The notes under the pieces: model-generated | What the model was told of the DNA's origin: nothing | Database searches by the model: none | Seen by the model: the letters and a program-made list of their open reading frames with translations, nothing else | Translations under genes and position numbers: made by a program | DNA from: Candidatus Moraniibacteriota bacterium | Lineage (GTDB): Bacteria > Patescibacteriota > Minisyncoccia > Moranbacterales > UBA2206 | Direction of reading: 5' to 3' | NCBI GenBank assembly: GCA_049304095.1 | Contig: JBAQNU010000022.1 | Span: 2,348-66,347 of the forward strand | DNA: 64,000 nt | In this document: positions 1-64,000 of the stretch, in pieces | Layout: every line of letters begins with the position of its first letter | Numbering within the stretch: the first letter of the stretch is position 1

Positions 1-1
1 T

Positions 2-277
2 CAACTCTATCTTTGCAATGATTGCCAGAAAACATTTACCCCGGGCGCGACCAAAGGCAAACATCATTCTATTGGCGTTATACTAGATGCGATTAGTTTG
101 TATTATATCGGGTATAGCCTTGAAGAATCAGCAAGAAGAGTTAGTCAAATTATTAATGAGAATAAAACGTCCCATTTCCAAAGTTCTTCAGAAGTTGTAA
201 ACAATGGTCAAAAAGGGACTGCCATGGGGGAGAGTAGGGGAAATAGTTTTGTATTTGACAAGTATATAATAATCTGA
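2..277 (+). CDS. 3' part of a zinc-ribbon protein gene (5' end outside window); short paralogue of the gene starting at 62925
   Basis: Frame 2 translates as QLYLCNDCQKTFTPGATKGKH...GYSLEES and stops at 275-277. Nucleotides 1-130 align at roughly 85 % identity with 63065-63200, the C-x2-C half of a Cys4 ribbon. It diverges and terminates about 60 codons later, unlike the long copy. Confidence 0.5.
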   Translation, partial: QLYLCNDCQKTFTPGATKGKHHSIGVILDAISLYYIGYSLEESARRVSQIINENKTSHFQSSSEVVNNGQKGTAMGESRGNSFVFDKYIII

Positions 278-324
278 TAATATTAGATATGATAAGTATA
301 AAATAATCAGAAAATATAAATAAT

Positions 325-1533
325 ATGCTTTATTCAAGGGATATTCTAAAAAAAATTGAGCGGGTGATTTCTCGAGAGGAATTTATTATCCTCACTGGCG
401 CGCGCCAGACCGGCAAAACATCGCTCCTGCTTATGCTCAAAGGTGGCCTGGAAGAAAAAGGGCATATTTGCCATTATTTCAACCTGGAAAATCCGGAGCA
501 TCTTAAATTTTTCAATGAACACCCATTTAATTTATTAGAGGCGATTCCCACGCAAAAAACCAAGCAGTATGTTTTTATTGATGAAATTCAATACTTGAAT
601 GATCCCAGTAATTTTCTAAAACTGCTTTATGACGAAAAACGCACTCAAGTGAAAATTATCGTTTCCGGCTCATCTTCTTTCTATCTCGACAAAAAATTTC
701 ACGACAGCCTAGCTGGTCGAAAATTTTTATTTGAAATTTATCCCTTGAATTTTGATGAATTCCTGCTTTTCAAAGGTGAGGAAAAGTTACTGCTAGAAAA
801 AGGAAAGAAGTTATCACTCTATCTGCAAAAAAAAGTTAGCGAGCTGTGGCAGGAATATGTCGTCTATGGCGGATATCCTAAAGTCGTCTTGGCGGAAAAG
901 CCAGAAATGAAAAAAATTTTGCTGGAAGAAATTGGTGCGTCCTATATCAAAAAAGACATTGCTGATGCCGGAATTCGCAACAGTGAAAAATATTTTTTCC
1001 TCTTGCGCCTACTAGCCGAACAAACCGGCCAATTAGTTAATTCGCAAGAATTGGCCAGCACACTGGGTATCGTGCATAAAACTGTGGAAGAATATCTCTA
1101 TGTGATGAAAAAGTCCTATCAAGTCGCTTTTATCGTTCCGTTCTACAAAAATTTACGCAAAGAACTAGTCAAAATGCCCAAAGTCTATTTCTATGACCTG
1201 GGCTTGCGCAATTTTTTCTTAGATGATTATTCCGCGCCAGAAAAACGCAAAGACAAAGGAGCTTATTTGGAAAATATTATTTTTTGTGGACTGTTGAAAG
1301 AAATCAAAGATGCCGGAAAGATTAAATTTTGGCGGACGCAAGATCAAAAAGAAGTGGATTTCGTGGTGAGAAATAGGGCGTACGAGGTTAAATACGATTC
1401 GGCAAAATTGAAGGAGGGGAAATACGCGATATTCAAAACAGAGTATCCTGATATTGAATTTTCATTCCTTACTCAAAAAGACGTGTTGAAAAGATTTTAC
1501 GGCTGGGATGACGTGACGCAGATCGGGCTATGA
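325..1533 (+). CDS. AAA+ ATPase with C-terminal DUF4143-type domain
   Basis: Walker A GARQTGKTSLL near the N-terminus. The 402-aa length and layout are typical of the archaeal/bacterial ATPase DUF4143 family. Confidence 0.7.
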   Translation: MLYSRDILKKIERVISREEFIILTGARQTGKTSLLLMLKGGLEEKGHICHYFNLENPEHLKFFNEHPFNLLEAIPTQKTKQYVFIDEIQYLNDPSNFLKLLYDEKRTQVKIIVSGSSSFYLDKKFHDSLAGRKFLFEIYPLNFDEFLLFKGEEKLLLEKGKKLSLYLQKKVSELWQEYVVYGGYPKVVLAEKPEMKKILLEEIGASYIKKDIADAGIRNSEKYFFLLRLLAEQTGQLVNSQELASTLGIVHKTVEEYLYVMKKSYQVAFIVPFYKNLRKELVKMPKVYFYDLGLRNFFLDDYSAPEKRKDKGAYLENIIFCGLLKEIKDAGKIKFWRTQDQKEVDFVVRNRAYEVKYDSAKLKEGKYAIFKTEYPDIEFSFLTQKDVLKRFYGWDDVTQIGL

Positions 1534-1597
1534 TTTAAAATTGGCGGAAATATATTGAAGTGGCGAAATTGGAGGGGAAATAGAAATTAAAATGGCG

Positions 1598-4105
1598 CTA
1601 GCGATTCATCTCAAAACTTTCCACTCCATCAGCACTCAAAAGATAGACTAAGCTATTTTCTTCATTCACACTAAAATCGTCGGCCTCGGCGATTTTTGCG
1701 TTATAGTATTGAGCCAGAATTTTCCCGTCATTGTCCAATTTCACCACTCGGGCATTGGCTTTATCTAGCACATAGAGATTAGCGGAATCTCTTTTGGTGT
1801 AGAGTTTTGTGAACTTGATTGATGTCGCGGTCTCTTCAATTGAGAACTCCACTTTTTTGCCGCGGAATAATTTTTGAATCTCGTTTTCGCTAGCCAAAAA
1901 AACATTTTCATTGATGGCCATATTTTTTGCATCAGCCAAAACCAACTCATCTTTGAGCCAGGCGGTTTTTTCTCCAAAACCGCCCTCCGCGCGAGGATAG
2001 CGATAGATCTGATTGTTTTTTCCGTCAAAGAGATAGGCATAGGTCAAATAAGTCTCGGCGGAGACAATCTCGGAATTTTCTGGAAAGGTGAGATTGTTGG
2101 GAGTGAATTTCCCCGTGGCTGGCGCGAGAGATGCGACGCGATTATTTTTAACCAGAAAAATTAAATTTAAATCATCCATGCCAAAAAACATTTGGGGATT
2201 TTGGAAATCAGTAGGAATCGCGATTTCTTTTTGGCTTTCCATATCAACTACTGCCGTACCCCTTAGAGCAAATAACTTTCCATTGAGATTCTGAATTTTT
2301 GTTAGGCCTGTACTGACAAATATTTCAGTAAGATCAGCTAGGCGTGTAACGTTTTTGTCTTCTTCTAGAGGTAGGGTGACGACTGGCGTTTCCACGACTG
2401 GTGCGGGCGTTTTTTCAGTTAGTTGTCTCTCCCAGCGAGAAATCCAATAGGGGACGACCAGAAGAAGAAAAAGAATCGCAACAACAGAAATTTTTTGTTG
2501 AGCATTGAATTTTCCGATTAGTGTTTTCAGCTTGGAAAAATCTGGCCAAAGATGACCAATTTGAGCAGTCCAAGAAGTTGCCTCAGTTTTTTTGCCAGCA
2601 AAAATACCACGTCGACTTTTGGCAAAAAAAGTTTCGACGTTTTCTTCGGCGGGAGCTTTTTTAGGTGTAATGAGACTTTTTTGCGCGTTGCGTTCTTTTT
2701 GTTTTTTAGCATAATAAGCTTTGGCAAAAGTGCTGGTGCGCAGAAAAAATTTAGCAGGCCAGCGCAAGATTAAAATAGAAAGATCAACAAATTTTTCCCA
2801 GAGCCAGATGGAACCCGCCTTTATCTTCGGCGCATAATTTTGATATATCAGTCGTAGAGATGTGGCACTGCCACGTCTTTCTTTCGACGCAGATGGCACT
2901 TCTTCGGCGCCCACTTCCTTTTGCAAATTACTGCGAATCAGCGCTTCTAGCTCATCGGAAGTTTTTTCTTTTTTAGTTTTAAATTTAGGGGTAGTTTCTT
3001 TGAGATAGCGTGTGAAAGCTTGTGTGGTGCTTTGAGCTGTTTTTCCAAAGGCCACCGCCAAAAAAGCAAGTTTTTCTTTTGCATGTGAAAAATCAAAAGC
3101 CGGTAAGCTAAAGCGGGAAGTTGGATCTTCCAAGGGGGTAGGGTTTTCTTTCAGATAGATGTGTCCAGTTTTTTTATCAACAAAATCAGCTCGTGCTTCT
3201 TCGTTAGCGGGGGCTGTGGTATCTTCGGTTGGTTCCGTAGAGACACATTGCAATGTGTCTCTACCATGCGTCGGGGTGTCCTCATTAGGCACTGTTGTGT
3301 CTCTACCGTCTTTAGGTTTAGGCTTTTTGGACGCGCGAAACGCCGCTTGACTGAAAGCATTAAATGCGGGCGTTTTGGCGGGAGTGGAACTGGAAGCTTC
3401 TAGCTCCTCAACCTCCGCGACGTCAACTACCAGTGTAGCGACTTGATCTAGTTCGTTCACCAGTGCGGTATTGAGAAACTGGATGAAATTTTCGCGGGAA
3501 AACTTGAGGGCGCTTTTTTTAATTTCTTCTAGCGAGAACAACTCAAAAAGTTCTTGAGTGGTGAAAAAAAGCTTGTCGCCGTTTTCTATTTTTCCTGAGA
3601 TGACATCTTGAAAAGTTTTGAGCGGACTGATTTCCATTTCCTCCAGTGGGTTTTCGGTTATTTCAACAAGAGCGTTTTTGCGTAGGAGAAATGCGGAGGC
3701 GGTGCCCGTTACGGAGAGGAGCAGATTATTTTTTTCAATCACGGCGCAAACGGCGTTGATGTGGCCAATCCAATTGATGTTTTCATGAGTAGCAAGACCA
3801 GCGAGAGCCAAGTTAGCTTTGTGTAGGGCTGCTTCAAAGTTTTCCACCGGACCACGATTGGTCTTGGCAAAATATTCTTTTTTGATGACGGAAATGAGAT
3901 AGTTGACGATGTAGGAAGAGTCTTCGGAATAATCGTTAATCTGAAAAATACCCACGAGAATCCCCAGATTTTTGCGAGAAATGTTTTCTGGCTCTTCAAT
4001 TAAAATTTCCAAAAAGGGGCGATTTTCTTTTTTCTTGCAAATCAAAATATTTTGAAAATTTGGTTTCAAAGAGACAATTTTTTTGTCCAATTTTCTTTTG
4101 GCCAT
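1598..4105 (-). CDS. Membrane protein: N-terminal PP2C/SpoIIE-like (possibly degenerate) domain, one TM helix, C-terminal extracytoplasmic domain
   Basis: The 861-aa ORF runs to 4183, but the likely start is MAKRKLDKK at 4105. The segment NAVCAVIEKNNLLLSVTGTASAFLLRKNALVEI resembles the RsbU/SpoIIE core (YANAGHNPPLLLR) with GH replaced by GT. A hydrophobic helix ISVVAILFLLLVVPYWI is followed by about 280 aa. Confidence 0.45.
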   Translation of the reverse strand: MAKRKLDKKIVSLKPNFQNILICKKKENRPFLEILIEEPENISRKNLGILVGIFQINDYSEDSSYIVNYLISVIKKEYFAKTNRGPVENFEAALHKANLALAGLATHENINWIGHINAVCAVIEKNNLLLSVTGTASAFLLRKNALVEITENPLEEMEISPLKTFQDVISGKIENGDKLFFTTQELFELFSLEEIKKSALKFSRENFIQFLNTALVNELDQVATLVVDVAEVEELEASSSTPAKTPAFNAFSQAAFRASKKPKPKDGRDTTVPNEDTPTHGRDTLQCVSTEPTEDTTAPANEEARADFVDKKTGHIYLKENPTPLEDPTSRFSLPAFDFSHAKEKLAFLAVAFGKTAQSTTQAFTRYLKETTPKFKTKKEKTSDELEALIRSNLQKEVGAEEVPSASKERRGSATSLRLIYQNYAPKIKAGSIWLWEKFVDLSILILRWPAKFFLRTSTFAKAYYAKKQKERNAQKSLITPKKAPAEENVETFFAKSRRGIFAGKKTEATSWTAQIGHLWPDFSKLKTLIGKFNAQQKISVVAILFLLLVVPYWISRWERQLTEKTPAPVVETPVVTLPLEEDKNVTRLADLTEIFVSTGLTKIQNLNGKLFALRGTAVVDMESQKEIAIPTDFQNPQMFFGMDDLNLIFLVKNNRVASLAPATGKFTPNNLTFPENSEIVSAETYLTYAYLFDGKNNQIYRYPRAEGGFGEKTAWLKDELVLADAKNMAINENVFLASENEIQKLFRGKKVEFSIEETATSIKFTKLYTKRDSANLYVLDKANARVVKLDNDGKILAQYYNAKIAEADDFSVNEENSLVYLLSADGVESFEMNR

Positions 4106-4195
4106 AGGGATGAAACTAGAATATCTAAATTTTAACACAAATGTGGGGAAAATAAAATAAGCGCTGGGAAGTGGGGCGGGCAAAACCCGAAAACC

Positions 4196-4224
4196 TTGAC
4201 ATAAATGCGAAAACGACCTAAACT
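4196..4224 (+). promoter_or_regulatory. sigma70-like promoter upstream of rpsP (TTGACA-N17-TAAACT)
   Basis: TTGACA at 4196-4201, a 17-nt spacer, then TAAACT at 4219-4224, about 70 nt upstream of the rpsP ATG. Confidence 0.45.
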
Positions 4225-4292
4225 GTTCTAGTAATCTAAATTGCCCTGAGAAAGGCGCTTTTGCGTCTCAGTTTTCACTAAATAAAACAATT

Positions 4293-4691
4293 ATGCTGAC
4301 AATAAGACTGGTTAGAGGCGGAAAAAAGAATAATGCGCAATTCAAAGTGATGTTGCAAGAACGCACAATTGCTCCTGGAGGACGACATGTGGAAATTTTG
4401 GGTAGCTATAATCCGCATTTGAAAAAGGCCACTTTGCAGACAGATCGCATCAAATATTGGATTGAAAAAGGCGCACATGTTTCTGATACAGCCTACAACC
4501 TTCTGGTAAAAAACTCTGTTATCACAGGAGAAAAGAGAAAGGTAAAATTGCCAGAGAAAAAAGTAGAAGTAGCCCCTGTAACTGAAACTCCTGCTGAAGC
4601 CGCCACCAAAGCTCCTGCTGAAGTGAAGGCTGAAGAGGTAAAAGAAGAAGTTGTTCCAGAGAAAGTGGAGGAAGTGGCAAAGGCCGAATAA
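4293..4691 (+). CDS. rpsP: 30S ribosomal protein S16 with a Lys/Glu/Ala-rich C-terminal extension
   Basis: MLTIRLVRGGKKNNAQFKVMLQERTIAPGGRHVEILGSYNPH is canonical bS16. At 132 aa it is longer than the usual roughly 80 aa because of a tail KAEEVKEEVVPEKVEEVAKAE. Confidence 0.9.
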   Translation: MLTIRLVRGGKKNNAQFKVMLQERTIAPGGRHVEILGSYNPHLKKATLQTDRIKYWIEKGAHVSDTAYNLLVKNSVITGEKRKVKLPEKKVEVAPVTETPAEAATKAPAEVKAEEVKEEVVPEKVEEVAKAE

Positions 4692-4782
4692 TAGAGTTAA
4701 AATAGAATAAGATTTTTCCGTAGACGATAGGCTCAAAAAATAAGACCTATTGAGGAGAACAAAATATATATTTTTTTGTTTT

Positions 4783-4813
4783 ATCCTGCGGAGATGTCGC
4801 AGGATTTTTAATT
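4783..4813 (+). terminator. Rho-independent terminator after rpsP
   Basis: ATCCTGCG-GAGATGT-CGCAGGAT, an 8-bp perfect stem with a 7-nt loop, followed by TTTTTAATTT. Confidence 0.7.
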
Positions 4814-4831
4814 TATCTAAAGAATACTTTT

Positions 4832-5347
4832 ATGCAAACGAAACAGCAAAAAGAAGTGATCACCAAAGAATTGGCGGAAAAATTGAAAGAGGCCAAAGGA
4901 GTGGTTTTTTCTGATTTTAAAGGCCTCACCATGAAAGACTTGGTAGCTTTGCGCAAAGATCTTCGCGCAGAAAATATCAGTCTCAAAGTGGTGAAAAAGA
5001 CACTGATTGATATTGCGCTCAAAAATGCGGGCATGAATATTAGTGTCAAAGACATGGAAGGACAAATCGCTATTGCCGTTTCGGGCGTGGATGAGGTGGC
5101 TGCAGCGAAAGTGATTAGCAATTTTGCCAAGACTAACAAAAATCTGAAAGTGACTGGAGGAGTTTTGGAAGGCGCATTGCTCAGTGCTGATCAGGTGTTG
5201 GCTCTTTCCAAGTTGCCATCCAAAAAGGAACTGTTGGCCAAATTTGTGGGAACCATCAATGCTCCAGTAACGAATTTTGTTCGAGTGCTCTCGGGAAATC
5301 TCAGTGGCTTGGTGCGAGTTTTGCAAGCAGTGGCGGATAAGAAATAA
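4832..5347 (+). CDS. rplJ: 50S ribosomal protein L10
   Basis: N-terminus KELAEKLKEAKGVVFSDFKGLTMKDLVALRKDLR is typical uL10. It sits immediately upstream of rplL. Confidence 0.9.
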   Translation: MQTKQQKEVITKELAEKLKEAKGVVFSDFKGLTMKDLVALRKDLRAENISLKVVKKTLIDIALKNAGMNISVKDMEGQIAIAVSGVDEVAAAKVISNFAKTNKNLKVTGGVLEGALLSADQVLALSKLPSKKELLAKFVGTINAPVTNFVRVLSGNLSGLVRVLQAVADKK

Positions 5348-5379
5348 TTTGTTAATTAGTTAATTTTTTTAATAAGCAT

Positions 5380-5814
5380 ATGACAGACGAAAAATCCACC
5401 TCCGCTGAAGCTACGGCGGACAAGAAGGAAGTTGAGGTTCCAGAAAAATTCAAAAAGCTTGTGGCTGAAATTGAAACCATGAGTGTTTTGGAACTTTCTG
5501 AGCTCGTGAAAGTGTTGGAAGAGAAATTTGGTGTTTCTGCTTCCGCTGGTGTAATGATGGCCGCTGCTCCAGCTGGAGAAGCTGCTGCAGCTCCCGAGGA
5601 AAAATCAGAATTTGATGTAGAAGTGACCGCTTGTGGCGCTTCAAAGATCAATGTGATCAAAGCCGTGCGCGAACTGACTGGTCTTGGCCTCAAAGATGCT
5701 AAGGATTTGGTAGACGCCGCTCCAAAGGTAATCAAAGAAAAAGTCTCAAAAGCTGACGCTGAGAACATGAAAAAGAAACTGGAAGAAGCCGGTGCAACTG
5801 TGACTTTGAAATAG
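5380..5814 (+). CDS. rplL: 50S ribosomal protein L7/L12
   Basis: Ala-rich hinge and C-terminal domain [56 protein letters not shown]. Confidence 0.95.
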
Positions 5815-5835
5815 TCTTTCAAACTCAGACAAATT

Positions 5836-5885
5836 AAAAAGAAGCCTAGGCGATGATTCGCTTTTGGCTTCTTTTGTTTTTGGTT
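5836..5885 (+). terminator. Probable terminator after rplL
   Basis: AAAAGAAGCC...GGCTTCTTTT, a 10-bp stem around a 19-nt loop, followed by GTTTTTGGTTTG. Confidence 0.5.
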
Positions 5886-5900
5886 TGTAAGAAAAGGATG

Positions 5901-6239
5901 TTATTTTTTTGGTTCCACCTCCTGGGTTGCAGGTAATACCTCGGTGGTCTTTGGGATAAGAATAACAGATTCAAGCTTACCGTTTTTGTAGGTCAGCTTG
6001 ATTTGTGCGCTGAAATCCTTCTGACCTACCACTGGGACTTGCCCTAGATTTACTTCCTGTGAGAGAAGTAAATGGGCTCTTTCTCGGCTATTAATTTCAG
6101 CGCCGGCGCAGTAGCAGAATGTGCCGATAAGAACAACTAACCAGAGGAGCCACTTCCAAAATTGTTTATCCTCTTTTGCGATAAAAAGCAACCCAATCAA
6201 ACCGATTTGCCATATTGCAAAACCTATCCAGTATACCAT
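5901..6239 (-). CDS. Hypothetical small membrane protein
   Basis: 112-aa ORF with two N-terminal hydrophobic helices. No recognisable family. Confidence 0.35.
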   Translation of the reverse strand: MVYWIGFAIWQIGLIGLLFIAKEDKQFWKWLLWLVVLIGTFCYCAGAEINSRERAHLLLSQEVNLGQVPVVGQKDFSAQIKLTYKNGKLESVILIPKTTEVLPATQEVEPKK

Positions 6240-6368
6240 TCTCTCTCTCCTTTTCCTTGTTGTTTATAAAAAAACTATCCGAACACTGATTTTATAGTTT
6301 AGCACTATTTTGGGTTTTTGTCAAACAAAATTTGTTGGCGGGGCTTGGTTGAGCCTAAAAATCGTGTC

Positions 6369-6388
6369 ATTCCCGCGAAGGCGGGAAT
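6369..6388. repeat. 20-nt palindromic repeat ATTCCCGCGAAGGCGGGAAT (dRS3-like pattern ATTCCC-N8-GGGAAT)
   Basis: Perfect 8-bp hairpin GC-rich 20-mer in an AT-rich spacer. A second related copy lies 132 bp downstream. Confidence 0.6.
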
Positions 6389-6520
6389 CTAGTCTCGAGG
6401 CTATGTTCAGAAGCAAATCTTGATGTTTAGAATTGCCTTGGGTGTATTTTTTTTTAATTCTTTCTTTGGTTGTTTATCGAAACATTTAGCTGATAGTTTT
6501 TAATTAAGTTTTTTCACTGG

Positions 6521-6540
6521 ATTCTCGCCTGCGCGGGAAT
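6521..6540. repeat. Second dRS3-like 20-mer ATTCTCGCCTGCGCGGGAAT
   Basis: Its reverse complement ATTCCCGCGCAGGCGAGAAT matches copy 1 at 18/20. Together the two copies bracket 132 bp upstream of the NRAMP gene. Confidence 0.6.
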
Positions 6541-6619
6541 GATAAGAGAAAGGCACCTTGTTTTTTATCGCATTTCTCGCTATGCTTAAATTGAGAAATA
6601 AAATGCGTTAAATTTTTTT

Positions 6620-8083
6620 ATGGAGCAAGTTAAAAATGAATTGAGTCCAGTGGAAAAAAACCAGCTTTTTACGCTTTCGGAATTTCGTCATGAAATTGGT
6701 ATCCCTTTGATTTTGGCGAAAAAATTGGTGGTCTGGGGCGAGGTGGAAGCGATAAAAGCAGTGGATGGCACTTTGCGTATCACGCATGCCGAGATGCTTT
6801 TGGCTAAAAAAATGATGTCTAGTCCTTGGCGAAAAGCGCGCTATTTTTTTCGGGCGTTGGGGCCTGGGCTAATCACCGGGGCGTCCGATGATGATCCATC
6901 CGGCATTGGCACCTATTCTTCCGTGGGCGCGCAATTTGGCCTTTCCATTCTTTGGATGGCGGCTTGGCTTCTTCCGGTGATGCTTGCCGTGCAAGAAGCT
7001 TGCGCGCGCATTGGGATTGTGACTAATCAAGGTCTTACCGGAGTTTTGGCTCGGCACTATCGCAAACGGATTGTGGCGGTGGCTGTTATTTTGCTTATCA
7101 TTGCCAACATTGCCAACATCGGTGCGGACTTGGGCGCAATGGCCGCCGCGCTTTCCATGCTCACAAATCTAAATTTCTATCTCGGCGCGTTGTTTTTTGC
7201 GGCCGTCTCCATTCTGATGGAGGTTTTTATCGGCTATCATTATTATGTTAAATTTCTAAAATGGCTGGCTATCTCTGTTTTGGCCTATGTGATAACGGGC
7301 ATAATCATTCATCCGGATTGGCTCAAGGTAATTCAATTTACTTTTATGCCTAAAATTGAATTTAGTGAAGCCTATATTTTTGCCATGGTGGCAGTCTTTG
7401 GCACCACCATCACACCCTATCTTTTTTTCTGGCAAGCATCAGAAGAGGTAGAGGAAAATAAGTTGGCACACAAACTGCTTTGTGGAAAAAAAGACTGCGG
7501 AGTGCACACTAAAATTGCACGGATGCGCACAGATGTGGGCACCGGCATGATTTTGGCGAACATCGTTTTTTTCTTTATCGTGCTCACAGCGGCGCAAACT
7601 TTTTTTGCCAGCGGTATGACTAATATTCAATCAGCCCAGGAGGCGGCATTGGCCTTGCGCCCACTGGCGGGTGATTGGGCCTATGCCCTTTTTGCTTTTG
7701 GCATTATCGGCACAGGGCTGTTGGCTGTTCCAGTTTTGGCTGGTTCTGGCGCCTATGCGATTGCGGAACTTTTAAAATGGCATGAAGGATTGGAGTTGAA
7801 ATTTAGTCAGGCCAAGGGTTTCTATTTGGTAATCGCCATTTCAATTCTCGTGGGACTTTCGCTTAATTTTTTCCACATCAATCCCATCGCCGCACTCTAT
7901 TATTCTGCTTTTCTCAACGGCCTTATTGCGCTTCCGCTACTCATTATTATTATGGTTGTAGGTAATGATAAAAAAATTATGGGTCGCGAAACTCATCCCG
8001 CTTGGGTGAAATTTTTTGGCTGGCTAGCGATTGTGTTCATGGCGCTACTTAGTATCATTTCGCTCTGGCTGTATTTTCGTTAA
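6620..8083 (+). CDS. mntH: NRAMP-family divalent metal (Mn2+/Fe2+) transporter with about 70-aa N-terminal HTH-like extension
   Basis: GPGLITGASDDDPSGIGTYSSVGAQFG is the NRAMP signature, with about 11 TM segments. Residues 15-60 (LFTLSEFRHEIGIPLILAKKLVVWGEVEAIKAVDGTLRIT) resemble an excisionase/MerR-type HTH. Confidence 0.85.
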   Translation: MEQVKNELSPVEKNQLFTLSEFRHEIGIPLILAKKLVVWGEVEAIKAVDGTLRITHAEMLLAKKMMSSPWRKARYFFRALGPGLITGASDDDPSGIGTYSSVGAQFGLSILWMAAWLLPVMLAVQEACARIGIVTNQGLTGVLARHYRKRIVAVAVILLIIANIANIGADLGAMAAALSMLTNLNFYLGALFFAAVSILMEVFIGYHYYVKFLKWLAISVLAYVITGIIIHPDWLKVIQFTFMPKIEFSEAYIFAMVAVFGTTITPYLFFWQASEEVEENKLAHKLLCGKKDCGVHTKIARMRTDVGTGMILANIVFFFIVLTAAQTFFASGMTNIQSAQEAALALRPLAGDWAYALFAFGIIGTGLLAVPVLAGSGAYAIAELLKWHEGLELKFSQAKGFYLVIAISILVGLSLNFFHINPIAALYYSAFLNGLIALPLLIIIMVVGNDKKIMGRETHPAWVKFFGWLAIVFMALLSIISLWLYFR

Positions 8084-8086
8084 GAT

Positions 8087-8117
8087 AGAAGTTGCACATT
8101 TCCCCTCACAGCCATAT
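8087..8117 (+). repeat. About 30-nt conserved 3'-flank motif AGTTGCACATTTCCCCTCACAGCCATAT (copy A)
   Basis: Begins 4 nt after the mntH stop. Near-identical copy B lies at 26353-26383, 5 nt after the GT2 gene stop. Confidence 0.5.
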
Positions 8118-8212
8118 TGACTAAAAAAATAACTCGAACGCTCTTTTTTCTTTTCAAAACTTTCCCTCCCTCGGCGGCATCCAGTGGAAAGTTTTGAAGA
8201 AAAAAGGCATTC

Positions 8213-8252
8213 CCTGCCTACCGCCTGCCTGCCGGTAGGCAGGGCAGGCAGG
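8213..8252. repeat. GC-rich palindromic repeat, copy 1 (CCTGCCTACC G CCTGCCTGCC / GGTAGGCAGG GCAGGCAGG)
   Basis: A roughly 40-nt island above 70 % GC that can form an imperfect hairpin of about 20 bp. Related copies occur at 20836, 22188 and 31968. Confidence 0.6.
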
Positions 8253-8304
8253 TCAAACAGGATTTTTTTAGCCAATACGGCTGACTCGGATAAATGTGTA
8301 AGTT

Positions 8305-9375
8305 ATGAAAAATAGTATGAATAATGAAAACTTAACCAAAATTCTAGTTGAGAATAATCAACCGAGTTATCGCACAGCGCAAATTCAAAAAGCCATCTAC
8401 CAAGATGGTGTTTCTGGTTTTTTGGAAATTTCAACTATTTCCAAAGAGCTGCGAGAGCTTCTAACAAAAGAATTGAGCATTTTGTCCTTCACGGTAGAAA
8501 AAGTTTTGGTTGCCAAAGATAACTGTTCTATTAAGGCACTTTTGAAATTAGCCGATGGGGAGAAGATTGAAACGGTGTTACTTTCGTCTGGCCCTGGCAA
8601 ATGGTCAGTCTGTCTTTCCTCGCAAGTTGGTTGCGCCCTAAATTGCCAATTTTGTGCCACAGGCAAAAGCGGCTTCAGGCGAAATTTAACGGCTGAAGAA
8701 ATCACTGATCAAGTTTTGTTTTGGAGACAATACTTAAATAAAAATCAAAATGCAAATCTCAAAATGCAAAATGATAATTTAAGAAACACTATTTCTAGTA
8801 TTGTCTATATGGGGATGGGGGAGCCGTTTTTGAACTGGGAAGAGGTGAAAAAAAGTTTGCGTGATCTTTTGGATAAAAAACTATTCGCCTTTGGTTCGCG
8901 TAGTATCTCCGTTTCCACCGCCGGAATTTCTGAAGGAATTGAAAAATTTGCCGAAGCGTTTCCTCAAGTCAACCTGGCCATTTCATTGCACTTTGCCAGT
9001 GACGTTAAAAGAAATGCGTATATGCCGATTAACAAAAAATATAATCTCGCGAGCCTCAAAAAAGCTTTGCAGGATTATTCTTCCAAAACCAATCGGCAAG
9101 TTTTTATTGAATACATAATGCTTTCTGGAATTAATGATAGCGAGGAAGATGCTCATGCTCTTTCCACTTATTTGAAATCGATTGGTAAGCGCCAACTATT
9201 GCACGTAAATTTAATTGCCTATAACGAAACTGGCAGTTTATTCAAGACTTCATCTGGGAATAAAACGCATTTGTTTAGAGATTGCCTGGAGAAAGGCGGC
9301 ATGAGTGTAACAATCAGAAAAAGCCTAGGACAAGAAGTCCAGGGCGCTTGTGGACAGTTGGCGGGGGAGAAGTAG
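8305..9375 (+). CDS. rlmN: 23S rRNA (adenine2503-C2)/tRNA methyltransferase, radical SAM
   Basis: CALNCQFCATG (CxxxCxxC), MGMGEPFLNWEEV, and C-terminal GACGQL are RlmN hallmarks. Confidence 0.9.
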   Translation: MKNSMNNENLTKILVENNQPSYRTAQIQKAIYQDGVSGFLEISTISKELRELLTKELSILSFTVEKVLVAKDNCSIKALLKLADGEKIETVLLSSGPGKWSVCLSSQVGCALNCQFCATGKSGFRRNLTAEEITDQVLFWRQYLNKNQNANLKMQNDNLRNTISSIVYMGMGEPFLNWEEVKKSLRDLLDKKLFAFGSRSISVSTAGISEGIEKFAEAFPQVNLAISLHFASDVKRNAYMPINKKYNLASLKKALQDYSSKTNRQVFIEYIMLSGINDSEEDAHALSTYLKSIGKRQLLHVNLIAYNETGSLFKTSSGNKTHLFRDCLEKGGMSVTIRKSLGQEVQGACGQLAGEK

Positions 9376-9467
9376 ATTAGACTTTCTTTTTTTTGCAAAA
9401 AAATTCTCGCGCGCCTCCGAAAAGCAGATTGCCAGAGTCAAAAGCGTAAGTCATGTTATGAATAAAA

Positions 9468-10502
9468 TTAGAGGATTGGTCGAAAAAGTTTAAGCAAAGT
9501 CAAAGCAAGATAGTCACCAGTTCGCATTTTGTATTTTTTCGGTTCAAATCTGGTAGAATTTTTTTTCCAGTTTTCAAAAACCTGCTCCAATTCTTGGAGC
9601 AGTTTTTTTTCACGAAAAAAGACGCCGACTTCAGAATTGAGACTGAAAGAAAAGAGATCCATATTTTGCGAACCGATCAGACCTTCCTCCTTGTCGATTA
9701 TGAGTAATTTAGCGTGATTCATTGTTCGAGAAAGGTAAAAGTTTATCCCTAGGGTGCTCAGATCGTGCATGTAGCGATAATTAAGAAGATTGACGAAAGC
9801 ATGATCGCCTCTTTTGGGAATTAATATTTCAATTGCAACTCCGCGCCGCGTTGCGTCGTCCAGAAGTGAAATGAGCCAGCGGGGAGGAGTGAAATAGGGC
9901 GTGGCAATCTGGATATTTTTTTGGGCGTTAGAAATTTTTTTGACGTAATGCTCCTTAAGAGTGTAAATATTTCTCGTTGGCCAATGTTCCAAGAGCCAAA
10001 ATCTTAGCTTGCCGGCTAGTTTTTTTTGTCGATAGCTCAGGATTTTTTCATTTTTTCCGCCGGCCATGGCATAGGTGTAGGCGAAAGATTTCAAAATTCG
10101 CTTGACTGTCCTTCCTCGCAATTCCAGCTGAAGGTCAGACCAATTTTTGAAGCGTCGTCCAATGTTCACTCCGCCAATGAAAGCAATTTTTTCGTCCACA
10201 ATGAGCACTTTGCGATGGATGTGCCGGAGCCAATGGCTGAAAAAAATAAATTCGATGCCGGATTTGATGATTGTGCTGGCGATTTCCTCTTTCAGTTCTT
10301 TGCTCCCATAGGCATCGGCGACAATGACGACGCGGATGCCTGCGCGCGCTTTGGCTCTCAATTTTCCGATGAAATCATGGCTTTTTTTAGTGTCATCAAG
10401 AAAAATATACATCTCCAGATAGATGGATTTTTGCGCGCTTTCAATGGCGCCGATCATCGCGTCCCAAGCCGTGCGTGAAGTTGTATGCAAATGGTAGTTC
10501 AT
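9468..10502 (-). CDS. Phospholipase D-family protein (cardiolipin synthase-like, two HKD motifs)
   Basis: HRKVLIVDEKIAFIGGVNIG and HAKLLIIDKEEGLIGSQNMD are the two HxKx4D motifs. Confidence 0.8.
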   Translation of the reverse strand: MNYHLHTTSRTAWDAMIGAIESAQKSIYLEMYIFLDDTKKSHDFIGKLRAKARAGIRVVIVADAYGSKELKEEIASTIIKSGIEFIFFSHWLRHIHRKVLIVDEKIAFIGGVNIGRRFKNWSDLQLELRGRTVKRILKSFAYTYAMAGGKNEKILSYRQKKLAGKLRFWLLEHWPTRNIYTLKEHYVKKISNAQKNIQIATPYFTPPRWLISLLDDATRRGVAIEILIPKRGDHAFVNLLNYRYMHDLSTLGINFYLSRTMNHAKLLIIDKEEGLIGSQNMDLFSFSLNSEVGVFFREKKLLQELEQVFENWKKNSTRFEPKKYKMRTGDYLALTLLKLFRPIL

Positions 10503-10709
10503 TTTTCAAAAAGTCTTACGATTGGTTTTAGTTTAGCATAGGTCGAGGAAAATAAAAATCAATCCTCCTGCGCTAAAGCTTCGGCGGACGAGTTAAATTC
10601 GAGTAAATTCTCCGTGGCTTGTCACGAATAGGATCTGGGGCTTGCCCTGGGGTTCATACCTTTGATTTTTGTAAGAAATTAGAATTAGTGATATAATTAA
10701 ATTAAACCT

Positions 10710-11765
10710 ATGCAATTCAAAAACTACAACGTCTATTTTTTCTTTCTGGCCTTGGCGGGCATTTCAGTTTTGACCTATTTTGTCATTAAGCCTTTTTTGG
10801 TTTCCTTTTTAATCGCGGCAATTCTCGCGCATCTTTTTGCTCCGACCTATGAGTTCATTTTGAAATGGATCAAAAATAGAGGTGTCAGTTCTTTTTTAAC
10901 TTGTCTTTTTATTGCGCTCATCATCGTTGTGCCACTCATTTTTATTTTATCGCTGGTAGTGAAAGAAATTCAAGGTATTCTGGATGACTTTAGTCTTAAT
11001 CCAGATGAAATCAGAAAATCAATTGGCGTTTTCGGACAAAACCTAAGCAACATCCCAATTTTTAGAAATTTTGATTTGGCAAAAAATGTCAACCAAGAAT
11101 CGGTGACATTAGGCATAAAAAGCCTCTCACAGCACACGCTGGGCATTTTGCAGGGAACCTATAACGGAGTGGCGCATTTTGTTTTTGTAACTTTTGTGAT
11201 GTTTTTCTCTCTCTTCTATCTGCTGATTGATGGAAAAAAATTGATAAGGAAAATAATGCAACTTAGTCCATTGCGGGATAAATATGAAAAAATACTTATT
11301 GCTAAATTTAATTCCATAACGAGAGCCACCATCAAAGGCACCACCATCATCGCCATTATTCAAGGTCTTCTGGGTGGAATGCTATTTGCTTTCACGGGCG
11401 TTCCATCTCCAGTGCTTTTGGGAATTCTGATGACTGTTGCTTCTGTCATTCCTTCTTTTGGCTCTGGTCTCGTTTGGCTCCCCGTAGGAGCTTTGATGCT
11501 CGTGTTTGGTTATTTCACCCAAGGGTTGGTGATTCTTTTGGTCGGCGGGCTAGTCATTAGCATGGTCGATAATTTCATCCGGCCAAAACTGGTGGGGCGT
11601 GACACGCAAATGCATCCGCTTTTGATTCTTTTTTCCACGCTGGGTGGAATTGCCATTTTTGGCATCTCTGGTTTTATTGTCGGACCGGTTATTATGTCAC
11701 TTTTCGTCGCTTTTTGGGAAATCTATGCGCTGGAATTTAAGGCGCAATTGAAAGAATATAACTAA
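10710..11765 (+). CDS. AI-2E family (PerM/UPF0118) membrane transporter
   Basis: Eight predicted TM segments and a C-terminal NFIRPKLVGRD...LGGIAIFGISGFIVGPV typical of the AI-2E family. Confidence 0.8.
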   Translation: MQFKNYNVYFFFLALAGISVLTYFVIKPFLVSFLIAAILAHLFAPTYEFILKWIKNRGVSSFLTCLFIALIIVVPLIFILSLVVKEIQGILDDFSLNPDEIRKSIGVFGQNLSNIPIFRNFDLAKNVNQESVTLGIKSLSQHTLGILQGTYNGVAHFVFVTFVMFFSLFYLLIDGKKLIRKIMQLSPLRDKYEKILIAKFNSITRATIKGTTIIAIIQGLLGGMLFAFTGVPSPVLLGILMTVASVIPSFGSGLVWLPVGALMLVFGYFTQGLVILLVGGLVISMVDNFIRPKLVGRDTQMHPLLILFSTLGGIAIFGISGFIVGPVIMSLFVAFWEIYALEFKAQLKEYN

Positions 11766-11919
11766 TTATCCTAAAATGGATGATTTTATGCGCTTCCTTG
11801 CTTTTTCCTGCTAACGTGCTAGTTTAGAGGCAGGAGAAGTTTTATTAAAATCCAAATCCGATTTTTTATGGAGGTGGATTTTTTCGTTATTTAACAATAA
11901 AATAGGGAGGAAATAAAGA

Positions 11920-13251
11920 ATGTCACGAAAAAAGAAAACTACGGTCATTCTTGACACCAACGTCATTCTGCATGACAGCGATTGCATCTATAACTTTGGG
12001 GATTGCGATGTCGCAATTCCCGTAACGGTTCTGGAAGAACTCGATCAGTTCAAAAAAGGCAATGAAACATTAAACGTTCATGCCCGTGAGTTCGTCCGTA
12101 CATTGGATTCGCTGTGTGATGATCACCTATTTAACGGTGGCGTGCCGATTGGACCGGGTCTGGGAAAAATCACAGTCAAGCTGGACAGGAAATTTCACGA
12201 TGATCTGGCACTCAGCTTTTCGGAATCAAAGCTGGACCATCACGTCCTTAATATCGCTTATCATATGGCCAAGGAAAATCCAGTCTTTCAGGTCATTCTG
12301 GTTACCAAAGACGTCAACTTGCGGATAAAGGCAAAATCCATTGGCCTTGTTGCTCAGGACTATAAAAGTGACCAGATCAAGGACATCTCAACTCTTTACA
12401 CGGGAAAGCGTTTGTTCGGGAATATTCCGGATGATGTGCTAACGGCTTTGTATGAAGCGCCATTCGAACTAGACCCCTCTGAGTTGCCCCTAGAAAAAGA
12501 ACTCATAGCGAACGAATATTTTATTCTCAGAAATGGCAACAGATCTGCTTTGGCTACGTATGATGCCTTTAACCAGAAAGTCCGGCGGGTCGATAAAAAC
12601 CCAGCCTACGGCATCACGCCACGCAATGCGGAGCAAACCTTTGCCCTGGACGCTCTGACTAACAATAACATCAAGTTGGTCACACTGAGTGGAAAAGCCG
12701 GCACTGGAAAAACCCTCTTGGCGCTGGCCGCGGCCTTGCAACGCAAAAAAAATTACCGTCAGATTTTTCTGGCCAGACCGATTGTTCCGCTCAGCAACAA
12801 GGACATTGGTTTTCTCCCGGGGGATATCCAATCCAAGCTGGATCCCTACATGCAACCCTTGTTCGATAATCTGAGCGTCATCAAATCCCATTTCGGCAAA
12901 AATGAATCCTCGCGTGAGGACATCAACAAACTGCTGACCGAAAACAAACTGCTCATTTCCGCCCTGGCATACATCCGTGGGCGCAGTCTGGTGAACATCT
13001 ATTTCATTGTCGATGAGGCTCAGAATCTGACCCCTCACGAAGTCAAAACCATCATCACCCGAGCGGGTGAGAACACAAAAGTCGTTTTCACTGGGGATAT
13101 TTTCCAGATTGATCATCCCTATCTCGATACCCAGTCCAACGGACTGAGCCACTTGATAGAAAAAATGCGTGGGCAAAAACTCTATGCCCACATCAACCTG
13201 GAGAAAGGCGAACGTTCGGAATTGTCCGAGCTGGCCAGTCAGATTTTATGA
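11920..13251 (+). CDS. PhoH2-type protein: N-terminal PIN domain fused to PhoH-like ATPase
   Basis: VILDTNVILHD is a PIN acidic motif. GKAGTGKT is the Walker A, and IVDEAQNL the Walker B of the PhoH domain. Confidence 0.85.
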   Translation: MSRKKKTTVILDTNVILHDSDCIYNFGDCDVAIPVTVLEELDQFKKGNETLNVHAREFVRTLDSLCDDHLFNGGVPIGPGLGKITVKLDRKFHDDLALSFSESKLDHHVLNIAYHMAKENPVFQVILVTKDVNLRIKAKSIGLVAQDYKSDQIKDISTLYTGKRLFGNIPDDVLTALYEAPFELDPSELPLEKELIANEYFILRNGNRSALATYDAFNQKVRRVDKNPAYGITPRNAEQTFALDALTNNNIKLVTLSGKAGTGKTLLALAAALQRKKNYRQIFLARPIVPLSNKDIGFLPGDIQSKLDPYMQPLFDNLSVIKSHFGKNESSREDINKLLTENKLLISALAYIRGRSLVNIYFIVDEAQNLTPHEVKTIITRAGENTKVVFTGDIFQIDHPYLDTQSNGLSHLIEKMRGQKLYAHINLEKGERSELSELASQIL

Positions 13252-13264
13252 TTTATAAGTAGTA

Positions 13265-13300
13265 GCGGGGGAACTTAACAAAGTTTCCCCGTCTTTTTTT
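13265..13300 (+). terminator. Terminator after PhoH2 gene
   Basis: CGGGGGAAC-TTAACAAA-GTTTCCCCG hairpin followed by TCTTTTTTTG. Confidence 0.6.
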
Positions 13301-13312
13301 GTAAAGATTATT

Positions 13313-13337
13313 AAAAAAGTCGAGGACGGTCCTCGAC
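13313..13337 (-). terminator. Terminator for the minus-strand NUDIX gene
   Basis: GTCGAGGA-CGGT-CCTCGAC, a perfect 8-bp stem. A T-run follows on the minus strand (AAAAAAG on plus, 13313-13319). Confidence 0.6.
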
Positions 13338-13346
13338 TAATTGTAA

Positions 13347-13757
13347 TTATGAGAGTTCTTTTTGAAACTGCTCAACCACTCCTGTGTCTATTTTCTTGAA
13401 AGCCAAATCAATTTGCGAAATCTCTTCCAGTGGAAACCAGCGCAATGCCTGAATCGTTTTTACGCTTTTTATTTTAGGCTCTTCTTCTAGCTCAGTTTGA
13501 AAATAGAGGTGAAGCGTCGGGTCTGGTTCGGCGGTATATTTTAGACGAAAAAGTTTCGGATCAATCGCATTGACCGCAAAATCACCAAAAATTTCTTTGC
13601 CAATGGCGAGTTCTGGATTGGGCTCATCTCGAAGCGCTCCCGTTCCGCCGGGAAGCGACCATTTGCCAAGCCCTGGCTCACGATTTCTCTTCACCAACAA
13701 AATCTCACTTTTGTTTTTGCGGTGGATGATGGAGATGAGGATTAGTTTGTAGAACAT
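13347..13757 (-). CDS. NUDIX-fold hydrolase-like protein (Nudix box partly degenerate)
   Basis: GKWSLPGGTGALRDEPNPELAIGKEIFGD aligns with GxWxLPGG...E...RE..EE.G, but the REx2EE core is weak. Confidence 0.5.
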   Translation of the reverse strand: MFYKLILISIIHRKNKSEILLVKRNREPGLGKWSLPGGTGALRDEPNPELAIGKEIFGDFAVNAIDPKLFRLKYTAEPDPTLHLYFQTELEEEPKIKSVKTIQALRWFPLEEISQIDLAFKKIDTGVVEQFQKELS

Positions 13758-13778
13758 AATTGTAAGTATGATTATTTT

Positions 13779-14357
13779 TTAGCTATCCAATTCAAACCCA
13801 TGTGAATTTCCAAAGTGGATGAAGCCTTGGAAATCTAGAATAGTTTTCTCTATCGTGCAGTCTGTGAAATGCGTGCCGCCGATTGTTGCGCCAGTGAAAT
13901 CGGCTTTTTTGAGGAGGCATTTTTCAAATCCAGCCTGTTCCAGTTTAGCATTTCTAAAACTAACTCCAGTCAAATCGCAAAGAAAAAAGACACTGCCAGA
14001 CAAATCAGCCTGTTCAAATTTGCAAGAGGCGAGTGTGAATTTCTTTGCCGGCAAGTTGTTCGCTCCTTGGCGTTTTTCAAAGACACAATTTTGCATGATC
14101 GCGCCGGAGAAATCACAGTCAGTGAATTTAACGGCCAAAAAATTCAGGTTGCTTAGTTTGCTTTCCGGAAAAGCGCAACGGGAAAAACCGGTGCTTTCGC
14201 AGTTGATGGAAGATAGATCACAAGCATCAAATGTGCATTCGCTAAAAGTGGTGAATTTGAGATTGATTCCCGGGAAGGAGCAAGCCGAAAATTGACAATC
14301 AGAAAAATGCTCACCACGAACTTCCTTTTCTTCGAAGATTTTATTTTTATAATGCAT
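13779..14357 (-). CDS. Pentapeptide-repeat protein
   Basis: Repeated A(D/N)LSx pentads throughout (CDLSSINCESTGFSRCAFPESKLSNLNFLAVKFTDCDFSGA...). Confidence 0.75.
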   Translation of the reverse strand: MHYKNKIFEEKEVRGEHFSDCQFSACSFPGINLKFTTFSECTFDACDLSSINCESTGFSRCAFPESKLSNLNFLAVKFTDCDFSGAIMQNCVFEKRQGANNLPAKKFTLASCKFEQADLSGSVFFLCDLTGVSFRNAKLEQAGFEKCLLKKADFTGATIGGTHFTDCTIEKTILDFQGFIHFGNSHGFELDS

Positions 14358-14423
14358 AGGCTTTTATTATATCGTCGATTATATAATTACATAAAAACAG
14401 CCCGATTGAAAGGCTGTTGCTTG

Positions 14424-14495
14424 TTGGGGAGGAAGGATTCGGACCTTCGCGTGGGGGCTTCAAAGGCCCCTGCCTTACCACTTGGCTACTCCCCA
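14424..14495 (-). tRNA. tRNA-Gln (anticodon UUG)
   Basis: Minus-strand cloverleaf: acceptor UGGGGAG/CUCCCCA with the U1:A72 pair typical of bacterial tRNA-Gln, D-arm GCCAAGUGGUAAGGCA, anticodon stem GGGGC/GCCCC with loop CUUUGAA, T-arm GAAGG-UCCGAAU-CCUUC, discriminator A. It is close to E. coli tRNA-Gln in the D-arm. Confidence 0.85.
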
Positions 14496-15172
14496 GTATG
14501 AATTTTTAAGTTGTCTGTTATTCCTAAAATCCAACCCTTAATTTTTCTGTTTAAGTCCGTGCTCCTTCTGACATCCATTTTTATGAGTCCATTATAATTC
14601 GCGTAATTTTTTTTGTGGGTTCTTGGGTTATGTTTTTTAAAATATAGCCCATTAATTTTTTCGTTTAGAATTTTTTCCCAGAATTTTTTTGATTTTTCAC
14701 TATCTGCCGTTTTGTGAATGTAAATACCGTAAACGATATCTTTCTGATTAACGTTGCAAAATTTTTTTAACCACTTATCAAAAAGCAAAATCATTTTCGG
14801 ATCTGAATTGGAAAAAGATACTCGCTGAGAAACATTACTTTCTTTTTGTTTTGCCCCTTCCGCCCAGTATAGTAGTATTCCTGCTATCCAAAATTCCCTT
14901 AATGAAAAACTACCTATTTCGCTTGCCGCTGATGCTATTATACTAGTTTGTTTTTTTAACCTTATTTGCCTGCAAGCCTTGCAAGCTTTGATTTGAGCAG
15001 ACTTCCTTTTTAGGGTTAATCTTTGGTTTTGTTTTTTTGATAATCCTACTTCTCTTAGCCAAACCGAAAGAGTGGATTTTGCAACCGGTATTTGCCTTAG
15101 GATTTCGTTATAGGAAAATCCTTGTTTTCTCAGTTTAATAGCATTCTCTTTTTCTATTTTTTTCTCTATCAT
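14486..15172 (-). CDS. Hypothetical protein with N-terminal resolvase-type HTH
   Basis: KLRKQGFSYNEILRQIPVAKSTLSVWLREVG is an HTH. The remainder is unassigned. The last about 3 codons overlap the tRNA-Gln 5' end. Confidence 0.4.
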   Translation of the reverse strand: MIEKKIEKENAIKLRKQGFSYNEILRQIPVAKSTLSVWLREVGLSKKQNQRLTLKRKSAQIKACKACRQIRLKKQTSIIASAASEIGSFSLREFWIAGILLYWAEGAKQKESNVSQRVSFSNSDPKMILLFDKWLKKFCNVNQKDIVYGIYIHKTADSEKSKKFWEKILNEKINGLYFKKHNPRTHKKNYANYNGLIKMDVRRSTDLNRKIKGWILGITDNLKIHTGE

Positions 15173-15215
15173 AATAAAACCACAGATGTTATATCTATAT
15201 TATATAACTGTGGTT
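15173..15215 (-). terminator. Hairpin between dnaX and the HTH gene (possible dnaX terminator)
   Basis: AACCACAG...CTGTGGTT, an 8-bp stem around a 22-nt AT loop, with a T-rich stretch on the minus strand. Confidence 0.3.
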
Positions 15216-15231
15216 CGGATGTGTCAAATTG

Positions 15232-16923
15232 CTATTCATCAGCCACAATCTTCCCACCCATAATCTCCATGGCGGAATCGAGGAGGGAGGATTGCTCGTG
15301 TGGTTCCTCTTTTTTGGCTTCCTCTCTGATTTCTTCTTCTGAGCAAGAGGCTTGAATGGGCGCTAGATTTTTGTCGACCACGATTTGGATGCGAATGGGT
15401 AACTCCAGAATCTTACTAAAAACCTCCTCAATTGTCAATCTATTTTGCGGATCAGCTAATTTTTCCTTGTAGAAGTCGTATGGTGTGGCCAATGTAACGA
15501 GATTGCCCTCAGTGGTGACAATTTGGCAAGTGGAAAGCAGGGCGCAGAGCGAATGGTTGAATGGGCGGATATCGATTAGCAGGCGATTCCAATGACTTTT
15601 GAGTAGATCTTTATCGAGGGGAACAGTGGAATCAATTTTAGTTTCTTTCTGGCTTGAAACAGGTGCGTCTATTTTTTCTACTACGTTTTGGGTAATGGCT
15701 GGTTCGGCTATGCTTTGCGTTGGGCTGGTGATATTTGCCTGGTATGTAGAGATGCAAGATTTTGCGTCTCTACTAATTTTTTCTTGTACGAATTCTTGTT
15801 TTGCCACTGGCGTTGGTGCGGGAAAGGTCTGCGTTGCTTTGATGATGGCGATTTCCAGAGCGAGTTGCGGAAGGAGAAAAGAATAAATCTTGTTTTGCGC
15901 TTCCAAGAAAAGATTGATGGCATTGATAATTTGCACTAGTTCAATTTGAGTTGTCTGCGCCAAAAGTTTTTCAATTTTTTCTTGGGTCAGTTCACGCTTG
16001 AATGAGTTTTGGAAATTCTTATCCACTTTGAGGAGCATTAGTTGCCTGAAATGATTAATGAGGGCCTTTAGGAAAATTTGCAAATCATAGCCTTCGGCAA
16101 TTAGTGTGTTCACTTTCTCAATCGCCGCGGTGGTTTTTTTATTGACGATGCTATCCGCAATTTCGAGCACGAAACTTTTGTCGGCTGTGCCTAAAATTTC
16201 TTCCACCACTTTTTCTGTGATATTTTTATCTTCCAGAGAAAAAATTTGTCCAAGCAGTGATTCGGCGTCACGAAAACCACCTTCCGCGCTAAGCGCGATC
16301 ATCTCCAGAGCTTCTTTTTCGATCGTGACTTTTTCTTTTTCAGCAATGAAAGTCAATTTTTCAATGAGGTCGGGCAAGGGCAATCGCGGAAAATCAAAAC
16401 GCTGACAGCGCGAAATGATGGTTTCTGGCACTTTGTGAATTTCGGTGGTGGCGAGAATGAAGATGACATGAGCAGGCGGTTCTTCTAGGGTTTTGAGAAG
16501 CGCGTTAAAAGCGCCAGAGGAAAGCATATGCACTTCATCAATAATGTAGATTTTATACTTGAGCGAAGTTGGCGGTAGACCAATCGTTTCTCGCAGTTCA
16601 CGGATATTGTCCACGCCGGTATTGGAAGCGGCGTCAATTTCAATCACGTCCAATGTTTGCCCGTTTTGGATTATTTGACAGGCCGGGCAAGTTTCACAAG
16701 CAGTGACGAGTTGGGGTGCTTTAGTGGGATTTTCACAGTTGATAGTTTTAGCGAAAATACGGGCAAAGGTGGTTTTCCCTGTGCCACGCGGACCAGTGAA
16801 GAGATAGGAATGCGAAGTGCGATTATTGGTTATGGCATTGGAAAGCGTGCGCACAATGTGCGCTTGTCCTATGATTTCAGAGAAGTTTTTGGGTCGATAT
16901 TTGCGATAAAGTGTTTGAGACAT
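15232..16923 (-). CDS. dnaX: DNA polymerase III subunit gamma/tau
   Basis: YRPKNFSEIIGQAHIVRTLSNAI, GPRGTGKTT, and the Zn module CETCPACQ are all present. Confidence 0.9.
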   Translation of the reverse strand: MSQTLYRKYRPKNFSEIIGQAHIVRTLSNAITNNRTSHSYLFTGPRGTGKTTFARIFAKTINCENPTKAPQLVTACETCPACQIIQNGQTLDVIEIDAASNTGVDNIRELRETIGLPPTSLKYKIYIIDEVHMLSSGAFNALLKTLEEPPAHVIFILATTEIHKVPETIISRCQRFDFPRLPLPDLIEKLTFIAEKEKVTIEKEALEMIALSAEGGFRDAESLLGQIFSLEDKNITEKVVEEILGTADKSFVLEIADSIVNKKTTAAIEKVNTLIAEGYDLQIFLKALINHFRQLMLLKVDKNFQNSFKRELTQEKIEKLLAQTTQIELVQIINAINLFLEAQNKIYSFLLPQLALEIAIIKATQTFPAPTPVAKQEFVQEKISRDAKSCISTYQANITSPTQSIAEPAITQNVVEKIDAPVSSQKETKIDSTVPLDKDLLKSHWNRLLIDIRPFNHSLCALLSTCQIVTTEGNLVTLATPYDFYKEKLADPQNRLTIEEVFSKILELPIRIQIVVDKNLAPIQASCSEEEIREEAKKEEPHEQSSLLDSAMEIMGGKIVADE

Positions 16924-16962
16924 ATGATTTTCTAGGTTATATTTTCAAGCTTAACACTATTT

Positions 16963-16999
16963 TTCCAAAAAGAAAAATCCTGCCGATTTGGCAGGATTT
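16963..16999 (-). terminator. Terminator for the GtrA-like gene
   Basis: AAATCCTGCC-GATTT-GGCAGGATTT, a 10-bp stem, with a T-run on the minus strand (AAAAAGAAAAA on plus). Confidence 0.65.
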
Positions 17000-17011
17000 C
17001 TAGCGAAAAAA

Positions 17012-17455
17012 CTATCTTTTGAACACAAAAAATTTGTAGCCGATGAAATTCCAAACGAGGGAGATTCCAGTAGCAAGGAGTTTCGCGACATTGGCCCATA
17101 GTTGCGGGCTGAGACCAAAAAGGGGAGTGGTGAAGGAGGTGATTAGGTAAACCACGCCGGTGTTGATGATGATGCCAATAATACTGACTAGGAGAAATTG
17201 AGAAAACTTGACGCCTTCTTGCGAGGCACCTTTGTCTTCAAACGTCCAGCGTTTGTTCATGAAAAAACTATTGGTGGTGGCGACGGAAAAAGAAATAGTA
17301 TTGAGCACAAGCATGCCTAGACCAGATGTGATGCCAGTGAGAGCCATTTCAATGTTTAAAACCAAAAAATCAATGCCAGTGTTGATGCCACCGACAATCA
17401 CGAATTTGACGATTTGTTTTAGGATGGGAAAGCGGAGGAATAATTTTTTGAACAT
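17012..17455 (-). CDS. GtrA-family membrane protein
   Basis: 147 aa with 4 TM segments and VKFVIVGGINTGIDFLVLN typical of GtrA-like proteins. Confidence 0.7.
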   Translation of the reverse strand: MFKKLFLRFPILKQIVKFVIVGGINTGIDFLVLNIEMALTGITSGLGMLVLNTISFSVATTNSFFMNKRWTFEDKGASQEGVKFSQFLLVSIIGIIINTGVVYLITSFTTPLFGLSPQLWANVAKLLATGISLVWNFIGYKFFVFKR

Positions 17456-17476
17456 AATGTGTTGGTTAGGATTTAC

Positions 17477-17622
17477 GATTTACGCCTGAGCCAAAAACAA
17501 TCTCCCAAAGCGCGTGGCCTCCTGGAGTTTGTTTTTTGCCTTGTTTATTTTTTAAGACGATTAAAGTTTTCTTTGACTAATTTTGGCTAGGTGTGAGCTT
17601 GTTTTTGACTCAGGCGTAAATC
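17477..17622 (+). repeat. 146-nt structured repeat element, copy 1 (candidate ncRNA or hairpin element)
   Basis: Outer inverted repeat GATTTACGCCTGAGCCAAAAAC/GTTTTTGACTCAGGCGTAAATC (21/22). Internal box A CAATCTCCCAAAGCGCGTGGCCT and box B CTAATTTTGGCTAGGTGTGAGCTT are shared with copies at 24068 (inverted) and 38548. Confidence 0.7.
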
Positions 17623-17636
17623 TTTTTGCAGATAGT

Positions 17637-18404
17637 CTATTCGCCAGAACTATTTTCTTGGGTCCCAGCCAATTCTTTGCGTAACTCGTCTAGGTTTGGC
17701 GTCCACTCATCAACAATAGTTTTTTCATCTCCAACTGGCGGTTCTTCCGCCGGGGTCGCTTTTTCAAAATAGCTGGATTTTCCATAGTCGGTTTTTTCTT
17801 TGAAAATATCATCAATGTTTTTTGGCGTGGAAAGTTTTTCGCTCATCGTCTTGTCTGTCACTTTTTGCAGTACATTTTCAATCGCGCCCCACTCCGAATC
17901 GATGTCACGTGGTGTGACCAAGGTTACTTCATCGCCTGGTTCGACTTTGAAGTAAGTGATGGAAGCCAGGAGCACGCGATATGCCTTGCCGTCTGCTGTC
18001 ACAAAAAAATTGCCATCAGTGTCTTGGTTGGCAGTGCCGATGGCCATTTTGCGCACGACTGGTCCGATTTGTTTGTAGATGAAAGATCCATCGGAAGTGA
18101 CAGTCAATTTCAACATATCACCTTTGACTAGCTTCGATTTGGAAGCATAGTTAGCTGGAACGGGATATTGTTTCCCATCCGTGCCAATCATTAGTTGTCC
18201 ATCAAAGGTGCCTTCGACGACGCGGTTATGCTCATCGTCTTCCTCTTCAGGCTTTCTTCGGCGACCAGTCTTTTTCTTGCCCTCCAGTTGCAAGAGCATT
18301 GATTTGGCGCCTTGCAAAGTCATTTCCGCATTAGAAATCATATCGCGAAGCGCTTGAATTTTTTGCGCGTTTTTTTCGCTCGTGTTGTTATTTTGTTCGT
18401 CCAT
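17637..18404 (-). CDS. Hypothetical protein (lineage-specific)
   Basis: 255-aa ORF with acidic termini. No recognisable motif. Confidence 0.5.
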   Translation of the reverse strand: MDEQNNNTSEKNAQKIQALRDMISNAEMTLQGAKSMLLQLEGKKKTGRRRKPEEEDDEHNRVVEGTFDGQLMIGTDGKQYPVPANYASKSKLVKGDMLKLTVTSDGSFIYKQIGPVVRKMAIGTANQDTDGNFFVTADGKAYRVLLASITYFKVEPGDEVTLVTPRDIDSEWGAIENVLQKVTDKTMSEKLSTPKNIDDIFKEKTDYGKSSYFEKATPAEEPPVGDEKTIVDEWTPNLDELRKELAGTQENSSGE

Positions 18405-18483
18405 TATGTTTTTTATTTTAGACTTTTTATTTCATTTTTTATGTCTAATTTGATTATACAATTTTTAGAAATTTAGTGCAAGT

Positions 18484-18507
18484 AGGGGTGATTCACGAAT
18501 CACCCCT
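18484..18507. promoter_or_regulatory. Perfect 10-bp palindrome AGGGGTGATT-cacg-AATCACCCCT in a divergent intergenic region
   Basis: Lies between the divergently transcribed genes starting at 18404 (-) and 18570 (+). No adjacent T-run. Candidate operator. Confidence 0.3.
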
Positions 18508-18569
18508 ATTCGACAATTTTTCAAATTAAAGCTAGAATGAGAAAGGTAAAAATTAATTTTTAAAAATTT

Positions 18570-19307
18570 ATGCAAAGAAAAAAAATCTTAAGTTTAGGCG
18601 GATTATTCTTGCTCGTCATTTTATTCTCCGGCTGCACTAATGACAGAGGAACATCCGGTCTTAGCAGTGGACTACTTGATACTCCTGGGCAAGCAAAAGA
18701 AAATGTGGCCAAATCTACGGAGCAGGAAAATACTAGGTTAAATAATACATTAAATGAAAATAATATGAGTTCAAATGCGCAGGCGTCACCAGTGATCAGC
18801 CAGGAATTGATTAAAAAATATCCTTTTGCGCTAATTAAAACTAGCTTGGGAGAAATTAAGGTTAAGTTTAGTGGAGAAACAGCGCCGCTCGCAGTGACGA
18901 ATTTTTTGCAATTGGCACAGAATAAGTTTTATGACAGTATAAAATTCCACCGAGTGATTAAGGGCTTTATGATTCAAGCGGGAGATCCGCTTTCTAAAGA
19001 TGATGCGATGATTGCTAGGTGGGGCACGGGTGGCCCAGGCTATCAATTTAAAGATGAACTAGCTGGAACGGAAAACTATCCACAAGGGACATTGGCGATG
19101 GCTAATTCTGGTCCTAACACCAATGGCAGTCAATTTTTCATCGTAACCGCCAGTCCAGCGGCACAACTTCCTGCGAGTTACACAGTTTTTGGAACAGTCG
19201 TTAGCGGGATAGACATCGCCCTCAAAATTGAAAATGTTAAAACTGGTTCGTCTGACCGGCCGGTGGAAAATGTGACCATCACAAGCATTGAACCGTTGGA
19301 AAAATAG
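18570..19307 (+). CDS. Cyclophilin-type peptidyl-prolyl cis-trans isomerase, probable lipoprotein
   Basis: Lipobox LLVILFSGCTND. FHRVIKGFMIQAGDP and the region GQFFIVT match the cyclophilin fold. Confidence 0.85.
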   Translation: MQRKKILSLGGLFLLVILFSGCTNDRGTSGLSSGLLDTPGQAKENVAKSTEQENTRLNNTLNENNMSSNAQASPVISQELIKKYPFALIKTSLGEIKVKFSGETAPLAVTNFLQLAQNKFYDSIKFHRVIKGFMIQAGDPLSKDDAMIARWGTGGPGYQFKDELAGTENYPQGTLAMANSGPNTNGSQFFIVTASPAAQLPASYTVFGTVVSGIDIALKIENVKTGSSDRPVENVTITSIEPLEK

Positions 19308-19375
19308 CCCTAATTTGCCAAAACGCGAGTTTGGTGATATATTACGAAATAGATTAACTATTATATTTTTAACCT

Positions 19376-19582
19376 ATGCCAGTAGCAAGAAAACGCCATA
19401 CTAAGGCCCGAAGAGACAGAGCACGAGTTTTCTATAAACTAAAGCCAAAAAATTTAGTAGAATGCCCGAACTGTAAAACGCAAATTGAACCACACATTGC
19501 TTGTAGTAATTGTGGGAAATATAAGGGCAAAGAAGTTATTGATACGACTAAAAAATTGGCAAGAAAAGCCAAGCAGAAATAA
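19376..19582 (+). CDS. rpmF: 50S ribosomal protein L32
   Basis: MPVARKRHTKARRDRAR plus CPNC...CSNC zinc ribbon; 68 aa. Confidence 0.8.
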   Translation: MPVARKRHTKARRDRARVFYKLKPKNLVECPNCKTQIEPHIACSNCGKYKGKEVIDTTKKLARKAKQK

Positions 19583-19585
19583 ACT

Positions 19586-20062
19586 ATGGCCAATCGGCAT
19601 CTTTCACGATCAGTCGCAATGCAATCGCTCTATGAGTGGGATTTTAAAGGACGCAAAAATGCCATGATGGCGGAGATTATGCAAAAAAACTTGCAAGAAT
19701 TTGCGCCGGGAATGGATGATATTTCTTTTGTGAAGACTTTGGTGGAAACGACAGTGGCTAATCAAGACAAGATTGATCCACTAATTGAAAAATGTGCGCC
19801 GGAATGGCCACTTGATCAGGTAACGCTGGTGGACAGAAATATTTTGCGACTAGGCATTTGTGAACTGTTGTTTGGTAACTATGAGGAAGTGCCACCAAAA
19901 GTGGCAATCAATGAAGCAATTGAACTGGCGAAATCTTTTGGCGGAGAGGCTTCTGGCCGGTTTGTCAACGGTGTGCTTGGTACGATTTATCGCGAGTTGG
20001 GCGAACCAATGAAAGATGATACGACGAAGAAAAATAAAAAAACTAAAGAGGAGAAGAAATAA
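19586..20062 (+). CDS. nusB: Transcription antitermination factor NusB
   Basis: [13 protein letters not shown]... and C-terminal [26 protein letters not shown]. Confidence 0.85.
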
Positions 20063-20086
20063 TTTCTAACTGGCTTGTTTCCAATT

Positions 20087-20134
20087 CAAAGTTTCGAATT
20101 ATCGAGATTGTGAATTGCAAATAGCGAAACTTTG
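20087..20134 (+). promoter_or_regulatory. Stem-loop overlapping the rnc start codon (possible RNase III autoregulatory target)
   Basis: CAAAGTTTCG at 20087-20096 pairs perfectly with CGAAACTTTG at 20125-20134 across a 28-nt loop. The 3' arm ends in the GTG start of rnc. Confidence 0.35.
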
Positions 20135-20826
20135 TGATTGAAGAGTTGGCGAAAAAAATCGGAGTGAAGTTCAATAAATTAGATCTCTTGCAGCAGGCCG
20201 TAACACATCGGTCCTATTTAAACGAGCATCGGGAATATAAATTGGAGCATAATGAACGCTTGGAATTTTTGGGCGACGCAGTTTTGGAGCTGGTCGTGAC
20301 GGAATATCTCTATAACAATTATCCGGAAAATCCCGAAGGCGAAATGACTAATTGGCGAGCAGCTTTGGTGTGTGGCGAGATGCTTTCTAAGATTTCCAAA
20401 GAACTTGGCGTGGAGGAATATCTCCTGATGAGCAGGGGCGAAGCCAAGGACACCGGGCGCGCACGTCAATATCTCCTGGCCAATGCTTTTGAAGCGATTA
20501 CTGGCGCAATCTATCTTGATCAAGGCAAGAAGGGATATGATGTTTGTCGCGATTTTATCTTGAAATACGTAGTGACGAAACTGCCTAACATCATCGAGAA
20601 AAAACTTTATCTTGATCCCAAAAGTCGTTTTCAAGAAGAAGCGCAAGATCGGGCGGGGGTTACTCCCAGCTATCGCGTTGTGAGTGAGAGTGGACCGGAT
20701 CATGATAAGAAATTTGTGGTGGGCGCGTTTTTGGCAGAAGAGCTGATAGCGAAAGGTGAAGGACTTTCCAAGCAAGAAGCGCAAAGAAGCGCAGCGGAAA
20801 AAGCGTTAGAAGAGAAGGGGTGGTAG
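20134..20826 (+). CDS. rnc: Ribonuclease III
   Basis: ERLEFLGDAVLELVVTEYLY signature; C-terminal dsRBD. Apparent GTG start. Confidence 0.9.
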   Translation: MIEELAKKIGVKFNKLDLLQQAVTHRSYLNEHREYKLEHNERLEFLGDAVLELVVTEYLYNNYPENPEGEMTNWRAALVCGEMLSKISKELGVEEYLLMSRGEAKDTGRARQYLLANAFEAITGAIYLDQGKKGYDVCRDFILKYVVTKLPNIIEKKLYLDPKSRFQEEAQDRAGVTPSYRVVSESGPDHDKKFVVGAFLAEELIAKGEGLSKQEAQRSAAEKALEEKGW

Positions 20827-20835
20827 GAATGAGTA

Positions 20836-20874
20836 GCCTGCCTACTCCGCCAGCTGGCGGATTCGGCAGGCGAG
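20836..20874. repeat. GC-rich palindromic repeat, copy 2
   Basis: GCCTGCCTAC TCCGCCAG|CTGGCGGA TTCGGCAGGC, 10 nt after the rnc stop. The inner 8-bp palindrome is perfect. Confidence 0.55.
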
Positions 20875-20983
20875 CAAGAATTAAAAAAAAGGTGTTTAGT
20901 GAATCTCGTGAAAGCGGGATTTTGTTTTTTTGGGAAAAGTATAGTAAGATAAAAATACATGTAGCACGCTGTATGATGACTTT

Positions 20984-23371
20984 ATGTTTTTGAAAAAACT
21001 AGAAATTAATGGTTTTAAATCTTTTGCCACCAAAACGGTGGTGGATTTTTCGGTGTCCAATAGTGAGAATGGTACGCCGGGAATCACAGCTATTGTTGGA
21101 CCAAATGGCAGTGGAAAATCCAATATTGCGGATGCGATGCGTTGGGTGATTGGTGAGCAATCAATGAAAAATTTGCGCAGCAAAAAAGCTGAAGATATCA
21201 TTTTTGCCGGTTCAGGAAAAAAAGCCAAATTAGGCAGTGCGCAAGTGACACTTTTTTTTGACAACAGCGAAAAACGGATTCCGCTGGATTTTTCGGAAGT
21301 AGCTGTATCGCGCAAAATTTTTCGCAGTGGCGAGAGTGAATATTTGATTAACGGTTCGCGTGTGAGGTTGCAAGACGTGGTGGATATTTTGGCCAAAGCC
21401 GGAGTGGGAAAAGAAAGTCATGCCATCATCAATCAAGGGATGGCCGACGCAGTTTTGAACGCCACTCCACTGGAACGGCGCTTTGTAATTGAAGAAGCGG
21501 CTGGGGTGAAGCAATATCAAATTAAAAAAGAACGTTCGCTCCGCAAAATGGAAACAACTAAGGAAAATTTGCTCAGAGTGGGGGAGCTGATTGAAGAAAT
21601 TCGACCACACCTGAAAGTCTTGAAACGCCAAGCGGAAAAAGCAGCGCAGAGCGAGATTGTGACAAGGGAGCTGAAAGAAAAACAAACTTTGCTCTATACT
21701 TATCTATGGAATAAATTTACGGCCGAAAAATTGAGATTGAGCGAAGAAAAAGATGAGTTGGGGCGACGTATGAACAATATTCAAAGAGAAGCGGATAAGC
21801 TGGCCGATGAAATTAGTAGCCATTCCAAAGAAGAAAAAGCCAATGAAAAGTTGGCGGAGCTGGAAAAAAAGCAAAGAGAAAAAAGAAATCAACTCAACGA
21901 TTTGGAGCGAGAGGCGCTCTTGCTTTCTGGGCGAGTGGAAATTGAGAGAGAAAAACAAAAAAGCATCCAAATTATCGAAGAGATTAAGATTAAAAGTCAA
22001 TTGGTGGATTTGGGTTATGTTAAAAGTAATTTGGATGAAATCCGACGTGACCAAGAAATGCTCATAAAAAAACTAAATGAAGCTCAGAATTTAGCGGAGC
22101 TGAAAAGCGTGCAGGATTTGGCCCAAAAAATCGGCCAAAAGCTGACTGAGTTGAAAGGGGATATTGAAAAGGGCCATACCTACCTACCTGCTACGCAGGC
22201 AGTCCGGCAGGCAAGCAAGAAAGAAGAAAAAATTCCTGATTCAAAACCCAAATTAGCCATCGTGCCCAAAATTGATACCCCGCTAATTTTAGAACTTAAC
22301 GCACAAATCAAAAAGGCGCGGGAAAATTTTAGCGCGCTGGAGGTGGAACTCAAAGATATTGCCGAGGAGATTCAAAAAGAGGTGGCGTTGGACCGAGAAA
22401 GGCGTCAGCAGTTTTTTCAGGTTGAGCGCGATTTGCGTCAAAAACAAGAAGAAGCGAATACTTTTCGCGATCGCTTTAATGATTCCAAGATTTCTCTGGC
22501 TAAAATTGAAGTGCGCGAAGAAGATTTGAAGGCGCGCGTTACCGAAGAATTGAAAATGGATGTTGAACTTTTGAGCAAGGAACCGCAGGAAGTGGCTGAT
22601 CAATTTGCGCTGGAAAGAGAAATTGCTAAATTGAAATTTCAAATGGAACAAATCGGAGGTATCGATCCACTCGTTCTCACTGAATATGATGAAACAGAAA
22701 AGCGCTTTCAATTTCTAACAGCCGAATCGCAAGATTTGGAAAATGCACTGGTTTCTTTGCGCGAAGTGGTGCGAGAGATGGAGAAAAAAGTGAATGAAAA
22801 GTTTCATGCTACTTTTGATGAAATCAACAAGGAATTTTCCAAATATTTTCGCATTATTTTTGGCGGAGGGGATGCGCACCTGACCAAGGTCAACATCCGT
22901 CCGCGAAAAACGAAAGAAATTTTGACGGAATTGGAAACGCCTGATGCGACGCAGGAAAAAGAAGAATCTCCGGAAGACGATTTGTCAGATGATGAAAAGA
23001 ACGAAATTGGCATTGATATCTCGGCTTGCCCTGCGGGAAAAAGAATTAGTAATCTTTCGATGCTTTCTGGCGGTGAACGTTCACTTACATCGCTCGCACT
23101 CCTTTTTGCCATCATTGCTCACAACCCGCCACCTTTTTCCATTCTAGATGAAGTTGAGGCGGCTTTGGACGAGGCTAACTCCAAAAGATTTGGGCGCATC
23201 ATTCAAGATCTTTCTGCCCGCACGCAATTTGTGACCATCACGCATAACCGCGAAACAATGCGTCAAGCGGCTCTGCTCTATGGTGTGACGATGGGCGAGG
23301 ACGGAATGTCAAAATTGCTTTCTGTGCGAATTGATCAGGTGGGACAGGGCGGAAAAATTTTGCAGGCCTAA
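20984..23371 (+). CDS. smc: SMC-family chromosome partition ATPase, unusually short (795 aa), no recognisable hinge
   Basis: N-terminal head: LEINGFKSF, GPNGSGKSNIADAMRWVIGEQS. C-terminal head: LSGGERSLTSLALLFAI, ILDEVEAALDE. Coiled-coil heptads lie between. The mid-region GHTYLPATQAVRQASKKEEKIPDSKPK is low-complexity and partly encoded by the GC-rich repeat. Confidence 0.8.
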   Translation: MFLKKLEINGFKSFATKTVVDFSVSNSENGTPGITAIVGPNGSGKSNIADAMRWVIGEQSMKNLRSKKAEDIIFAGSGKKAKLGSAQVTLFFDNSEKRIPLDFSEVAVSRKIFRSGESEYLINGSRVRLQDVVDILAKAGVGKESHAIINQGMADAVLNATPLERRFVIEEAAGVKQYQIKKERSLRKMETTKENLLRVGELIEEIRPHLKVLKRQAEKAAQSEIVTRELKEKQTLLYTYLWNKFTAEKLRLSEEKDELGRRMNNIQREADKLADEISSHSKEEKANEKLAELEKKQREKRNQLNDLEREALLLSGRVEIEREKQKSIQIIEEIKIKSQLVDLGYVKSNLDEIRRDQEMLIKKLNEAQNLAELKSVQDLAQKIGQKLTELKGDIEKGHTYLPATQAVRQASKKEEKIPDSKPKLAIVPKIDTPLILELNAQIKKARENFSALEVELKDIAEEIQKEVALDRERRQQFFQVERDLRQKQEEANTFRDRFNDSKISLAKIEVREEDLKARVTEELKMDVELLSKEPQEVADQFALEREIAKLKFQMEQIGGIDPLVLTEYDETEKRFQFLTAESQDLENALVSLREVVREMEKKVNEKFHATFDEINKEFSKYFRIIFGGGDAHLTKVNIRPRKTKEILTELETPDATQEKEESPEDDLSDDEKNEIGIDISACPAGKRISNLSMLSGGERSLTSLALLFAIIAHNPPPFSILDEVEAALDEANSKRFGRIIQDLSARTQFVTITHNRETMRQAALLYGVTMGEDGMSKLLSVRIDQVGQGGKILQA
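22188..22228 (+). repeat. GC-rich repeat, intragenic in-frame copy inside smc
   Basis: CCTACCTACCTGCTACGCAGGCAGTCCGGCAGGCAAGCAAG. Its 3' half (CGGCAGGCAAGCAAGAAAGAAG) matches copy 2's 3' flank (CGGCAGGCGAGCAAGAATTAAA). Confidence 0.5.
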
Positions 23372-23459
23372 CGGGCTATTATCAGATTTGCCTTTTCGGC
23401 GACAAACGCCTATAATTAAGTTGTAATTTTCAATTTAATCTTTAATTCTACCCACCAAA

Positions 23460-24062
23460 ATGTCTGAAATCTTAGAAGAACTGTTTGGGTCCAAAGAACG
23501 TGCACGCCTGTTGCGATTTTTCCTGCAAAATCCAGAGGTGGCCTTTGATTCGGCGGAAATAACGCGCCGTAATATGCTTAAATGGCCCAAAATTCGGCGC
23601 GATATGGATCTGCTCGCTCGCATAAAATTCGTGATAAAAAGCCAGCACAAAGGCAAAGCCAACTATCGCTTGAACCAAAACTTTGATTTCTATCCGGAAC
23701 TGAAAAATTTGATTGCCAAGTCTAACACCTCGCCACAATGCAAGAGTTTGGCCAAGATTTCTAATTTAGGCAGTGTGAAACTGGCAGTGGTCAGCGGAGT
23801 GTTTATCAACTATCAAAAAAGCAAAGCGGATATGATTTTGGTCGGGGATAACATTAGCAAAGCGAAATTAAACAATTTAATGAATAGTTTGGAGGCAGAA
23901 ATCGGCAAAGAAATCAATTTTGTTTTGATGACCATGGAAGAATTCAAATATCGTTTGAATATGCTCGATAAGTTTATTTTGGAATTTTTGGAGGGTCCGC
24001 ATGAAGAAGTGGTGAACAAGATTATGGGGCTCAAACAGTTTATCGCCAAGCGGAAGTTATAA
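23460..24062 (+). CDS. Hypothetical protein with N-terminal winged-helix-like domain
   Basis: ARLLRFFLQNPEVAFDSAEITRRNMLKWPKIRRDMDLLARIKF resembles a wHTH. The C-terminal half is unassigned. Confidence 0.4.
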   Translation: MSEILEELFGSKERARLLRFFLQNPEVAFDSAEITRRNMLKWPKIRRDMDLLARIKFVIKSQHKGKANYRLNQNFDFYPELKNLIAKSNTSPQCKSLAKISNLGSVKLAVVSGVFINYQKSKADMILVGDNISKAKLNNLMNSLEAEIGKEINFVLMTMEEFKYRLNMLDKFILEFLEGPHEEVVNKIMGLKQFIAKRKL

Positions 24063-24067
24063 TACAA

Positions 24068-24211
24068 GACTTACGCGTTTGCCAAAAGCAAGCTAACACC
24101 TTGCCAAACATAGCCTGATAAACGTAGCGGGATTGGGAAGTGAAAAAAAGCAAAAACAACCCCTAGAAGGCCACGCGCTTTGGAAGGTTGCTTTTGGTAA
24201 ATGCGTAAGTC
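24068..24211 (-). repeat. 146-nt structured repeat element, copy 3 (inverted orientation)
   Basis: Outer inverted repeat GACTTACGCGTTTGCCAAAAGCAA/TTGCTTTTGGTAAATGCGTAAGTC. The reverse complement contains box A CAACCTTCCAAAGCGCGTGGCCT and box B CTATGTTTGGCAAGGTGTTAGCTT. Confidence 0.65.
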
Positions 24212-24228
24212 ATGAATAAAGAAATAAA

Positions 24229-24642
24229 ATGCTTGAAAATAAAGCTAAAATTTTTGAGGGAAAAAGCTTGAATAATTTAATCAAGCTTTTTTTTGGCGCC
24301 CAGTATTTGAAAAGTAGGATTGTGTTGGTGCTTCTTTCCGTTTCCGCCCTCATCAATTTGCTCGATTGGTTGGCGCTCATAATTTTTTTGCGTCCGCCAG
24401 CAGGGACGGTTATAATCTTGCACTACAATGTTTATTTCGGCGTTGATCTCGCAGGCAAAGTTTTGCGTGCCTACGCGGTGCCTTTTATTGGTCTTTGCAT
24501 TCTGGGTATCAACTTTTTTCTGGCCGGCTATTTCTATCGACAGAAAGAACGCATCGCTAGCTACGTTTTGCTTATCAGCGCCCTTATCGTGCAACTCAGC
24601 TTGCTTATTTCCATAATCAGTGTTATTGTAGTCAATTATTAA
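24229..24642 (+). CDS. Hypothetical small membrane protein (4 TM)
   Basis: 137 aa, hydrophobic throughout. Confidence 0.4.
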   Translation: MLENKAKIFEGKSLNNLIKLFFGAQYLKSRIVLVLLSVSALINLLDWLALIIFLRPPAGTVIILHYNVYFGVDLAGKVLRAYAVPFIGLCILGINFFLAGYFYRQKERIASYVLLISALIVQLSLLISIISVIVVNY

Positions 24643-24653
24643 AAAGAGCCATT

Positions 24654-26348
24654 ATGTTTATTTTCCCCGACCCTAAAACCAAAGATCCTAAAGAACGCCG
24701 TTTGCAACGGACGCTGGAAATCATTCCTGGCACTTTGACCTGGGCCACGATCATTGGAATGTTTGTTCTTTCCTATTTTCTTCCCGTCTATGTGGCATTT
24801 TTCATTATTATTTTTGACATCTATTGGATTATGCGCACGATTTTCATTGCCTACTATTCAGTCGAAGGCTATCAAAAATTGAAAGCGGGAAAGTCTATTA
24901 ATTGGTGGGAGCGTTGCCAAAATATCAGTAACCCAGGAAAATATCGTGTGATGATAGAAGAGCGGATTGTCAAAATGCAAGCTAGTCTAAAAGCAGTTGG
25001 TGAGTTAAGGTGGAGCGAGCGACGTGTGTTAAAAAAAGAAATTAAAGCGCAGAAAAAATATTTGCAGGAAGTGGAAAAGATTGAAGAAATTGCAAGTGAT
25101 GTTTTGGATTGGCGCGAAATTGTGCATGTGGTGATGCTTCCCACGGCCGGAGAGCCAGCTGATGTGATTGAGCCAGCCATGCAAGCAGTGGCTGATTCTA
25201 ATTTTCCCAACGAACAAATCATTATTCTTCTGGCGACAGAAGAGCGGGAAAACGCTGAGCACCGCACCAAAAAAGTGGAATATTTGAGGCAAAAATTCGC
25301 AGGAGTTTTCCGCGATTTCATTGTGACGGTACACAAAGTGCGTGACGATGAAATGAAAGCCAAGGGATCGAACGCTACTTTCGCTGCGCGCGAATTGGCG
25401 ATTTATTTGGAAGCGAAAAAAATTGATTTCAAGCGAGTAATTTTTTCTAACTTTGATTGTGATAGTGTGGCGCATAAAGAATATTTTGCCGCGTTGACTT
25501 ATGAATATATTATTGACCCTAAGCGTTTGCAAAGAAGTTATCAACCACTGCCGATGTATCACAATAATCTTTGGGACACTAATGCTTTCGTGCGGGTGAT
25601 TGTAACTGGTTCTAGTTTTTGGCATATTTTTCAATCTACGCGACCGGAAGGGATGGTAACTTTTTCTTCGCATAGTGAGCCGTTTGATACGCTCTATCGA
25701 GTTGATTTTTGGCCCAAAAACATGATTAGCGAGGACTCAATAATCTATTGGAAGTGCTTTACTTATTATAACGGGGATTATAAGGTCAAGCCGATCTATT
25801 TGCCAATTTCCTTGGATGCGGTTTTGGCGGAAAGCTATTGGAAGACGATTGTTAATCAATATAAACAAAAAAGACGCTGGGCTTATGGTATTGAAAATTT
25901 CCCCATTATTATGCGCGCAATTGGGCCAAACAAAAAAATTAGCTTTAGGCAGAAATTTAAAACTGCCTTTGAGATGCTAGAAGGTCATCATTCCTGGGCC
26001 ACTTCATCTTTGATTTTGGCAGTGCTGGGCTGGCTACCACTCATTTTGGGCGGAGACGCGTTCAATGAAAGCGTGCTAGCGCACAATCTGCCTTTCTATA
26101 CCCGCTACCTGATGATGCTGGCCATGATGGGTCTCGCCGTTTCGATGTCACTGAGCTTTATTCTTTTGCCACCGCGCCCGGAAAAATATTCCCGTTGGCG
26201 AAATATCTATATGCTACTCCAATGGGCACTCGTTCCAGTGATTGCGCCGTTCCTCGGCTCAATGCCAGCGATTGATTCGCAAACGAGAATTCTTTTGGGC
26301 AAATATTTTGGAGAATTTTGGGTAACGGAAAAAATGCGCAAAAAATAA
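24654..26348 (+). CDS. Membrane glycosyltransferase family 2 (cellulose-synthase-like)
   Basis: N- and C-terminal TM bundles flank a cytoplasmic domain with acidic DxD-like motifs (TEEREN, FDCDS) and the QxxRW-type motif QKRRWAYG. Confidence 0.7.
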   Translation: MFIFPDPKTKDPKERRLQRTLEIIPGTLTWATIIGMFVLSYFLPVYVAFFIIIFDIYWIMRTIFIAYYSVEGYQKLKAGKSINWWERCQNISNPGKYRVMIEERIVKMQASLKAVGELRWSERRVLKKEIKAQKKYLQEVEKIEEIASDVLDWREIVHVVMLPTAGEPADVIEPAMQAVADSNFPNEQIIILLATEERENAEHRTKKVEYLRQKFAGVFRDFIVTVHKVRDDEMKAKGSNATFAARELAIYLEAKKIDFKRVIFSNFDCDSVAHKEYFAALTYEYIIDPKRLQRSYQPLPMYHNNLWDTNAFVRVIVTGSSFWHIFQSTRPEGMVTFSSHSEPFDTLYRVDFWPKNMISEDSIIYWKCFTYYNGDYKVKPIYLPISLDAVLAESYWKTIVNQYKQKRRWAYGIENFPIIMRAIGPNKKISFRQKFKTAFEMLEGHHSWATSSLILAVLGWLPLILGGDAFNESVLAHNLPFYTRYLMMLAMMGLAVSMSLSFILLPPRPEKYSRWRNIYMLLQWALVPVIAPFLGSMPAIDSQTRILLGKYFGEFWVTEKMRKK

Positions 26349-26352
26349 GTTA

Positions 26353-26383
26353 GGAGTTACACATTTCACCTCACAGCCGCATA
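26353..26383 (+). repeat. Conserved 3'-flank motif, copy B (GGAGTTACACATTTCACCTCACAGCCGCATA)
   Basis: 26/30 identical to 8087-8117. Placed 5 nt after the stop codon. Confidence 0.5.
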
Positions 26384-26402
26384 AGCCATAGAAGTAAAAA
26401 AT

Positions 26403-27422
26403 ATGCTGAAATACTTTAATCCATTCCTCATTGCATTCCTACTCACTAATCTGATTATTTTCCTGGTTAATTTAGCGGCGCAAAGAATCCATTGGGCGGC
26501 GCGTAGCGAGGGGCGGCATATCCACCCCAAGAATATTTATCGCATCGGTGGCATTGCTATGGTTTTGGCGTTTAATCTTTCACTTATGCTCAATCGTGAT
26601 TTGGTGTTCACGCCAGAGCTTGTGGGCTTCATGCTCGCTTCACTCATTTTGATGCTTGTGGGCGCTTGGGACGACTTTCGCGAACTATATTGGAAGACCC
26701 AACTTTTTTTTCAATTTGCCATTTCCGTTTTCATCTTCATTGTCGGCGTACGCATCTACTACATCACCAATCCTTTTTCTGCTGGCGTGATTAATCTTGA
26801 TTTGGGTGGCACCGTGCTCATTTCTTTGGCCCTGGTGATTTTCTGGATTATGCTTGTTATGAATGCCGTCAACTGGCTTGATGGCGTGGATGGACTTTCT
26901 GGTGGAGTGACTCTCATCTCGCTCATTACTATTTTCTTTTTGAGCTTTCGCCCGGAAGTTAATCAACCACCGATTGCCATCATCGCTGTCATTCTCATCG
27001 GCACACTTTCCAGTTTTTTAGTTTTCAATTTTAATCCGGCTAAAATTTTAGCCGGAACAGCGGGGGCGATGTTTATGGGACTTTCGCTCTCCGTTCTCGC
27101 AATTTTTTCCGGTACCAAGATTGCCACCGCCGCGTTAGTGCTCGCTATTCCCATTCTTGATTTTGTTTGGGTGATTGGGGAGCGGATAAAAAAAGGCAAA
27201 TCCATTTTTTTGGCCGACAAAAATCATCTGCATCATAAGCTTTTGGAAATTGGCTGGTCGCAAAAAAAGATTGCGCTGGTCTATTATACTATTACACTAC
27301 TCATTGCGGTCGTGGCGCTAAACACCCGAACTATTGGCAAAACCATCACTCTTTCGCTTTTTGGACTGATTATGCTCTTGGTCTTTTGGGGGATTAACAG
27401 AAAGTTGGCTCAGTCGCGCTAG
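26403..27422 (+). CDS. Glycosyltransferase family 4, polyprenyl-phosphate sugar-1-phosphate transferase (MraY/WecA-like)
   Basis: VMNAVNWLDGVDGLSGG motif and about 10 TM segments. It is not in the dcw cluster, so probably WecA/TagO-like rather than MraY. Confidence 0.85.
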   Translation: MLKYFNPFLIAFLLTNLIIFLVNLAAQRIHWAARSEGRHIHPKNIYRIGGIAMVLAFNLSLMLNRDLVFTPELVGFMLASLILMLVGAWDDFRELYWKTQLFFQFAISVFIFIVGVRIYYITNPFSAGVINLDLGGTVLISLALVIFWIMLVMNAVNWLDGVDGLSGGVTLISLITIFFLSFRPEVNQPPIAIIAVILIGTLSSFLVFNFNPAKILAGTAGAMFMGLSLSVLAIFSGTKIATAALVLAIPILDFVWVIGERIKKGKSIFLADKNHLHHKLLEIGWSQKKIALVYYTITLLIAVVALNTRTIGKTITLSLFGLIMLLVFWGINRKLAQSR

Positions 27423-27434
27423 GTCACGATTGTA

Positions 27435-27474
27435 AAACAAAAACACTCTCGGGTAAACGAGAGTGTTTTTGTTT
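27435..27474. terminator. Bidirectional terminator between convergent genes
   Basis: AAAACAAAAACACTCTCG-GGTAAA-CGAGAGTGTTTTTGTTT, a perfect 16-17-bp stem with T/A runs on both sides. Confidence 0.75.
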
Positions 27475-27542
27475 GGTCGGGTAATGTTATACCAAACTAA
27501 TTTCTGTAAAAAAGGTACAAGGTTTAGCTTAACGCATAAACT

Positions 27543-28190
27543 CTAAGTCAAAGAGGGCACTCGGAGCGCGTATTTGTGCAAATTATTGAGTTGTCCAGCG
27601 CTGAGGTTCTTGGATTTTGAAATTGCGTCCCCAATCAGACTCTTGGAAAATTCGATCGATGTTCCTATGTGCACTCCACCTGTGTGGGCTACATTTTTGC
27701 GCAGATAGTCTTCAATATAGATCTTGTGTTCCGGAGTAAGGCTCGTGTCAGCATTTTTCTCCAAATAATCCGCAAGTGCTTTTCTGGCCAATTTGGTAGC
27801 GCTATCTCCTGTGCCGGCTGTTTCAACGAAAGCTCCGTCAGTTTCTTGACTAGTGGTTACTGAAGAAGTTTGTTGTTTTTCCGCTACTGGCGTCTTTGTG
27901 GCGCTAGAGTCATCTGCAGTAGTCGTGTCTTTCGCGCTAGAATCTTCGCTGGTCACATCTTTAAGTAAATCATTCTGTTCCGTTTGATCCGCAGTTGTGT
28001 CTACTTGCGATCGATTGGAATAGGAATAGATTCCGATGGCGATAATTATAACGATAAAGATACTAACAAGCACTCTCAGATTGTCTTGAAACCATTGCTT
28101 TGTTCCGTTTTCTGTTTCGGCATTTTCTTCCTCGCTAACAGTTTGGTCGTTCTCATCATTTGTCTCTTGATTGAATTCCATAATTTTCAC
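27543..28190 (-). CDS. Hypothetical membrane-anchored protein (acidic N-terminus, single TM)
   Basis: VLVSIFIVIIIAIGIYSY TM segment. The rest is unassigned. Confidence 0.45.
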   Translation of the reverse strand: MKIMEFNQETNDENDQTVSEEENAETENGTKQWFQDNLRVLVSIFIVIIIAIGIYSYSNRSQVDTTADQTEQNDLLKDVTSEDSSAKDTTTADDSSATKTPVAEKQQTSSVTTSQETDGAFVETAGTGDSATKLARKALADYLEKNADTSLTPEHKIYIEDYLRKNVAHTGGVHIGTSIEFSKSLIGDAISKSKNLSAGQLNNLHKYALRVPSLT

Positions 28191-28401
28191 CTTCCTTTCT
28201 ATTTTACCCCGTGTCCCAAGCGTTGGGATTTCACGAAGTTTTAAATTATTAATGTGCTTGCGTTGAAGCTATGATTGTCTTGGCTTTCGACAATCGTCTC
28301 TCTAAGATAAAGTTTAACTCATCTAAAACTCGCGTCAACTAGACAATTTTAGTGTTTCGACGTGTAGTATGAAAAGACTTTAGTTAACCTCAGCTAATTT
28401 A

Positions 28402-28410
28402 TGCTATAAT
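28402..28410 (+). promoter_or_regulatory. Extended -10 (TGcTATAAT) upstream of patatin gene
   Basis: TGCTATAAT about 20 nt upstream of the ATG. The -35 is weak. Confidence 0.35.
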
Positions 28411-28428
28411 GAAAAAATAGAAGTTATA

Positions 28429-29289
28429 GTGAAAAAAGAAATTATGCTAAAAAAGAAAAAACAGGAATGTCCCAAAATCGGCCTTGCGCTCAGTGGTGGC
28501 TCAGCACTCGGAATCGCTCACATTGGCGCGATTAAGGCTTTGCGTGAAAACAAGATTCCGCTCCATTGCGTTTCTGGCACAAGCGCGGGTGCGATTGTGG
28601 CGACAGCCTTGGCTTTTGGCGTTCCATTGGAAAAAATGATTGAGCTTTCATGCCGCCTGAGCTGGTCCAATATTTCTGAGTTTGGCTATTCCAAACTAGG
28701 GCTCAATTCCAATTGGCCAGTGGGAGAGATTATGATTAAATTAGTGGGGGATAAGAAAATCGAAGACGCTCCAATTCCCCTGGCTATCATTGCTACCGAC
28801 ATTGATACGGGAGAAAAGATTGTTTTTCGCAAAGGTAGCGTGGCGGATGCTGTGCGGGCCAGCACGTGTTTGCCGGGATTTTTCATTCCGACTAAAGTCA
28901 AAGGCAAGCGGTTGGTTGATGGGGGATTGGTAGAGAATTTGCCACTTTCTCCTCTGCGAAAAATGGGAGCGGATGTGCGCATCGGTGTTGATCTTGGGCA
29001 CTTTCGCACGCTCAAAAAAACACATAATATTTTGGATGTAATCACGAATTCCTATAACATTCTCATTAAACCGCAAGAAAATATTCTCGTGGAAGATGCG
29101 GAGGTGCTTATTGAACCGCATTTGGAAAAATTTCATTCCACTGACTTTAAAAAAGCAGATGAGTTGATTCAGTCGGGATATCAAGCCACTAAGCTAAAAA
29201 TTCCCCAGATCAAAAAATATTTAGGGCGAAAAATCAAACCGGAATCCAAAAGCTTTTGGCAAAAGTGGGTGGATCTTTTTCGGAAATAG
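28429..29289 (+). CDS. Patatin-like phospholipase
   Basis: GLALSGGSALGIAHIG (GGxG), GTSAG (GxSxG), and DGG catalytic Asp. Confidence 0.85.
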   Translation: MKKEIMLKKKKQECPKIGLALSGGSALGIAHIGAIKALRENKIPLHCVSGTSAGAIVATALAFGVPLEKMIELSCRLSWSNISEFGYSKLGLNSNWPVGEIMIKLVGDKKIEDAPIPLAIIATDIDTGEKIVFRKGSVADAVRASTCLPGFFIPTKVKGKRLVDGGLVENLPLSPLRKMGADVRIGVDLGHFRTLKKTHNILDVITNSYNILIKPQENILVEDAEVLIEPHLEKFHSTDFKKADELIQSGYQATKLKIPQIKKYLGRKIKPESKSFWQKWVDLFRK

Positions 29290-29340
29290 TAAGTCATAAT
29301 AGTGCTAAACTGGCTTGACTGAAAAGGAAAGGCAAAAACT

Positions 29341-30132
29341 ATGAATATTATCGAAGTTAAAAATTTAGTTAAAAAATTTGATGACATCACGGCAGTGGAC
29401 GACATCTCTTTTTCGGTCGAAAAAGGTAAAATTTTTGCTTTTCTTGGACCAAATGGCGCGGGCAAAACTACGACCATCAAAATGTTTACCACGCTTCTTC
29501 AACCAACCAGCGGAAAAATTCTTGTGAATGGTTATGATCCAGTCACCAATTCCGATGATGTGCGTTGCTCTTTTGGCATCATTTTTCAAGACCCAAGTCT
29601 TGACGATGAACTGACAGCGTTTGAAAATTTGGAATTTCACGGTGTGCTCTATGACGTGCCAAAAAAAATCCGTCGCAATCGCATTGAAGAATTATTGAAA
29701 ATAGTTGAGCTGGAAAAACGGCGCGATGATTTGGTGAAAGAATTTTCTGGTGGCATGAAGCGACGCCTCGAAATTGCTCGCGGGCTACTTCACCACCCGA
29801 AAATTATTTTTCTCGATGAGCCAACGCTTGGGCTTGACCCGCAAACCAGAAATCATCTATGGGGATATATCAAAGAGATGAATGAAAAAGAGGGGATTAC
29901 GGTTTTTTTCAGTACGCACTACATGGAAGAAGCTGACCGGATGTCAGATCGGATTGCTATTATTGATAATGGCAAGATTGTGGCAGAAGGGACGGCGGAG
30001 GAGTTGAAGGCGAAAACTAACGCTAAAACGCTGGAGGATGCCTTTCTGCAGCTAACGGGAAAACAAATCCGCGAAGAAGGGGCAAATGCTATGGATAATT
30101 TAAGAACAATGCGACGCGTATGGAGAAGATAG
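29341..30132 (+). CDS. ABC transporter ATP-binding protein (ABC-2/DrrA-type)
   Basis: GPNGAGKTT Walker A, LSGGMKRR signature, ILDEPT Walker B. Confidence 0.9.
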   Translation: MNIIEVKNLVKKFDDITAVDDISFSVEKGKIFAFLGPNGAGKTTTIKMFTTLLQPTSGKILVNGYDPVTNSDDVRCSFGIIFQDPSLDDELTAFENLEFHGVLYDVPKKIRRNRIEELLKIVELEKRRDDLVKEFSGGMKRRLEIARGLLHHPKIIFLDEPTLGLDPQTRNHLWGYIKEMNEKEGITVFFSTHYMEEADRMSDRIAIIDNGKIVAEGTAEELKAKTNAKTLEDAFLQLTGKQIREEGANAMDNLRTMRRVWRR

Positions 30133-30887
30133 GAAAATATTCTAAAGTGATTTACATTTTGTGGCTTCGTCAACTGAAGCGTTATTCGCGTTCCCGCGCG
30201 AGAATCATTGGTTCTCTTGCTCAACCAACTCTTTTTCTCGTGGCAATGGGTTTTGGTTTTGGGCCGATCTATCAAAAAGCGGGCGGTGGCAATTATATCC
30301 AATTTATCGCTCCTGGCATTATCGCCATGAGCATCATTTTCACCGCCATGTTTGGCGGAATGGAGGTGATCTACGATCGACAATTTGGCTTTTTGAAAGA
30401 AACGCTCGTCGCTCCAGTTCCTCGCTGGACGATTATGCTTGGGCGCACTCTCGGCGGAGCGACTGTGGCAACATTGCAGGGACTCGTGGTTTTTTTCATT
30501 GCTCTCGTCGTTGGCTTTCGGCCGGAAAATATGTTCTTTGCCCCGCTCGCGCTAGTTTATATGGCACTCATCGCCATTTCTTTCACAGCGCTCGGTACAG
30601 CGATTGCCTCAACAATGGAAGATATGCAAGCCTTTCCACTCGTTATGAATTTTCTCATTATGCCTCTGTTCTTTTTGTCTGGTGCTCTTTTTCCACTTAC
30701 CGGACTTCCCAAAGTCATCCAAATCGTAATCCGTGTCAACCCTTTGTCCTACGGCGTCGACGGCATCCGAGGCATCCTCACTGGCCAACTTCATTTCGCC
30801 TATCACACTGATTTTCTCGTGCTCTTCTTCTTTGCCACCGTAGCCCTCGCCGCCGGCAGTTATCTTTTTTCGAAAATTGAGGTTTAG
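30120..30887 (+). CDS. ABC-2 type transporter permease
   Basis: Overlaps the ATPase stop. Six TM segments. Typical ABC-2 exporter arrangement. Confidence 0.8.
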   Translation: MEKIGKYSKVIYILWLRQLKRYSRSRARIIGSLAQPTLFLVAMGFGFGPIYQKAGGGNYIQFIAPGIIAMSIIFTAMFGGMEVIYDRQFGFLKETLVAPVPRWTIMLGRTLGGATVATLQGLVVFFIALVVGFRPENMFFAPLALVYMALIAISFTALGTAIASTMEDMQAFPLVMNFLIMPLFFLSGALFPLTGLPKVIQIVIRVNPLSYGVDGIRGILTGQLHFAYHTDFLVLFFFATVALAAGSYLFSKIEV

Positions 30888-30908
30888 AAGATTTAGATTA
30901 TTTCTTGG

Positions 30909-30936
30909 CCATCCTCCAGTTTGGGGATGGTTTTTC
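30909..30936 (+). terminator. Terminator after ABC permease
   Basis: CCATCC-TCCAGTTTGG-GGATGG followed by TTTTTC. Confidence 0.55.
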
Positions 30937-30939
30937 TAT

Positions 30940-30967
30940 TTGACAAGATTTTTAATAATGATATGAT
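30940..30967 (+). promoter_or_regulatory. Promoter TTGACA-N16-TATGAT upstream of AntA-like gene
   Basis: TATTTGACAAGATTT. The same 15-mer recurs at 31893-31907 upstream of csoR. Confidence 0.45.
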
Positions 30968-30996
30968 ATCAGTATAATTATTTAAAAACAAAAAAA

Positions 30997-31884
30997 ATGA
31001 ACGAGCTAATAAATATAAAAGTGATCCAAAAGGATTTTAATGGTGAGAAAAAGAGATTTGTGAATGCCAGAGAGTTATATAATTGGCTTGGCGTAGGCAG
31101 GGACTTTTCCAATTGGATAAAAGATAGGATTACGAAATATGACTTCGTGGAAGATCTCGATTTTTTTCTCGCCTTCGCCAAATTTGGCGATGGATTCGAA
31201 GGCTTTAATAAGGCAAAAGCTATTGACCCCAAAACTGGTAAGATATTAGCTAGAGAGTATGTCATCTCAATTGATATGGCTAAAGAACTGGCGATGCTTG
31301 AAAACAACGAAAGGGGGAAAATGGTTAGAAAGTATTTCATTCGAGTGGAAAGTGATTTCAAAAAGGTGATGCGAGTTGCTAAGATGGATCCGAAATTCAT
31401 CAATCAATTGGCGAGCCAGTTTTTTGAAACCAGAGAGGAAACGAAAGAATTTCGTCGAGATTTCACAGACTCTATCAAAGATTTCGTCGCAGTGAAAAAT
31501 TATGGAACATACACGGATATGCTTTATAATTTTTTGTTTCTGGAAAGAGCCAAGGAATATCGCAAACTTCTAAATCTTGCCAAAAAAGATTTTACTAGAA
31601 ATTATATGTACGAGGAAATAATTTTTACCATCGGCGCTTTTGAAACAGGGCTTTCTGGCGAGGTGGAAAAAGCTGCCAAGAAATTAAAAAGGCTGCTAAC
31701 CCAAAAAGAATTTGAGAAAATTTTCCAAGAATTTTCTGCTCAAAGGAATTGGCTGGCCTATCAAAAAAGAGCGAGAAATATTATGGCGACTTACGACGAG
31801 GAACTGCGTCGAATCAAGCATCCGAAGTTGATTGATTACCGCAAAGAATTTAGTCAGGAGGATATTCAGAAGTTGTTGGGGTGA
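30997..31884 (+). CDS. Phage antirepressor-like protein (AntA-type N-terminal domain)
   Basis: FNGEKKRFVNARELYNWLGVGRDFSNWIKDRITKYDFVEDLDF matches my recollection of the AntA/ORF6N phage domain (…VVSARELHEFL…DFS.WIK.RI.KYGF.E..DF). The C-terminal 200 aa are unassigned. Confidence 0.55.
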   Translation: MNELINIKVIQKDFNGEKKRFVNARELYNWLGVGRDFSNWIKDRITKYDFVEDLDFFLAFAKFGDGFEGFNKAKAIDPKTGKILAREYVISIDMAKELAMLENNERGKMVRKYFIRVESDFKKVMRVAKMDPKFINQLASQFFETREETKEFRRDFTDSIKDFVAVKNYGTYTDMLYNFLFLERAKEYRKLLNLAKKDFTRNYMYEEIIFTIGAFETGLSGEVEKAAKKLKRLLTQKEFEKIFQEFSAQRNWLAYQKRARNIMATYDEELRRIKHPKLIDYRKEFSQEDIQKLLG

Positions 31885-31896
31885 GGTAGATTTTAT

Positions 31897-31940
31897 TTGA
31901 CAAGATTTCCAAGGGGAGTATATTATACCTAGGGGGGAGG
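31897..31940 (+). promoter_or_regulatory. Promoter (TTGACA-N16-TATATT) with overlapping candidate CsoR operator ATACCTAGGGGGGAGGTGT
   Basis: The -35 is at 31897-31902. The ACCT-G6-AGGT pseudo-palindrome at 31925-31940 has the G-tract inverted-repeat shape described for CsoR operators. Confidence 0.4.
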
Positions 31941-31967
31941 TGTTTCAAATGCAAAATGTAAAAATCA

Positions 31968-32009
31968 CCTTGCCTACCCTGCCTACCGGACAGGCAGGCG
32001 GCAGGCAGG
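31968..32009. repeat. GC-rich palindromic repeat, copy 3 (in csoR 5' leader)
   Basis: CCTTGCCTACC CTGCCTACC GGA CAGGCAGG CGGCAGGCAGG. Confidence 0.55.
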
Positions 32010-32055
32010 AAATGAAAAATTATTAAGGCGAATAATTTCCTAAATTTATAACAAT

Positions 32056-32325
32056 ATGCAAAAGGAAGATGAACAAATCTTAATCGGTCTCAAAAAAGCT
32101 AGGACGCATTTGGCCAAAGTGATTGCGATGGTGGAGGCGGGGGAATATTGTGTTTCGATTATGCAGCAGAATCTGGCAGTGGTTGGACTTTTGAAATCGG
32201 CCAACGACAAGCTCTTGGCGCGACATCTCAGTAGTTGTTTTATGAATGCCATGAAAGGCACGAACGAAAAACGTAAGCAAGAGATGATTTCGGAAATTTT
32301 GCAACTGAATAAATTAGCCAAATAA
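32056..32325 (+). CDS. csoR: CsoR/RcnR-family metal-sensing transcriptional repressor
   Basis: 89 aa with the x-C...H-x3-C triad (YCVS...RHLSSC) and DUF156-like helical layout. Sits upstream of copA. Confidence 0.75.
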   Translation: MQKEDEQILIGLKKARTHLAKVIAMVEAGEYCVSIMQQNLAVVGLLKSANDKLLARHLSSCFMNAMKGTNEKRKQEMISEILQLNKLAK

Positions 32326-32326
32326 T

Positions 32327-33466
32327 ATGGAAGAAAAAACTTGTTGCTGTGCGGGAAAAAAAACACAAAGTTTGAAAAAACAATGGCTAGGCGCATTGGG
32401 CATTTTATTTTTTTTGACGCTTTTCTATCGGATTTTTCAAAGCTTGGGTATGGTGGAAAAATTGGGCGCTCTCAATCCTGGTGCTAGCTATGGCGCGGCG
32501 TTTTTGGTGGGAATTGTTGCTAGCGTTTCCAGCTGTCTTGCCATTGTCGGATCGGTGGTAATTGCCTTTAGCGAGAAATATAGGGCGAAAAAAGAAGCCT
32601 TTTTTGATAATGCCATCAAGCCGAACATGCTTTTTCACGCCGGAAGGCTTAGTAGCTTTTTCATCTTAGGCGGACTACTTGGAGCAATTGGTGGAGGGAT
32701 TAATTTGAGTGGCCGTTTTGTGGCAATTTACACGCTAATAATAGCCCTTGTTATGGCAATTTTGGGACTCAATATTTTAGGTTTTTTCCCCAGGATTACT
32801 GCGCTTGGTCTGTGTATGCCCAAAGTGTTTAGGGAAAGATGGGATAACTTGCGAAAATCGGAAAATAGTCTGATGCCGTTTTTTCTTGGTAGTTTTAGTT
32901 TTTTTCTGCCTTGCGGGTTCACGCAAAGCATGCAATTGATTGCGCTAGCTTCTGGTAGTTTTTGGCAGGGAGGGATGATCCTTTTTCTTTTCGCACTGGG
33001 AACGGTTCCAGCGCTTATGGCACTGGGCATTACGACCGCCTGGACTCGCAGTAAAAATATTTTAGTTTTTCAAAAAGTGGCCGGAGTTTTGATTTTGCTG
33101 TTTGCTTTCTATGCTTTTAATTCTGGTTTAGCGCTAATTGATGTCAGAAATAATATTTTTGAAAAATCCAATTCAAAACAAAAAAATTTAAAAACTGATG
33201 TGGCGGAACAAATTGTGGAAATGCATGTCATAAGCGCTGGATTTTCGCCGAGCACGCTCAAAATTAAAAAAGGTGTGCCGGTGCGTTGGGTGATTAAGGG
33301 GGATAGTGTGACAAGCTGTACAAATAAAATTATTGTGCCGAGTCTTGGTATTTCGCAGAATATTAGCTCCGGGGACAATATTGTCAATTTTACGCCCGAT
33401 AAGGCGGGAGAAATTCCTTTTAGTTGCTTCATGGGAATGGTCCGTGGTAAGTTTATAGTAGAATAA
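32327..33466 (+). CDS. Membrane protein: Cys-rich N-terminus, DsbD_2-like TM domain, C-terminal cupredoxin-like domain
   Basis: CCAGKK N-terminus and about 8 TM segments. The C-terminus SPSTLKIKKGVPVRWVIKGDSVTSCTNKIIVPSLGI...GEIPFSCFMG resembles the cupredoxin_1-type domain seen next to Cu ATPases. Confidence 0.5.
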   Translation: MEEKTCCCAGKKTQSLKKQWLGALGILFFLTLFYRIFQSLGMVEKLGALNPGASYGAAFLVGIVASVSSCLAIVGSVVIAFSEKYRAKKEAFFDNAIKPNMLFHAGRLSSFFILGGLLGAIGGGINLSGRFVAIYTLIIALVMAILGLNILGFFPRITALGLCMPKVFRERWDNLRKSENSLMPFFLGSFSFFLPCGFTQSMQLIALASGSFWQGGMILFLFALGTVPALMALGITTAWTRSKNILVFQKVAGVLILLFAFYAFNSGLALIDVRNNIFEKSNSKQKNLKTDVAEQIVEMHVISAGFSPSTLKIKKGVPVRWVIKGDSVTSCTNKIIVPSLGISQNISSGDNIVNFTPDKAGEIPFSCFMGMVRGKFIVE

Positions 33467-33478
33467 TTCAAAAAATAT

Positions 33479-35671
33479 ATGCCAACAAGAAAAACCATCT
33501 TTGAAATAACGGGCATGACTTGTGCCAGTTGCAGCGCTAGTAATGAAAGAGCACTGACTAAGACTATTGGGGTCAAAAAAGCTTCCATTAATTTTGCTAC
33601 GAAAAAAGCGCTGGTAGAATATGACGATGCCGTTTTAAATGAAGTGGAAATTAAAAAAACCATTCTAGCCAATGGCTATGGCATCAAGGGAGAGGTGAGT
33701 CGGAAATATCAACTGATAAACAAATATGCGCAATACAAGAATGAAATTTTTGGTAACATCAAGGTGCGTCTTGTGCTCTCAGCACTTTTTTCCTTACCGC
33801 TACTCTTGGGAATGTTTTTTCAAATCAAGGCCGGTGTGAATTTTTGGGGAATTGATTTGGTGATGTGGCTGCATATTGTCTTGGCTTCAATCATCGTGTT
33901 CGTTTTCGGTTGGCCATTCCACCGGATGGCCTACGCACAAATGAAAAAAGGCGAGTTAAGCATGGATACATTGGTTTCCATGGGAACACTCGTGGCCTAT
34001 TTTTTCAGTCTTTGGTCACTGGCCAATCACCAAAAAGATTATTTGGAAACTGGAGCTGTGATTATTACGCTAATTCTTTTGGGAAAATATTTGGAAGATT
34101 TGAGTGTGCAAAAAACGGGAGACGCGATGAGGAGTCTCATGGAATTGGGAGTAAAAAAAGCGCGCATCTTGGTGCGAGGAGAAGAGCGGGAAGTGGAGAT
34201 TGAGAAACTAAAAGTGGGCGATGTTATGCTGATTCGGCCAGGTGAGAAAATTCCACTGGATGGCTATATTATAGAAGGCGAATCAGCCATTGATGAGTCA
34301 ATGCTGACTGGAGAATCACTACTCACGGAAAAAAAGGTGGGTGATTATGTTTTTGGATCAATGCTTAATCAAAATGGCATTATCAAGGTGAGAGTAGAGA
34401 AAGTTGGTGAGGGCACGGTTTTGGCGCAAATTATTCGGACAGTTGAAGAGGCGCAAAATTCTAAAGCGCCGATTCAAAAATTAGCCGATCAAACTGCACG
34501 CATTTTTGTGCCGGTAGTATTATTTCTGGCAGCTATAACCTTTTTGGGCTGGTTTTTTTTGGCGCAGGGCGGAACGCGAGCGGTAATCTATGCTGTGTCT
34601 GTGCTCGTTATTGCTTGTCCTTGTGCGTTGGGCCTGGCCACGCCAACGGCGATTATGGCTGGAGCGGGCTATGGGGCGAAACGCGGAATTTTGTTTAAAA
34701 CTGGTGAAAGCTTTGAGCGGATTCGAAATATTTCCATGGTGATTTTTGATAAAACTGGAACGCTCACAAAAGGCAAGCCGGCCGTTTTGAAATTTTTCCT
34801 AAATCCGGGGGAAAAAATAACGGAAGCGGAGCTTTTGCAGTTGGCCTATAGTCTGACGATTAGCTCTGAGCATCCCTATTCCAAGTCAATTGTTAACTAT
34901 GTTAAATCACAAGGGTTAGAAAAGGAAATGCAGAAGATAGAAAAAATCAAAGAACATAAAGGCAAGGGAATTTCTGGCATGGACGAGAAAAATAGAAATG
35001 TATTTTTGGGCAATAAAAAAATTATCGAGCAAGAGAAGATAGAAAATGCCTGGGCAGAAAGTTTGGAGACGAAAGCGGAAAACAATGTCGGGGCACTATC
35101 TTTTATTGGTCGAGAAAAGACAATTCTTGGTGCGTTTTTGGTGGCAGATGAAATTCGGGATGAAGCAACTGAAGTGATTTCCAAGTTGAAAAGGATGAGA
35201 TTGAAAGTAGCGATGATTTCCGGAGACAGAGAAGTGGTTACCAGTTCAGTGGCAAAAACATTGGGAATTAGTTTAGTCATCTCTGATGTTTTGCCACATG
35301 AAAAATTAGAGGCGATTAAGAATTTCCAAGCGCAGGGAGAGAAAGTTATTTTCGTGGGAGATGGAATCAATGATGCGCCCAGCCTCATCGCTGCCGATCT
35401 GGGTATTGCGATGGGAAGCGCGATGGATATTGCCAAAGAAGCGGGGCAAATTGTAATGCTCGAAAATAATTTAAATAAAGTGTTAGAGGCAATTCACATT
35501 TCCCGCAAGACTTTTCGCACAATCAGGCAAAATCTCTTTTGGGCTTTTTTCTATAATATCGTAGCTATTCCTCTGGCAATGCTGGGTTTTCTCACTCCAG
35601 CCATTGCGGCAGGAGCGATGTCATTTAGCTCAATTTCAGTGGTGCTCAATAGTTTGCGCGCAGCAAAGTAG
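33479..35671 (+). CDS. copA: Copper-translocating P1B-type ATPase
   Basis: HMA domain [14 protein letters not shown] motif ([12 protein letters not shown]), [15 protein letters not shown]. Confidence 0.9.
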
Positions 35672-35699
35672 ACCTAATTTTTATTCAAAAATATTTTTT

Positions 35700-36536
35700 A
35701 TGGAAATTATTATTGCCAAAAATGCTGGATTTTGTTTTGGGGTTAAAAGAGCGGTGGATATGGTGGAAAAAGCCTTGGAAGAAGGTGGCAAGGTCTATTG
35801 TTTGGGGTCACTTATTCACAATCAGCAGGTGATTGAAAGGTTGGCGCAAAAAGGTCTAGTAACAGTGAAAAAAGTTGTGGATATTCCGGCTGGCGCTAAA
35901 TTTGTGGTGCGCAGTCATGGAATTGATCCAGGCATTGTGGAGAGCATTGTCGCGTGTGGCGGTGAAATTTTGGATGCGACTTGCCCTTTTGTGCGGAGAG
36001 CACAACTGGTGGCAAAAAAATTTCATGAGGAAAACTATGAGGTGGTCATTTGTGGCGATCCGGCGCATGCCGAAGTGATTGGCATTAATGCTTGGGCTAA
36101 AAATTGTGCGAAAATAATTCATGACGCATCTGAGGTGAAAAATTTAGAATTTAAAAGTACCGTGGGCGTTTTGAGCCAGACGACGCAAAAAAAGGAATTG
36201 TTCGATAGTGTCGTTCAAGAATTAGCCAAAAAAACTAAAGATTTAGTCATTGAAAATACGATTTGCCTTGATAGCTCGACTAAGCAAGCGGAGGTTTCCG
36301 CGCTGGCCAAGGAGGTGGATCTTATGATTGTGGTGGGAGGAAAAAATTCTAGCAATACCGGAAAATTAGTGCAGTTGAGCGAAGCGCAAAAGACTCCCAC
36401 AAAACACATCGAGACAGCGGCAGAAGTGCAAGAAGAGTGGTTTTGCGCTGTGCAAAAGGTAGGCATTGCCGCTGGTGCGTCCACGGCACAATTTTTAATT
36501 GACGAAGTGGTGGACAAAATCAACAGTTTGTGCTAG
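35700..36536 (+). CDS. ispH: 4-hydroxy-3-methylbut-2-enyl diphosphate reductase
   Basis: MEIIIAKNAGFCFGVKRAV start, conserved Cys ligands, and HN/SSNT motifs. The longer ORF from 35604 overlaps copA and is rejected. Confidence 0.9.
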   Translation: MEIIIAKNAGFCFGVKRAVDMVEKALEEGGKVYCLGSLIHNQQVIERLAQKGLVTVKKVVDIPAGAKFVVRSHGIDPGIVESIVACGGEILDATCPFVRRAQLVAKKFHEENYEVVICGDPAHAEVIGINAWAKNCAKIIHDASEVKNLEFKSTVGVLSQTTQKKELFDSVVQELAKKTKDLVIENTICLDSSTKQAEVSALAKEVDLMIVVGGKNSSNTGKLVQLSEAQKTPTKHIETAAEVQEEWFCAVQKVGIAAGASTAQFLIDEVVDKINSLC

Positions 36537-36566
36537 ATTGGGGTCTAAGTATAATAATCATTTGCG

Positions 36567-37298
36567 ATGCAAAAAGAAATCATTTTTCCCATCAGGATCA
36601 ATAAATATCTGGCCTATAGCAATTTTTGCACGCGCCGAGCGGCGGATGAAATGATTGCGTCTGGTCGGGTGAAAATTAATGAGCGTCTAGCGGTTTTGGG
36701 TGACAAGGTTCAGGCGCAGGATCAAGTAACTGTTGACAAAGATAGTAAGCGCAATAAGCCGTTGGTCTATTTGGCTTTCAATAAACCGCGTGGCATTGTG
36801 ACGCACAGTCCGCAAAAAGGCGAAAAAAGCATCGAAGAGATCTTCAAATTTCCGCAAAAAGTTTTTCCTGTAGGACGCCTTGACAAAGATTCGCACGGCC
36901 TCATCATTCTCACCAACGATGGTCGCATAACAGACCGGCTGCTTAATCCTGATCACGAACACGAAAAAGAATATGTGGTCAAAGTTGATCGGACGATTAG
37001 TCCGGGGTTTTTGAAAAATATGGCCGAAGGTGTGGTTTTGGATGATGGGTACAAAACTAAACCGGCGCAGGTGAAAAAGATTGATGAGTTAACCTTTTCC
37101 ATTATTCTCACTGAAGGCAAGAAAAGACAAATTCGTCGTATGTGCGAAAGATTAGAGCGCACAGTGCTCGATCTCAGGCGCAGTCGCATCATGAATATCG
37201 AACTAGGAAAGTTGGGTCCGAGAGAATCTCGTTCGATTGAGGGTGCTGAGCTTGCGCAACTACTGGGAAGTATTGGAATTGATAATCCATGGCAATAA
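36567..37298 (+). CDS. RsuA/RluB-family pseudouridine synthase with S4 domain
   Basis: S4 N-terminus, NKPRGIVTH, and catalytic VGRLDKDSHGLIILTNDG. Confidence 0.85.
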   Translation: MQKEIIFPIRINKYLAYSNFCTRRAADEMIASGRVKINERLAVLGDKVQAQDQVTVDKDSKRNKPLVYLAFNKPRGIVTHSPQKGEKSIEEIFKFPQKVFPVGRLDKDSHGLIILTNDGRITDRLLNPDHEHEKEYVVKVDRTISPGFLKNMAEGVVLDDGYKTKPAQVKKIDELTFSIILTEGKKRQIRRMCERLERTVLDLRRSRIMNIELGKLGPRESRSIEGAELAQLLGSIGIDNPWQ

Positions 37299-37306
37299 AT
37301 TTCGTT

Positions 37307-37335
37307 TTGACAAAAAAACAGAAAATTCGTATAAT
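37307..37335 (+). promoter_or_regulatory. Consensus sigma70 promoter TTGACA-N17-TATAAT upstream of KH-protein/trmD
   Basis: Perfect hexamers with a 17-nt spacer. An approximately 90-nt leader follows. Confidence 0.6.
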
Positions 37336-37430
37336 AAAATTGATAAGTAAGAGCGTTGCAATAGGGGTGGTCGATCTTCCGAAGCACTTTTACTTCTAAT
37401 TCAAATAAGCTTTAATCTAGAACTACTAAA

Positions 37431-37781
37431 ATGACTACAATTCAAGTTAGCGATGTGGAGTTTGTGGAATATGTTGTGAAGCAAATCGTCAGTCATCCCG
37501 ATGATGTCAAGGTGGAAAGAAAAATTGATGAAATGGGTGTGCTTATCACGCTTGATGTTAATCTGGAGGATATGGGCATGATTATCGGTCGCGAAGGAGC
37601 AACAGCGAAAGCTTTGCGCACACTCCTGCGAGTGATTGGTGCCAGAAACAATGCCAGAGTTAACCTTAAAATCAATGAACCGGAAGGATCAGCCAGAAAA
37701 CCACGAGAAGACCGCGAACCAAGAGAGCCCAGAGAAGAGGTTAGAAAAAGTATCGATGATGTTGTCGGTGATATTGTCTAA
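37431..37781 (+). CDS. khpA: KH-domain RNA-binding protein (YlqC/KhpA family)
   Basis: GMIIGREGATAKALRTLLRVIG KH core. Position before trmD as in rpsP-KH-rimM-trmD operons. Confidence 0.7.
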   Translation: MTTIQVSDVEFVEYVVKQIVSHPDDVKVERKIDEMGVLITLDVNLEDMGMIIGREGATAKALRTLLRVIGARNNARVNLKINEPEGSARKPREDREPREPREEVRKSIDDVVGDIV

Positions 37782-37805
37782 GACTTTTCTTCTAAAATGA
37801 AAAAA

Positions 37806-37835
37806 CAAAAAGGCCAGCGCAAGCTGGCCTTTTTT
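37806..37835 (+). terminator. Terminator/attenuator after KH gene
   Basis: GGCCAGC-GCAA-GCTGGCC followed by TTTTTT. Confidence 0.6.
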
Positions 37836-37842
37836 GGTTTGT

Positions 37843-37851
37843 TTTGGTATA
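37843..37851 (+). promoter_or_regulatory. Extended -10 TGGTATAAT immediately upstream of trmD
   Basis: Lies 12 nt before the trmD ATG. Would give a near-leaderless transcript. Confidence 0.35.
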
Positions 37852-37862
37852 ATAGAAGTATT

Positions 37863-38510
37863 ATGCAATTTCATGTTGTTACAATTTTTCCGTCTATTTT
37901 AGACTCCTATCTAGGGGAATCGATTATTGGTCGTGCCCGAAAAAACGGGGTGATTGAGGTGCACGCGCACAATTTGCGCGACTATACGACTGACAAGCAT
38001 GGTAAAGTTGATGATACGCCCTATGGTGGTGGAGCGGGAATGGTGCTCCAAGTTCAGCCAATTCATGCTTGCGTTGAAAAAATAAAAGAGAAAATTATTG
38101 ATAAAAAGAAAACACGGATAATTCTTTTTTCCGCCAAAGGAAAGAAATATACGGAGAGAACAGCAGAAAGGCTTTCTAAATATGATAATTTAATTTTGAT
38201 TTGTGGTCGCTATGAAGGTGTGGATGAACGCGTGGTGCAGAATATTTGCGATGAAGAAATTTCCATCGGTGATTATGTGCTCACGGGTGGAGAATTGCCT
38301 GCGATGGTTCTCATTGATTCGGTAACACGGCTACTTCCTGAAGTTTTGGGAAATGTTGAGAGCGCAAAATATGAATCGCACAGTCGGAAAAACTATAAAG
38401 AACATCCGCAATATAGTAAGCCCGCTAGTTTCAATGGTTGGTCGGTGCCGGAAGTGCTTCTGGGTGGAAATCATAATGAGATAGCTAAATGGCGGGAAAA
38501 GATAAACTAG
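37863..38510 (+). CDS. trmD: tRNA (guanine37-N1)-methyltransferase
   Basis: MQFHVVTIFP, the GGGAGMVL SAM loop, and EGVDERV. The upstream in-frame ATG at 37797 lies inside the terminator and is rejected. Confidence 0.9.
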   Translation: MQFHVVTIFPSILDSYLGESIIGRARKNGVIEVHAHNLRDYTTDKHGKVDDTPYGGGAGMVLQVQPIHACVEKIKEKIIDKKKTRIILFSAKGKKYTERTAERLSKYDNLILICGRYEGVDERVVQNICDEEISIGDYVLTGGELPAMVLIDSVTRLLPEVLGNVESAKYESHSRKNYKEHPQYSKPASFNGWSVPEVLLGGNHNEIAKWREKIN

Positions 38511-38547
38511 GCAGAATAATTATAATAGAGTAGATAAATAATAATTT

Positions 38548-38694
38548 GCGACTCAGGCCTGCCCTAAAAGCAATCTCCCAAAGCGCGTGGCCTTCAAAGA
38601 TTTGTTTTTGTTTTTTTTAGATTGATGTTATTGATGTTCCTCTAAACTAATTTTGGCTAGGTGTGAGCTTACTTTTAGGGCAGGCCTAAGTCTC
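38548..38694 (+). repeat. 146-nt structured repeat element, copy 2
   Basis: Outer inverted repeat GCGACTCAGGCCTGCCCTAAAAG/CTTTTAGGGCAGGCCTAAGTCTC (21/23). Boxes A and B are identical to copy 1. Confidence 0.7.
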
Positions 38695-38719
38695 ATGATT
38701 TTTTTAAAAAAGTTTAATT

Positions 38720-39829
38720 TTGAAAATAATGCGCGCCCAAAAAGGTATTGATAAAAAATTATTATCCATCGTCGCTCTTTTAGTTGTGTTCGGTTTGGCG
38801 ATGATTGCTTCGGCCGGCATTGCCTATTCGCGCAGCCGTTTTGGCGATTCCTATTATTTTTTCAAACATCAATTAATCTACGGAATTTTGCCAGGCATCG
38901 TGGTTATGTATGTAGCTCAAAAAATTAACTATACTGTTTGGAAAAAATTTTCCTTGCCGCTGTTTATGCTGAGCATCTTTTGTCTCATTCTTGTTTTTGT
39001 TCCGGGCGTCGGTTCAAAAGTCTATGGGGCGAGTCGCTGGCTCCAGCTTGGTCCGTTTTCCTTTCAGCCATCGGAAATGCTAAAATTATCCATCATTTTT
39101 TATCTCGCAGCGTGGCTAGAGAGTCGCGCTGAGAGAGTCAAGGATTTCTATGAAGGCCTCCTGCCTTTTCTCACGATTGTGGCGGGCATTAGTTTTCTCT
39201 TGGAAAAGCAACCGGATATGGGAACGCTCGGAGTGATCATCTTTATTGCAATGACTATTTTTTTCATTTCTGGTGCAAAGCTGGCGCATATGCTACTTAT
39301 CGCTGCAACGGGATTTTCCGCGCTTGGACTGCTTATCAAATTTGAATCCTATCGGATGGATCGTTTTTTGGTTTTCATGCATCCTGAGCTTGATCCACGC
39401 GGAATCGGCTATCAAATCAATCAGGCGCTCCTCGCGATTGGTTCAGGCGGAATTTTCGGTGTGGGCCTGGGACATAGCATGCAAAAATTTAACTATCTGC
39501 CAGAACCGGTCGGCGACTCCATTTTTGCTATTATCGGAGAGGAGCTGGGGATGATTGGTTGCGTCGCTTTGGTGCTACTTTTTCTTTTTCTTGCCATGAC
39601 GGGCCTGAGAATTGCCAAAAACGCACCAGACAAGTTTTCCCAATTAGTGGCTGTGGGCATCACCGCCTGGATTACTTTTCAAGCGTTCATTAATATTTCC
39701 GCTATCTCCGGACTCATCCCGCTCACAGGAATTCCTTTACCATTCATCAGTTATGGCGGAACGTCAATCATTTTTCTTCTGGCTGGAATCGGCGTGATGC
39801 TTAATATTTCGAAATATAGTAAAATATAG
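38720..39829 (+). CDS. ftsW: SEDS-family peptidoglycan polymerase (FtsW/RodA)
   Basis: Ten TM segments and conserved GIPLPFISYGG near the C-terminus. Cell-wall gene context. Confidence 0.85.
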   Translation: MKIMRAQKGIDKKLLSIVALLVVFGLAMIASAGIAYSRSRFGDSYYFFKHQLIYGILPGIVVMYVAQKINYTVWKKFSLPLFMLSIFCLILVFVPGVGSKVYGASRWLQLGPFSFQPSEMLKLSIIFYLAAWLESRAERVKDFYEGLLPFLTIVAGISFLLEKQPDMGTLGVIIFIAMTIFFISGAKLAHMLLIAATGFSALGLLIKFESYRMDRFLVFMHPELDPRGIGYQINQALLAIGSGGIFGVGLGHSMQKFNYLPEPVGDSIFAIIGEELGMIGCVALVLLFLFLAMTGLRIAKNAPDKFSQLVAVGITAWITFQAFINISAISGLIPLTGIPLPFISYGGTSIIFLLAGIGVMLNISKYSKI

Positions 39830-39882
39830 ATAGGAAGAGATGATAAATTAAGAATAAAAATTAACCCAGCTAAAATAGCATT

Positions 39883-40647
39883 ATGAAAGAATCATTGAAT
39901 ATATCGCCAGAAGTCTTGGTCGATTCTAAATTTGAAAAAAAAGAAAAAAGAATCATTGGCATTCTGACTCTGACTCGTCATAGTAAAACGAACTATACTG
40001 AAAAATATCCAGACATAACAGAAGAGGGGCATCTAATCGCTCGGGAAAAATCTCAGAAAATAAAGGAGAGGAGCGAAAGCGATTCTTCTGGTGAGGATCG
40101 TTTCTATACGTCCTCTCCTAACGCGCGTGCCTTAGGAACGATGGATATTATTAAAGAAGCCATGGGCGATAAGGATAAGCCTACGCATCTCTCAGGTTCA
40201 ATTCGCTCGATGGATGTTTTCGATATGGCTGGTGCTGTGGAAATATTCCAAGAATTGCAAGGAGAAAGACGAGACCCGGAGCTAGTTGGGAAAAAATATC
40301 ATTCTGATGAACGTTTTGAATATAGGCCGGAAATTATAGAACCCAGGAGCAAGGTCAAAAAAAGGGCTATGCGAGCCTTGGAATACCTGATCCGTAAATT
40401 GGATTCATACGCCGGGCAAAAAACACCGCATGTTTTTGCTACTAGTCACTTTGAAGTCATTAATCCTATTGTTGCCGAGGTATTTGGCTTGGATGCTGGC
40501 GAGGATGATTTGTTTGGTCATGTCGAAGATGTAAGGATCGAATTTCTAGAGCCTGAGGATGATAATTTTATCTCAATCAGGATGTATTTCAGAGGGGAAA
40601 AAAGAGTAGCTAGTTTTGATAGAAAAACTAGGCGGATCATTTTATAA
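39883..40647 (+). CDS. Histidine-phosphatase-superfamily (PGAM-like) protein
   Basis: LTRHSKTNYTEKYPDITEEGHLIA fits RHG...N...L(T/S)..G...A branch-1 signature. Confidence 0.5.
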   Translation: MKESLNISPEVLVDSKFEKKEKRIIGILTLTRHSKTNYTEKYPDITEEGHLIAREKSQKIKERSESDSSGEDRFYTSSPNARALGTMDIIKEAMGDKDKPTHLSGSIRSMDVFDMAGAVEIFQELQGERRDPELVGKKYHSDERFEYRPEIIEPRSKVKKRAMRALEYLIRKLDSYAGQKTPHVFATSHFEVINPIVAEVFGLDAGEDDLFGHVEDVRIEFLEPEDDNFISIRMYFRGEKRVASFDRKTRRIIL

Positions 40648-40665
40648 CTTTTTCATAGAAACAAT

Positions 40666-41655
40666 ATGACAGATGTGTATTCTCAAGAAAAAATGCTAGC
40701 TGTTTTTAGCCAGAAATTTGAAATTGATGGAAAAAAATGTGTTGGGCATATTAAGACAGCTATTTCCAACGTCTTTGTTTTTCCTGATAAGGTTTATAAA
40801 ATATACAAAAATGACAATTCTTTCTTTAATGATAATTTTAATGATATTTCGCAAAAAAATAAACGCTTCGATTTTACCATAAAAGATTTTGACTGGAATC
40901 AGAGAATGACCCCAGAAATTTATTTCGCTATCAAGGGATGTGCGATGAGGGACGATCAAGTAGTATTTGTCAATAAGGAAGAAGCAACGGAGCTGGCGAT
41001 TGAAATGAAAAAAATAAATACAGACAGTGCGCTTTTATTGCAATTATTGGATAAAAATCTTTCTTTGACTGATTTTGAAACAATAGGCTTCCAGTTGCAT
41101 AAGCGCCTTGATGACTTACCTGAAGCATATACTCAGAAAAAACTAAAAGGTGTCATGCAACTCCGCATGGAAGATGTTAGCAATTGGGTCTTGGGTGTTC
41201 CTAAACACATCAGTCCAGAAGAGGCCAAAATATTCCTAGAAGCGCTTGATAGGAAAAAATCTGCTTATATGAATCAAGTGTCCGATGAAGAGATGGCAGG
41301 ATCTAGCATTGATGGTCACAGCGAAAATATGTTTTTTGATCAAGGGCGTTTGTATATCATGGATTCTTACGCGCCTAAAAAAGATTGGCTGTTGGCCGAT
41401 GGACATTTGAATTTTTATCGCCTAGCTACAGACATCTTGGCTCTTGGAAATCAGGAATCATTCGAGGCTTTCAAGGGAGGATATGAAAAGTATCGAGATC
41501 TAGGTGTCATGAACGAGAAACGAGAATCTTTTTGTATCTTTTATTCGTCAATGATTATGGTACCATATTTATATATGCTGGGAGAGCATGATGAGCGCAG
41601 AATGAAAGCCGCCAGAATTTATCATAATTTCGTCAGAAACCTACTTGGACAGTGA
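40666..41655 (+). CDS. Hypothetical protein, possible degenerate kinase-like (APH/choline-kinase) fold
   Basis: VGHIKTAISNVFVFPDKVYKIYKND resembles a P-loop/Lys region. DGHSENMFFDQGRLYIMDSY resembles the catalytic loop plus DFG-like segment, with the catalytic Asp position not clearly conserved. Confidence 0.3.
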   Translation: MTDVYSQEKMLAVFSQKFEIDGKKCVGHIKTAISNVFVFPDKVYKIYKNDNSFFNDNFNDISQKNKRFDFTIKDFDWNQRMTPEIYFAIKGCAMRDDQVVFVNKEEATELAIEMKKINTDSALLLQLLDKNLSLTDFETIGFQLHKRLDDLPEAYTQKKLKGVMQLRMEDVSNWVLGVPKHISPEEAKIFLEALDRKKSAYMNQVSDEEMAGSSIDGHSENMFFDQGRLYIMDSYAPKKDWLLADGHLNFYRLATDILALGNQESFEAFKGGYEKYRDLGVMNEKRESFCIFYSSMIMVPYLYMLGEHDERRMKAARIYHNFVRNLLGQ

Positions 41656-41730
41656 AAGATTGGGAATAGTATAATTTTTCAAAAAGTTTTATGAAAAAAC
41701 AATCAAAAAATTAATAAGTAATTAAAAAAT

Positions 41731-43545
41731 ATGGAAAAAATGCTACGACAGTTTTCAAAAGAAAAGTTTCCGGAAGAACGAAAAAAACTTGCTAGTGAAA
41801 TTTGGGAAATTAGAAAAAAAAGAAAACCCGCTCTTGATGAAGATAAGGAAAGAAAAGCAATTTCAGAAATAAGAAAAACTAAAATTGAAGAAGCGCACAC
41901 TGAGAGTATCAGTGAATTTTCAGCTAGAGTGGAAAAATTGCAGGAAGAGTTGGAAGAGCTAAATAGTTCCATCCTTGGAAGGGCAAGGAATTATTTTAAG
42001 ACAAAAAAAATTAAGAAGGATATATTATTTTCAAACAAGATGCTTGAGCTGAATCAACAAATGATGAGTGATGATCTTGCTCAGGTTGATGTTGGAATTG
42101 AAGGATCTGTCAGGGAAATAAAGAAATTTAATGATGATACCAGAAAGCATGAGCGACGAGATGAGTTGAGGAGGACTGGAGAAATGATTAGAAATTTTTA
42201 CAAGCAACAGGAAACTGAATGGGAGCAGGCCGGCTATTCCAAGCAAGAAATTGAAGAAAATTTCTCAGAAGAAAAATTGGTCTCTATGTCGATGGAAGAA
42301 TATGTTTTTTTGTTAAAGCGATTTCCCAGTCAAATGGTTACTCATGTGACAAGGCAAGGAGTTCGCGATCATTGGGGACATATGTTCCATAAGGCATATA
42401 TGAAAAAGTTCAGTAATGGTTTTGTCGATATTCTAAGAGATGGTCGATTGCGTTCACCCTTGGCTGTTCGATTCCTAGAACAAGAAAAGGACGCTGCTAT
42501 TGCTAAGTTATTAAAGCTAGATATGAAAAATAAAAAAGAAGCACTGGAGGACTTGAAATGGTATGTAGAATGTCCAGCCTTTGATAACGGTTTTGGTAAA
42601 AGCAAATACAGTGATACTTCAGCGATTCATGTGGCAGTTGAGGAGGTGGCAGATACTTTTTATGGAGCTGAAAGAGGAAATGAGATGTTCGTTGCTTATC
42701 CCGCTGCTTTTGTTGTTTCTAATTTCTATCATAGTAGTATGATTTCACTGGATGAGGCTGGGGGTGGTGGCATGGAGCATAATGATGCGTGGATTTGGGC
42801 GGAAGAGAAAGGGTTTGACATTAACGCTGGCGTTGTCTTTATTCCCAAGTCGGCCGAAGTTGATCCTGCCAGCGGGTCGCGATATAATATTGGTTCCAAT
42901 GGTGAGGTTGTTCTTCTGGAGGAAAATGTTAAATTATTGGAAAACCTAATAAAAAATCAAGAATTTGGAGAATTTATTGAAAATAAAGAGAACCTCGAAA
43001 AAGAGTTTGGCGTAAATTTAAGATTATCGGAGGCATTAAAGGAAACGATAAAACTAAAATTTGGCATTTCCAATACCGGAATAATTGATATTATTTTGGA
43101 TGAAATTTGCAGAGGCGCTGGCGGTAAACTACATTTTAGTCAAGAAATAACGCCAGAAAGAAAAGACGAGATTGACGATTTGCTTATGAAAAAAGAGCTT
43201 CTTTATAGTAAACCGCAAAAAACCATTTCGTCAGAAGAATATTGGAATAATTATTTTGAAAATAACCCAAAGATAAGACCGTCGAAGATTGTTTTTTATG
43301 AAGGAAATAGTCCAACGAAAGCTCTTAATGAGTGGAGGGCAAAAAATGGCATAATGCCAGCTGGAAGAGATGCGGACTCAATTCAACATAAAATAAGAAC
43401 AGAAAAGAAGCCACAGAATCTTTCTGATTTTTCGGAACGCAATGTTTCACAGCTATCCAAGCATGGCTTTGTCGGGGCGAATCGTTTTTATGATTTGGCG
43501 AAAGAATCAGTTGAAAGATATTATGCAAAAAATCAAAATCCATAA
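41731..43545 (+). CDS. Hypothetical protein (604 aa; N-terminal coiled coil)
   Basis: No recognisable motif. Confidence 0.5.
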   Translation: MEKMLRQFSKEKFPEERKKLASEIWEIRKKRKPALDEDKERKAISEIRKTKIEEAHTESISEFSARVEKLQEELEELNSSILGRARNYFKTKKIKKDILFSNKMLELNQQMMSDDLAQVDVGIEGSVREIKKFNDDTRKHERRDELRRTGEMIRNFYKQQETEWEQAGYSKQEIEENFSEEKLVSMSMEEYVFLLKRFPSQMVTHVTRQGVRDHWGHMFHKAYMKKFSNGFVDILRDGRLRSPLAVRFLEQEKDAAIAKLLKLDMKNKKEALEDLKWYVECPAFDNGFGKSKYSDTSAIHVAVEEVADTFYGAERGNEMFVAYPAAFVVSNFYHSSMISLDEAGGGGMEHNDAWIWAEEKGFDINAGVVFIPKSAEVDPASGSRYNIGSNGEVVLLEENVKLLENLIKNQEFGEFIENKENLEKEFGVNLRLSEALKETIKLKFGISNTGIIDIILDEICRGAGGKLHFSQEITPERKDEIDDLLMKKELLYSKPQKTISSEEYWNNYFENNPKIRPSKIVFYEGNSPTKALNEWRAKNGIMPAGRDADSIQHKIRTEKKPQNLSDFSERNVSQLSKHGFVGANRFYDLAKESVERYYAKNQNP

Positions 43546-43566
43546 TTTCATTCAATCAAAAATTCT

Positions 43567-44406
43567 ATGAAAAAACAAGCAAAAAATTTAGCGATTTTTG
43601 AGGGGAAGCAAATCCGGCGGATTTGGGATGCAAAAAAAGAATCGTGGTATTTTTCGATTATTGATATAATCGAAGTTCTGACTGGTTCGACAATACCGAA
43701 AAGATACTGGAGTGACTTAAAGGGTAAGTTGAAAAGAGAGGGGAGTGAAGTGTACGAAAAAATCGTACGGTTGAAAATGGAGGCAGAAGATGGGAAGCTG
43801 AGGGAAACTGACGCGGCTGACGTGGAAACGATTTTGCGTTTAGTCCAATCAGTTCCATCGCCAAAAGCGGAACCGATCAAGCTTTGGCTAGCGAAAGTTG
43901 GCTATGAGCGAGTGCAAGAAATCTCTGACCCGGAAAAAGCTTTGAATCGCAGTCGGGATTATTGGCAAAGGATGGGACGGAGCGAAAAATGGATTCAGCA
44001 AAGAATGATGGGGCAAGAAATTAGAAATAAACTGACGGATTATTGGAAAAATAATGAAGTCAAAGAACAAGACGAGTATGCGATTTTGACAAACATAATT
44101 CACCAGGAGTGGACTGATCTTTCAGTCAAAGAGCATAAGAGTTTGAAAAAACTCAAAACAGAAAATTTGCGTGATCATATGACGGACGCGGAGCTGGTTT
44201 TTACGGCTCTGGCAGAACTTTCTACCAGGCAGATTGCAGAGACGATGGAGACAAAAGGACTCGAAGAAAATAAAATACCAGCGAGGCGTGGCGGGCGAGT
44301 GGCCAAAAATGCTCGACTGGAGTTGGAGCAAAAAACCAGCAAAAAAGTGGTTAGCGGTAATAACTTTAAATTTTTATCAGGGCAGAAGAAATTGTTAGGA
44401 AAATAA
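43567..44406 (+). CDS. Bro-N domain protein, DinD-like (DNA-damage-inducible protein D family)
   Basis: The N-terminal Bro-N segment is IFEGKQIRRIWDAKKESWYFSIIDIIEVLTGS. The downstream segments ISDPEKALNRSRDYWQRMG and HMTDAELVFTALAELSTRQI parallel E. coli DinD (LSDDEAFRQLRLSERQRL, HMGSTELAANLFRITQTDE) as I recall it. Confidence 0.6.
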   Translation: MKKQAKNLAIFEGKQIRRIWDAKKESWYFSIIDIIEVLTGSTIPKRYWSDLKGKLKREGSEVYEKIVRLKMEAEDGKLRETDAADVETILRLVQSVPSPKAEPIKLWLAKVGYERVQEISDPEKALNRSRDYWQRMGRSEKWIQQRMMGQEIRNKLTDYWKNNEVKEQDEYAILTNIIHQEWTDLSVKEHKSLKKLKTENLRDHMTDAELVFTALAELSTRQIAETMETKGLEENKIPARRGGRVAKNARLELEQKTSKKVVSGNNFKFLSGQKKLLGK

Positions 44407-44428
44407 TTTAACTTTTTATACTAAATTT

Positions 44429-45532
44429 ATGCGCATAGTACTAACAGGAGGAGGATCGGGCGGGCATTTGACACCACTGGTGGCGGTGGCCAAAAAAATT
44501 CGGGAAAAAGTGCCGGAAGTGGAGTTTATGTTTATCGGGCCAGACGGAAAATTGGAGGCCGACATCATTGGTCGGGAAAACATTCCGATTAGAAATATTA
44601 TGACCGGAAAATTACGGCGCTATTTTTCTTTCAAAAATGTTGTGGATTTTTTTCGCATTCCGCTGGGAATTGCGAAGTCCTTATGGCTACTTTTGTTTTT
44701 TATGCCCGATGCCATTTTTTCCAAAGGCGGTTATGCTTCTTTCCCTGTGGTGATTGCCGGCTGGCTCTATCGCGTTCCGATTCTCACTCATGAATCAGAT
44801 TCCAATCCAGGACTAGCCAATTCGATGATTGGAAAATTTTCTAATCGAGTCGCAGTGACCTATCCGGAAGCGGAAAAATATTTTCCCGCGGCGCAAGTGG
44901 TGCTCACTGGCAATCCTTTGCGTGAGGATATTGCCAAGGGCGATGCATCCAAAGCAAGGAGATTATTTAATCTTACTGAATCGAAAAAGCTAATCCTTGT
45001 CTTGGGCGGTTCTCAAGGGGCGGCAAGCATTAATGATAAAATTCTCAACATTTTGCCCGAGTTGTTGCATAAATATCAAATCATTCATCAGGTCGGAGAG
45101 GCGAATTTCTCTGAAGTGAAACGCAGAGCGGGAGAGGCTGGCATCAAGGTTGGGCGGGAAGGCTATCATGCTGTGGCATTTTTGAAAGAAGAACTTTTGG
45201 ATGTGCTTTCCGCTGCAGATTTAGTTATTTCTCGCGCTGGGGCCACCTCCATTGCGGAAATCGCGGCTAACAAAAAGCCAGCCATCATAATTCCTCTGGA
45301 AACATCAGCCAGTGATCACCAGCGAATGAATGCCTATTCGTTGGCACGGATTGGCGGGTGTGTGGTGATGGAGGAAAACAATATGGGAGAGCATATGCTG
45401 ATGGAGAAAATCGATCAAATTATGAATGATGAACTTTTGCGAGACAAATTGGCGATAAATATTGGGACATTCTATCATCCGGAAGCGGCCGAAAAAATTG
45501 CCGATGGAATCTTAGGCATGATCAAGGAGTAA
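44429..45532 (+). CDS. murG: Undecaprenyldiphospho-muramoylpentapeptide beta-N-acetylglucosaminyltransferase
   Basis: MRIVLTGGGSGGHLTPLVAVA is the G-loop. Two-domain GT28 layout. Confidence 0.9.
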   Translation: MRIVLTGGGSGGHLTPLVAVAKKIREKVPEVEFMFIGPDGKLEADIIGRENIPIRNIMTGKLRRYFSFKNVVDFFRIPLGIAKSLWLLLFFMPDAIFSKGGYASFPVVIAGWLYRVPILTHESDSNPGLANSMIGKFSNRVAVTYPEAEKYFPAAQVVLTGNPLREDIAKGDASKARRLFNLTESKKLILVLGGSQGAASINDKILNILPELLHKYQIIHQVGEANFSEVKRRAGEAGIKVGREGYHAVAFLKEELLDVLSAADLVISRAGATSIAEIAANKKPAIIIPLETSASDHQRMNAYSLARIGGCVVMEENNMGEHMLMEKIDQIMNDELLRDKLAINIGTFYHPEAAEKIADGILGMIKE

Positions 45533-45542
45533 CTGGCTAATT

Positions 45543-46949
45543 TTGAAAAATATGGCTATTGACTTGGAAAAGATTAAAAAAGTTTATGTGGTTGGCATTA
45601 AAGGCTCTGGCGTGGTCGGAGTGGTGGAAATGCTAAAAGCTAGAGGTATCGAGGTGATGGGATCTGACACGGCGGAAAAATTTTTCACTGAAACAATTCT
45701 CAAAAAAAATCAGATCCAGTATTTTGAAAATTTTGCGGTGGAAAATATTCCATCGGAGATTGATTTAGTCATCTATTCTACGGCGTATAATGAAAATAAT
45801 AATGTGGAAATGCAGGAAGTTAAAAAAAGAGAACTGCCAATGATCAGTTATCCAGAAATACTCGCTGAACTTTTTAATGTTAAATATGGCATTGCGATTT
45901 GTGGGACGCATGGAAAAACAACCACCTCGGCATGGCTGGCTAATACCTTGAAAGAGTTGGGCGCCGATCCCGAAGCGGCAATTGGTAGTCGGGTGACGAA
46001 TTGGGAGGGGAGCGCACTTACAGGTGCGGGCGAAATCTTTGTGTTGGAAGCCGATGAATATCAAAATAAATTAGCGCGGTATAATCCGCACGGTGTAATT
46101 CTCACTAGCTGTGACTATGATCACCCAGATTTTTTCCCGGATTTTGAGGCATATAAACAAACTTTCAAAGATTTTGTAGCAAGAATTCCTAAAACCGGTT
46201 TTTTAGTCGTTTGTGGTGATGCCACCGCTACGTTAGAAGTCGCCGAGGAGGCGACTTGCGCGATTTTGACGTATGGTTTCTCAGGAGATTGTGATTATAA
46301 AATTTCCAATTTAGAACTTGAGAGAGAAAATGCGAAACCTGCACAGATATTTGAAGTAATGCAAGGAGAAAATAGTTTAGGGAGATTTGAAATCAGTCTT
46401 TATGGAAAGCATAATGTGCTCAACGCCACAGCGGTGATTGTAGCTTGTCACAAGCTCAATTTTAGCACAGAAAAAATTCAAGTTGCGCTCAAAACTTTTC
46501 AAGGAACAGCCAGGAGGTTTGAGCTTATTGGCGAGCGAAATGGCGCAATCCTCATCGATGATTATGGCCATCATCCGGATGAAATCAGGGCGACGCTAAA
46601 ATCCGCGCGCGATCTGTATCCGGATAAAAATATTTGGGCGATTTTTCAGCCACACACTTTCACGCGCACCAAGACCTTGCTTTCCGAATTTTCTCAAAGT
46701 TTTTCTGACGCGGACAAAGTGATTCTTCTGGATATCTATGGCAGTGCTCGCGAAGCGCAAGGTGGCGTGCATTCAAAAGATTTGGTCGATTTGATTAATA
46801 AATATGACCGAGGTAAGGCCGAGCACATTGCGACCATTGACGAAGTGGTGGAATTTTTGAAAGACAAAATCGGTCCAGATGATGTTGTGATTGCCATTGG
46901 CGCGGGAAATGGCTGGGAGGTGGTGTCCAAATTATTCAAAAATGAGTAG
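45543..46949 (+). CDS. murC: UDP-N-acetylmuramate--L-alanine ligase
   Basis: GIKGSGVVGVVEML, GTHGKTTTSAWLAN P-loop, and Mur ligase middle and C-terminal domains. Confidence 0.9.
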   Translation: MKNMAIDLEKIKKVYVVGIKGSGVVGVVEMLKARGIEVMGSDTAEKFFTETILKKNQIQYFENFAVENIPSEIDLVIYSTAYNENNNVEMQEVKKRELPMISYPEILAELFNVKYGIAICGTHGKTTTSAWLANTLKELGADPEAAIGSRVTNWEGSALTGAGEIFVLEADEYQNKLARYNPHGVILTSCDYDHPDFFPDFEAYKQTFKDFVARIPKTGFLVVCGDATATLEVAEEATCAILTYGFSGDCDYKISNLELERENAKPAQIFEVMQGENSLGRFEISLYGKHNVLNATAVIVACHKLNFSTEKIQVALKTFQGTARRFELIGERNGAILIDDYGHHPDEIRATLKSARDLYPDKNIWAIFQPHTFTRTKTLLSEFSQSFSDADKVILLDIYGSAREAQGGVHSKDLVDLINKYDRGKAEHIATIDEVVEFLKDKIGPDDVVIAIGAGNGWEVVSKLFKNE

Positions 46950-47022
46950 TGTGGGTGAGGGCAAATCAGCTTGAATCCGGATGGATTTTGCGTTATACTA
47001 GAAGTATAAAGAATTATGAATT

Positions 47023-47943
47023 ATGACTAGCCTAAACATCCAAAAAAACATCCCTCTGGCACCATTCACCACTTTTAAAATTGGCGGACCGGCTAGCTTT
47101 TTTGTGGAAGTGAAAGATGAAACGGAGCTTTTGGAGGCACTGGATTATGCCAAGGAAAAGGGTTTGGAAATTTTTATGTTAGGCGGAGGAAGTAACGTCC
47201 TTTTTAGTGATAATGGTTTTGATGGATTGGTCATCAGAATGCAAGAAAGCAAAGAAGATAAATATTGGGCAGGGAATAGCTTAGCTGGCCTTGTCAATTT
47301 TTTTAAAGAAAATTCTTTTACCGGGCTAGAGTGGGCCATGGGAATTCCTGGAACAATCGGTGGCGCGGTGCGGGGCAATGCGGGAGCATATGGTGGGCAG
47401 ATGGCTGATAATCTGGAAAGCGTGCGTGCGCTAGAAATTTCTGCCGATCGTAGTAATATTAGGGAATATGAAAAAAAAGATTGTGAGTTTGGTTATCGCG
47501 ACAGTTTGTTTAAAAAAAATAAAAAAATAATTGTCTTGTCTGTTAAACTGAGATTGGAAAGGGGCCGAAAAGAAGCCATTGCAGAAAAAATGCAAGAAAC
47601 CATTACCAAAAGAAATGTGGTCGTGCCCAAAGGCCTCAGCGCGGGAAGTTTTTTTCAAAATCCCACTGTCGAAAATTTAGAACTAAGGCGGAAGTTCGAA
47701 AAAGATACGGGAGCAAAAGTGCAGGACGGAAAAGTTCCAGCTGGTTGGCTGATTGAAGAAGTAGGCTTTTGCGAAAAAAAGATCGGTGGAATAGTGGTAA
47801 GTGGAAAGCACGCTAATTTTTTTATAAACGACGGAACAGGGACAGCAGAAGATGTTATAACTCTTTCCAGCATGATCAAGCAAAAATTGAGAAAAGAATT
47901 TGATGTGCAAATCAAAGAGGAAGTTATGTATGTCGGATTTTAA
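47023..47943 (+). CDS. murB: UDP-N-acetylenolpyruvoylglucosamine reductase
   Basis: FAD-binding FKIGGPASFFVEVKDETEL and MLGGGSNVLFSD. Confidence 0.9.
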   Translation: MTSLNIQKNIPLAPFTTFKIGGPASFFVEVKDETELLEALDYAKEKGLEIFMLGGGSNVLFSDNGFDGLVIRMQESKEDKYWAGNSLAGLVNFFKENSFTGLEWAMGIPGTIGGAVRGNAGAYGGQMADNLESVRALEISADRSNIREYEKKDCEFGYRDSLFKKNKKIIVLSVKLRLERGRKEAIAEKMQETITKRNVVVPKGLSAGSFFQNPTVENLELRRKFEKDTGAKVQDGKVPAGWLIEEVGFCEKKIGGIVVSGKHANFFINDGTGTAEDVITLSSMIKQKLRKEFDVQIKEEVMYVGF

Positions 47944-48019
47944 TTCTAAACAGGACTAATTAACATATCGAGGTTCTCGGGGAAAATGCCAATTTTCTCA
48001 TAATCTCGATCAAAAATAT

Positions 48020-48394
48020 ATGGTAGTAAAAAAACCGCAAAGTATGAGAGTGATGTTTCGAGGAATGGACCCAGATAAAAAAGCCGAGAAATATATTGAG
48101 AAAAGATTGCAAAAAGTCAATCGAATTATCAAAAATGTTTTGGAGTTTGACGTGGAAATCGATCTCGATAAAAAAGGTCAATATCGCGTCGAGCTGATGG
48201 TTAAAACGCCCTATGCGCTCTATCGCGCCCAAGAGATTTCCGAAAGTATTGAAGGCTCGGCGGACATTGCCTGCTCCGAGTTGACTACGCAAATCGTCAA
48301 AGATAAAAGCAAAATGACGGATCTCAAAAGACGTGGAGCGAGGTCGCTCAAGAAAAAAATCGTGCTGGATAAAAGCGCCCGATTTAAGAAATAG
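48020..48394 (+). CDS. hpf: Ribosome hibernation promoting factor (short HPF/RaiA form)
   Basis: The KAEKYIEKRLQKVNRII...VEIDL...YRVELMVKTP layout matches the HPF family. The true start is probably MRVMFRG at 48044. Confidence 0.75.
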   Translation: MVVKKPQSMRVMFRGMDPDKKAEKYIEKRLQKVNRIIKNVLEFDVEIDLDKKGQYRVELMVKTPYALYRAQEISESIEGSADIACSELTTQIVKDKSKMTDLKRRGARSLKKKIVLDKSARFKK

Positions 48395-48401
48395 CTAATT
48401 A

Positions 48402-49919
48402 TTGCAAAACATTATGAAACAATCAGAATCTCTTTCTAAGACCAATAAAGAAACAGCTAATAATGAAAAAATTACTCCACGCAATGTGGATTATTCGAAG
48501 TGGTACCTGGATGTTATTGCGGCGGCAGAACTGGCCGATAATTCACCAGTGCGTGGTTGCATGGTGATTCGTCCTAATGGCTATGCCATTTGGGAAAATG
48601 TTCAAAAAACACTTGACAGAATGTTTAAGGAGGTTGGTGTGGTGAATGCCTATTTCCCATTGTTTATTCCAAAGAGTTTTCTTGAGGCAGAGGCCGCGCA
48701 TGTGGAAGGTTTTGCCAAAGAGTGTGCGGTTGTGACGCATCATCGTCTTACGCACGATAAAAGCGGAAAATTAGTGCCTGACGGAAAGTTGGATGAGCCA
48801 CTGATTGTGCGACCAACTTCAGAAACGATTATGTATCACATGTATGCGAAGTGGATCAAATCTCATCGCGATTTACCATTGCTAATTAATCAATGGTGCA
48901 ATGTCGTGCGTTGGGAGCTGCGAACTCGTCCATTTTTGCGGACAACAGAATTCTTATGGCAAGAAGGGCACACGGCTCATGCGACAAAAGTCGAAGCGGA
49001 AAAAGAGACACTCCAAATGTTGGGAATTTATCAGAAATTTGTTGAAGAATATTTAGCCATCCCAACCATTCCGGGTTATAAAACTGAATCGGAGAAATTT
49101 GCTGGTGCCGATTATACTACGACAATTGAAGCGATGATGCAAGACGGTAAAGCACTTCAATCGGGAACAAGTCATCATTTGGGTCAGAATTTCGCTAAAG
49201 TATTTGATGTTAAGTTTCTTAATGAAAATAGTCAAGAACAATTCGTTTGGCAAACCAGCTGGGGACTTAGCACTCGTATTATCGGTGCACTAATTATGGC
49301 GCATAGTGATGACACGGGGCTTGTTTTGCCACCTAAAATTGCTCCGACGCAAGTAGTGATCGTTTCAATTATGAACGGCGAAAATAATGGCCTAGTTGTA
49401 GCCAAATCAGATGAGTTGGCGGCGACTCTTCGCTCAGCTGGTTTTTCAGTGAAAGTGGATAGTCGCGATGGACGTCCCGGGGCAAGATATTTTGAGTGGG
49501 AAAGAAAAGGCGTGCCAGTAAGAATCGAAGTTGGGCCGAAAGATATTGCTAATCAATCAGTGATGATGGCTCGTCGAGACACGGGAGAAAAGAAAGTTGT
49601 TGCAGAAAATCTCTTGGTTGAAAGTGTTAGGGATCTTTTGGATGCTATCCAAATCAATCTTTTTGATAAGGCGCTGGCATTCCAAAAAGAAAATACACAT
49701 GAAGTCAACTCTTATGAAGAGTTCCAGGAAGTGCTTGAAGCAAAAGGCGGATTTCTCTTGGCGCATTGGTGTGGTGATGCAAATTGTGAAGCAAAGATTA
49801 AGGAAGAGACGAAAGCCAGCAGTCGCTGCATCCCTTTTGATCAGCTAGAAAATGATGGCCAGTGTATTTATTGCGGCAAGCCATCAAAAAAGCGAATAAT
49901 TTTTGCCAAAGCGTATTAG
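48402..49919 (+). CDS. proS: Prolyl-tRNA synthetase (archaeal/eukaryote-like class II, C-terminal Zn module)
   Basis: RGCMVIRPNGYAIWE (motif 1 region) and the anticodon-binding domain. C-terminal C...C...C...C (CGDANCEAK...CIYCGK). Confidence 0.9.
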   Translation: MQNIMKQSESLSKTNKETANNEKITPRNVDYSKWYLDVIAAAELADNSPVRGCMVIRPNGYAIWENVQKTLDRMFKEVGVVNAYFPLFIPKSFLEAEAAHVEGFAKECAVVTHHRLTHDKSGKLVPDGKLDEPLIVRPTSETIMYHMYAKWIKSHRDLPLLINQWCNVVRWELRTRPFLRTTEFLWQEGHTAHATKVEAEKETLQMLGIYQKFVEEYLAIPTIPGYKTESEKFAGADYTTTIEAMMQDGKALQSGTSHHLGQNFAKVFDVKFLNENSQEQFVWQTSWGLSTRIIGALIMAHSDDTGLVLPPKIAPTQVVIVSIMNGENNGLVVAKSDELAATLRSAGFSVKVDSRDGRPGARYFEWERKGVPVRIEVGPKDIANQSVMMARRDTGEKKVVAENLLVESVRDLLDAIQINLFDKALAFQKENTHEVNSYEEFQEVLEAKGGFLLAHWCGDANCEAKIKEETKASSRCIPFDQLENDGQCIYCGKPSKKRIIFAKAY

Positions 49920-50008
49920 AAAACGTGATGAAGCTAACAGTCGAATCATTCCAATTGAGGAATTTTTGGGGAAAATATTAATTTAAAATTAAAGAAATTG
50001 AAAAAACC

Positions 50009-50037
50009 TTGACAAGCCTCTATTTTTGCTGTAAGTT
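50009..50037 (+). promoter_or_regulatory. Promoter TTGACA-N17-TAAGTT upstream of speH
   Basis: TTGACA at 50009-50014 and TAAGTT at 50032-50037. Confidence 0.4.
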
Positions 50038-50077
50038 ATAGGGGATTTTGTAATTGGTTTAATTTGAAAACTAAGCA

Positions 50078-50482
50078 ATGGAAGAAAAAAAGACTTGTAA
50101 CTTCGGCGAACATTTTATGCTCGATGGTTACAACGGTAGTGCGGAGAAATTAAATGACAAAGATCTAGTACTGAGGTGCCTCATGGAACTGCCTGAGCTT
50201 TTGGAAATGCATCGCTTGAGCGAACCGGAAATCTATTTTGCTGCTTCGAATGACATCAAGGACCCAGGTGGCTGGAGTGGCTTTGTGGTGATTATGGAAA
50301 GCCACATCAGCATTCATACTTTTCCGGCTCGGCGTTTTGTGAGCATCGATGCTTACACCTGCCGAAATGGCATGGACACGGCATTTGTGGAAAACTATTT
50401 TAGAAAAGCCTTTGAACTAGAGAACGTGGAAACGAACTTTGTCAAAAGAGGCACGAAATATCCACTTCACGATCTTTGCTAA
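50078..50482 (+). CDS. speH: S-adenosylmethionine decarboxylase proenzyme (small archaeal-type)
   Basis: FMLDGY... and the autoprocessing site ESHISIHTFP (Glu-Ser-His with Ser becoming pyruvoyl). Confidence 0.8.
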   Translation: MEEKKTCNFGEHFMLDGYNGSAEKLNDKDLVLRCLMELPELLEMHRLSEPEIYFAASNDIKDPGGWSGFVVIMESHISIHTFPARRFVSIDAYTCRNGMDTAFVENYFRKAFELENVETNFVKRGTKYPLHDLC

Positions 50483-50506
50483 GCAACCTAGAAAAAACTA
50501 CTCATA

Positions 50507-50534
50507 AAATCCCGATTTAATCGGGATTTTTTTG
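50507..50534 (+). terminator. Rho-independent terminator after speH
   Basis: AAATCCCGA-TTTAA-TCGGGATTT followed by TTTTTTG. Confidence 0.8.
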
Positions 50535-50615
50535 CGGTTGCTTTGATTTTTTGGCTAATTTTTGCTATAAAGATAGTAGAAGAAAAGGGACTAATAAAAC
50601 TTAATTTAAAAAAAT

Positions 50616-51482
50616 ATGCGTATAAAAAAAGCAATTTTGCCCGTGGCTGGTTTTGGAACAAGATTTTTGCCTGCGACCAAAGCTCAGCCAAAAGAAATGC
50701 TCCCCGTGCTCAACAAACCTGCCGTGCAATATGTGGTGGAAAGTGTCGTGGCAGCTGGAATTGAAGAAATAATTTTTGTGACTGGTCGCGGAAAGCGGGC
50801 AATTGAGGATCACTTTGATATTGCCTATGAGTTGGAAGATAAGTTGGCGGAAAAAAATAAAACGGATCTCTTGGAGGAATTGAAGAAAATTCAAGGGTTA
50901 GCTAAATTTTCCTATGTCAGACAATCTAATCAGTTGGGAGATGGGCATGCAATTTTACAAGCGGCGCATTTAGTCGGGGATGAGCCAGTGGCAGTGGTAT
51001 TTGGCGATACGGTGTATGACAGCAAGGTTCCGATCGTAAAACAACTAATTGATACTTATGAAAAATATAATGATCCGGTGGTAGGATTGACTGAGGTGGC
51101 GCGCGAAGATGTGCATAAATTCGGAGTCTATACCGGAGTCTCTCTGGATAGTGATACGATGGAAATAAAACAACTGATCGAAAAACCGAAAAATGAAGAG
51201 GCTCCAGCACTGACAGTGGCAATTGGCGCATATATTATCACCCCAGAAGTTTTTGAGGTATTATCAACCATAGAAAATGGAAATTCTGGAGAGATTCGTC
51301 TCATTGACGCATTTGAAATAATGATGAAAAAAGGCAAGCCACTCTATGGAAAAACCCTAGAAGGCACATGGCTTGACACAGGTGATCCGTTTAATCTTTT
51401 GCGAGTGAGTATTTATCTCGGGCTCAAGCATCCTGAGATTGGGGACAAGTTGAGAAATTATTTGAAAACATTAAAATTTTAA
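50616..51482 (+). CDS. galU: UTP--glucose-1-phosphate uridylyltransferase
   Basis: KKAILPVAGFGTRFLPATKAQPKEMLPV N-terminal signature. Confidence 0.9.
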   Translation: MRIKKAILPVAGFGTRFLPATKAQPKEMLPVLNKPAVQYVVESVVAAGIEEIIFVTGRGKRAIEDHFDIAYELEDKLAEKNKTDLLEELKKIQGLAKFSYVRQSNQLGDGHAILQAAHLVGDEPVAVVFGDTVYDSKVPIVKQLIDTYEKYNDPVVGLTEVAREDVHKFGVYTGVSLDSDTMEIKQLIEKPKNEEAPALTVAIGAYIITPEVFEVLSTIENGNSGEIRLIDAFEIMMKKGKPLYGKTLEGTWLDTGDPFNLLRVSIYLGLKHPEIGDKLRNYLKTLKF

Positions 51483-51497
51483 ATTTTCTAAAACAAT

Positions 51498-52745
51498 ATG
51501 CAACACATTGCGCTGACCAAAAAAGACAGAGTTGTTTCTCAGATTATTGCACGGGAAGAAAAAAGACAGGAAGAGGAACTGGAACTGATCGCTTCGGAAA
51601 ACTATGTTTCACCTGCCGTGCTCGAAGCGTTGGGCACAGTGCTGACGAATAAGTATAGCGAAGGCACGCCGAGTCACCGCTACTATGGAGGCAATCAAGT
51701 TATCGATGAAATGGAAGTTTTAGCAGTTACGCGACTCAAAAAAATCTTTGGTGCGGCTCACGCTAATGTTCAGCCTTTATCTGGCTCGCCGGCCAATGCC
51801 GCGGTGTATATGGCCTTTCTCAAACCGGGGGACAAAATTTTAGGACTAAAGTTGGATCACGGCGGGCATCTTTCTCATGGCCATCCGGTCAACTTTTCCG
51901 GTATGCTCTATAATTTCGTGCAATATGAAGTTGATCCCAAGACAGGAAGAATCGACATGGATGCGGTGCGAAAATTGGCCAAACGTGAAAAACCAAAAAT
52001 GATCGTCGCTGGTTATAGTGCCTATTCGCGCGAGATTGATTGGAAAGAATTCAAAAAAATTGCCGATGAGGTGGGCGCCTACACTTTTGCCGACATTGCT
52101 CACACGGCTGGGCTTATCGCGGCAAAATGCCTCAAAAATCCCGTGCCATATTTTGATGTTGTTTCGACAACAACGCACAAAACTCTTCGTGGTCCGCGGG
52201 GAGCGGTGATTATGTGCCAAGAAAAATTTGCTAAAATTATTGACCGAGCGGTTTTCCCCGGTATGCAAGGTGGACCGCACAATCATGTGACAGCAGCGAA
52301 GGCGGTGGCCTTTGGAGAAGTGCTGGACAAGAGTTTCAAAACCTATGCCAAGCAAGTAATCAAAAATTCAAAAAGCTTGGCGCAAGAGTTTTTGAAAAAA
52401 GGCTACAATATTGTTTCTGGCGGAACAGACAATCATTTGTTTGTTCTGGATTTGCAAAATAAAAGTATTGGCGGGCATGATGCGGAAACAATTTTGGAGT
52501 CGGTGGGTATTTCCGTTTCACGTTCCACCATTCCCAATGATCCCAAATCCCCCCTGAATCCGTCTGGCGTGAGAATTGGGACGCCGGCCGCGACAACGCG
52601 GGGAATGAAAGAGAAAGAGATGAAACAAATTGCCAGTTGGATTCATGAAGCTTTTGAAAATAAGGATAATAAAAAAGTTTTGGCGAAGATTAAAAAAGAA
52701 GTGAAAAAAATGTGCCTAAAATTTCCGATGCCGGGAAAAAAATAG
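51498..52745 (+). CDS. glyA: Serine hydroxymethyltransferase
   Basis: Typical SHMT N-terminus and the PLP-Lys region TTTHKTLRGPRGA. Confidence 0.95.
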   Translation: MQHIALTKKDRVVSQIIAREEKRQEEELELIASENYVSPAVLEALGTVLTNKYSEGTPSHRYYGGNQVIDEMEVLAVTRLKKIFGAAHANVQPLSGSPANAAVYMAFLKPGDKILGLKLDHGGHLSHGHPVNFSGMLYNFVQYEVDPKTGRIDMDAVRKLAKREKPKMIVAGYSAYSREIDWKEFKKIADEVGAYTFADIAHTAGLIAAKCLKNPVPYFDVVSTTTHKTLRGPRGAVIMCQEKFAKIIDRAVFPGMQGGPHNHVTAAKAVAFGEVLDKSFKTYAKQVIKNSKSLAQEFLKKGYNIVSGGTDNHLFVLDLQNKSIGGHDAETILESVGISVSRSTIPNDPKSPLNPSGVRIGTPAATTRGMKEKEMKQIASWIHEAFENKDNKKVLAKIKKEVKKMCLKFPMPGKK

Positions 52746-52774
52746 AATCAAAAAAACTCTTTCACAAAAACCTC

Positions 52775-52806
52775 ACCCTCGCCCAAAAAGCGAGGGTCTT
52801 TTTTCC
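52775..52806 (+). terminator. Rho-independent terminator after glyA
   Basis: ACCCTCGC-CCAAAAA-GCGAGGGT followed by CTTTTTTCC. Confidence 0.8.
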
Positions 52807-52865
52807 CTAAACTAAAGCTAAAATAAACTAAAAAAAACTTATCCCCAACCAAGAATGAATATCTA

Positions 52866-52893
52866 TTGCAAGCTTTTATCAATGTGCTATAAT
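52866..52893 (+). promoter_or_regulatory. Strong promoter TTGCAA-N16-TGcTATAAT upstream of giant gene
   Basis: TTGCAA at 52866-52871 and extended -10 TGCTATAAT at 52885-52893, 40 nt upstream of the ATG. Confidence 0.55.
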
Positions 52894-52932
52894 TTCAATG
52901 TCAGAAATAATGTAAAAAATTAAAAAACAAAA

Positions 52933-55900
52933 ATGGGTTTCATAGTTGAAATCATTCAGAATATTTCAGCATTTGTCGGACAGAAAGTCTCGACCATATC
53001 GACCGCTATCTCGGGGATAGGGGAGTTTTTTGGTGGGGATTTTTTCACTGATTTGTTGGCTTTTTTTGCCGTGCCATTTGTTCTAGCAAAAAGTTTTGTT
53101 TTGACAGTCTTTTCAGTCATACAAAAAACAACAGTTGATGCATTCAATAGTTTGGGTAATTTTTGGGAAATAATTAAAAATAGTCTAGTTGATTTTGGAG
53201 CCAGTATAAGCCTAGTTTTCCAACTGATTAAGAACAATGTTGCGGATCTTTTTGCCGGCCTTGTGGTTTCGCTGGCGAATAGTATCACAGCGGGAGAGCT
53301 TTTTGTCGAGGCGTTGGCAAAAAATATTAGTGATTTTGGCGCTTTGGTTTTTTCGGTTGTAAAAGACAGTTTAACTGGTTTTCCTTATGCCGTTTCGGCA
53401 ACAGTTATTGCGGGCCTGCTATTGGCAGTGGTGCTTTTAATGTTGACAGAGAAAATACTGGTTGTATTTGATGCGTTAGATTTGATGGTAATCAAAAAAA
53501 ATGTCAAACAATTTTTTGGAAAAACAATAATCAAACAAAGAGCAGAAAAGCAAGCTACTCCAATTGTCATGCCCAATGTGCAACCAATTTCTTTTGCCCA
53601 AGCATTTGTCGTTGTATCATTTTTAGCTTTTTTGGCATATAGTTTACCCCAAAAATATCAATTGGCCTCGCTTTCGCCATGGCTACAGCGTAGCGAGGGA
53701 ATCAACTCTGATGCTGGCGAAACAAGCCAAGACGGTGGTTACCAGGGTAATATGAATCTTACCCCTACAGAAATTCTTGGCGAAACCACCCAAGAAACCC
53801 TCTCCCTCCTAGCAGAATCTAACCCTAATCTTTATCAGCTGCTCAACGCTGGTGTACAAAGACGTAGCAATGCTACGTCTCTACAGCTAGGCATGATTAC
53901 CATCAATCCTCAGGGTCAAATTTTTCTATTACCAAAATCGATTAGTTCTCGTGAAATCAAAAATTATGTAATCAAAAATATTGATATCGCCGATCATGCT
54001 ATCACTTCCCGAACAATCAAAAACCACACCATCAGGTCAATTGATCTCAAAAGAGAGCTCACCATCGAGGAACTGAAAATTGATCACAATCTCACCGTGC
54101 GTGGCAATCTCATTACCGAAGGAACATTGATTGCTGTAGACATGAATCTCTCGGGTAACCTAGATCTGCAAGATAATCTAATGCTTAACATTGGCAATCA
54201 AAACACAGACTTCACCGCTAGTGGCGGACTAAATCTGGCTGGCAATCTCAACATCAACAACAATTTTCTAGCTAATGCCACTACTGGTAACATCACCGCT
54301 GGAACATACAATGGCAACACTATCACCAATGGTACCGGCACACTAACATTAAACGAGCATACTCTCACCCTCACCAACAACACTCAACTCAATCAAAATC
54401 TCCTCACCACTTCCACTCCGCAGTTTGCCAGATTGGGACTGGGAGTTCCAGCCGACGCCACTAACATTCTCACCGCCACTTCATCCTCCACCACTGATCT
54501 TTCGAAAACTCTAAATATTTCTCACACTGGAATCATCACTGGCACGGGTTATGCCGGATATTTTTCTAAAACCGGAGCGTCAACCACTAATGTGGGACTC
54601 TATACGATCGCCACCGGAGCAACCAATAACTATGCGTTACAGGTTGATTCGGCCGTAGTAGGAGCAACTAATTATACAATCTATGCCAATGGTGTGGCAA
54701 AAAATTATTTCGCGGGCAATATCGGCATAGGGGACGCTGCGCCTGGTACAAATCTCTCCGTCATTGGTAATGCGCAAATTGGATATGCATCCGGTACAAC
54801 CGTTTCGGCTGGCACGTCACTAGCAATCTCGAGCAACGTCGGCATCGGGACGACGGGGCCTGGGGCGAAGTTGGAAGTCTATGGAGGAATGGCATATTTT
54901 ACCGGTTTAGATTCAGTTAATGCCAATGGCAACGGCCTTGGTATTTTTGGTGGGAATGACACGGGTGGTATTTATATGAGAGGAGATAATAGTGGAACCA
55001 ATAATTTGTCGTTGGGAACTAATATCGGTGATATTTCATTTAAAACTGGCAGTGGAGCTGGGACGGATAGGATGATAATTCAAAACGGAGGCAACGTCGG
55101 CATCGGGACGACGAGTCCATTGGCAAACCTGCACATTCTTGGTGGAGCATCAAGCAACGCCAGTATGCGAATGGAGTCTGGTTCAGGAAGGTATGCTGGT
55201 TTCCAGATGTACGATGGGAATATTGGAAATAGCTGGGCCGTTGGACATGAGTTTGCGGCGACAAGTAATGCGTCACTGGTCTTTAGTTACGGAAATGTTG
55301 GCAGTGAATCTGTTGTAGCCAAAGTCTCAAGTACAGGCGGATTTACCCAGATAGGTAGCGGTGTTAATTCATTCGTAGGCAACGTCGGCATCGGGACGAC
55401 GGGGCCGGGGTATAAGCTGGATGTTGTTGGTACTTCAGGAAATGCTTCAGTTCTTCGAGTTTCAGGAGACCTTTATCCTGAGATTGCTTTGAAATATACA
55501 AATAATGCGGTCGACAATCTTTCAGCTCTCAGGTTCTACGACGAAGCAAATAATTGGAAGTGGATGATTGCTAATTATTCTGATGCTTATTCAACAGCGT
55601 CAATGCAAAATTTATTTGCTATTTATCAAAGAACTAATTCTGGCGATACGAATGTTAATGCATACAGGCTGGTTATTGACAATACCGGCAACGTCGGCAT
55701 CGGGACGACGAGTCCGGGGGCGAAGTTGGATATTAATGACAATTCAGGTGGAGCGGAAATTCCTTTTAAATTGCGTGTTTCTGACAATGCTAATGATTAT
55801 TGGCAAATTTCTAATGCTACAGGTGGTGCTGGATTATTTATTCCCACATTTAAAACTAAAGTAGATACAGCGAGTTATACAGGAGGACTAGGCGGTGATG

Positions 55901-58900
55901 GCACTGGGACTTCTGGCTCTACATTTGTTGCGGCAGTAAATGACGTTGCTTATTCAAGCGGTTATTATGCGGGGGCGGCTATGGCATTTGAAGCCAGAAA
56001 TTATGCGGAAACAGGAGCGTTGTCTAATAGAAACTTATTTAGTTGGACTAACTGGTATGCCAACAGTCCCTTAATGGTTATAAATCCGAGCGGTAATATT
56101 GGAATGGGATATTCGAATCCAGGAACAGCGAAACTAGCAATAAACGGCAACGTCGGCATCGGGACGACGAGTCCGGGGGGTAAAGTGGTTATTGCTGGTG
56201 GGGAGAGTAACACTGCATTATTGGGTGCAGTTGCTGGTAATACTTCTAACGCTTTAATCAATCTTGCCAGAAGTTCTGATGGTATAGTATTTCATGGATT
56301 AAGATTAGACGCTTCTGATAATTTGCATTTTGATTATCGTAAATCATCTGACGGAAGTCCACAAACAGCAATGACCATTGATAGAATAAGCGGCAACGTC
56401 GGCATCGGGACGACGGGACCAGGAGCAAAATTTCAAATCTACACCGGAGACGGAACAAGTGGTCTGCGCACCAGTCTCATCTGTTCTAACTCTACCACCA
56501 GCAAACTCTACACTGATGCCAATGGAAATATGATTTGTGGCACTGATCAAACTGGTAGTGGCACCGGAAATCTTGTTGATACTCTCTCTGCCACCTTAGG
56601 AGCAGGCAATGACGCTGGGGGACTGGGGATGATTAATCTGGGGAATGTGGGGATTGGGACGACGAGTCCCATCGCTAAACTCCATAGTGTTGTTGCTGAT
56701 GGTGTTTCCTTTGCAATAGGGCTTTCGGGCACCACAAAAGGACTTCGCGTAGAAGCAGATTCAACCTCAATGATTATCCGCGGAGTTGATACTACTCTTA
56801 CGGGTTCTTACCAACCACTTCGTTTTGGTGGATCTGATCTTCGTTTTGAAACAAATGGGACAACTGAAGCAATGCGGATTCTTTCAAATGGCAACGTCGG
56901 CATCGGGACGACATCGCCAAATACCGCACTTCATGTTCACTCTGCAAACGGAGTGGTGGATTCCTTTGGCAATCTGATGGTCTCCACTAATGATGCAGTG
57001 GCTATAAATAAAGGTGGATACCTTACTTTTGGAGGAAGCTGGGACGCAGGAGGCGGTTCGTCAACATTCGGTGGAATTGGCGGACGGAAAGAAAATGTTA
57101 CTTCCGGTGACGCCACAGGATATTTGATGTTCTCGACTTCAAATTCTGGTTCAACTTTGACTGAGAAAATGCGGATTACATCCAGTGGCAACGTCGGCAT
57201 CGGGACGACGGGGCCAGGGGCGAAGCTGGAAGTGGCAGGTGCTGGTTCTGCTAACACAATAAAACTTAAAGACACAACCAACCCTTACACTACACTTTTT
57301 ATGGGGGCACAGCAGTTCGTTACTAATCGAAGTCCAATAGATGGCGTTTTTGAAGATGTGAATAAAGCAGCCGCCAGTGTAATCTTAATTTCGGGAGTTG
57401 GAAATTCAGCCGTAACATTTAATACTCATACATCAAATAACACGAATCCATTGGAAAGGATGCGAATCAATGGCGACGGCAACGTCGGCATCGGGACACC
57501 GTCACCGTTGGCAAAACTTCATGTAGTAGGTAATTATGATAATGATGGTACTGGAGGTATTCTGCTTGATGCACTTTCTGGTTCTCCAGATATATATAGT
57601 TTAAGAATAAATCCTTTTGTTGTAGGTAGTCAAAAAGTTGGTTATCAATTCCAAACAAAAAGTGTATCTGGTGGGACAAATGTTCCATTGACATTTGATA
57701 ATAGTGGCAACGTCGGCATCGGGACGACGAGTCCGGGAGAAAAACTTTCTATCTTGACTGGTGCCTTAGAACTCAAAAGTAGTGCCTTTAATACATCAAA
57801 CAATAGAATCTATTTTACGAGACATCAAGTGGGTAGTACTTATGGCGGAATTGATTGGCGAGATAGTGCGGGTACGGTTCTATATCAAGTAGCGAGTGGT
57901 GTTTTGGTTGGTAATGGCATTGAATTTAACGAAGGAGACGGTGTTAATAATAGGATGTATATTCAACCCGGCGGCAACGTCGGCATCGGGACGACGGGAC
58001 CGAGTTCGAGGTTACATGTCCAGAGCGTTTCAGGGAGCACTGAAAATACACGTTTTGCAAATAATGATTTTGTTATTGGGTCTGTAGGTACAGAACTGAA
58101 AGTAAGTTTTGGAGCTGCAAGTGGTAACACGTATGCAATTTTGAATGCTTTGAATAGTGGTGAAACGGCATGGACTAATCTGGCCCTACAAACAGGCGGA
58201 GGCAACGTCGGCATCGGGACGACGGGGCCAGGGACAAAACTGCATATTTATGGTACCACGGCTGCTACCGTACAAACTATAGAAGGTGTTGGGGGCGGAG
58301 TGAGTGCTGGTCTTGTTATTAAAGCTGACACAACTGGGCAAGCTGGAATTCAACTTTATGAGAATAGTACGCAAAAATGGAACATATATAAAACCGCTGA
58401 TGCGAATGGCGATTTGCGCTTCTATTCGCTTGGAGCACTAGCTGATGTGTTGACGATAAAAGAAGCAAGTGGCAACGTCGGCATCGGCACGACGGGGCCA
58501 CTCAATCTTCTTCACCTGAAAAAAGGAACAAACTTAAATCTAATTTTAGGTAATCAAAATGTTCAAAGTGGAGCAACGGCCATGTCAATTGTGGCAATTG
58601 ATGATGGCTACACCACAAACATTCCATTGGAATTTCACGCTTCAAAGTTTTATTTCCATAGCGGCAACGTCGGCATCGGGACGACGACGCCGAATATCGG
58701 GCTGGAAGTCGTGAAAGATAATGGAAATGGTTGGACGGCTTTGTTTAGGAGCGCTGCCAGCAGTGAAGGCGTCTTTTTGGGAACAAGGTATACTCATGCA
58801 ACCGTTCAAGGCATCTCTGGTGATTTAGGTTCGCTCACAGATTTATTGATAAATCCACTCGGCGGCAACGTCGGCATCGGGACGGCGGGGCCGACATCTA

Positions 58901-61900
58901 AATTGCATATATATGGAGCTGATGACCCGACAAACGGCCAGCTGCGCATAGAAAGTTCTGGCGCTGACGCTCGTATCGAGTTGGATAATAGCAGCGCTAA
59001 TAGATATTCATTGAATTTCTCCGCTTCTGCAGGATATGAAGGTCTGCGGTTTATGTATAACAATTCCGATAAAGTGATCTTTGATGAAAACGGCAACCTC
59101 GGCATCGGGACGACGAGTCCGGGCTCTGCGTTGGATGTCAATGGTTCAATAAACATTCCTTCGACTGGTGATTACAAGATGAATAATATTGTTCGCATAG
59201 CTGGTGGAGGAACTTTTTATTCTGCTGTTGGTACGGCAGCAGCGCCGAGCTATGCTTTCGGTGCTGATGTGGATACTGGTTTATTTCTGACCGCATCCGG
59301 GTCTAACGCGATTGGATTTTCGACAGGTGGGACAGAGGCAATGAGAATAACTTCGGGCAACGTCGGCATAGGCACCACCACACCAGGAGCCACCTTGGAC
59401 GTAAATGGAAGAATATTTGGAGCAAACGGAACTGCTGCTTTACCAAGTATTTCATCACGTGGAGAAAACAATGCTGGATTATTCTTTGGCGATGACGGAG
59501 TTGGTTCGTATCTTGGTTTTTCTGCTGCAGGATCAGAAGGAATACGTCTTAATCGTTTTGGCAACGTCGGCATTGGTACGACGGCGCCAGGATCGTTATT
59601 CACAGTAGCGGGAACAATAAGATCAGACACAAGTGGAACCCCCGAAGTGTATCTAAATAAATCGGGGACTCGTGGATGGTCTATCCGTAACGATGGAGCG
59701 TTTAATATATATAATTGGGAAACTGCCACAAATCAATTGACGGTTTTGAATAGCGGCAACGTCGGCATCGGGACGACGACACCACAAACGAAACTCGATG
59801 TGGCAGGGACAATTCGCGCTACTGCTTATTCTACTCCTACTTCTGGTACGGGGGTTGAAATTTTATACGGAGCACAGGCTGCGAATACGGGAAATATAAT
59901 TGCATATGATAGAACTGCATCTGCATATAAACCGCTTACTCTTGATGGTTCAACGATATTGTTAAATGCGTACAACACAAGCGGCAACGTCGGCATCGGG
60001 ACGACGAGTCCGGGGGCGAAGTTAGATGTTCGTTCTGGTACTAACGCAACATTAAATTATCCGACAGGAGATTGGGCAGCAAAGGTTTTCATGCAAACAG
60101 ACGCTTCGACTTCAGGCGGATTAGTAGTTGGTAACAGATGGCAAGATAATACTTCAACAATATTTGAAGCAGGAAGTCTTTATGGAAGTGGTAGCGCATG
60201 GGCGTCTATGTTTGTGATCAAAGGTCAAGGCAACGTCGGCATCGGGACGACGAGTCCGGGGGCAACTCTTGATGTCAATGGGACTTCTATTATTCGAAAT
60301 AATACAATATGGAAGGCTGGAGCAGGAAACAATACTAATCTAATTAGTTATTCTGGTACAGATGATGGAATATTCCGCCAATATTCTGGTGGTATAATAA
60401 AAAATCAACTATTTGCTGCTGGGGACAGTTATTTCAATAGCGGCAACGTCGGCATCGGGATAGCGGGACCACAGGAGAAATTGACTGTTGCAGGTAATCA
60501 ATTATTTGCATTAGCTCCTGATGTTGGTTCCTATGGAAAATTGGAAGCAGCCTATGGAGGAAATATTGCAACTTATGGCGTAGCAGCAAATATTGATTTT
60601 TATAGACCCGTTGCAGGTAGCGGGAATGAGGGGGAAATAAGATTTAGTACTAACCCTGGAGGTGGTGGCGTTGGTAGTTTGACCCAACGAATGGTAATAG
60701 ATAAGAGCGGCAACGTCGGCATCGGGACGACGGGACCAACCAATCTTGTTGAAATTCAGGGCAATACTACAGGTACTGGTGGGACAGGTTCAGTTTTATA
60801 TGTAAAACAAAATGCTAGTTGGACAGCGAATGAGCCTTACTCACTAAATGTTTCAGGTTATTCAAACTTAAATGGATTCAGAATATCTGGACCGGGTGTG
60901 AGGAGTTTGTATAGTGGGGCTTCTGGTTCTCAGATTGAGTTTGCGACTCACTTTGGTTTTATTTCATTCGCTGGTGGTAGCCAAGGAACCGATCGGTATA
61001 TGACAATTCAAAACGGCGGCAATGTCGGCATCGGGACGACAGCTCCTGGTTACAAATTACAAGTCTACACCGGCACCGCCAATGGCTATGTTAATTCCGA
61101 TGGAACTTGGGGTTCCAGTTCTGATCTAAATTTGAAAAAAAACATCTCTTCTGTTTCTTCTGTCCTAAACAATGTATTAGCTCTTAATCCAGTTTTATAT
61201 AATTTCAAAACAGAAAGAAACGGAACAACTCCCCATATCGGTTTTGTTGCCCAAGAAGTGGAAAAACTCTTTCCCGAACTAGTCTCCACCGGACCAGATG
61301 GTATAAAGGGAATCAGCTATGCTATGTTTACCCCACTTCTCACTAAAGCGATTCAACAGCAACAAACTCAAATCACAGGCATTGCGGACAATCAAAACAA
61401 AATCGTCGAGCAACTGACCAATCAACTTTCCTATCAACTTGCGGACAAAACAATTTCCATCGATACTAAAATAAACCTGATTGGGGCGAGTCTGGACGAG
61501 TTAAACCAGGAACAATATGATCAACAAATCAAAAGAATAAAGGGGCAAATAGAGGATAATACCGGCAATTTAACGCTTTTGGATGCCAGATTGAAACTGT
61601 TGGAAACAGTGCTCACACTGGATAGTAATAACCTGAAAGTCATCGGTGATATTTCTGCCAACAACCTGACGCTCAGCGGAAAACTAGATGTGGACAGTGC
61701 GGTCGCCGGCGCCTTTGCTGTGAAAGTTAGCGCGGATAAACCTAAAACAATCGGTGAGGCATATATTTGCCCCGCAGGCTTCGCGGGAGATGCTTGTGAT
61801 ACGTCAGACGCTTCCAGCGATGGAAAATCAATCCTGGTGCAAACTTCAGCCGTCTCAGCCAGCGCCAAAATTTTTGTCACCCCCGAAAATGATACAAATG

Positions 61901-62022
61901 GTAGCGTTTGGGTGGAGAAAAAAAGTGACAATTCCGGGTTCAAAATTATGCTAAAACCATTGACGCCAATCCTCGAAAAGATTAAAATAAATTGGTGGAT
62001 TGTGGAGAAAATTTCGGACTAA
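52933..62022 (+). CDS. Giant (3029 aa) membrane-anchored fibre-like surface protein: N-terminal TM region, beta-helix-like Asn/Thr-rich segment, about 25 GNVGIGTT(S/G)PGAKL-type repeats, C-terminal phage-tail-fibre intramolecular-chaperone (peptidase S74-like) domain
   Basis: Three hydrophobic helices fall in the first 240 aa. About 25 repeat units of 65-105 aa each begin SGNVGIGTTxPxxKLxV. The C-terminus SSSDLNLKKNISSVSSVLNNVLALNPVLYNFKTERNGTTPHIGFVAQEVEKLFPELVSTGPDGIKGISYAMFTPLLTKAIQQQ matches the SD(x)RLKxNI...IGxIAQEVxxxxPExV...Y...LxxAxQ pattern of self-cleaving tail-spike/endosialidase chaperone domains. Confidence 0.85.
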   Translation: MGFIVEIIQNISAFVGQKVSTISTAISGIGEFFGGDFFTDLLAFFAVPFVLAKSFVLTVFSVIQKTTVDAFNSLGNFWEIIKNSLVDFGASISLVFQLIKNNVADLFAGLVVSLANSITAGELFVEALAKNISDFGALVFSVVKDSLTGFPYAVSATVIAGLLLAVVLLMLTEKILVVFDALDLMVIKKNVKQFFGKTIIKQRAEKQATPIVMPNVQPISFAQAFVVVSFLAFLAYSLPQKYQLASLSPWLQRSEGINSDAGETSQDGGYQGNMNLTPTEILGETTQETLSLLAESNPNLYQLLNAGVQRRSNATSLQLGMITINPQGQIFLLPKSISSREIKNYVIKNIDIADHAITSRTIKNHTIRSIDLKRELTIEELKIDHNLTVRGNLITEGTLIAVDMNLSGNLDLQDNLMLNIGNQNTDFTASGGLNLAGNLNINNNFLANATTGNITAGTYNGNTITNGTGTLTLNEHTLTLTNNTQLNQNLLTTSTPQFARLGLGVPADATNILTATSSSTTDLSKTLNISHTGIITGTGYAGYFSKTGASTTNVGLYTIATGATNNYALQVDSAVVGATNYTIYANGVAKNYFAGNIGIGDAAPGTNLSVIGNAQIGYASGTTVSAGTSLAISSNVGIGTTGPGAKLEVYGGMAYFTGLDSVNANGNGLGIFGGNDTGGIYMRGDNSGTNNLSLGTNIGDISFKTGSGAGTDRMIIQNGGNVGIGTTSPLANLHILGGASSNASMRMESGSGRYAGFQMYDGNIGNSWAVGHEFAATSNASLVFSYGNVGSESVVAKVSSTGGFTQIGSGVNSFVGNVGIGTTGPGYKLDVVGTSGNASVLRVSGDLYPEIALKYTNNAVDNLSALRFYDEANNWKWMIANYSDAYSTASMQNLFAIYQRTNSGDTNVNAYRLVIDNTGNVGIGTTSPGAKLDINDNSGGAEIPFKLRVSDNANDYWQISNATGGAGLFIPTFKTKVDTASYTGGLGGDGTGTSGSTFVAAVNDVAYSSGYYAGAAMAFEARNYAETGALSNRNLFSWTNWYANSPLMVINPSGNIGMGYSNPGTAKLAINGNVGIGTTSPGGKVVIAGGESNTALLGAVAGNTSNALINLARSSDGIVFHGLRLDASDNLHFDYRKSSDGSPQTAMTIDRISGNVGIGTTGPGAKFQIYTGDGTSGLRTSLICSNSTTSKLYTDANGNMICGTDQTGSGTGNLVDTLSATLGAGNDAGGLGMINLGNVGIGTTSPIAKLHSVVADGVSFAIGLSGTTKGLRVEADSTSMIIRGVDTTLTGSYQPLRFGGSDLRFETNGTTEAMRILSNGNVGIGTTSPNTALHVHSANGVVDSFGNLMVSTNDAVAINKGGYLTFGGSWDAGGGSSTFGGIGGRKENVTSGDATGYLMFSTSNSGSTLTEKMRITSSGNVGIGTTGPGAKLEVAGAGSANTIKLKDTTNPYTTLFMGAQQFVTNRSPIDGVFEDVNKAAASVILISGVGNSAVTFNTHTSNNTNPLERMRINGDGNVGIGTPSPLAKLHVVGNYDNDGTGGILLDALSGSPDIYSLRINPFVVGSQKVGYQFQTKSVSGGTNVPLTFDNSGNVGIGTTSPGEKLSILTGALELKSSAFNTSNNRIYFTRHQVGSTYGGIDWRDSAGTVLYQVASGVLVGNGIEFNEGDGVNNRMYIQPGGNVGIGTTGPSSRLHVQSVSGSTENTRFANNDFVIGSVGTELKVSFGAASGNTYAILNALNSGETAWTNLALQTGGGNVGIGTTGPGTKLHIYGTTAATVQTIEGVGGGVSAGLVIKADTTGQAGIQLYENSTQKWNIYKTADANGDLRFYSLGALADVLTIKEASGNVGIGTTGPLNLLHLKKGTNLNLILGNQNVQSGATAMSIVAIDDGYTTNIPLEFHASKFYFHSGNVGIGTTTPNIGLEVVKDNGNGWTALFRSAASSEGVFLGTRYTHATVQGISGDLGSLTDLLINPLGGNVGIGTAGPTSKLHIYGADDPTNGQLRIESSGADARIELDNSSANRYSLNFSASAGYEGLRFMYNNSDKVIFDENGNLGIGTTSPGSALDVNGSINIPSTGDYKMNNIVRIAGGGTFYSAVGTAAAPSYAFGADVDTGLFLTASGSNAIGFSTGGTEAMRITSGNVGIGTTTPGATLDVNGRIFGANGTAALPSISSRGENNAGLFFGDDGVGSYLGFSAAGSEGIRLNRFGNVGIGTTAPGSLFTVAGTIRSDTSGTPEVYLNKSGTRGWSIRNDGAFNIYNWETATNQLTVLNSGNVGIGTTTPQTKLDVAGTIRATAYSTPTSGTGVEILYGAQAANTGNIIAYDRTASAYKPLTLDGSTILLNAYNTSGNVGIGTTSPGAKLDVRSGTNATLNYPTGDWAAKVFMQTDASTSGGLVVGNRWQDNTSTIFEAGSLYGSGSAWASMFVIKGQGNVGIGTTSPGATLDVNGTSIIRNNTIWKAGAGNNTNLISYSGTDDGIFRQYSGGIIKNQLFAAGDSYFNSGNVGIGIAGPQEKLTVAGNQLFALAPDVGSYGKLEAAYGGNIATYGVAANIDFYRPVAGSGNEGEIRFSTNPGGGGVGSLTQRMVIDKSGNVGIGTTGPTNLVEIQGNTTGTGGTGSVLYVKQNASWTANEPYSLNVSGYSNLNGFRISGPGVRSLYSGASGSQIEFATHFGFISFAGGSQGTDRYMTIQNGGNVGIGTTAPGYKLQVYTGTANGYVNSDGTWGSSSDLNLKKNISSVSSVLNNVLALNPVLYNFKTERNGTTPHIGFVAQEVEKLFPELVSTGPDGIKGISYAMFTPLLTKAIQQQQTQITGIADNQNKIVEQLTNQLSYQLADKTISIDTKINLIGASLDELNQEQYDQQIKRIKGQIEDNTGNLTLLDARLKLLETVLTLDSNNLKVIGDISANNLTLSGKLDVDSAVAGAFAVKVSADKPKTIGEAYICPAGFAGDACDTSDASSDGKSILVQTSAVSASAKIFVTPENDTNGSVWVEKKSDNSGFKIMLKPLTPILEKIKINWWIVEKISD
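54825..61050 (+). repeat. Intragenic repeat array: about 25 copies of a near-identical 24-nt core GGCAACGTCGGCATCGGGACGACG spaced 200-300 nt
   Basis: The core is repeated with identical codon choice (GGC AAC GTC GGC ATC GGG ACG ACG), whereas the intervening sequence is divergent. It is GC-rich relative to the genome. Confidence 0.85.
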
Positions 62023-62033
62023 ATTTAGGGGGT

Positions 62034-62107
62034 GGCCATATCACGATTTCTCGCCAAAATGCCAAAATGTTGTGAAATCGTGAGATATGGGCGTTGTGAA
62101 ATCGTGA
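62034..62107. promoter_or_regulatory. Cluster of GAAATCGTGA decamer repeats (one inverted, two direct) just downstream of giant gene
   Basis: CCATATCACGATTTC...GAAATCGTGAGATATGG is an inverted pair. GTTGTGAAATCGTGA occurs twice, 24 nt apart. GCCAAAAT occurs twice in the loop. Confidence 0.4.
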
Positions 62108-62145
62108 TACGGGTCCATTATTGAAATGAAAGAAACACAACAAAA

Positions 62146-62166
62146 AAATCGACAAATTGTCGATTT
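62146..62166. repeat. Perfect 21-bp palindrome AAATCGACAA-A-TTGTCGATTT
   Basis: Intergenic. Another candidate protein-binding site. Confidence 0.35.
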
Positions 62167-62290
62167 GAGAGAAAAAAATAATATTGTAGGGACAGACCTC
62201 GTGTCTGCCCAGAAAGCTAGAACGCTCGAATCTCCACCCCCAACTTTTGTTTGAAAACTTGTTTTATCTGCCGAATCTCTTCTTTTATTT

Positions 62291-62576
62291 ACCCCCACAC
62301 CAATTATGTTTTACGTATACATCCTAAAAAGCAAAAAAGACAAAAACCTATACACTGGCTCGACAAATGATTTAGCAAGGAGATTTGCTGAGCACAATAG
62401 TGGCAAAGTTTTTTCAACAAAACTACGCAGACCTTTCGAACTGTTGTATTATGAAGCATATAAAGCAGAAGGAGATGCCAGAAAAAGAGAACATAACCTT
62501 AAACTAAGAAGCAGAGCATTGGCACAATTAAAAAAACGATTAGAAGCAAGTTTGCAAACATAATTGGTGTGGGGGT
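62291..62576 (+). mobile_element. GIY-YIG mini-cassette bracketed by perfect 18-bp inverted repeats
   Basis: ACCCCCACACCAATTATG at 62291-62308 and CATAATTGGTGTGGGGGT at 62559-62576. The left repeat contains the ATG and the right repeat contains the TAA of the enclosed ORF. Confidence 0.45.
62306..62563 (+). CDS. Stand-alone GIY-YIG nuclease-family protein (UPF0213/YhbQ-like)
   Basis: MFYVYILKS...KNLYTGSTNDLARRFAEHNSG carries the GIY...YIG and Arg/Glu/Asn catalytic core; 85 aa. Confidence 0.8.
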   Translation: MFYVYILKSKKDKNLYTGSTNDLARRFAEHNSGKVFSTKLRRPFELLYYEAYKAEGDARKREHNLKLRSRALAQLKKRLEASLQT

Positions 62577-62896
62577 GAATCTTCTTGTGCTTTGACATAG
62601 CCGTCAAGTGATATTTGACCATCGTTTATATCCGTTTTAAGTTCGTCTCTCACTCGATAAAGTTCAGCGCTTAATTCCTCTCGCACGTCATTAATATCAG
62701 ATTTCAGTTCATTTCTGACAATATGCAGTTCTTCCCTCAAATCAACTTCCAATTTATTAAAACGATCATCTACCTTGTTGAAGCGACCATCTACCTTGTT
62801 GAAGCGACCATCAATAGCACCCAAGATAATTTGAGTCTGTTCCGCAAGATCTTTATGGGTAACGTATGTAGTTTTAACTTTATTTTTCTTAAGCAT
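62540..62896 (-). CDS. Hypothetical coiled-coil protein containing a 21-nt tandem repeat (DGRFNKV x3)
   Basis: Heptad-rich 118-aa ORF. CATCTACCTTGTTGAAGCGAC is repeated 2.3 times at 62767-62812. The C-terminal codons run into the right inverted repeat of the GIY-YIG cassette. Confidence 0.4.
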   Translation of the reverse strand: MLKKNKVKTTYVTHKDLAEQTQIILGAIDGRFNKVDGRFNKVDDRFNKLEVDLREELHIVRNELKSDINDVREELSAELYRVRDELKTDINDGQISLDGYVKAQEDSPPHQLCLQTCF

Positions 62897-62924
62897 ATTT
62901 TAATTTTAGCGTAAGGCTAATCCC

Positions 62925-64000
62925 ATGTCAAACTTAGATAAACTCCCCATGAGCGTCGAAAAAAAAGACGTTCCCAAAAAGAATTTCCTGGAAATCACGT
63001 GCCCAAATTGTCATGGCACCAATTTTGTCAAACGCGGAACACGTCAAAAGAAAAACGAAATTGTTCAACTCTATCTTTGCAATGATTGCCAAAAAACGTT
63101 CACTCCAGGAGCGACCAAGGGCAAGCACTATCCAATTAGTGTTATTCTCGATGCAATTAGTTTGTACTATATTGGGTATAGTCTTGAGGAGTCTGTAAAA
63201 AGAGCTAGTCGAATAATTGATGCGAATAAAGAAAATATTATTGACAGGGCGACGTTGTTGGATTGGATCAATGAGTACGAACCTCTCTGCGCATTCGCCC
63301 GCATGCGCCCCCACGCCCTAAAACTATTTCCACCTGAACAAACGATCTCCAGCGCCACATTGGCACACCGCCAACTCTACCGTTTCCGCCATCACCGCTC
63401 AAAAACAATTCTCATCATCCAAGAAGACTGGAAACATAGCAAGTTTTGGCCCTTGAAAGAATTTTTGGATCTCGTGCCCGTTGAATGTCCTCACCAATAC
63501 TTCCAAGAAGGTGCTCGCGCCTCGGAAACACCACTGATGTTTTCCAAAACGGAAATGATTGTGCGCGGAAAACACAACTTTGCTAACAAGATGGCCAAAT
63601 TTGTCTTGGAATCAGTGGAAGAGCCGAAAGCTCGCCACGACGCCCTGCAGAGATTTATGTTGGCCAATGACAGCGTGACCATCGCCACCGAAGTGCCAAT
63701 TTATCTACGAAGAGAAGATTTGGAACATATGCAGACGCAACTTGGTTTCGAACTCTACAAAAAACAAACAACAGAAGAAAAAAAAGCTAACAAAGACATT
63801 GAAAAATATCCGGCTGAGGATTTGCCAAAATTGATCACTGGCCACATCGACTTCGTCCAAGTTAGAAACGGTCAAATTCACATTCTCGACTACAAACCGA
63901 ATGCTGCCAAAGAACGGCCAATTGAGCAACTGACAATTTACGCCCTGGCATTATCTCGCCTGACGGGATTAAAAGTTTTCAATTTCAAATGCGCCTGGTT
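62925..64000 (+). CDS. Zinc-ribbon + RecB/Cas4-like PD-(D/E)xK nuclease-domain protein (3' end outside window)
   Basis: Open frame from ATG 62925 to the window end. It is absent from the ORF track because it has no stop. N-terminus CPNCHGTNFVKRGTRQKKNEIVQLYLCNDCQKTF is a Cys4 ribbon of IS1 InsA-like shape. C-terminus ITGHIDFVQVRNGQIHILDYKPN...QLTIYALAL gives the D / D-x-K / QxxxY nuclease motifs. Confidence 0.6.
   Translation, partial: MSNLDKLPMSVEKKDVPKKNFLEITCPNCHGTNFVKRGTRQKKNEIVQLYLCNDCQKTFTPGATKGKHYPISVILDAISLYYIGYSLEESVKRASRIIDANKENIIDRATLLDWINEYEPLCAFARMRPHALKLFPPEQTISSATLAHRQLYRFRHHRSKTILIIQEDWKHSKFWPLKEFLDLVPVECPHQYFQEGARASETPLMFSKTEMIVRGKHNFANKMAKFVLESVEEPKARHDALQRFMLANDSVTIATEVPIYLRREDLEHMQTQLGFELYKKQTTEEKKANKDIEKYPAEDLPKLITGHIDFVQVRNGQIHILDYKPNAAKERPIEQLTIYALALSRLTGLKVFNFKCAW

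What the first reader, a model, noticed from the sequence alone, without database searches (positions are those of the whole stretch)
8213..32009. Dispersed GC-rich CCTGCCTACC/GGCAGGCAGG palindromic repeat, including an in-frame copy inside smc
Three intergenic copies (8213, 20836, 31968) are 40-nt islands above 70 % GC in an otherwise AT-rich genome, and each can form an imperfect long hairpin. A fourth copy (22188-22228) sits inside smc, exactly where the hinge should be. There it is translated as LPATQAVRQASKK. Its 3' flank matches the 3' flank of the rnc-proximal copy. This looks like a REP-like element family that can be exapted into coding sequence.
Basis: seen in the sequence. Interest (0 to 1): 0.55.

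Follow-up and report, generated by a model that had tools for sequence, protein, structure and literature searches.

The report
Tiny cross-phylum mobile DNA palindrome
The four GC-rich hairpins are copies of a 20-base DNA palindrome that also occurs, letter for letter, in many unrelated bacterial phyla and phages, slips in-frame into essential genes, and nearly always sits beside one family of tiny nuclease genes at tRNA genes.

Summary
The window is from a Candidatus Moranbacteria (CPR) genome. It carries four copies of one element, whose core is the 20-bp palindrome CCTGCCTRCC|GGYAGGCAGG ("P1").

- 8213-8252: one P1 nested in the centre of another.
- 20836-20871: P1 arms around a second palindrome, TCCGCCAGCTGGCGGA.
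- 31969-32009: a doubled P1.
- 22175-22216: an in-frame 42-nt insert in the smc-like gene. Relatives at the same site are empty, carry 21 nt, or carry 42 nt. The insert arose at least twice.

- The matching 3' flank is native smc sequence.
- This short SMC has no hinge domain; the insert lies in the coiled-coil apex loop.
- The genome is 42% GC.

Beyond the finding:
- The exact 20-mer occurs in more than 120 genomes from many phyla and at 57 phage-contig sites. Two control palindromes gave 0 hits.
- It inserts as exactly 20 nt with no target duplication.
- It has no stop codon in any frame. It also sits in-frame in TrpRS, FtsK and RmlB elsewhere.
- It interrupts the duplicated tRNA fragment next to a ~78-aa GIY-YIG nuclease gene in 6 of 6 independently fetched loci.

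It resembles REP elements but fails their defining tests. The insertion mechanism is inferred, not shown. I found no published description.

The parts
8213..8252 (.). Nested double P1. The outer copy CCTGCCTACCG|GCAGGCAGG is split by the inner copy CCTGCCTGCCGGTAGGCAGG (8224-8243). It lies between the Nramp gene (stop 8083) and rlmN (start 8305).
   Evidence: The same nested form occurs in other phyla (L025, L031, L064, L070, L115).
20836..20871 (.). Composite element. P1-type arms GCCTGCCTAC (20836-20845) and GGCAGGC (20865-20871) enclose a second palindrome family, P2 = TCCGCCAGCTGGCGGA (20846-20861). It starts 10 nt after the rnc stop codon. A separate terminator-like hairpin with a T-run follows at 20901-20922.
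   Evidence: P2 occurs at 56 viral-contig sites against 13 for an arm-swapped control.
22175..22216 (+). In-frame 42-nt insert in the smc-like gene (aa 398-411, HTYLPATQAVRQAS). It is a decayed 21-nt P1 (CATACCTACC...GGCAGGCAAGC) with a second decayed 21-nt copy (22185-22205) nested at its centre.
31969..32009 (.). Doubled P1: CTTGCCTAC-CCTGCCTAC-CGGACAGGCAGG-CGGCAGGCAGG. It lies between an AntA-like gene (stop 31884) and a csoR-like gene (start 32056).
20984..23371 (+). Host gene of the intragenic copy: a short (795 aa) SMC_N-family ATPase typical of Moranbacteria, with no hinge domain hit.

Best explanation
The four features are solo copies of a minute, non-coding, mobile DNA palindrome, P1 (CCTGCCTRCC|GGYAGGCAGG). 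They occur as single, self-nested, composite or decayed forms.

Shown:
- P1 enters DNA as an exact 20-nt unit without target-site duplication. A 21-nt form is seen in coding sequence.
- It often nests in the centre of another copy, giving 40-42-nt forms.
- It has no stop codon in any of the six frames. Inserts of 21 or 42 nt in tolerant protein loops therefore persist: the smc apex loop here, and TrpRS, FtsK, RmlB and a histidine kinase elsewhere.
- Presence differs among near-identical strains, so turnover is recent.
- The same 20-mer is spread over many bacterial phyla and phage contigs.
- It is a near-constant part of a horizontally transferred cassette. The cassette is a ~78-aa GIY-YIG nuclease gene next to a tRNA (mostly tRNA-Leu) gene, plus a duplicated tRNA fragment. 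P1 interrupts that fragment at a stem-loop junction.

Inferred:
- P1 is a non-autonomous passenger of these cassettes. The small GIY-YIG nuclease would nick hairpin or stem-loop DNA, and P1 would be copied or ligated into the break. Copies that land in dispensable hairpins, intergenic DNA or protein loops survive.
- I put the nuclease-as-mobiliser step at about 0.35-0.4. The rest of the statement is better supported.
- In this window the copies are most likely neutral or selfish. Once transcribed, the intergenic copies form stable RNA hairpins that may incidentally stabilise 3' ends. They are not canonical terminators.
For: Repeat and hairpins.

Insertion polymorphism at one nucleotide position of smc:
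- Empty in L001-L003, whose SMC is 95% identical.
- 21 nt in L004 and in L005.
- 42 nt in the window.

Independent gains: the insert occurs in a tip clade and separately in P0008, whose sister sequences are all empty.

Relatives:
- L001, L348 and L349 carry no P1 in 44 kb.
- L004 (8 kb) carries only its smc copy.
- L005 carries 4 copies in 22 kb.

Cross-phylum spread:
They come from CPR, Bacteroidota, Omnitrophota, Planctomycetota, Nitrospirota, Chloroflexota, Proteobacteria and others.
- My own calculation, assuming equal base frequencies, expects about 2 sites in 596 Gb.
- Viral contigs hold 57 sites. An arm-swapped control and a scrambled control each gave 0.

Exact 20-nt insertion without target duplication, judged against an intact tRNA copy in the same locus: L057, L098, L168, L267.

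In-frame inserts elsewhere. The TrpRS alignment to PDB 1yi8 shows a 7-residue gap exactly at GLPAGRQ.

GIY-YIG link:
- 5 of 10 GIY-YIG ORFs in 1.4 Mb of held sequence lie within 100 bp of a P1.
- 17 of 18 over-called N-termini of family members read through P1 peptides such as DLPAGRQAQN or PACRQAG.
- 6 of 6 loci fetched by the protein alone have P1 or a P1-like palindrome in the tRNA fragment: Moranbacteria, Salinimicrobium, Bacteroidales, Mucilaginibacter, Patescibacteria, Ohtaekwangia.
- Family members are 61-77% identical across CPR and Bacteroidota, which implies horizontal transfer.
Against: - No biochemical or genetic evidence shows that a GIY-YIG nuclease mobilises P1.
- GIY-YIG enzymes form no covalent DNA intermediate, so a ligation or copying step must be supplied by something else.
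- Only about 3% of sampled P1 sites lie next to such a gene.
- The 64-kb window holds no family-B GIY-YIG gene. It holds only a different GIY-YIG family with its own inverted repeats.
- Solo copies prefer hairpin loops only modestly: 11.4% against 5.8% for random positions.
- The association could arise because tRNA fragments are the only dispensable hairpin DNA in a region prone to insertion.
- Genome-wide copy numbers could not be counted, and the genome scan was truncated.
- No effect on RNA or protein was tested.
Confidence: 0.7

Rival explanations
1. P1 is an ordinary REP/REPIN family, mobilised on single-stranded DNA by a REP-associated tyrosine (Y1/HUH) transposase. The GIY-YIG association is incidental.
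For: - It is 20-40 bp, GC-rich and palindromic, and lies mostly between co-directional genes.
- It makes no target duplication, as in IS200/IS605-type chemistry.
- Intragenic REPs are documented (PMC3733652).
- An IS110-family element has inserted into a P1 (L274), as described for REPs (PMC1525189, title and abstract).
Against: - There is no unpaired GTAG or CGTC tag and no conserved flank.
- No shared transposase-like ORF family lies within 2.5 kb of 120 genomic sites.
- The sequence is identical across more than 8 phyla, unlike REP-RAYT pairs, which differ between species.
- P1 is present in 6 of 6 GIY-YIG cassettes.
Confidence: 0.12
2. P1 does not move on its own. It travels only inside the GIY-YIG/tRNA cassette by homing. 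Solo copies are scars left when the cassette is deleted by recombination between its duplicated tRNA segments.
For: - The cassette architecture A-P1-B ... A-B would leave A-P1-B after a crossover in segment B.
- Tandem cassettes and arrays of fragments exist (L273, L277).
Against: - It would require a cassette to have sat inside essential genes (smc, trpS, ftsK) and then to have left exactly 21 or 42 in-frame nt.
- Self-nested copies and copies in phage intergenic DNA far from any tRNA are not explained.
- Solo flanks show no tRNA-derived sequence.
Confidence: 0.1
3. The hairpins are host-encoded functional signals, such as terminators, mRNA-stabilising stem-loops or protein-binding sites. They would be maintained by selection, and the similar sequences would have arisen by convergence of a simple (CCTG)n/(CAGG)n motif.
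For: - The predicted RNA hairpins are strong.
- The intergenic positions lie downstream of genes.
- The arms have a 4-nt periodicity.
Against: - No U-tract follows the hairpins, while canonical terminators occur elsewhere in the window.
- No Rfam family matches.
- The element is absent from close relatives at the same loci.
- It occurs inside ORFs and tRNA fragments.
- Arm-swapped and scrambled palindromes of the same composition gave 0 hits, against 57 sites for P1. Convergence on this exact 20-mer is therefore implausible.
Confidence: 0.05
4. It is a chance similarity or an assembly or sequencing artefact.
For: Most carriers are metagenome-assembled genomes.
Against: - The shuffle controls argue against chance.
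- Insert lengths are in-frame (21, 21 and 42 nt) and copies have decayed by point mutation.
- The same insert appears in independent assemblies and sources.
- The element is present in cultured isolates: Salinimicrobium sediminis, Mucilaginibacter psychrotolerans and Winogradskyella echinorum.
Confidence: 0.01

Closest known systems
REP / REPIN elements (GTAG- and CGTC-tagged REPs; RAYT-associated)
   Same: Both are short GC-rich palindromes that are dispersed and mostly intergenic. Both are occasionally intragenic, make no target duplication, and serve as targets for IS110-family insertion.
   Different: P1 has no end tag and no RAYT nearby. It is identical across many phyla and phages, is only 20 nt long, nests in its own centre, and is tied to GIY-YIG/tRNA cassettes.
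Rickettsia palindromic elements (RPE)
   Same: Both are palindromic selfish DNA inserted in-frame into unrelated housekeeping genes and tolerated in surface loops (PMC10969869).
   Different: RPEs are about 100-150 bp, encode a conserved peptide module and are confined to Rickettsia. P1 adds 7 residues (or 14 when nested) and is found across phyla.
Yeast mitochondrial GC clusters
   Same: Both are short GC-rich palindromes in a genome of lower GC content. Both are mostly intergenic, occur as optional in-frame inserts in a protein gene (var1), recombine to form composite forms, and coexist with free-standing endonuclease genes (PMC8811140).
   Different: GC clusters are organellar, carry short terminal repeats read as target duplications, and vary between species. 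P1 shows no target duplication and is conserved to the letter.
MITEs
   Same: Both are non-coding and built from inverted-repeat arms, and both are presumed to be mobilised in trans.
   Different: MITEs are 50-500 bp, make target duplications and derive from a DDE insertion sequence with the same ends. None of these holds for P1.
Free-standing GIY-YIG homing endonuclease genes, e.g. phage T4 SegB in the tRNA gene cluster (own knowledge)
   Same: Both involve a small GIY-YIG gene lodged beside tRNA genes and spread horizontally.
   Different: The cassettes here are ~78-aa catalytic domains only. Their closest solved relative is UPF0213 EF2693, at a weak E-value of 0.009. They carry a duplicated tRNA fragment that is interrupted by P1.
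IS200/IS605 'peel-and-paste' elements (own knowledge)
   Same: Both use hairpin DNA, make no target duplication, and plausibly act on single-stranded DNA.
   Different: P1 has no Y1 transposase gene and no defined tetranucleotide target. There is only a bias: C or A before the element and C or T after it.

Membership tests
REP (tagged REPs / REPINs) | Short (20-40 bp) imperfect palindrome, dispersed in many copies, mainly extragenic | tested here: met
   There are four copies in 64 kb, three of them intergenic. Of the other-genome sites that could be placed, 59 of 69 are intergenic.
REP (tagged REPs / REPINs) | Unpaired GTAG or CGTC tetranucleotide at one end (PMC3733652) | tested here: not met
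   178 sites show no conserved flank. The 60 oriented asymmetric copies show only a one-base bias on each side.
REP (tagged REPs / REPINs) | Cognate RAYT (Y1 transposase) gene flanked by the repeats | tested here: inconclusive
   Clustering of ORFs within 2.5 kb of 120 genomic P1 sites found no shared transposase family; the largest clusters span 5 loci. One RAYT per genome would rarely be sampled this way.
REP (tagged REPs / REPINs) | Family sequence specific to a species or a narrow clade | tested here: not met
   The identical 20-mer occurs in CPR, Bacteroidota, Omnitrophota, Planctomycetota, Nitrospirota, Chloroflexota, Proteobacteria and phage contigs.
MITE | Target-site duplication on insertion | tested here: not met
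   The insertion is exactly 20 nt, with no duplication, when compared with the intact tRNA copy in the same locus (L057, L098, L168, L267).
MITE | Parent autonomous element carrying the same terminal inverted repeats | tested here: not met
   No GIY-YIG or other ORF lies between split P1 arms in 1.66 Mb of held loci.
Rickettsia palindromic elements | In-frame insertion into functional protein genes | tested here: met
   smc; TrpRS; FtsK, RmlB and a histidine kinase.
Rickettsia palindromic elements | ~100-150 bp element encoding a conserved peptide module, restricted to Rickettsia | tested here: not met
   P1 is 20-21 nt (7 aa), or 42 nt when nested, and is found across phyla.
Intrinsic (Rho-independent) terminator | GC-rich hairpin followed immediately by a U/T tract | tested here: not met
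   None of the P1 hairpins was called as a terminator. Canonical terminators were called at 9582, 13265 and 16973. The sequences after the hairpins are TCAAACAGG, GAGCAAGAATTAAAAAAAA and AAATGAAAAA.
Known RNA families (Rfam 15) | Match at or above the gathering score | tested here: not met
   Only a tRNA and the L10 leader were found in the window.
GIY-YIG/tRNA cassette companion (as defined in this report) | P1 interrupting a duplicated tRNA fragment adjacent to a ~78-aa GIY-YIG gene | tested here: not met
   This is true in 6 of 6 fetched family-B loci. The four window copies, however, are solo: the window holds no family-B gene and no tRNA fragment.
Mobile element in the general sense | Empty and filled alleles at the same site in close relatives | tested here: met
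   At one smc position the alleles carry 0, 21 or 42 nt. The insert was gained independently in a lineage whose SMC is 76% identical to the window's.
Mobile element in the general sense | Demonstrated transposition or homing activity | not testable with these tools
   This needs genetics or biochemistry.

The most novel reading that the evidence does not exclude
P1 would be the smallest known horizontally spreading mobile DNA: 20 nt, all hairpin. It would be inserted without target duplication at stem-loop junctions by a minimal, structure-specific GIY-YIG nuclease encoded by tRNA-gene-associated cassettes. That would be a transposition or homing mode not described for any element. It would decorate proteins, tRNA genes and intergenic DNA across many bacterial phyla and their phages.
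Probability: 0.3. Interest if true: 0.9.

Novelty: new variant of a known kind. Interest (0 to 1): 0.75.

Why it matters
If the picture holds, a 20-nt sequence is moving between bacterial phyla and phages and writing 7-residue insertions (LPAGRQ, PACRQAG, PAYRQAG) into essential proteins and tRNA genes.

Practical consequences:
- It gives a simple marker for recent horizontal traffic among uncultivated lineages (CPR, Bacteroidota, Omnitrophota).
- It is a source of gene-calling errors. Several SMC and GIY-YIG N-termini in databases are over-extended through P1.
- It is a natural set of tolerated loop insertions.

Scientific consequences:
- The constant pairing with a catalytic-domain-only GIY-YIG nuclease at tRNA-Leu genes makes a long-standing question testable: how very short palindromic repeats that lack a transposase are mobilised.
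- Cultured hosts are available for such tests (Salinimicrobium sediminis, Mucilaginibacter psychrotolerans).

Tried and rejected
1. **Canonical terminators.** Rejected: no T-run follows the hairpins, and the scan does not call them.
2. **Known RNA family.** None matches.
3. **RAYT or another transposase next to P1.** ORF clustering around 120 sites found none.
4. **P1 arms as terminal repeats of a GIY-YIG gene.** No split-arm case exists. The window's own GIY-YIG (family A) uses different arms, and P1 is rare around that family: 2 copies in about 200 kb.
5. **Strict targeting of hairpin loops.** The enrichment is only about 2-fold. Adjacent flanks are not complementary in register, and there is no target duplication beyond a slight 1-nt excess.
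6. **Orientation bias relative to the flanking genes.** 5 same against 5 opposite, so uninformative.
7. **Cultured phage and plasmid collections.** Only marginal partial matches.
8. **Removal at the RNA level (intron-like), suggested by the tRNA positions.** Disfavoured: coding inserts keep the frame (21, 21 and 42 nt, plus 7-aa inserts elsewhere).
9. **P1 as 'immunity' disruption of the nuclease site at the cassette junction.** Weakened: P1 lies in the D, anticodon or T loop of the fragment, away from the junction near the variable arm.
10. **Literature.** The 20-mer, its sub-strings and the encoded peptides appear in no held paper in this context. Topic searches found only the REP, RPE and mitochondrial GC-cluster analogues.
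11. **AlphaFold model of the SMC.** Low confidence (pLDDT 62), so I used it only for secondary structure.


Full report
**Observation.**
- CCTGCCTACC with up to 1 mismatch occurs 10 times in the window, against 1.0 expected.
- No shuffle produced a near-match to the 20-mer.
- The three intergenic copies are 71-75% GC. They fold into strong hairpins of -23 to -31 kcal/mol, with z from -2.9 to -4.2.
- The smc copy is 62% GC. It folds poorly on the sense strand.
- The window is 42% GC and has many other GC-rich 30-mers, so GC content alone is not the signal.
- SMC homologues place the window in Candidatus Moranbacteria, a member of the CPR/Patescibacteria.

**Anatomy.** The unit is a 20-bp palindrome, CCTGCCTRCC|GGYAGGCAGG, called P1 here.
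- 8213-8252 is one P1 inserted into the centre of another.
- 31969-32009 is a doubled form, (CCTGCCTAC)2(CGGCAGGCAGG)2, with two changes.
- 20836-20871 has P1 arms around a different palindrome, TCCGCCAGCTGGCGGA (P2). P2 recurs in seven other held loci from several phyla. It is about 4-fold over-represented against an arm-swapped control in viral contigs: 56 sites against 13.
- None of the copies is followed by a T-run. Canonical terminators are called elsewhere in the window.
- Rfam has no match at these sites.

**The smc copy is an insertion.**
- An alignment of 32 orthologues shows a 14-residue insert, HTYLPATQAVRQAS, between DIEKG and KKEEK.
- At the DNA level the site is empty in a 95%-identical orthologue: GAAAAAGGT|AAAAAAGAA in L001-L003. 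L004 carries 21 nt (CATACCTACCGGCAGGCAAGT). L005, whose SMC is 76% identical, also carries 21 nt (CATGCCTACCGGCAGGCAGGC). The window carries 42 nt, which is the 21-nt form with a second 21 nt nested at CC^GG.
- A neighbour-joining tree places the insert in a tip clade and, separately, in P0008, whose sister sequences are all empty. The same nucleotide position was therefore hit at least twice.
- The protein family has no hinge domain hit.
- A low-confidence AF2 model (pLDDT 62) predicts two long helical arms, residues 175-396 and 433-626, joined by a non-helical loop at 397-432. The insert (398-411) opens that loop.
- Relatives L001, L348 and L349 have no P1 in 44 kb. In L348 the rnc-smc spacer is only 31 nt.

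**P1 is not confined to this lineage.**
They come from CPR groups, Bacteroidota (including cultured isolates), Omnitrophota, Planctomycetota, Nitrospirota, Chloroflexota, Gamma- and Deltaproteobacteria, Bdellovibrionales and Ignavibacteria. The flanks are not conserved.
- With equal base frequencies, about 2 sites would be expected in 596 Gb. This is my own calculation.
- Viral contigs hold 57 sites. An arm-swapped palindrome and a scrambled palindrome of the same composition each gave 0.
- The perfect palindrome is the commonest variant (119 copies). The asymmetric TACC..GGCA variant follows with 60.

**Coding and RNA-gene insertions elsewhere.**
- P1 has no stop codon in any frame.
- It lies in-frame in FtsK (NANLPAGRQAADV), TrpRS, a histidine kinase, RmlB (nested form) and membrane proteins.
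- Against the solved TrpRS structure 1yi8, the alignment shows a 7-residue gap exactly at GLPAGRQ.
- About 10 of 101 sites in genomes of 50% GC or less lie inside long ORFs. Of the rest, 44 lie between co-directional genes, 9 between convergent genes and 6 between divergent genes.
- P1 also lies in tRNA sequences. In L157 it sits in the variable region, and ARAGORN still calls a tRNA-Met.

**Link to GIY-YIG cassettes.** Several P1 sites lie in a truncated copy of a tRNA. That fragment is followed by an ORF of about 78 aa, then by the intact tRNA.
- The ORF is a bare GIY-YIG domain. Its closest solved relative is UPF0213 EF2693, a weak match at E = 0.009.
- An HMM of this family finds 10 ORFs in the 1.4 Mb held. 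Five lie within 100 bp of a P1.
- A database search finds 594 relatives at 61-77% identity in both Patescibacteria and Bacteroidota.
- 17 of 18 over-called N-termini read through P1 peptides.
- All 6 loci fetched by protein identity alone show P1 or a close variant inside the duplicated tRNA-Leu fragment, at a D-, anticodon- or T-arm stem-loop junction. In Salinimicrobium and Mucilaginibacter these occur in tandem arrays. In one Bacteroidales locus the P1 is cut by an IS110-family insertion.
- Comparison with the intact tRNA copy shows an exact 20-nt insertion with no target duplication.

**Mechanism.**
- Shown: P1 is a discrete 20-nt unit. It is gained and lost between close relatives, nests in itself, is shared across phyla, and co-travels with a horizontally transferred nuclease cassette.
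- Inferred: the nuclease creates the break that admits P1. Alternatives are a RAYT-type transposase, cassette-deletion scars and host function. These are weighed in the rival explanations.
- Flank statistics give only weak target rules. For the asymmetric variant, the base before is C or A in 55 of 60 copies and the base after is C or T in 58 of 60. Hairpin loops are enriched about 2-fold.

**Comparison with known systems.**
- P1 resembles REPs in form and RPEs in its in-frame behaviour. It also resembles yeast mitochondrial GC clusters, which are palindromic, optional in var1 and coexist with endonuclease genes.
- It fails the REP tag test, the REP species-specificity test and the MITE target-duplication test.
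- No held paper prints the 20-mer or its peptides.

**Verdict.** The finding is real. In this window the copies are probably selfish or neutral DNA. The interest lies in what the family is.

Noticed in passing
window 62291-62576: An 85-aa GIY-YIG ORF (62306-62563, PF01541) sits between perfect inverted repeats, ACCCCCACACCAATT(ATG) and (CAT)AATTGGTGTGGGGGT. In 33 of 57 related metagenome loci with enough flank, both arms are present around the ORF. Some copies lie at the 5' end of a tRNA gene. This looks like a small mobile GIY-YIG element, and it is distinct from the P1-associated family.
   Followed up: partly
window 20826-20984 compared with L001 8413-10001, L004 2322-3965 and L348 5156-5188: The rnc-smc junction is a variable slot. 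In two close relatives it holds a two-gene cassette: a 158-aa protein plus a KilA-N or ORF6N DNA-binding protein. In the window it holds the P1/P2 composite. In an 82%-identical relative it is only a 31-nt spacer. The window's own AntA-like gene (30997-31884) is followed by the 31969 copy.
   Followed up: partly
L157 2239-2330 (also L128, L143): In these phage contigs, P1 sits between the anticodon arm and the T arm of a tRNA. ARAGORN still calls L157 a 92-nt tRNA-Met, as if P1 were a long variable arm.
   Followed up: partly
L274 about 937-1210 (Bacteroidales MAG): An IS110-family transposase element is inserted inside a P1 copy: CCTGCCTGCCGG|... This resembles the known preference of IS110/IS1111 elements for REP palindromes.
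   Followed up: no
L033, L062, L078, L097, L109; L022, L103, L151, L152; L059: Further GC-rich palindromes are shared between unrelated genomes. They include TCCCGATAGCTATCGGGA, CCCTCTCCTTTGGAGAGGG (sometimes fused to P1, once in-frame in a histidine kinase) and CCCGCCCGTACCGAACGGGTACGTTCGGGCGGG in a tRNA D-loop. Together they suggest a wider set of such elements.
   Followed up: partly
window 52933-62022: A 3029-aa ORF carries about 25 copies of a GC-rich DNA motif, GGCAACGTCGGCATCGGGACGAC, spaced about 200-300 nt apart. It is a large repeat protein. I did not examine it further.
   Followed up: no
database proteins P0012, P0013, P0015, P0016, P0029 (SMC) and many GIY-YIG entries: Public gene calls are over-extended at the N-terminus because P1 has no stop codon. 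The spurious peptides include CLPAGRQ, PAYRQAG and PACPACLPVGK.
   Followed up: partly
L004 about 3998-4030 (SMC head domain); P0027 and P0062: Other orthologues carry different short in-frame inserts after the DFS motif of the SMC head: PARNAIVADG, RNASHSDADGASVE and ASLGRDG. The L004 DNA, CCTGCCCGAAATGCTATCGTTGCAGACGGGGCG, is GC-rich and partly palindromic. These may belong to another element family.
   Followed up: no
window 22467-22474: GCGATCGC, the sequence of the cyanobacterial HIP1 octamer, lies at the centre of a weak palindrome inside smc. It is a single occurrence and probably chance.
   Followed up: no

Follow-up and report, generated by a model that had tools for sequence, protein, structure and literature searches.

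The described bacterial repeats closest to the element reported here are bcr1, ERIC, Correia and the REPINs. The first three are MITE-like repeats that are co-transcribed, form RNA hairpins bearing compensatory changes, and are subject to cleavage by RNase III or RNase E (PMC3184786, PMC10969869). Transcripts of bcr1 include its neighbours, and compensatory base-pair changes maintain its double-stranded RNA structure (PMC3184786), while ERIC and Correia are transcribed within mRNAs, where RNase E (for ERIC) or RNase III (for Correia) cleaves the long hairpin and mRNA levels change (PMC3184786, PMC10969869). Compensatory hairpins are a property of all these MITE-like families and of REPINs as well (PMC3184786, PMC3116915); the latter are moved by RAYT transposases, for which a single-strand intermediate and no classical duplication have been proposed (PMC3116915).

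The window analysed here, a 64-kb stretch of DNA, comes from an uncultivated, ultra-small (CPR) bacterium of a Candidatus Moranbacteria lineage, a placement taken from homologues of its SMC and FtsW proteins. It contains a repeat that is a new family of this familiar, miniature mobile kind, and no new class of RNA gene. Genomes of the CPR/Patescibacteria are tiny and streamlined, and no intergenic repeat family described for them was found in the literature searched. Three palindromic elements of 143-146 nt were confirmed in the window, each located between ordinary genes; strands given for whole elements are those on which the stem mismatches are G-U.

17477..17622, minus strand (all stem mismatches G-U): copy 1, whole 146-nt element; cmsearch 158.5 bits on the minus strand
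17477..17500, no strand: copy 1, outer-helix arm GATTTACGCCTGAGCCAAAAACAA, partner arm 17599-17622
17502..17520, plus strand: copy 1, box A CTCCCAAAGCGCGTGGCCT
17578..17598, plus strand: copy 1, box B TAATTTTGGCTAGGTGTGAGC
17599..17622, no strand: copy 1, second outer-helix arm TTGTTTTTGACTCAGGCGTAAATC, partner arm 17477..17500
24068..24211, plus strand (G-U-compatible): copy 3, whole 144-nt element; cmsearch 154.1 bits on the plus strand
24068-24091 and 24188-24211: copy 3, outer-helix arms
24168-24186 and 24092-24112, both read on the minus strand: copy 3, box A and box B, respectively
38550..38692, minus strand (G-U-compatible): copy 2, whole 143-nt element; cmsearch 150.4 bits on the minus strand
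38550-38573 and 38669-38692: copy 2, outer-helix arms
38575-38593 and 38648-38668, both read on the plus strand: copy 2, box A and box B, respectively

A preliminary description of this DNA had placed copy 1 and the inverted copy 3 exactly, and had drawn copy 2 (as 38548-38694) 2 nt too wide at each end. The boxes that it regarded as shared are indeed present in all three copies. The window contains the box A core, CCAAAGCGCGTGGCCT, exactly three times, against 0.31 occurrences expected even with 3 mismatches allowed, which excludes chance as the origin of the three copies. A profile HMM of the element detected each copy at E ~1e-40 with no other match in the window, and a covariance model recovered the same three. 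Where the same description saw in copy 2 a stem flip of copy 1, the copies are in fact colinear, with ~80% identity and equal box order, and both contain GACTCAGGC by coincidence, the sequence being palindromic. A protein-coding reading was rejected, as none of the frames stays open in every copy, and stops and frame-shifting indels vary by copy; the centre of the element carries indels between copies.

The minus strand of copy 1 is the sense strand of both flanking genes, a 255-aa ORF (17637-18404, minus) and GtrA (17012-17455, minus), and the plus strand of copy 3 is the sense strand of the flanking 200-aa ORF (23460-24062) and 137-aa ORF (24229-24642). Copy 2 lies between trmD (37797-38510, plus) and ftsW (38720-39829, plus), with its G-U-compatible strand antisense to both. 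All three follow a stop codon in one orientation or the other, as had been noted, at distances of 14, 39 and 5 nt in place of the 6-40 nt first given.

Metagenome contigs from this Moranbacteria lineage provided five more distinct copies. By locus the family numbers seven distinct members, namely the three window copies together with L004, L005a, L005b and L006; orthologues of the window copies are also present (L003, of copy 2; L060/L074; L075), L060 being that of copy 1. In L005, one glycosyltransferase gene lies between two co-oriented copies. Within the relatives sampled, the repeat family is, on its sequence matches, restricted to one species-level lineage: about 150 kb of relatives below about 93% identity (76-89%) yielded no copy, the covariance model included, and an exact two-box pattern found no true copy among 185,579 GTDB species representatives. 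Two GTDB two-box matches were attributed to chance, both lying inside coding regions of unrelated bacteria, as were 51 IMG/VR loci with a 15-mer of box A, none of which has box B or matches the HMM. Rfam returned nothing relevant, whether for the whole window at the gathering threshold or for copy 1 at E up to 10, where the matches were to spurious miRNA models; blastn against phage and plasmid collections gave no match to the element, and neither search revealed sequence homology to ERIC, Correia, bcr1, RUP or BOX, families whose hosts belong to other phyla. Translated frames of the element, searched against a 5.8-billion-protein database for ORFs wrongly called by gene callers across element copies, had no matches.

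Several observations mark the element as inserted DNA. Firstly, presence/absence polymorphism, which the preliminary description had set beforehand as a sign of a mobile repeat, was found. In the window, where the element is present, the trmD-ftsW spacer measures 209 nt, versus 12 (L072), 32 (L073) and 7 nt (L068) without it, in relatives with 93%, 89% and 86% FtsW identity, while the spacer downstream of the 255-aa gene is only 35 nt in L063 and L067. The earlier argument that preserved pairing speaks against a mobile repeat is not supported, given these three empty trmD-ftsW sites and the features that follow. Secondly, copies occur in both orientations relative to transcription, beside unrelated genes; the PGM stop codon falls within the stem of L004, so that an element copy supplies the stop of the gene, and the contigs L004, L005 and L079 terminate within elements. 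Thirdly, the flanks of different copies are no more alike than shuffles, placing the ends of the repeat at the palindrome; an element reaching further, suggested by ~48 extra nt on one side of the trmD-ftsW insertion, was rejected as a family feature since the flanks are unrelated.

In common with MITEs, the repeat is shorter than 500 bp and non-coding, possesses terminal inverted repeats within the usual range of about 4-30 bp, and is dispersed in multiple copies with presence/absence polymorphism. The target-site duplication of 2-10 bp that marks MITEs in the strict sense was looked for and not found: five complete copies were all free of flanking direct repeats, and comparison of empty and filled trmD-ftsW sites revealed none. 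This lack is not decisive because such duplications decay with age (PMC10969869). A Pfam scan of the about 45 proteins of the window detected no transposase, RAYT/Y1, DDE, serine/tyrosine recombinase or integrase, and the 64 kb contain no parent IS sharing the termini of the element.

Every complete copy is closed by its own outer helix of 24-27 bp, the arms of which vary in sequence between copies yet remain complementary within each, much as first described. The elements begin and end GAyTTAC...GTAArTC, termini that are semi-conserved (79% identical between copies), and within the helix one 7-bp segment can covary freely. Compensation holds in a larger alignment: among eight sequences, several of them related by descent (copy 1/L060; copy 3/L005a/L005b), 9 pairs have changed on both sides, including transversion-type swaps (CG/GC, UA/AU), and the covariation score was reached by 0/500 shuffles, while slid controls drop to 30-46% paired. 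Covariation of a closing helix is equally expected of any palindromic DNA repeat. The two strands differ in how well they pair, with 90.9% of the outer helix paired on the strand on which boxes A and B are read and 98.6% on its complement. All mismatched cells (16/16) are A-C on the former and G-U on the latter. They represent at least 7 independent events, all G-U-compatible on the same strand (binomial p = 0.016), and the 24-bp helix core is free of transversion mismatches. This asymmetry suggests that the hairpin is probably kept by selection on one strand, the complement of the box A/box B reading strand. The secondary structure proposed earlier is supported as regards the covarying helix, and the wobble-pair signal lies on the strand opposite that on which it was written. 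Folded as RNA, the elements reach -49 to -57 kcal/mol (z-scores -5.5 to -8.7, both strands).

Boxes A and B are invariant (box B reading TTTGGCwAGGTGTkAGCTT), while the T-run previously listed as shared proved semi-conserved once further copies were added, and is missing in L006. Any pairing of box A with box B would be better on their reading strand, where it has 3 invariant G-U pairs against A-C on the complement, but is uninformative on strand because the boxes never vary; the internal helices are likewise invariant, giving no covariation support for internal structure across the eight sequences. The centre is variable, as was claimed, with paralogous copies sharing 48% identity there (33% expected at random, hence near saturation) compared with 91-97% in the boxes. 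Against the neutral rate, then, the copies cannot be called young. Between copy 1 and its L060 orthologue, changes number 11/56 in the centre and 4/90 in stems plus boxes (p = 0.005), with 1/48 in the outer stems, a reduction of about five-fold in stems plus boxes compared with the centre, observed in a single orthologous pair; a hypermutable centre, instead of constrained stems, could be the source of this contrast. A calibration of constraint on 4-fold sites (p = 9e-5) was downgraded and the within-element contrast retained, because recombination has made a mosaic of the copy 1 locus, the breakpoints lying at the ends of the element. Local divergence between copy 2 and L003 is too low to inform on constraint.

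Most copies lie a few bases past a stop codon, within co-directional gene strings. The element is probably co-transcribed with neighbouring genes. Motif scans found no sigma-70 promoter or terminator consensus in the elements. Identity as an intrinsic terminator was rejected, the scanner finding none in the elements; a T-rich tail follows the hairpin only on the box A/box B reading strand, which is antisense to genes at most loci. An internal local hairpin plus T-run was also set aside as a terminator, its pairing being only partly kept and the T-run lost in L006.

We consider it somewhat better than an even bet that the element is a lineage-restricted, ~145-bp palindromic intergenic repeat, non-autonomous and MITE-like in the manner of ERIC, bcr1 and Correia, which acts as a co-transcribed RNA hairpin. 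Mobility and a selected hairpin are, in our analysis, mutually compatible. Copies have inserted at different intergenic sites and would be transcribed together with their neighbours. The selected object would then be the single-stranded hairpin of the complement of the box A/box B reading strand, most likely as RNA, and the invariant boxes may form a conserved internal-loop or protein-binding module. Acting on the operon transcript, the hairpin might serve as a double-strand-specific processing site or as a 3'-end-protecting hairpin, and so influence how mRNA is processed or how stable it is. RNase III, whose gene lies within the window at 20134-20826, is a candidate enzyme, since perfect helices at least 24 bp long are canonical substrates for it.

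A less likely reading, though one to be taken seriously, places selection on DNA: a REPIN-like or IS200/IS605-like element whose single-stranded hairpin, from one strand, is moved by a strand-specific HUH/Y1 transposase or a recombinase encoded outside the window. The boxes would be protein-binding sites, and the arms would be complementary either as only foldable copies are mobilised or through re-templating of one arm from the other. Strand asymmetry follows the element and not the way in which the locus is transcribed, the relevant strand of copy 2 being antisense. Nor is orientation significantly biased with respect to the adjoining genes (5/6, p = 0.22), and mRNA-level selection fails to explain copy 2, whose two private mismatches are C-A on its own sense strand. 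Transversion-type compensations, as frequent as divergence in the near-saturated centre, fit re-templating more easily than stepwise selection, and the missing target-site duplications are as single-strand transposition predicts. It is exactly at the element termini that recombination and variable junctions are seen (L075 versus L074, with a GATTTAC duplication), and REPINs have the same hairpin with compensatory changes in their less conserved part (PMC3116915). Nevertheless, the window proteins include no enzyme of the required kinds, the ends bear no GTAG/CGTC tag, and the architecture is inverted relative to REPINs, the internal boxes in place of terminal REP 16-mers being most invariant.

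More doubtful again is that the host has domesticated the element as a selected RNA module belonging to a new class, or that the element spreads through a hairpin intermediate with one arm re-templated. If the former were true, a closing helix of two or more turns, free to covary, would enclose an invariant asymmetric internal loop (ACACCUAGCCAAA opposite AGGCCACGCGCUUUGG on the G-U-compatible strand), a motif through which a CPR-specific factor that binds or processes RNA would be brought to operon transcripts, above all to those of genes for envelope glycosylation. The latter would be a mode of mobilisation not described for bacterial repeats.

It is improbable that the copies are independent structured non-coding RNA genes or cis-regulatory RNAs, vertically inherited and non-mobile, with a conserved closing stem and boxes. 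The novel structured RNA of the preliminary description retains its covarying helix with G-U imperfections only, boxes invariant beside a near-saturated centre, very stable folds and absence from Rfam. Against it stand the empty orthologous sites of close relatives, the absence from the relatives sampled below about 93% identity and from GTDB by the exact two-box pattern, the missing promoter/terminator consensus, the mixed orientations beside unrelated neighbours with one stop-codon overlap, and an internal structure devoid of covariation support. Equally improbable are functionless relics of a past burst, with arms matched by replication template-switching in quasi-palindromes and boxes conserved only through youth: quasi-palindrome correction is an established mutational mechanism, the family is confined to one species-level lineage and no function is demonstrable, but saturation of the centre beside conserved boxes speaks against youth, the five-fold contrast within one orthologous pair counts against this reading as well, and unbiased arm-to-arm correction neither lowers the substitution rate nor explains G-U mismatches confined to one strand.

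The repeat adjoins strain-variable envelope-sugar genes and would be useful as a strain-typing and assembly-break marker. It would help to show how reduced CPR genomes are shaped by mobile DNA and recombination and would offer, if transcribed, a candidate post-transcriptional control point in organisms with almost no known RNA biology.

Of the known systems, bcr1 (about 155 bp, Bacillus cereus group) is similar in size, intergenic, multi-copy and variably distributed between close strains. The present element differs in its single long hairpin with invariant internal boxes and in having no visible duplication; the two have no sequence similarity and belong to different phyla. ERIC/IRU (127 bp, Enterobacteriaceae) and Correia/NEMIS (about 104-157 bp, Neisseria) are, like it, 100-160 bp long and imperfectly palindromic, occur in either orientation and frequently lie a short way downstream of genes. 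They have conserved terminal inverted repeats and TA duplications, in contrast to the semi-conserved termini, covarying 7-bp segment and lack of duplication here; Correia additionally has an IHF site and promoter elements. Integron attC sites are also imperfect palindromes (57-141 bp) with structure conserved over sequence, recognised as a folded single strand and located directly after cassette ORFs, for which the glycosyltransferase gene of L005 offers a parallel. Here, however, there are no RYYYAAC/GTTRRRY core sites, no array and no integrase within the window, and the copies lie scattered between housekeeping genes, some in one orientation and some in the other. REPINs share symmetric hairpin-forming units (about 100 nt) that persist within single lineages and are limited to them, but carry invariant 16-mers at both ends of a variable spacer, each end a small REP hairpin with a GTAG/CGTC tag; in our element the invariance is internal and the enclosing helix variable, and neither the tag nor, within the window, a RAYT gene is present. 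The element opens no new category, and follows a logic already known from ERIC, bcr1, Correia and REPINs.

The palindromic element is a real feature of the window and is best explained as a lineage-restricted, MITE-like repeat, where the preliminary description had proposed a novel structured RNA. All three of the elements described there were confirmed, aligning colinearly with a mean column identity of 80%.

17477-17622, same orientation as copy 2: copy 1, 14 nt past the upstream stop codon
24068-24211, inverted: copy 3, 5 nt past the upstream stop codon
38550-38692, same orientation as copy 1: copy 2, 39 nt past the upstream stop codon

Each comprises two conserved internal segments, box A and box B, separated by a centre, and each forms a near-perfect palindrome (arms of 31-34 nt, complementarity 85-90%) with a fold energy of -49 to -57 kcal/mol and z-scores of -5.5 to -8.7. 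Exactly three occurrences of the box A core, CCAAAGCGCGTGGCCT, were counted in the window, with 0.31 matches expected even at three mismatches. Both a profile HMM and a covariance model retrieved all three copies from the 64-kb window (E ~1e-33 to 1e-45), and neither detected a fourth across it. Copy 2 is a genuine element, although its palindrome does not have the limits first assigned to it; it had also been regarded as a stem flip of copy 1, which is incorrect, the two being colinear. The T-run described as shared is not conserved throughout the family.

A two-box pattern matched four JGI metagenome contigs, all from sample Ga0172379. One of these (L003) carries the orthologue of the copy between trmD and ftsW, while L004, L005 and L006 represent new loci; a second copy on L005 was detected by HMM. 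Orthologues of copy 1 (L060/L074, with an SMC identity of 95%, and L075) were reached from homologues of SMC, FtsW and L32. Seven distinct loci are known. The two-box pattern had no genuine match among 185,579 GTDB species genomes, no family member was found in IMG/VR, a phage collection, a plasmid collection or Rfam, and ~150 kb of sequence from relatives at 76-89% protein identity contained zero copies. Given the lack of copies in these relatives and databases, the family is confined, as far as seen, to one species-level Moranbacteria lineage.

The window itself is ordinary chromosome of ~42% GC, with genes including DnaX, GtrA, PPIase, L32, NusB, RNase III, SMC, TrmD, FtsW, MurG/C/B, ProRS and SHMT; for both SMC and FtsW, the best-named homologues belong to Candidatus Moranbacteria/Moraniibacteriota (CPR/Patescibacteria group). 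All three copies lie within short spacers, with co-directional genes on either side. No transposase, RAYT or integrase was present among the ~45 window proteins scanned, and no sigma-70-type promoter or intrinsic-terminator consensus was found inside the elements. Curated RNA families from Rfam number just two in the window: an L10 leader (4700-4820; 45.3 bits, barely over the gathering score) and, at 14424-14495, a tRNA gene.

Several observations are evidence for the elements being inserted DNA, mobile either formerly or currently. The trmD-ftsW spacer measures 209 nt where it holds an element (window and L003) and 12, 32 and 7 nt where it holds none (L072, L073 and L068, with FtsW identities of 93%, 89% and 86%, respectively). 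In two 82% relatives, L063 and L067, only 35 nt lie downstream of the 255-aa gene, a weaker case for an empty site because the next gene there is a non-orthologous GtrA. Elements are found in both orientations relative to transcription, and because the sequences flanking different copies share no relationship, the repeat unit coincides exactly with the palindrome. On L004, the stop codon of the upstream phosphoglucomutase ORF is supplied from within the element stem; on L005, a single glycosyltransferase gene lies between two co-oriented copies; and contigs L004, L005 and L079 terminate inside or at an element. Envelope-sugar genes (GtrA, GT2, PMT, PGM/PMM, sugar nucleotidyltransferase and a glycosyltransferase cluster) adjoin six of the seven loci, and these neighbourhoods are strain-variable regions. 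There are two departures from a classical MITE: a target-site duplication was found neither at the five complete copies nor in the comparison of filled and empty sites, and the trmD-ftsW insertion is accompanied by ~48 nt of additional, unexplained sequence.

Beside copy 2, between ftsW and murG, 39883-44406 looks like a strain-specific island. Its four genes (His_Phos, two without a Pfam match, and a Bro-N protein) are missing in the 86% relative L068, where ftsW directly adjoins murG, and unrelated DNA occupies their place on L003.

Other repeats were noted in this DNA. A second, unrelated palindromic repeat of ~175 nt occupies the Nramp-RlmN spacer (8103-8283), with outer arms of 22 nt and a fold of -80.6 kcal/mol; it includes a GC-rich hairpin, CCTGCCTGCC-GGTA-GGCAGGGCAGG. 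The left half of this repeat shares 93.5% identity with the start of contig L005 (L005:1-93), and its hairpin appears again at 31971-32014 as well as at three places in a 76% relative (L064:1893-1914, 6907-6928 and 11190-11212). Directly upstream of the Nramp transporter gene (6620-8083) is an inverted repeat (6362-6393 and 6516-6547; core ATTCCCGCGAAGGCGGGAAT; 122 nt between arms) with no match in Rfam. A giant ORF of 3029 aa (52933-62022) contains at least 23 repeats at a spacing of 190-460 nt, each holding, in near-identical form, the DNA core GGCAACGTCGGCATCGGGACGACG (encoded peptide GNVGIGTT). The window ends (1-166 and 63065-63230) form a direct repeat of 82% identity, both parts of which read, on the minus strand, as paralogous pieces of a small ORF (...FLAIIAKIEL). 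On L067, which is without the element family, an unrelated nested palindrome of 146 nt (L067:2097-2242; outer arms 28 nt, inner 21 nt) is located upstream, by ~350 nt, of the gene for a large serine recombinase.

Change within the element is uneven. Between copy 1 and its L060 orthologue, the centre has changed at 11 of 56 sites and the stems and boxes at 4 of 90 (p = 0.005), with the copy-specific outer stems changed at 1 of 48. Four-fold sites in seven neighbouring genes differ at 19.6%, the same as the element centre; this calibration is not relied on, because recombination has made the copy-1 locus a mosaic. Across 17400-17660, the window matches L074 to the left of the element and L075 to its right, and L074 equals L075 exactly across the element while differing by 8-20% on either side. 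This mosaic is three-way, its breakpoints coincide with the element ends, and at the left junction the window and L074 bear a 7-nt duplicate of the element tip (GATTTAC) which L075 is without. The within-element contrast stands; it could reflect constraint on the stems and boxes or hypermutability of the loop, both of which are structure-dependent. Comparison of paralogous copies shows a centre close to saturation (48% identity vs 33% random) and boxes that retain 91-97%; box conservation thus does not merely stem from young copies. Polarised via the family consensus at conserved positions, 9 of 14 substitutions between L060:5021-5165 and 17477-17622 were T-to-C or A-to-G changes on the L060 branch, an unusual direction for an AT-rich genome.

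Eight distinct sequences were aligned in both orientations (A7, A8). Among the 27 pairs of the closing helix, 13 are invariant and nine have changed on both sides, CG/GC and UA/AU swaps among them (columns 7 and 12-14); the covariation score was matched by 0 of 500 column shuffles, and sliding the partner by 1-3 columns reduced pairing to 30-46%. Outer-helix pairing reaches 90.9%, with zero G-U, on the strand on which the elements were first written, and 98.6% on its complement, the G-U-compatible strand. Within the 24-bp core, all 16 mismatched cells are A-C on the former and G-U on the latter, and transversion mismatches number zero across the eight sequences. These cells trace back to seven or more independent events (p = 0.016, two-sided), one of which arose between copy 1 and L060. 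Selection on the single-stranded fold of the G-U-compatible strand would leave such an asymmetry; the main alternative is a strand-biased C-to-T mutation process. Box B is an imperfect inverted copy of box A; if the two pair, they do so with three invariant G-U on the strand first written, which are A-C on the other. Because the boxes never vary, covariation speaks neither for nor against this pairing, and we treat them as a conserved internal module with putative pairing.

At five of the six loci that can be interpreted (copies 1 and 3, L004, L005a and L005b), the flanking genes have the G-U-compatible strand as their sense strand, the exception being copy 2, where it is antisense; the genes on either side of L006 are divergent. 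The bias does not reach significance (p = 0.22), and one subfamily accounts for three of the five. The elements lack a promoter and a terminator of their own, and the simplest reading makes them passengers in the transcripts of operons. In such a transcript, a perfectly paired helix of at least two turns would be a natural substrate for RNase III (gene at 20134-20826) or, alternatively, might act as a barrier against 3' exonucleases, modes of action established or presumed for Correia, ERIC, REP and bcr1 (PMC3184786, PMC10969869). A DNA-level account, which we consider the less likely of the two, would have a strand-specific transposase handle the hairpin of one DNA strand, as was proposed for REPINs (PMC3116915). 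This account is favoured by the missing target-site duplication, by the asymmetry that copy 2 bears antisense to its own genes, by junctions that vary precisely at element termini, and by the many transversion-type compensations, which suggest arm re-templating.

Functionally, the element resembles the ERIC/bcr1/Correia/REPIN class. It shares no sequence homology with any of these and belongs to no named family. A literature search found no earlier account of repeats like these from CPR bacteria. Strict MITEs have a target-site duplication, REPINs have invariant terminal REP 16-mers and an association with RAYT, and attC sites have core sites, an array and an integrase; the element is without any of these. 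Its layout, with semi-conserved tips, a 7-bp helix segment that covaries freely, invariant internal boxes and a fast-evolving centre, is a variation on a known theme.

Follow-up and report, generated by a model that had tools for sequence, protein, structure and literature searches.

Why should four genes lie between ftsW and murG in a Candidatus Moraniibacteriota bacterium, and do they work together as a single system? The original prediction, made on a window of 64,000 nucleotides (the whole stretch of DNA analysed here), placed four open reading frames at this junction, and their coordinates and strand proved exact (Table 1). It further read them as an accessory insertion that could form one small-molecule signalling or anti-phage module. 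Our analysis supports the first part of this reading and not the second: these 4.5 kb are probably a mosaic accessory island at strain level, built up in two steps or more and composed of three functionally independent units, namely the g1-g2 pair, g3 and g4. As an island the locus is ordinary, variable accessory genes at core-gene junctions being already well known, and its main value lies in two by-products, the uncharacterised families to which g2 and g3 belong.

Table 1. Features of the ftsW-murG interval and its two anchors, in positions of the window.
Feature	Position	Strand	Basis
ftsW, left flank of the insertion	38720-39829	+	PF01098 FTSW_RODA_SPOVE, E 2e-106
g1, 254 aa, histidine-phosphatase superfamily branch 1	39883-40647	+	PF00300, E 9e-8
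g2, 329 aa, divergent APH/choline-kinase fold, putative kinase	40666-41655	+	AF2 model, Foldseek, motif
Putative sigma-70-like promoter, TGGACA-18-TATAAT, 11/12	41646-41675	+	Consensus scan only
Repeat copy 1, putative remnant of the resident g4 start and recombination joint	41682-41712	+	28/31 identical to copy 2
g3, 604 aa, CPR-specific protein family	41731-43545	+	No Pfam/NCBIfam/PADLOC match
Repeat copy 2, ribosome-binding region plus the 7 opening codons of functional g4	43558-43588	+	
g4, 279 aa, Bro-N and DinD-type C-terminal domain	43567-44406	+	PADLOC PDC-S13, PF02498
murG, right flank of the insertion	44429-45532	+	PF03033 and PF04101

The premise that ftsW is normally followed by murG holds for this lineage. 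Roughly 70 of the 80 related loci sampled show both genes, and in about 65 of these the gap is only 0-284 bp. The same four genes do not recur throughout the lineage; the junction is empty in these ~65 relatives, and the block is a lineage-restricted insertion, as had been proposed. Of the two anchors, ftsW is 79-86% identical to that of the closest relatives (L005-L014, L072), and murG, which is followed by murC and murB, is 74-81% identical to its counterparts in the closest Moraniibacteriota MAGs. The exceptions are gaps of 4977 bp (L005), 7454 bp (L007) and 3093 bp (L018), together with two loci (L006, L032) in which 7-10 kb of other genes precede murG. The inserted genes differ from relative to relative, ranging over an M20 peptidase, arrays of PPDK_N/PEP-utilizers proteins and a 992-aa ORF. 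Interrupted mur clusters are in any case usual in the lineage, since in relatives a gene for a P-type ATPase of ~910 aa separates murC from murB. The ftsW-murG junction is thus an insertion hot spot that tolerates insertions in one Candidatus Moraniibacteriota subclade. It resembles the known hot spots of genomic and defence islands in its fixed site between two syntenic core genes, in cargo that changes from one close relative to the next, runs in the same direction as its flanks and includes a defence-candidate gene, and in the bona fide AbiE system that a sister strain has close by. It differs from them in lying inside the CPR dcw/mur cluster and in having no integrase or att site, and in that the g1-g2 part of its cargo looks metabolic rather than defensive.

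A clue to how this island was assembled is a 31-nt direct repeat that brackets g3, for which 100 shuffles gave 0 matches. The absence of integrase and repeats noted at the borders stands for the outer ones; the repeat around g3 is a correction for the interior. Within the first copy, an ATG at 41691 opens a reading frame encoding MKKQSKN and closed by a stop at 41712-41714, a probable 7-codon stub of the resident g4. The equivalent ATG opens an intact Bro-N gene in the sister strain (L085; ENA ERZ27247824, contig k141_456369), where the order is g1-g2-g4 with no g3 and g2 is followed directly by the Bro-N gene. Homology between the window and this strain (~91% at the nucleotide level) stops at 41712, and it is at 41712 that homology with the g3 of another locus, L089 (94%), begins. 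In both L089 and L114, g3 is likewise followed by g4. The break at 41712, together with the duplicated g4 start on either side of g3, argues that g3 and g4 arrived by recombination. This comparison runs as far as the end of L085 within g4, short of the right-hand crossover. Synonymous divergence is equally mosaic, with dS values of 0.52 for ftsW, 0.32 for g1, 0.12 for g2 and 1.25 for the 5' part of g4. We posit that g1-g2-g4 was the ancestral arrangement, still kept by the sister strain, and that recombination later brought in a g3-g4 segment of another Patescibacteria genome. The left joint would lie 22 nt into the resident g4, leaving the stub behind, and the right crossover would lie in or beyond g4, replacing the g4 allele. 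The putative promoter is located upstream of both the g4 remnant and g3, within the segment common to the sister strain. The locus stands as a dated, base-pair-resolved case of gene gain via recombination between uncultured Patescibacteria.

Could the block instead be the remnant of an integrated mobile element, whether prophage, ICE or transposon? Phages commonly carry Bro-N (PF02498) domains, g4 hits phrog_15286 at E 2e-90, and g2 and g3 have the lowest GC and GC3 of the window (0.365/0.352 and 0.368/0.311, respectively, against a GC3 of 0.37-0.55 elsewhere), with the GC3 of g3 as the window minimum. The compositional skew, suggested earlier as a check against the flanks, is confined to these two genes: g1 and g4 are normal, synonymous codon usage across the block is unremarkable and the deviation is mild overall. 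We detected no integrase, transposase, att site, terminal repeat or tRNA target within 38500-45600, the sole tRNA of the window being at 14423. Moreover, g3 has no relative on IMG/VR contigs, g4 finds only 4 weak matches among 50,697 phage records, and the dS values point to separate histories for the pieces. A mobile-element origin is, in our view, highly improbable. All four genes are under purifying selection, with dN/dS between 0.09 and 0.18 (g1 0.14 against the sister strain, g2 0.18, g3 0.12 against L089, g4 0.09).

The attraction of a single four-gene system - in which kinase and phosphatase would make and remove a signal, with g3 as effector and g4 as sensor - is easy to see. The genes are co-oriented with one another and with the cell-wall cluster, with gaps of only 18-75 nt; g4 belongs to a defence-candidate family; an AbiEi/AbiEii pair lies 2 kb away in the sister strain; and the island of L007 has the order phosphatase-kinase-PDC-S13. 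However, all four occur together only in this window, and g3 is missing from both the sister strain and L007. Elsewhere the g2 pairs recur with neither g3 nor g4, and their neighbours are mostly housekeeping genes (NusA, trigger factor, NifU and GMP synthase), whilst g3 stands alone in varied housekeeping contexts: across 84 other g3 loci (80 metagenome loci, L094-L173, and L001-L004), g1 or g2 is never beside g3 and g4 is in only one. No PADLOC model matches g1, g2 or g3 (0 families at E<1), and the dS mosaic runs across the block. The independent distribution of the parts largely refutes a four-gene system, to which we give very little credence. We therefore return to the three independent units, and consider each in turn.

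The first unit is the g1-g2 pair. The histidine-phosphatase-like character proposed for g1 is borne out by its match to PF00300 His_Phos_1 (32.5 bits against a gathering score of 21.7, residues 28-229) and by the presence of the catalytic residues R32-H33, R82 and H189, in a motif that is R-H-S/E/G and not a strict R-H-G. Five subfamily members share invariant R32-H33, S78-P79-x-x-R82, H189-x-E191 and a C-terminal F245-D246. The guess that g2 is kinase-like has likewise gained ground. Its AF2 model is confident (pLDDT 89.2, pTM 0.88), and Foldseek against the PDB returns 92 matches at E<1e-3, with APH-type kinases in all of the first 50 places at probability 1.0, E down to 1.7e-6 and moderate TM-scores of 0.39-0.54. 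Eight sequences share K45, D216-x-H218-x-x-N221 and D233 without exception, which by motif position, not superposition, would correspond to the ATP-binding Lys, the catalytic loop and the metal-binding Asp. On the strength of this model, g2 is predicted to be a divergent small-molecule kinase of the APH/choline-kinase fold. With the established members of this group (the PF01636 clan, APH(2'')-IVa, homoserine kinase II, the amicoumacin kinase AmiN and NahK) it shares the bilobal fold, the β3 lysine, the D-x-H-x-x-N loop, the downstream metal-binding Asp and a length of ~330 aa. It differs from them at the sequence level, with no Pfam match at E<0.1 to PF01636 or related kinase models, and forms a distinct family of at least 75 CPR clusters, several of which JGI names 'aminoglycoside phosphotransferase family enzyme'. 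Neither does it resemble the APH gene of the neighbouring lineage in L007, for which orthology was rejected by BLASTP and by hhalign (probability 0.2%).

The two genes, 18 nt apart, appear to constitute a conserved two-gene operon. In 7 of 8 independent genomes or contexts the gene directly upstream of the g2 homologue encodes a phosphatase, the only g2 loci without one being L087/L088. This phosphatase is of the His_Phos_1 type in the window and L085, L086, L092 and L175, and of the unrelated Inositol_P (IMPase) family in L091, L093 and L174. That of L086 is 33% identical to g1 (E 2e-31) and is its orthologue. Such a coupling, filled from two unrelated phosphatase families, is, in comparative genomics, a clean sign that the substrate is shared, and from gene order we infer that g1 and g2 act on one common small molecule. 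The ATP-dependent kinase g2 would add a phosphate ester and g1 would remove a phosphate from the same compound. The outcome could be to move a phosphate between positions, as in salvage or activation, or to run a cycle of phosphorylation and dephosphorylation that masks and unmasks a metabolite. Kinase/phosphatase pairs are known to mask and unmask metabolites and antibiotics, as with streptomycin-6-phosphate and the phosphorylation of amicoumacin. These pairs share with g1-g2 the genetic coupling of an APH-fold kinase to a phosphatase, but g1-g2 has no surrounding biosynthetic cluster, and its phosphatase belongs to the His_Phos_1 or the IMPase type. Overlooked by Pfam and almost always coupled to a phosphatase from either of two families, this CPR-specific kinase family offers a tractable two-enzyme target in the search for a pathway, of salvage or modification, that is missing in these organisms of minimal metabolism.

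Could that pathway be the salvage of cell-wall precursors, with g2 as an anomeric amino-sugar kinase similar to NahK or AmgK? If so, this role would account for the site beside murG. Here the pair does lie inside the mur cluster, an N-acetylhexosamine 1-kinase (4ocj) ranks with the best g2 matches by TM-score (TMq 0.53), and CPR bacteria depend strongly on salvage. Against this, the pair (or g2 alone, in L087/L088) is found away from mur and fts genes in 7 other independent genomes, the ~65 relatives have no gene at all at the junction, and the Foldseek scores fail to separate NahK from aminoglycoside, choline, homoserine and macrolide kinases. We regard cell-wall salvage as very unlikely, and continue to treat g1-g2 as a kinase-phosphatase unit in its own right.

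The second unit, g3, was described as a protein with no recognisable domain, and so it remains: it has no Pfam, NCBIfam or PADLOC match, a Pfam scan of all 38 family members yields coiled-coil noise only, Foldseek against the PDB and BFVD returns coiled-coil matches only, and PDB profile searches with the full-length protein and with the core give chance matches such as haemoglobin and CENP-N. The family itself comprises at least 506 representative clusters at E<1e-3, restricted to CPR. Its AF2 model has a pLDDT of 81 and a pTM of 0.73, and the protein comprises an N-terminal coiled coil (~1-166), a conserved enzyme-like core (~190-395) and a conserved C-terminal domain (~490-600). H300, Y311, G312, E314, N317, N351, V377, G382 and S383 are invariant in 178/178 sequences, with E318 and Y385 retained in 177 and H205 in 175. 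The long coiled coil probably oligomerises or tethers the protein, and the residue types of the core (invariant His, Arg, Asp, Glu, Asn, Ser and Tyr) would most likely serve hydrolytic or transfer catalysis on a phosphorylated or nucleotide-like substrate. Candidate relatives were considered and set aside. The spacing and order of H-x-T...H...Y-G-x-E-x-x-N-E fit poorly with a 2H-phosphoesterase, an H-Y-E ADP-ribosyltransferase or a GIY-YIG enzyme, none of which drew support from any tool. Paralogy with the PEP-utilizers proteins of the relatives' islands was rejected, as BLASTP shows no similarity, and there is likewise none to the window's 3029-aa ORF (a kinship suggested by the 3030-aa family member P0171), which carries Peptidase_S74. 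A ~600-aa family with an active-site-like invariant core, spread over hundreds of CPR lineages and without a recognisable relative, of known structure or function, in Pfam, the PDB or BFVD, is the second of the two by-products.

Does g3 work alone, or with g4? Clustering of its neighbours reveals no recurrent partner, and fusion partners are uninformative. As there is no conserved partner, g3 may well be a cytoplasmic, CPR-wide protein that works alone. One alternative is that g3 and g4 form a two-gene conflict cassette, of defence or toxin type, that moves as a unit, g1 and g2 being unrelated bystanders. Three loci have a PDC-S13 gene directly after g3, namely the window, L089 and the divergent L114 (g3 ~42% and g4 48% identical), the segment came in here as g3 plus g4, and no gene of the window has a lower GC3 than g3. 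Yet 83 of the 84 other g3 loci have no DinD-like neighbour even when HMMs are used, the usual place of g3 is between housekeeping genes (such as RNase J/TrpRS or AlaRS), L007, L057 and L085 have g4 homologues but no g3, and g3 is absent from IMG/VR. A cassette is thus unlikely as a general account, although a functional link between g3 and g4 is possible in the minority of genomes in which the two adjoin, an adjacency seen three times. A broader reading would join these threads: g3 as a new enzyme class, possibly with a new fold, widespread in CPR/Patescibacteria; g3 joined, in a minority of genomes, to a DinD-family gene in a mobile two-gene conflict cassette; and g1-g2 as an undescribed CPR kinase-phosphatase pathway with two interchangeable phosphatase families. 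Taken as a whole, we find this rather doubtful, and keep to three independent units.

The third unit, g4, was predicted to be a DinD-like Bro-N protein, and both labels hold. PF02498 is matched above its gathering score (27.3 bits against 25.6, E 5.6e-6), and the PADLOC PDC-S13 model PDLC04920 at E 2.9e-118 over residues 4-272 of 279. By these profiles g4 is a full-length PDC-S13 family protein and a putative defence candidate, PDC systems being candidate anti-phage systems (bioRxiv 10.1101/2024.01.29.577857). A literature search on the name 'PDC-S13' gave no match. E. coli DinD is itself a member of this family (PDLC04919, E 2e-121) and matches g4's own model at E 2e-16 through residues 122-250, so that only the C-terminal domain is common to the two proteins. 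They are alike in length (~275 aa) and in this profile-level homology; they differ in the Bro-N N-terminus of g4 and in a BLASTP comparison that is insignificant (E 0.83). DinD is LexA-regulated (PMC6590174, Table 1) and is described, in a passage of PMC4457935 citing Uranga et al. 2011, as a regulator of RecA filaments. The SOS and phage association proposed for g4 fared less well: no LexA box of the E. coli or Gram-positive type lies upstream of g3 or g4 and window-wide counts are at chance, by a consensus that may not be CPR's own, and the scarcity of phage-record matches lends little support to a phage gene. The N-terminus of g4 is of DNA-binding type, and the analogy with E. coli DinD suggests that the protein may act on RecA or on DNA transactions; alternatively, it may be a candidate for phage defence by a single gene. 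A functional trio of g1, g2 and g4 is conceivable, as the phosphatase-kinase-PDC-S13 order of L007 is the same as that of L085. In this L007 island the PDC-S13 protein is 82% identical to g4, and a phosphatase of the g1-type subfamily, with its C-terminal F-D tail, is paired with a canonical Pfam-APH kinase.

The ftsW-murG junction in this lineage is a variable insertion site. When the window's proteins were mapped onto 80 related loci, the two genes proved to be 0-284 bp apart in about 65 of the ~70 loci in which both are visible, in line with the expectation that murG normally follows ftsW. Junctions with inserted or rearranged genes are confined to close relatives (MurG is 74-81% identical to that of several Candidatus Moraniibacteriota MAGs, which are CPR/Patescibacteria), and their cargo varies: an M20 peptidase and two PEP-utilizers proteins in L005; a 1494-aa PPDK_N protein with three PEP-utilizers domains, plus more, in L006; PPDK_N/PEP-utilizers, His_Phos_1, APH kinase, PDC-S13, an unknown gene and a PEP-utilizers protein, in that order, in L007; a lone 992-aa ORF (3182-6160) matching neither Pfam nor PADLOC in L018; and a rearrangement in L032. 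By tblastn (E<1e-5), g1, g2 and g3 occur in none of the 80 loci, so the same four genes are not shared lineage-wide, and g4 occurs in only two: L007, at the same junction and 82% identical, and L057, elsewhere in the locus. It is the short gap in most relatives, the varied cargo and the absence of g1-g3 that identify the site as variable and lineage-specific.

The expansion of PEP-utilizers/PPDK_N proteins at this junction is itself unusual; L005, L006 and L007 carry arrays of paralogues of ~480-514 aa, each ending C-terminally in a PEP-utilizers mobile (phosphohistidine swivel) domain. In most relatives, murC and murB are also separated by a gene for a ~910-aa P-type ATPase, which is missing from the window (spacing 74 nt, 46950-47022) and is only distantly related to the window's own ATPase.

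The window's block between ftsW and murG is a mosaic of three units at a junction that tolerates insertions: a g1+g2 operon, g3, and the DinD/PDC-S13 candidate g4. Such a block is one more case of an already known genomic phenomenon; the parts worth pursuing are two uncharacterised families, g2 and g3. The ORF listing agrees exactly with the coordinates given in the original prediction and places all four genes on the plus strand; the gene calls were good by domain, fold and family searches, and the block's borders are free of integrase and repeats, as noted there, and of tRNA. In composition the block deviates little: GC is mildly low in g2 and g3 only among the four genes (GC3 0.35 and 0.31, the lowest values of the window), and synonymous codon usage of the block is unremarkable.

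Coordinates of the block, its neighbours and other features in the window
Feature	Position	Strand	Remarks
L10 leader (RF00557)	4700-4820
ATPase	33479-35671
trmD-ftsW spacer	38511-38719		inverted repeat arms 38547-38580 / 38662-38695
ftsW	38720-39829		left neighbour of g1
g1	39883-40647	+	His_Phos_1 above Pfam gathering score
g2	40666-41655	+	ORF listing; no match in Pfam, NCBIfam or PADLOC
31-nt repeat, first copy	41682-41712
g3	41731-43545	+	ORF listing; no match in Pfam, NCBIfam or PADLOC
31-nt repeat, second copy	43558-43588		at the real g4 start
g4	43567-44406	+	Bro-N above gathering; PADLOC PDC-S13; phrog_15286
murG	44429-45532		right neighbour of g4; then murC, murB
3029-aa ORF	52933-62022		Peptidase_S74 at residues 2730-2784

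How the block was assembled can be read from a sister strain. Its ENA contig, L085, is ~91% identical to the window at the nucleotide level over 37860-41712, with the order trmD-ftsW-g1-g2, and has an intact Bro-N gene (starting MKKQQKNLAIFEG...) directly 3' of g2 and no g3. The corresponding ATG in the window, at 41691, encodes only MKKQSKN before a stop. Homology to L085 stops at 41712, and there homology to a second contig, L089, starts; L089 carries a g3 copy 95% identical to that of the window, between an unrelated 440-aa gene and a g4-type gene downstream. The two copies of a 31-nt direct repeat are identical at 28 of 31 positions, and a match arose in 0 of 100 dinucleotide-preserving shuffles. 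Synonymous divergence from L085 is itself a mosaic, with dS of 0.52 in ftsW, 0.32 in g1, 0.12 in g2 and 1.25 in the 5' part of g4. These data are most simply explained by recombination of a g3+g4 segment into a resident island: g1-g2-g4 would have stood at the junction, and the left joint of the incoming segment would fall 22 nt inside the former g4, whose allele the new one would have replaced; the right-hand crossover lies outside view because L085 ends inside g4. The L089 440-aa gene (129-1451; no PADLOC match) may belong to the context from which the segment came. Purifying selection acts on each of the four genes (dN/dS 0.14, 0.18, 0.12 and 0.09 for g1 to g4).

The description of g4 as a DinD-like Bro-N protein stands. 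The PDC-S13 match spans the whole protein (E 3e-118), and E. coli K-12 DinD matches both PDC-S13 model PDLC04919 (E 2e-121) and PDLC04920, the model matched by g4 (E 2e-16, DinD residues 122-250); a direct BLASTP comparison of g4 with DinD gives no significant match. This suggests a DinD-family protein by virtue of its C-terminal domain, which is related to that of DinD, while the N-terminal domain of g4 is Bro-N. DinD appears under LexA control in Table 1 of PMC6590174, and PMC4457935, citing Uranga et al. 2011, includes it among regulators of RecA filaments. An SOS or phage association of g4 itself found little backing: neither g3 nor g4 has a LexA-type box upstream (by E. coli- or Gram-positive-type consensus, which may not be the host's), and phage records hold only four relatives, all weak.

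For g2, a word-indexed search returned only 7 relatives and a profile search 75 clusters, CPR in every case, several of them labelled 'aminoglycoside phosphotransferase family enzyme' by JGI. K45, D216-x-H218-x-x-N221 and D233 are invariant in the family alignment. AlphaFold predicts the structure with confidence (pLDDT 89, pTM 0.88). Every one of the model's best 50 Foldseek matches in the PDB is a small-molecule kinase of APH type, at probability 1.0 and with a moderate TM-score (0.39-0.54). Phosphotransferases for aminoglycosides, macrolides and spectinomycin are among them, as are homoserine kinase II, amicoumacin kinase, N-acetylhexosamine kinase, choline kinase and YihE. The predicted kinase-like character is thus upheld, and since these fold matches come without sequence-level membership of Pfam APH, we call g2 a putative divergent kinase of APH-type fold and not a PF01636 member.

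Gene order provides the key comparative result on g1+g2. A phosphatase gene lies directly upstream of g2 homologues in seven of eight independent contexts, at distances from overlap to ~80 nt, the exception being L087/L088. Four of the seven (window/L085, L086, L092 and L175) have a His_Phos_1 enzyme there; the other three (L091, L093 and L174) have a member of the unrelated IMPase family (Inositol_P). At 33% identity (E 2e-31), g1 and the L086 phosphatase are orthologues. The g1 subfamily keeps R32-H33, S-P-x-x-R82, H189-x-E191 and a C-terminal F-D tail, and the L007 phosphatase, ahead of a canonical APH, has the same motifs and tail. The pairs mostly have housekeeping genes as neighbours (NusA, trigger factor, NifU, GMP synthase), not mur or defence genes. 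From these patterns we infer that g1 and g2 may be two enzymes of one step, acting on the same small molecule; the operon looks metabolic.

The g3 protein is an enzyme-like CPR protein, gained recently along with the new g4 allele. A profile built on its non-coiled-coil part found 506 representative clusters, 405 of them at E<1e-30; almost all share one architecture and a length of 500-640 aa, and all named sources are CPR (Sungbacteria, Pacebacteria, Magasanikbacteria). Among 178 members, H300, Y311, G312, E314, N317, N351, V377, G382 and S383 are kept in every one, E318 and Y385 in 177, and H205, R208, G210, R212, D213 and D295 in >96%. The predicted structure (pLDDT 81, pTM 0.73) starts with some 165 residues of helical coiled coil, followed by an alpha/beta core and then by a C-terminal domain. 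A Pfam scan of all 38 family members gave no consistent match, PDB sequence-profile searches chance matches only, Foldseek against PDB and BFVD coiled-coil matches only (E>=0.14), and IMG/VR no relative. Genomic context is uninformative: on three long contigs g3 lies beside NUDIX, between RNase J and TrpRS, and after AlaRS; none of the neighbour families is seen in more than 4 of 80 metagenomic loci; and a g4 homologue directly follows g3 in only one of those surveyed, L114. HMMs of g1 and g2 find no match near g3, and L085 has g1-g2-Bro-N without it; the parts thus occur separately, only g4 of the four matches a PADLOC model, and the proposal of one four-gene signalling or anti-phage module is rejected.

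Several further features were seen. The trmD-ftsW spacer, similar in length in the sister strain, holds a long imperfect inverted repeat (fold -60.5 kcal/mol, z = -4.4 against shuffles; no Rfam match); given its place upstream of ftsW, it could be the remnant of an element or a structured leader. The ribosomal protein L10 leader scores barely above gathering (45.3 against 44 bits). The giant ORF, in which Peptidase_S74 (endosialidase intramolecular chaperone) was recognised, probably encodes a surface protein of fibre-like type and is unrelated to g3. Finally, L085 has an AbiEi/AbiEii pair (4137-5445; PADLOC E 1.5e-55 and 1.5e-74) between a KH-domain gene and trmD, where the window has 15 nt only (37781->37797). 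This is a second site that varies between strains, 2 kb away from the ftsW-murG block.
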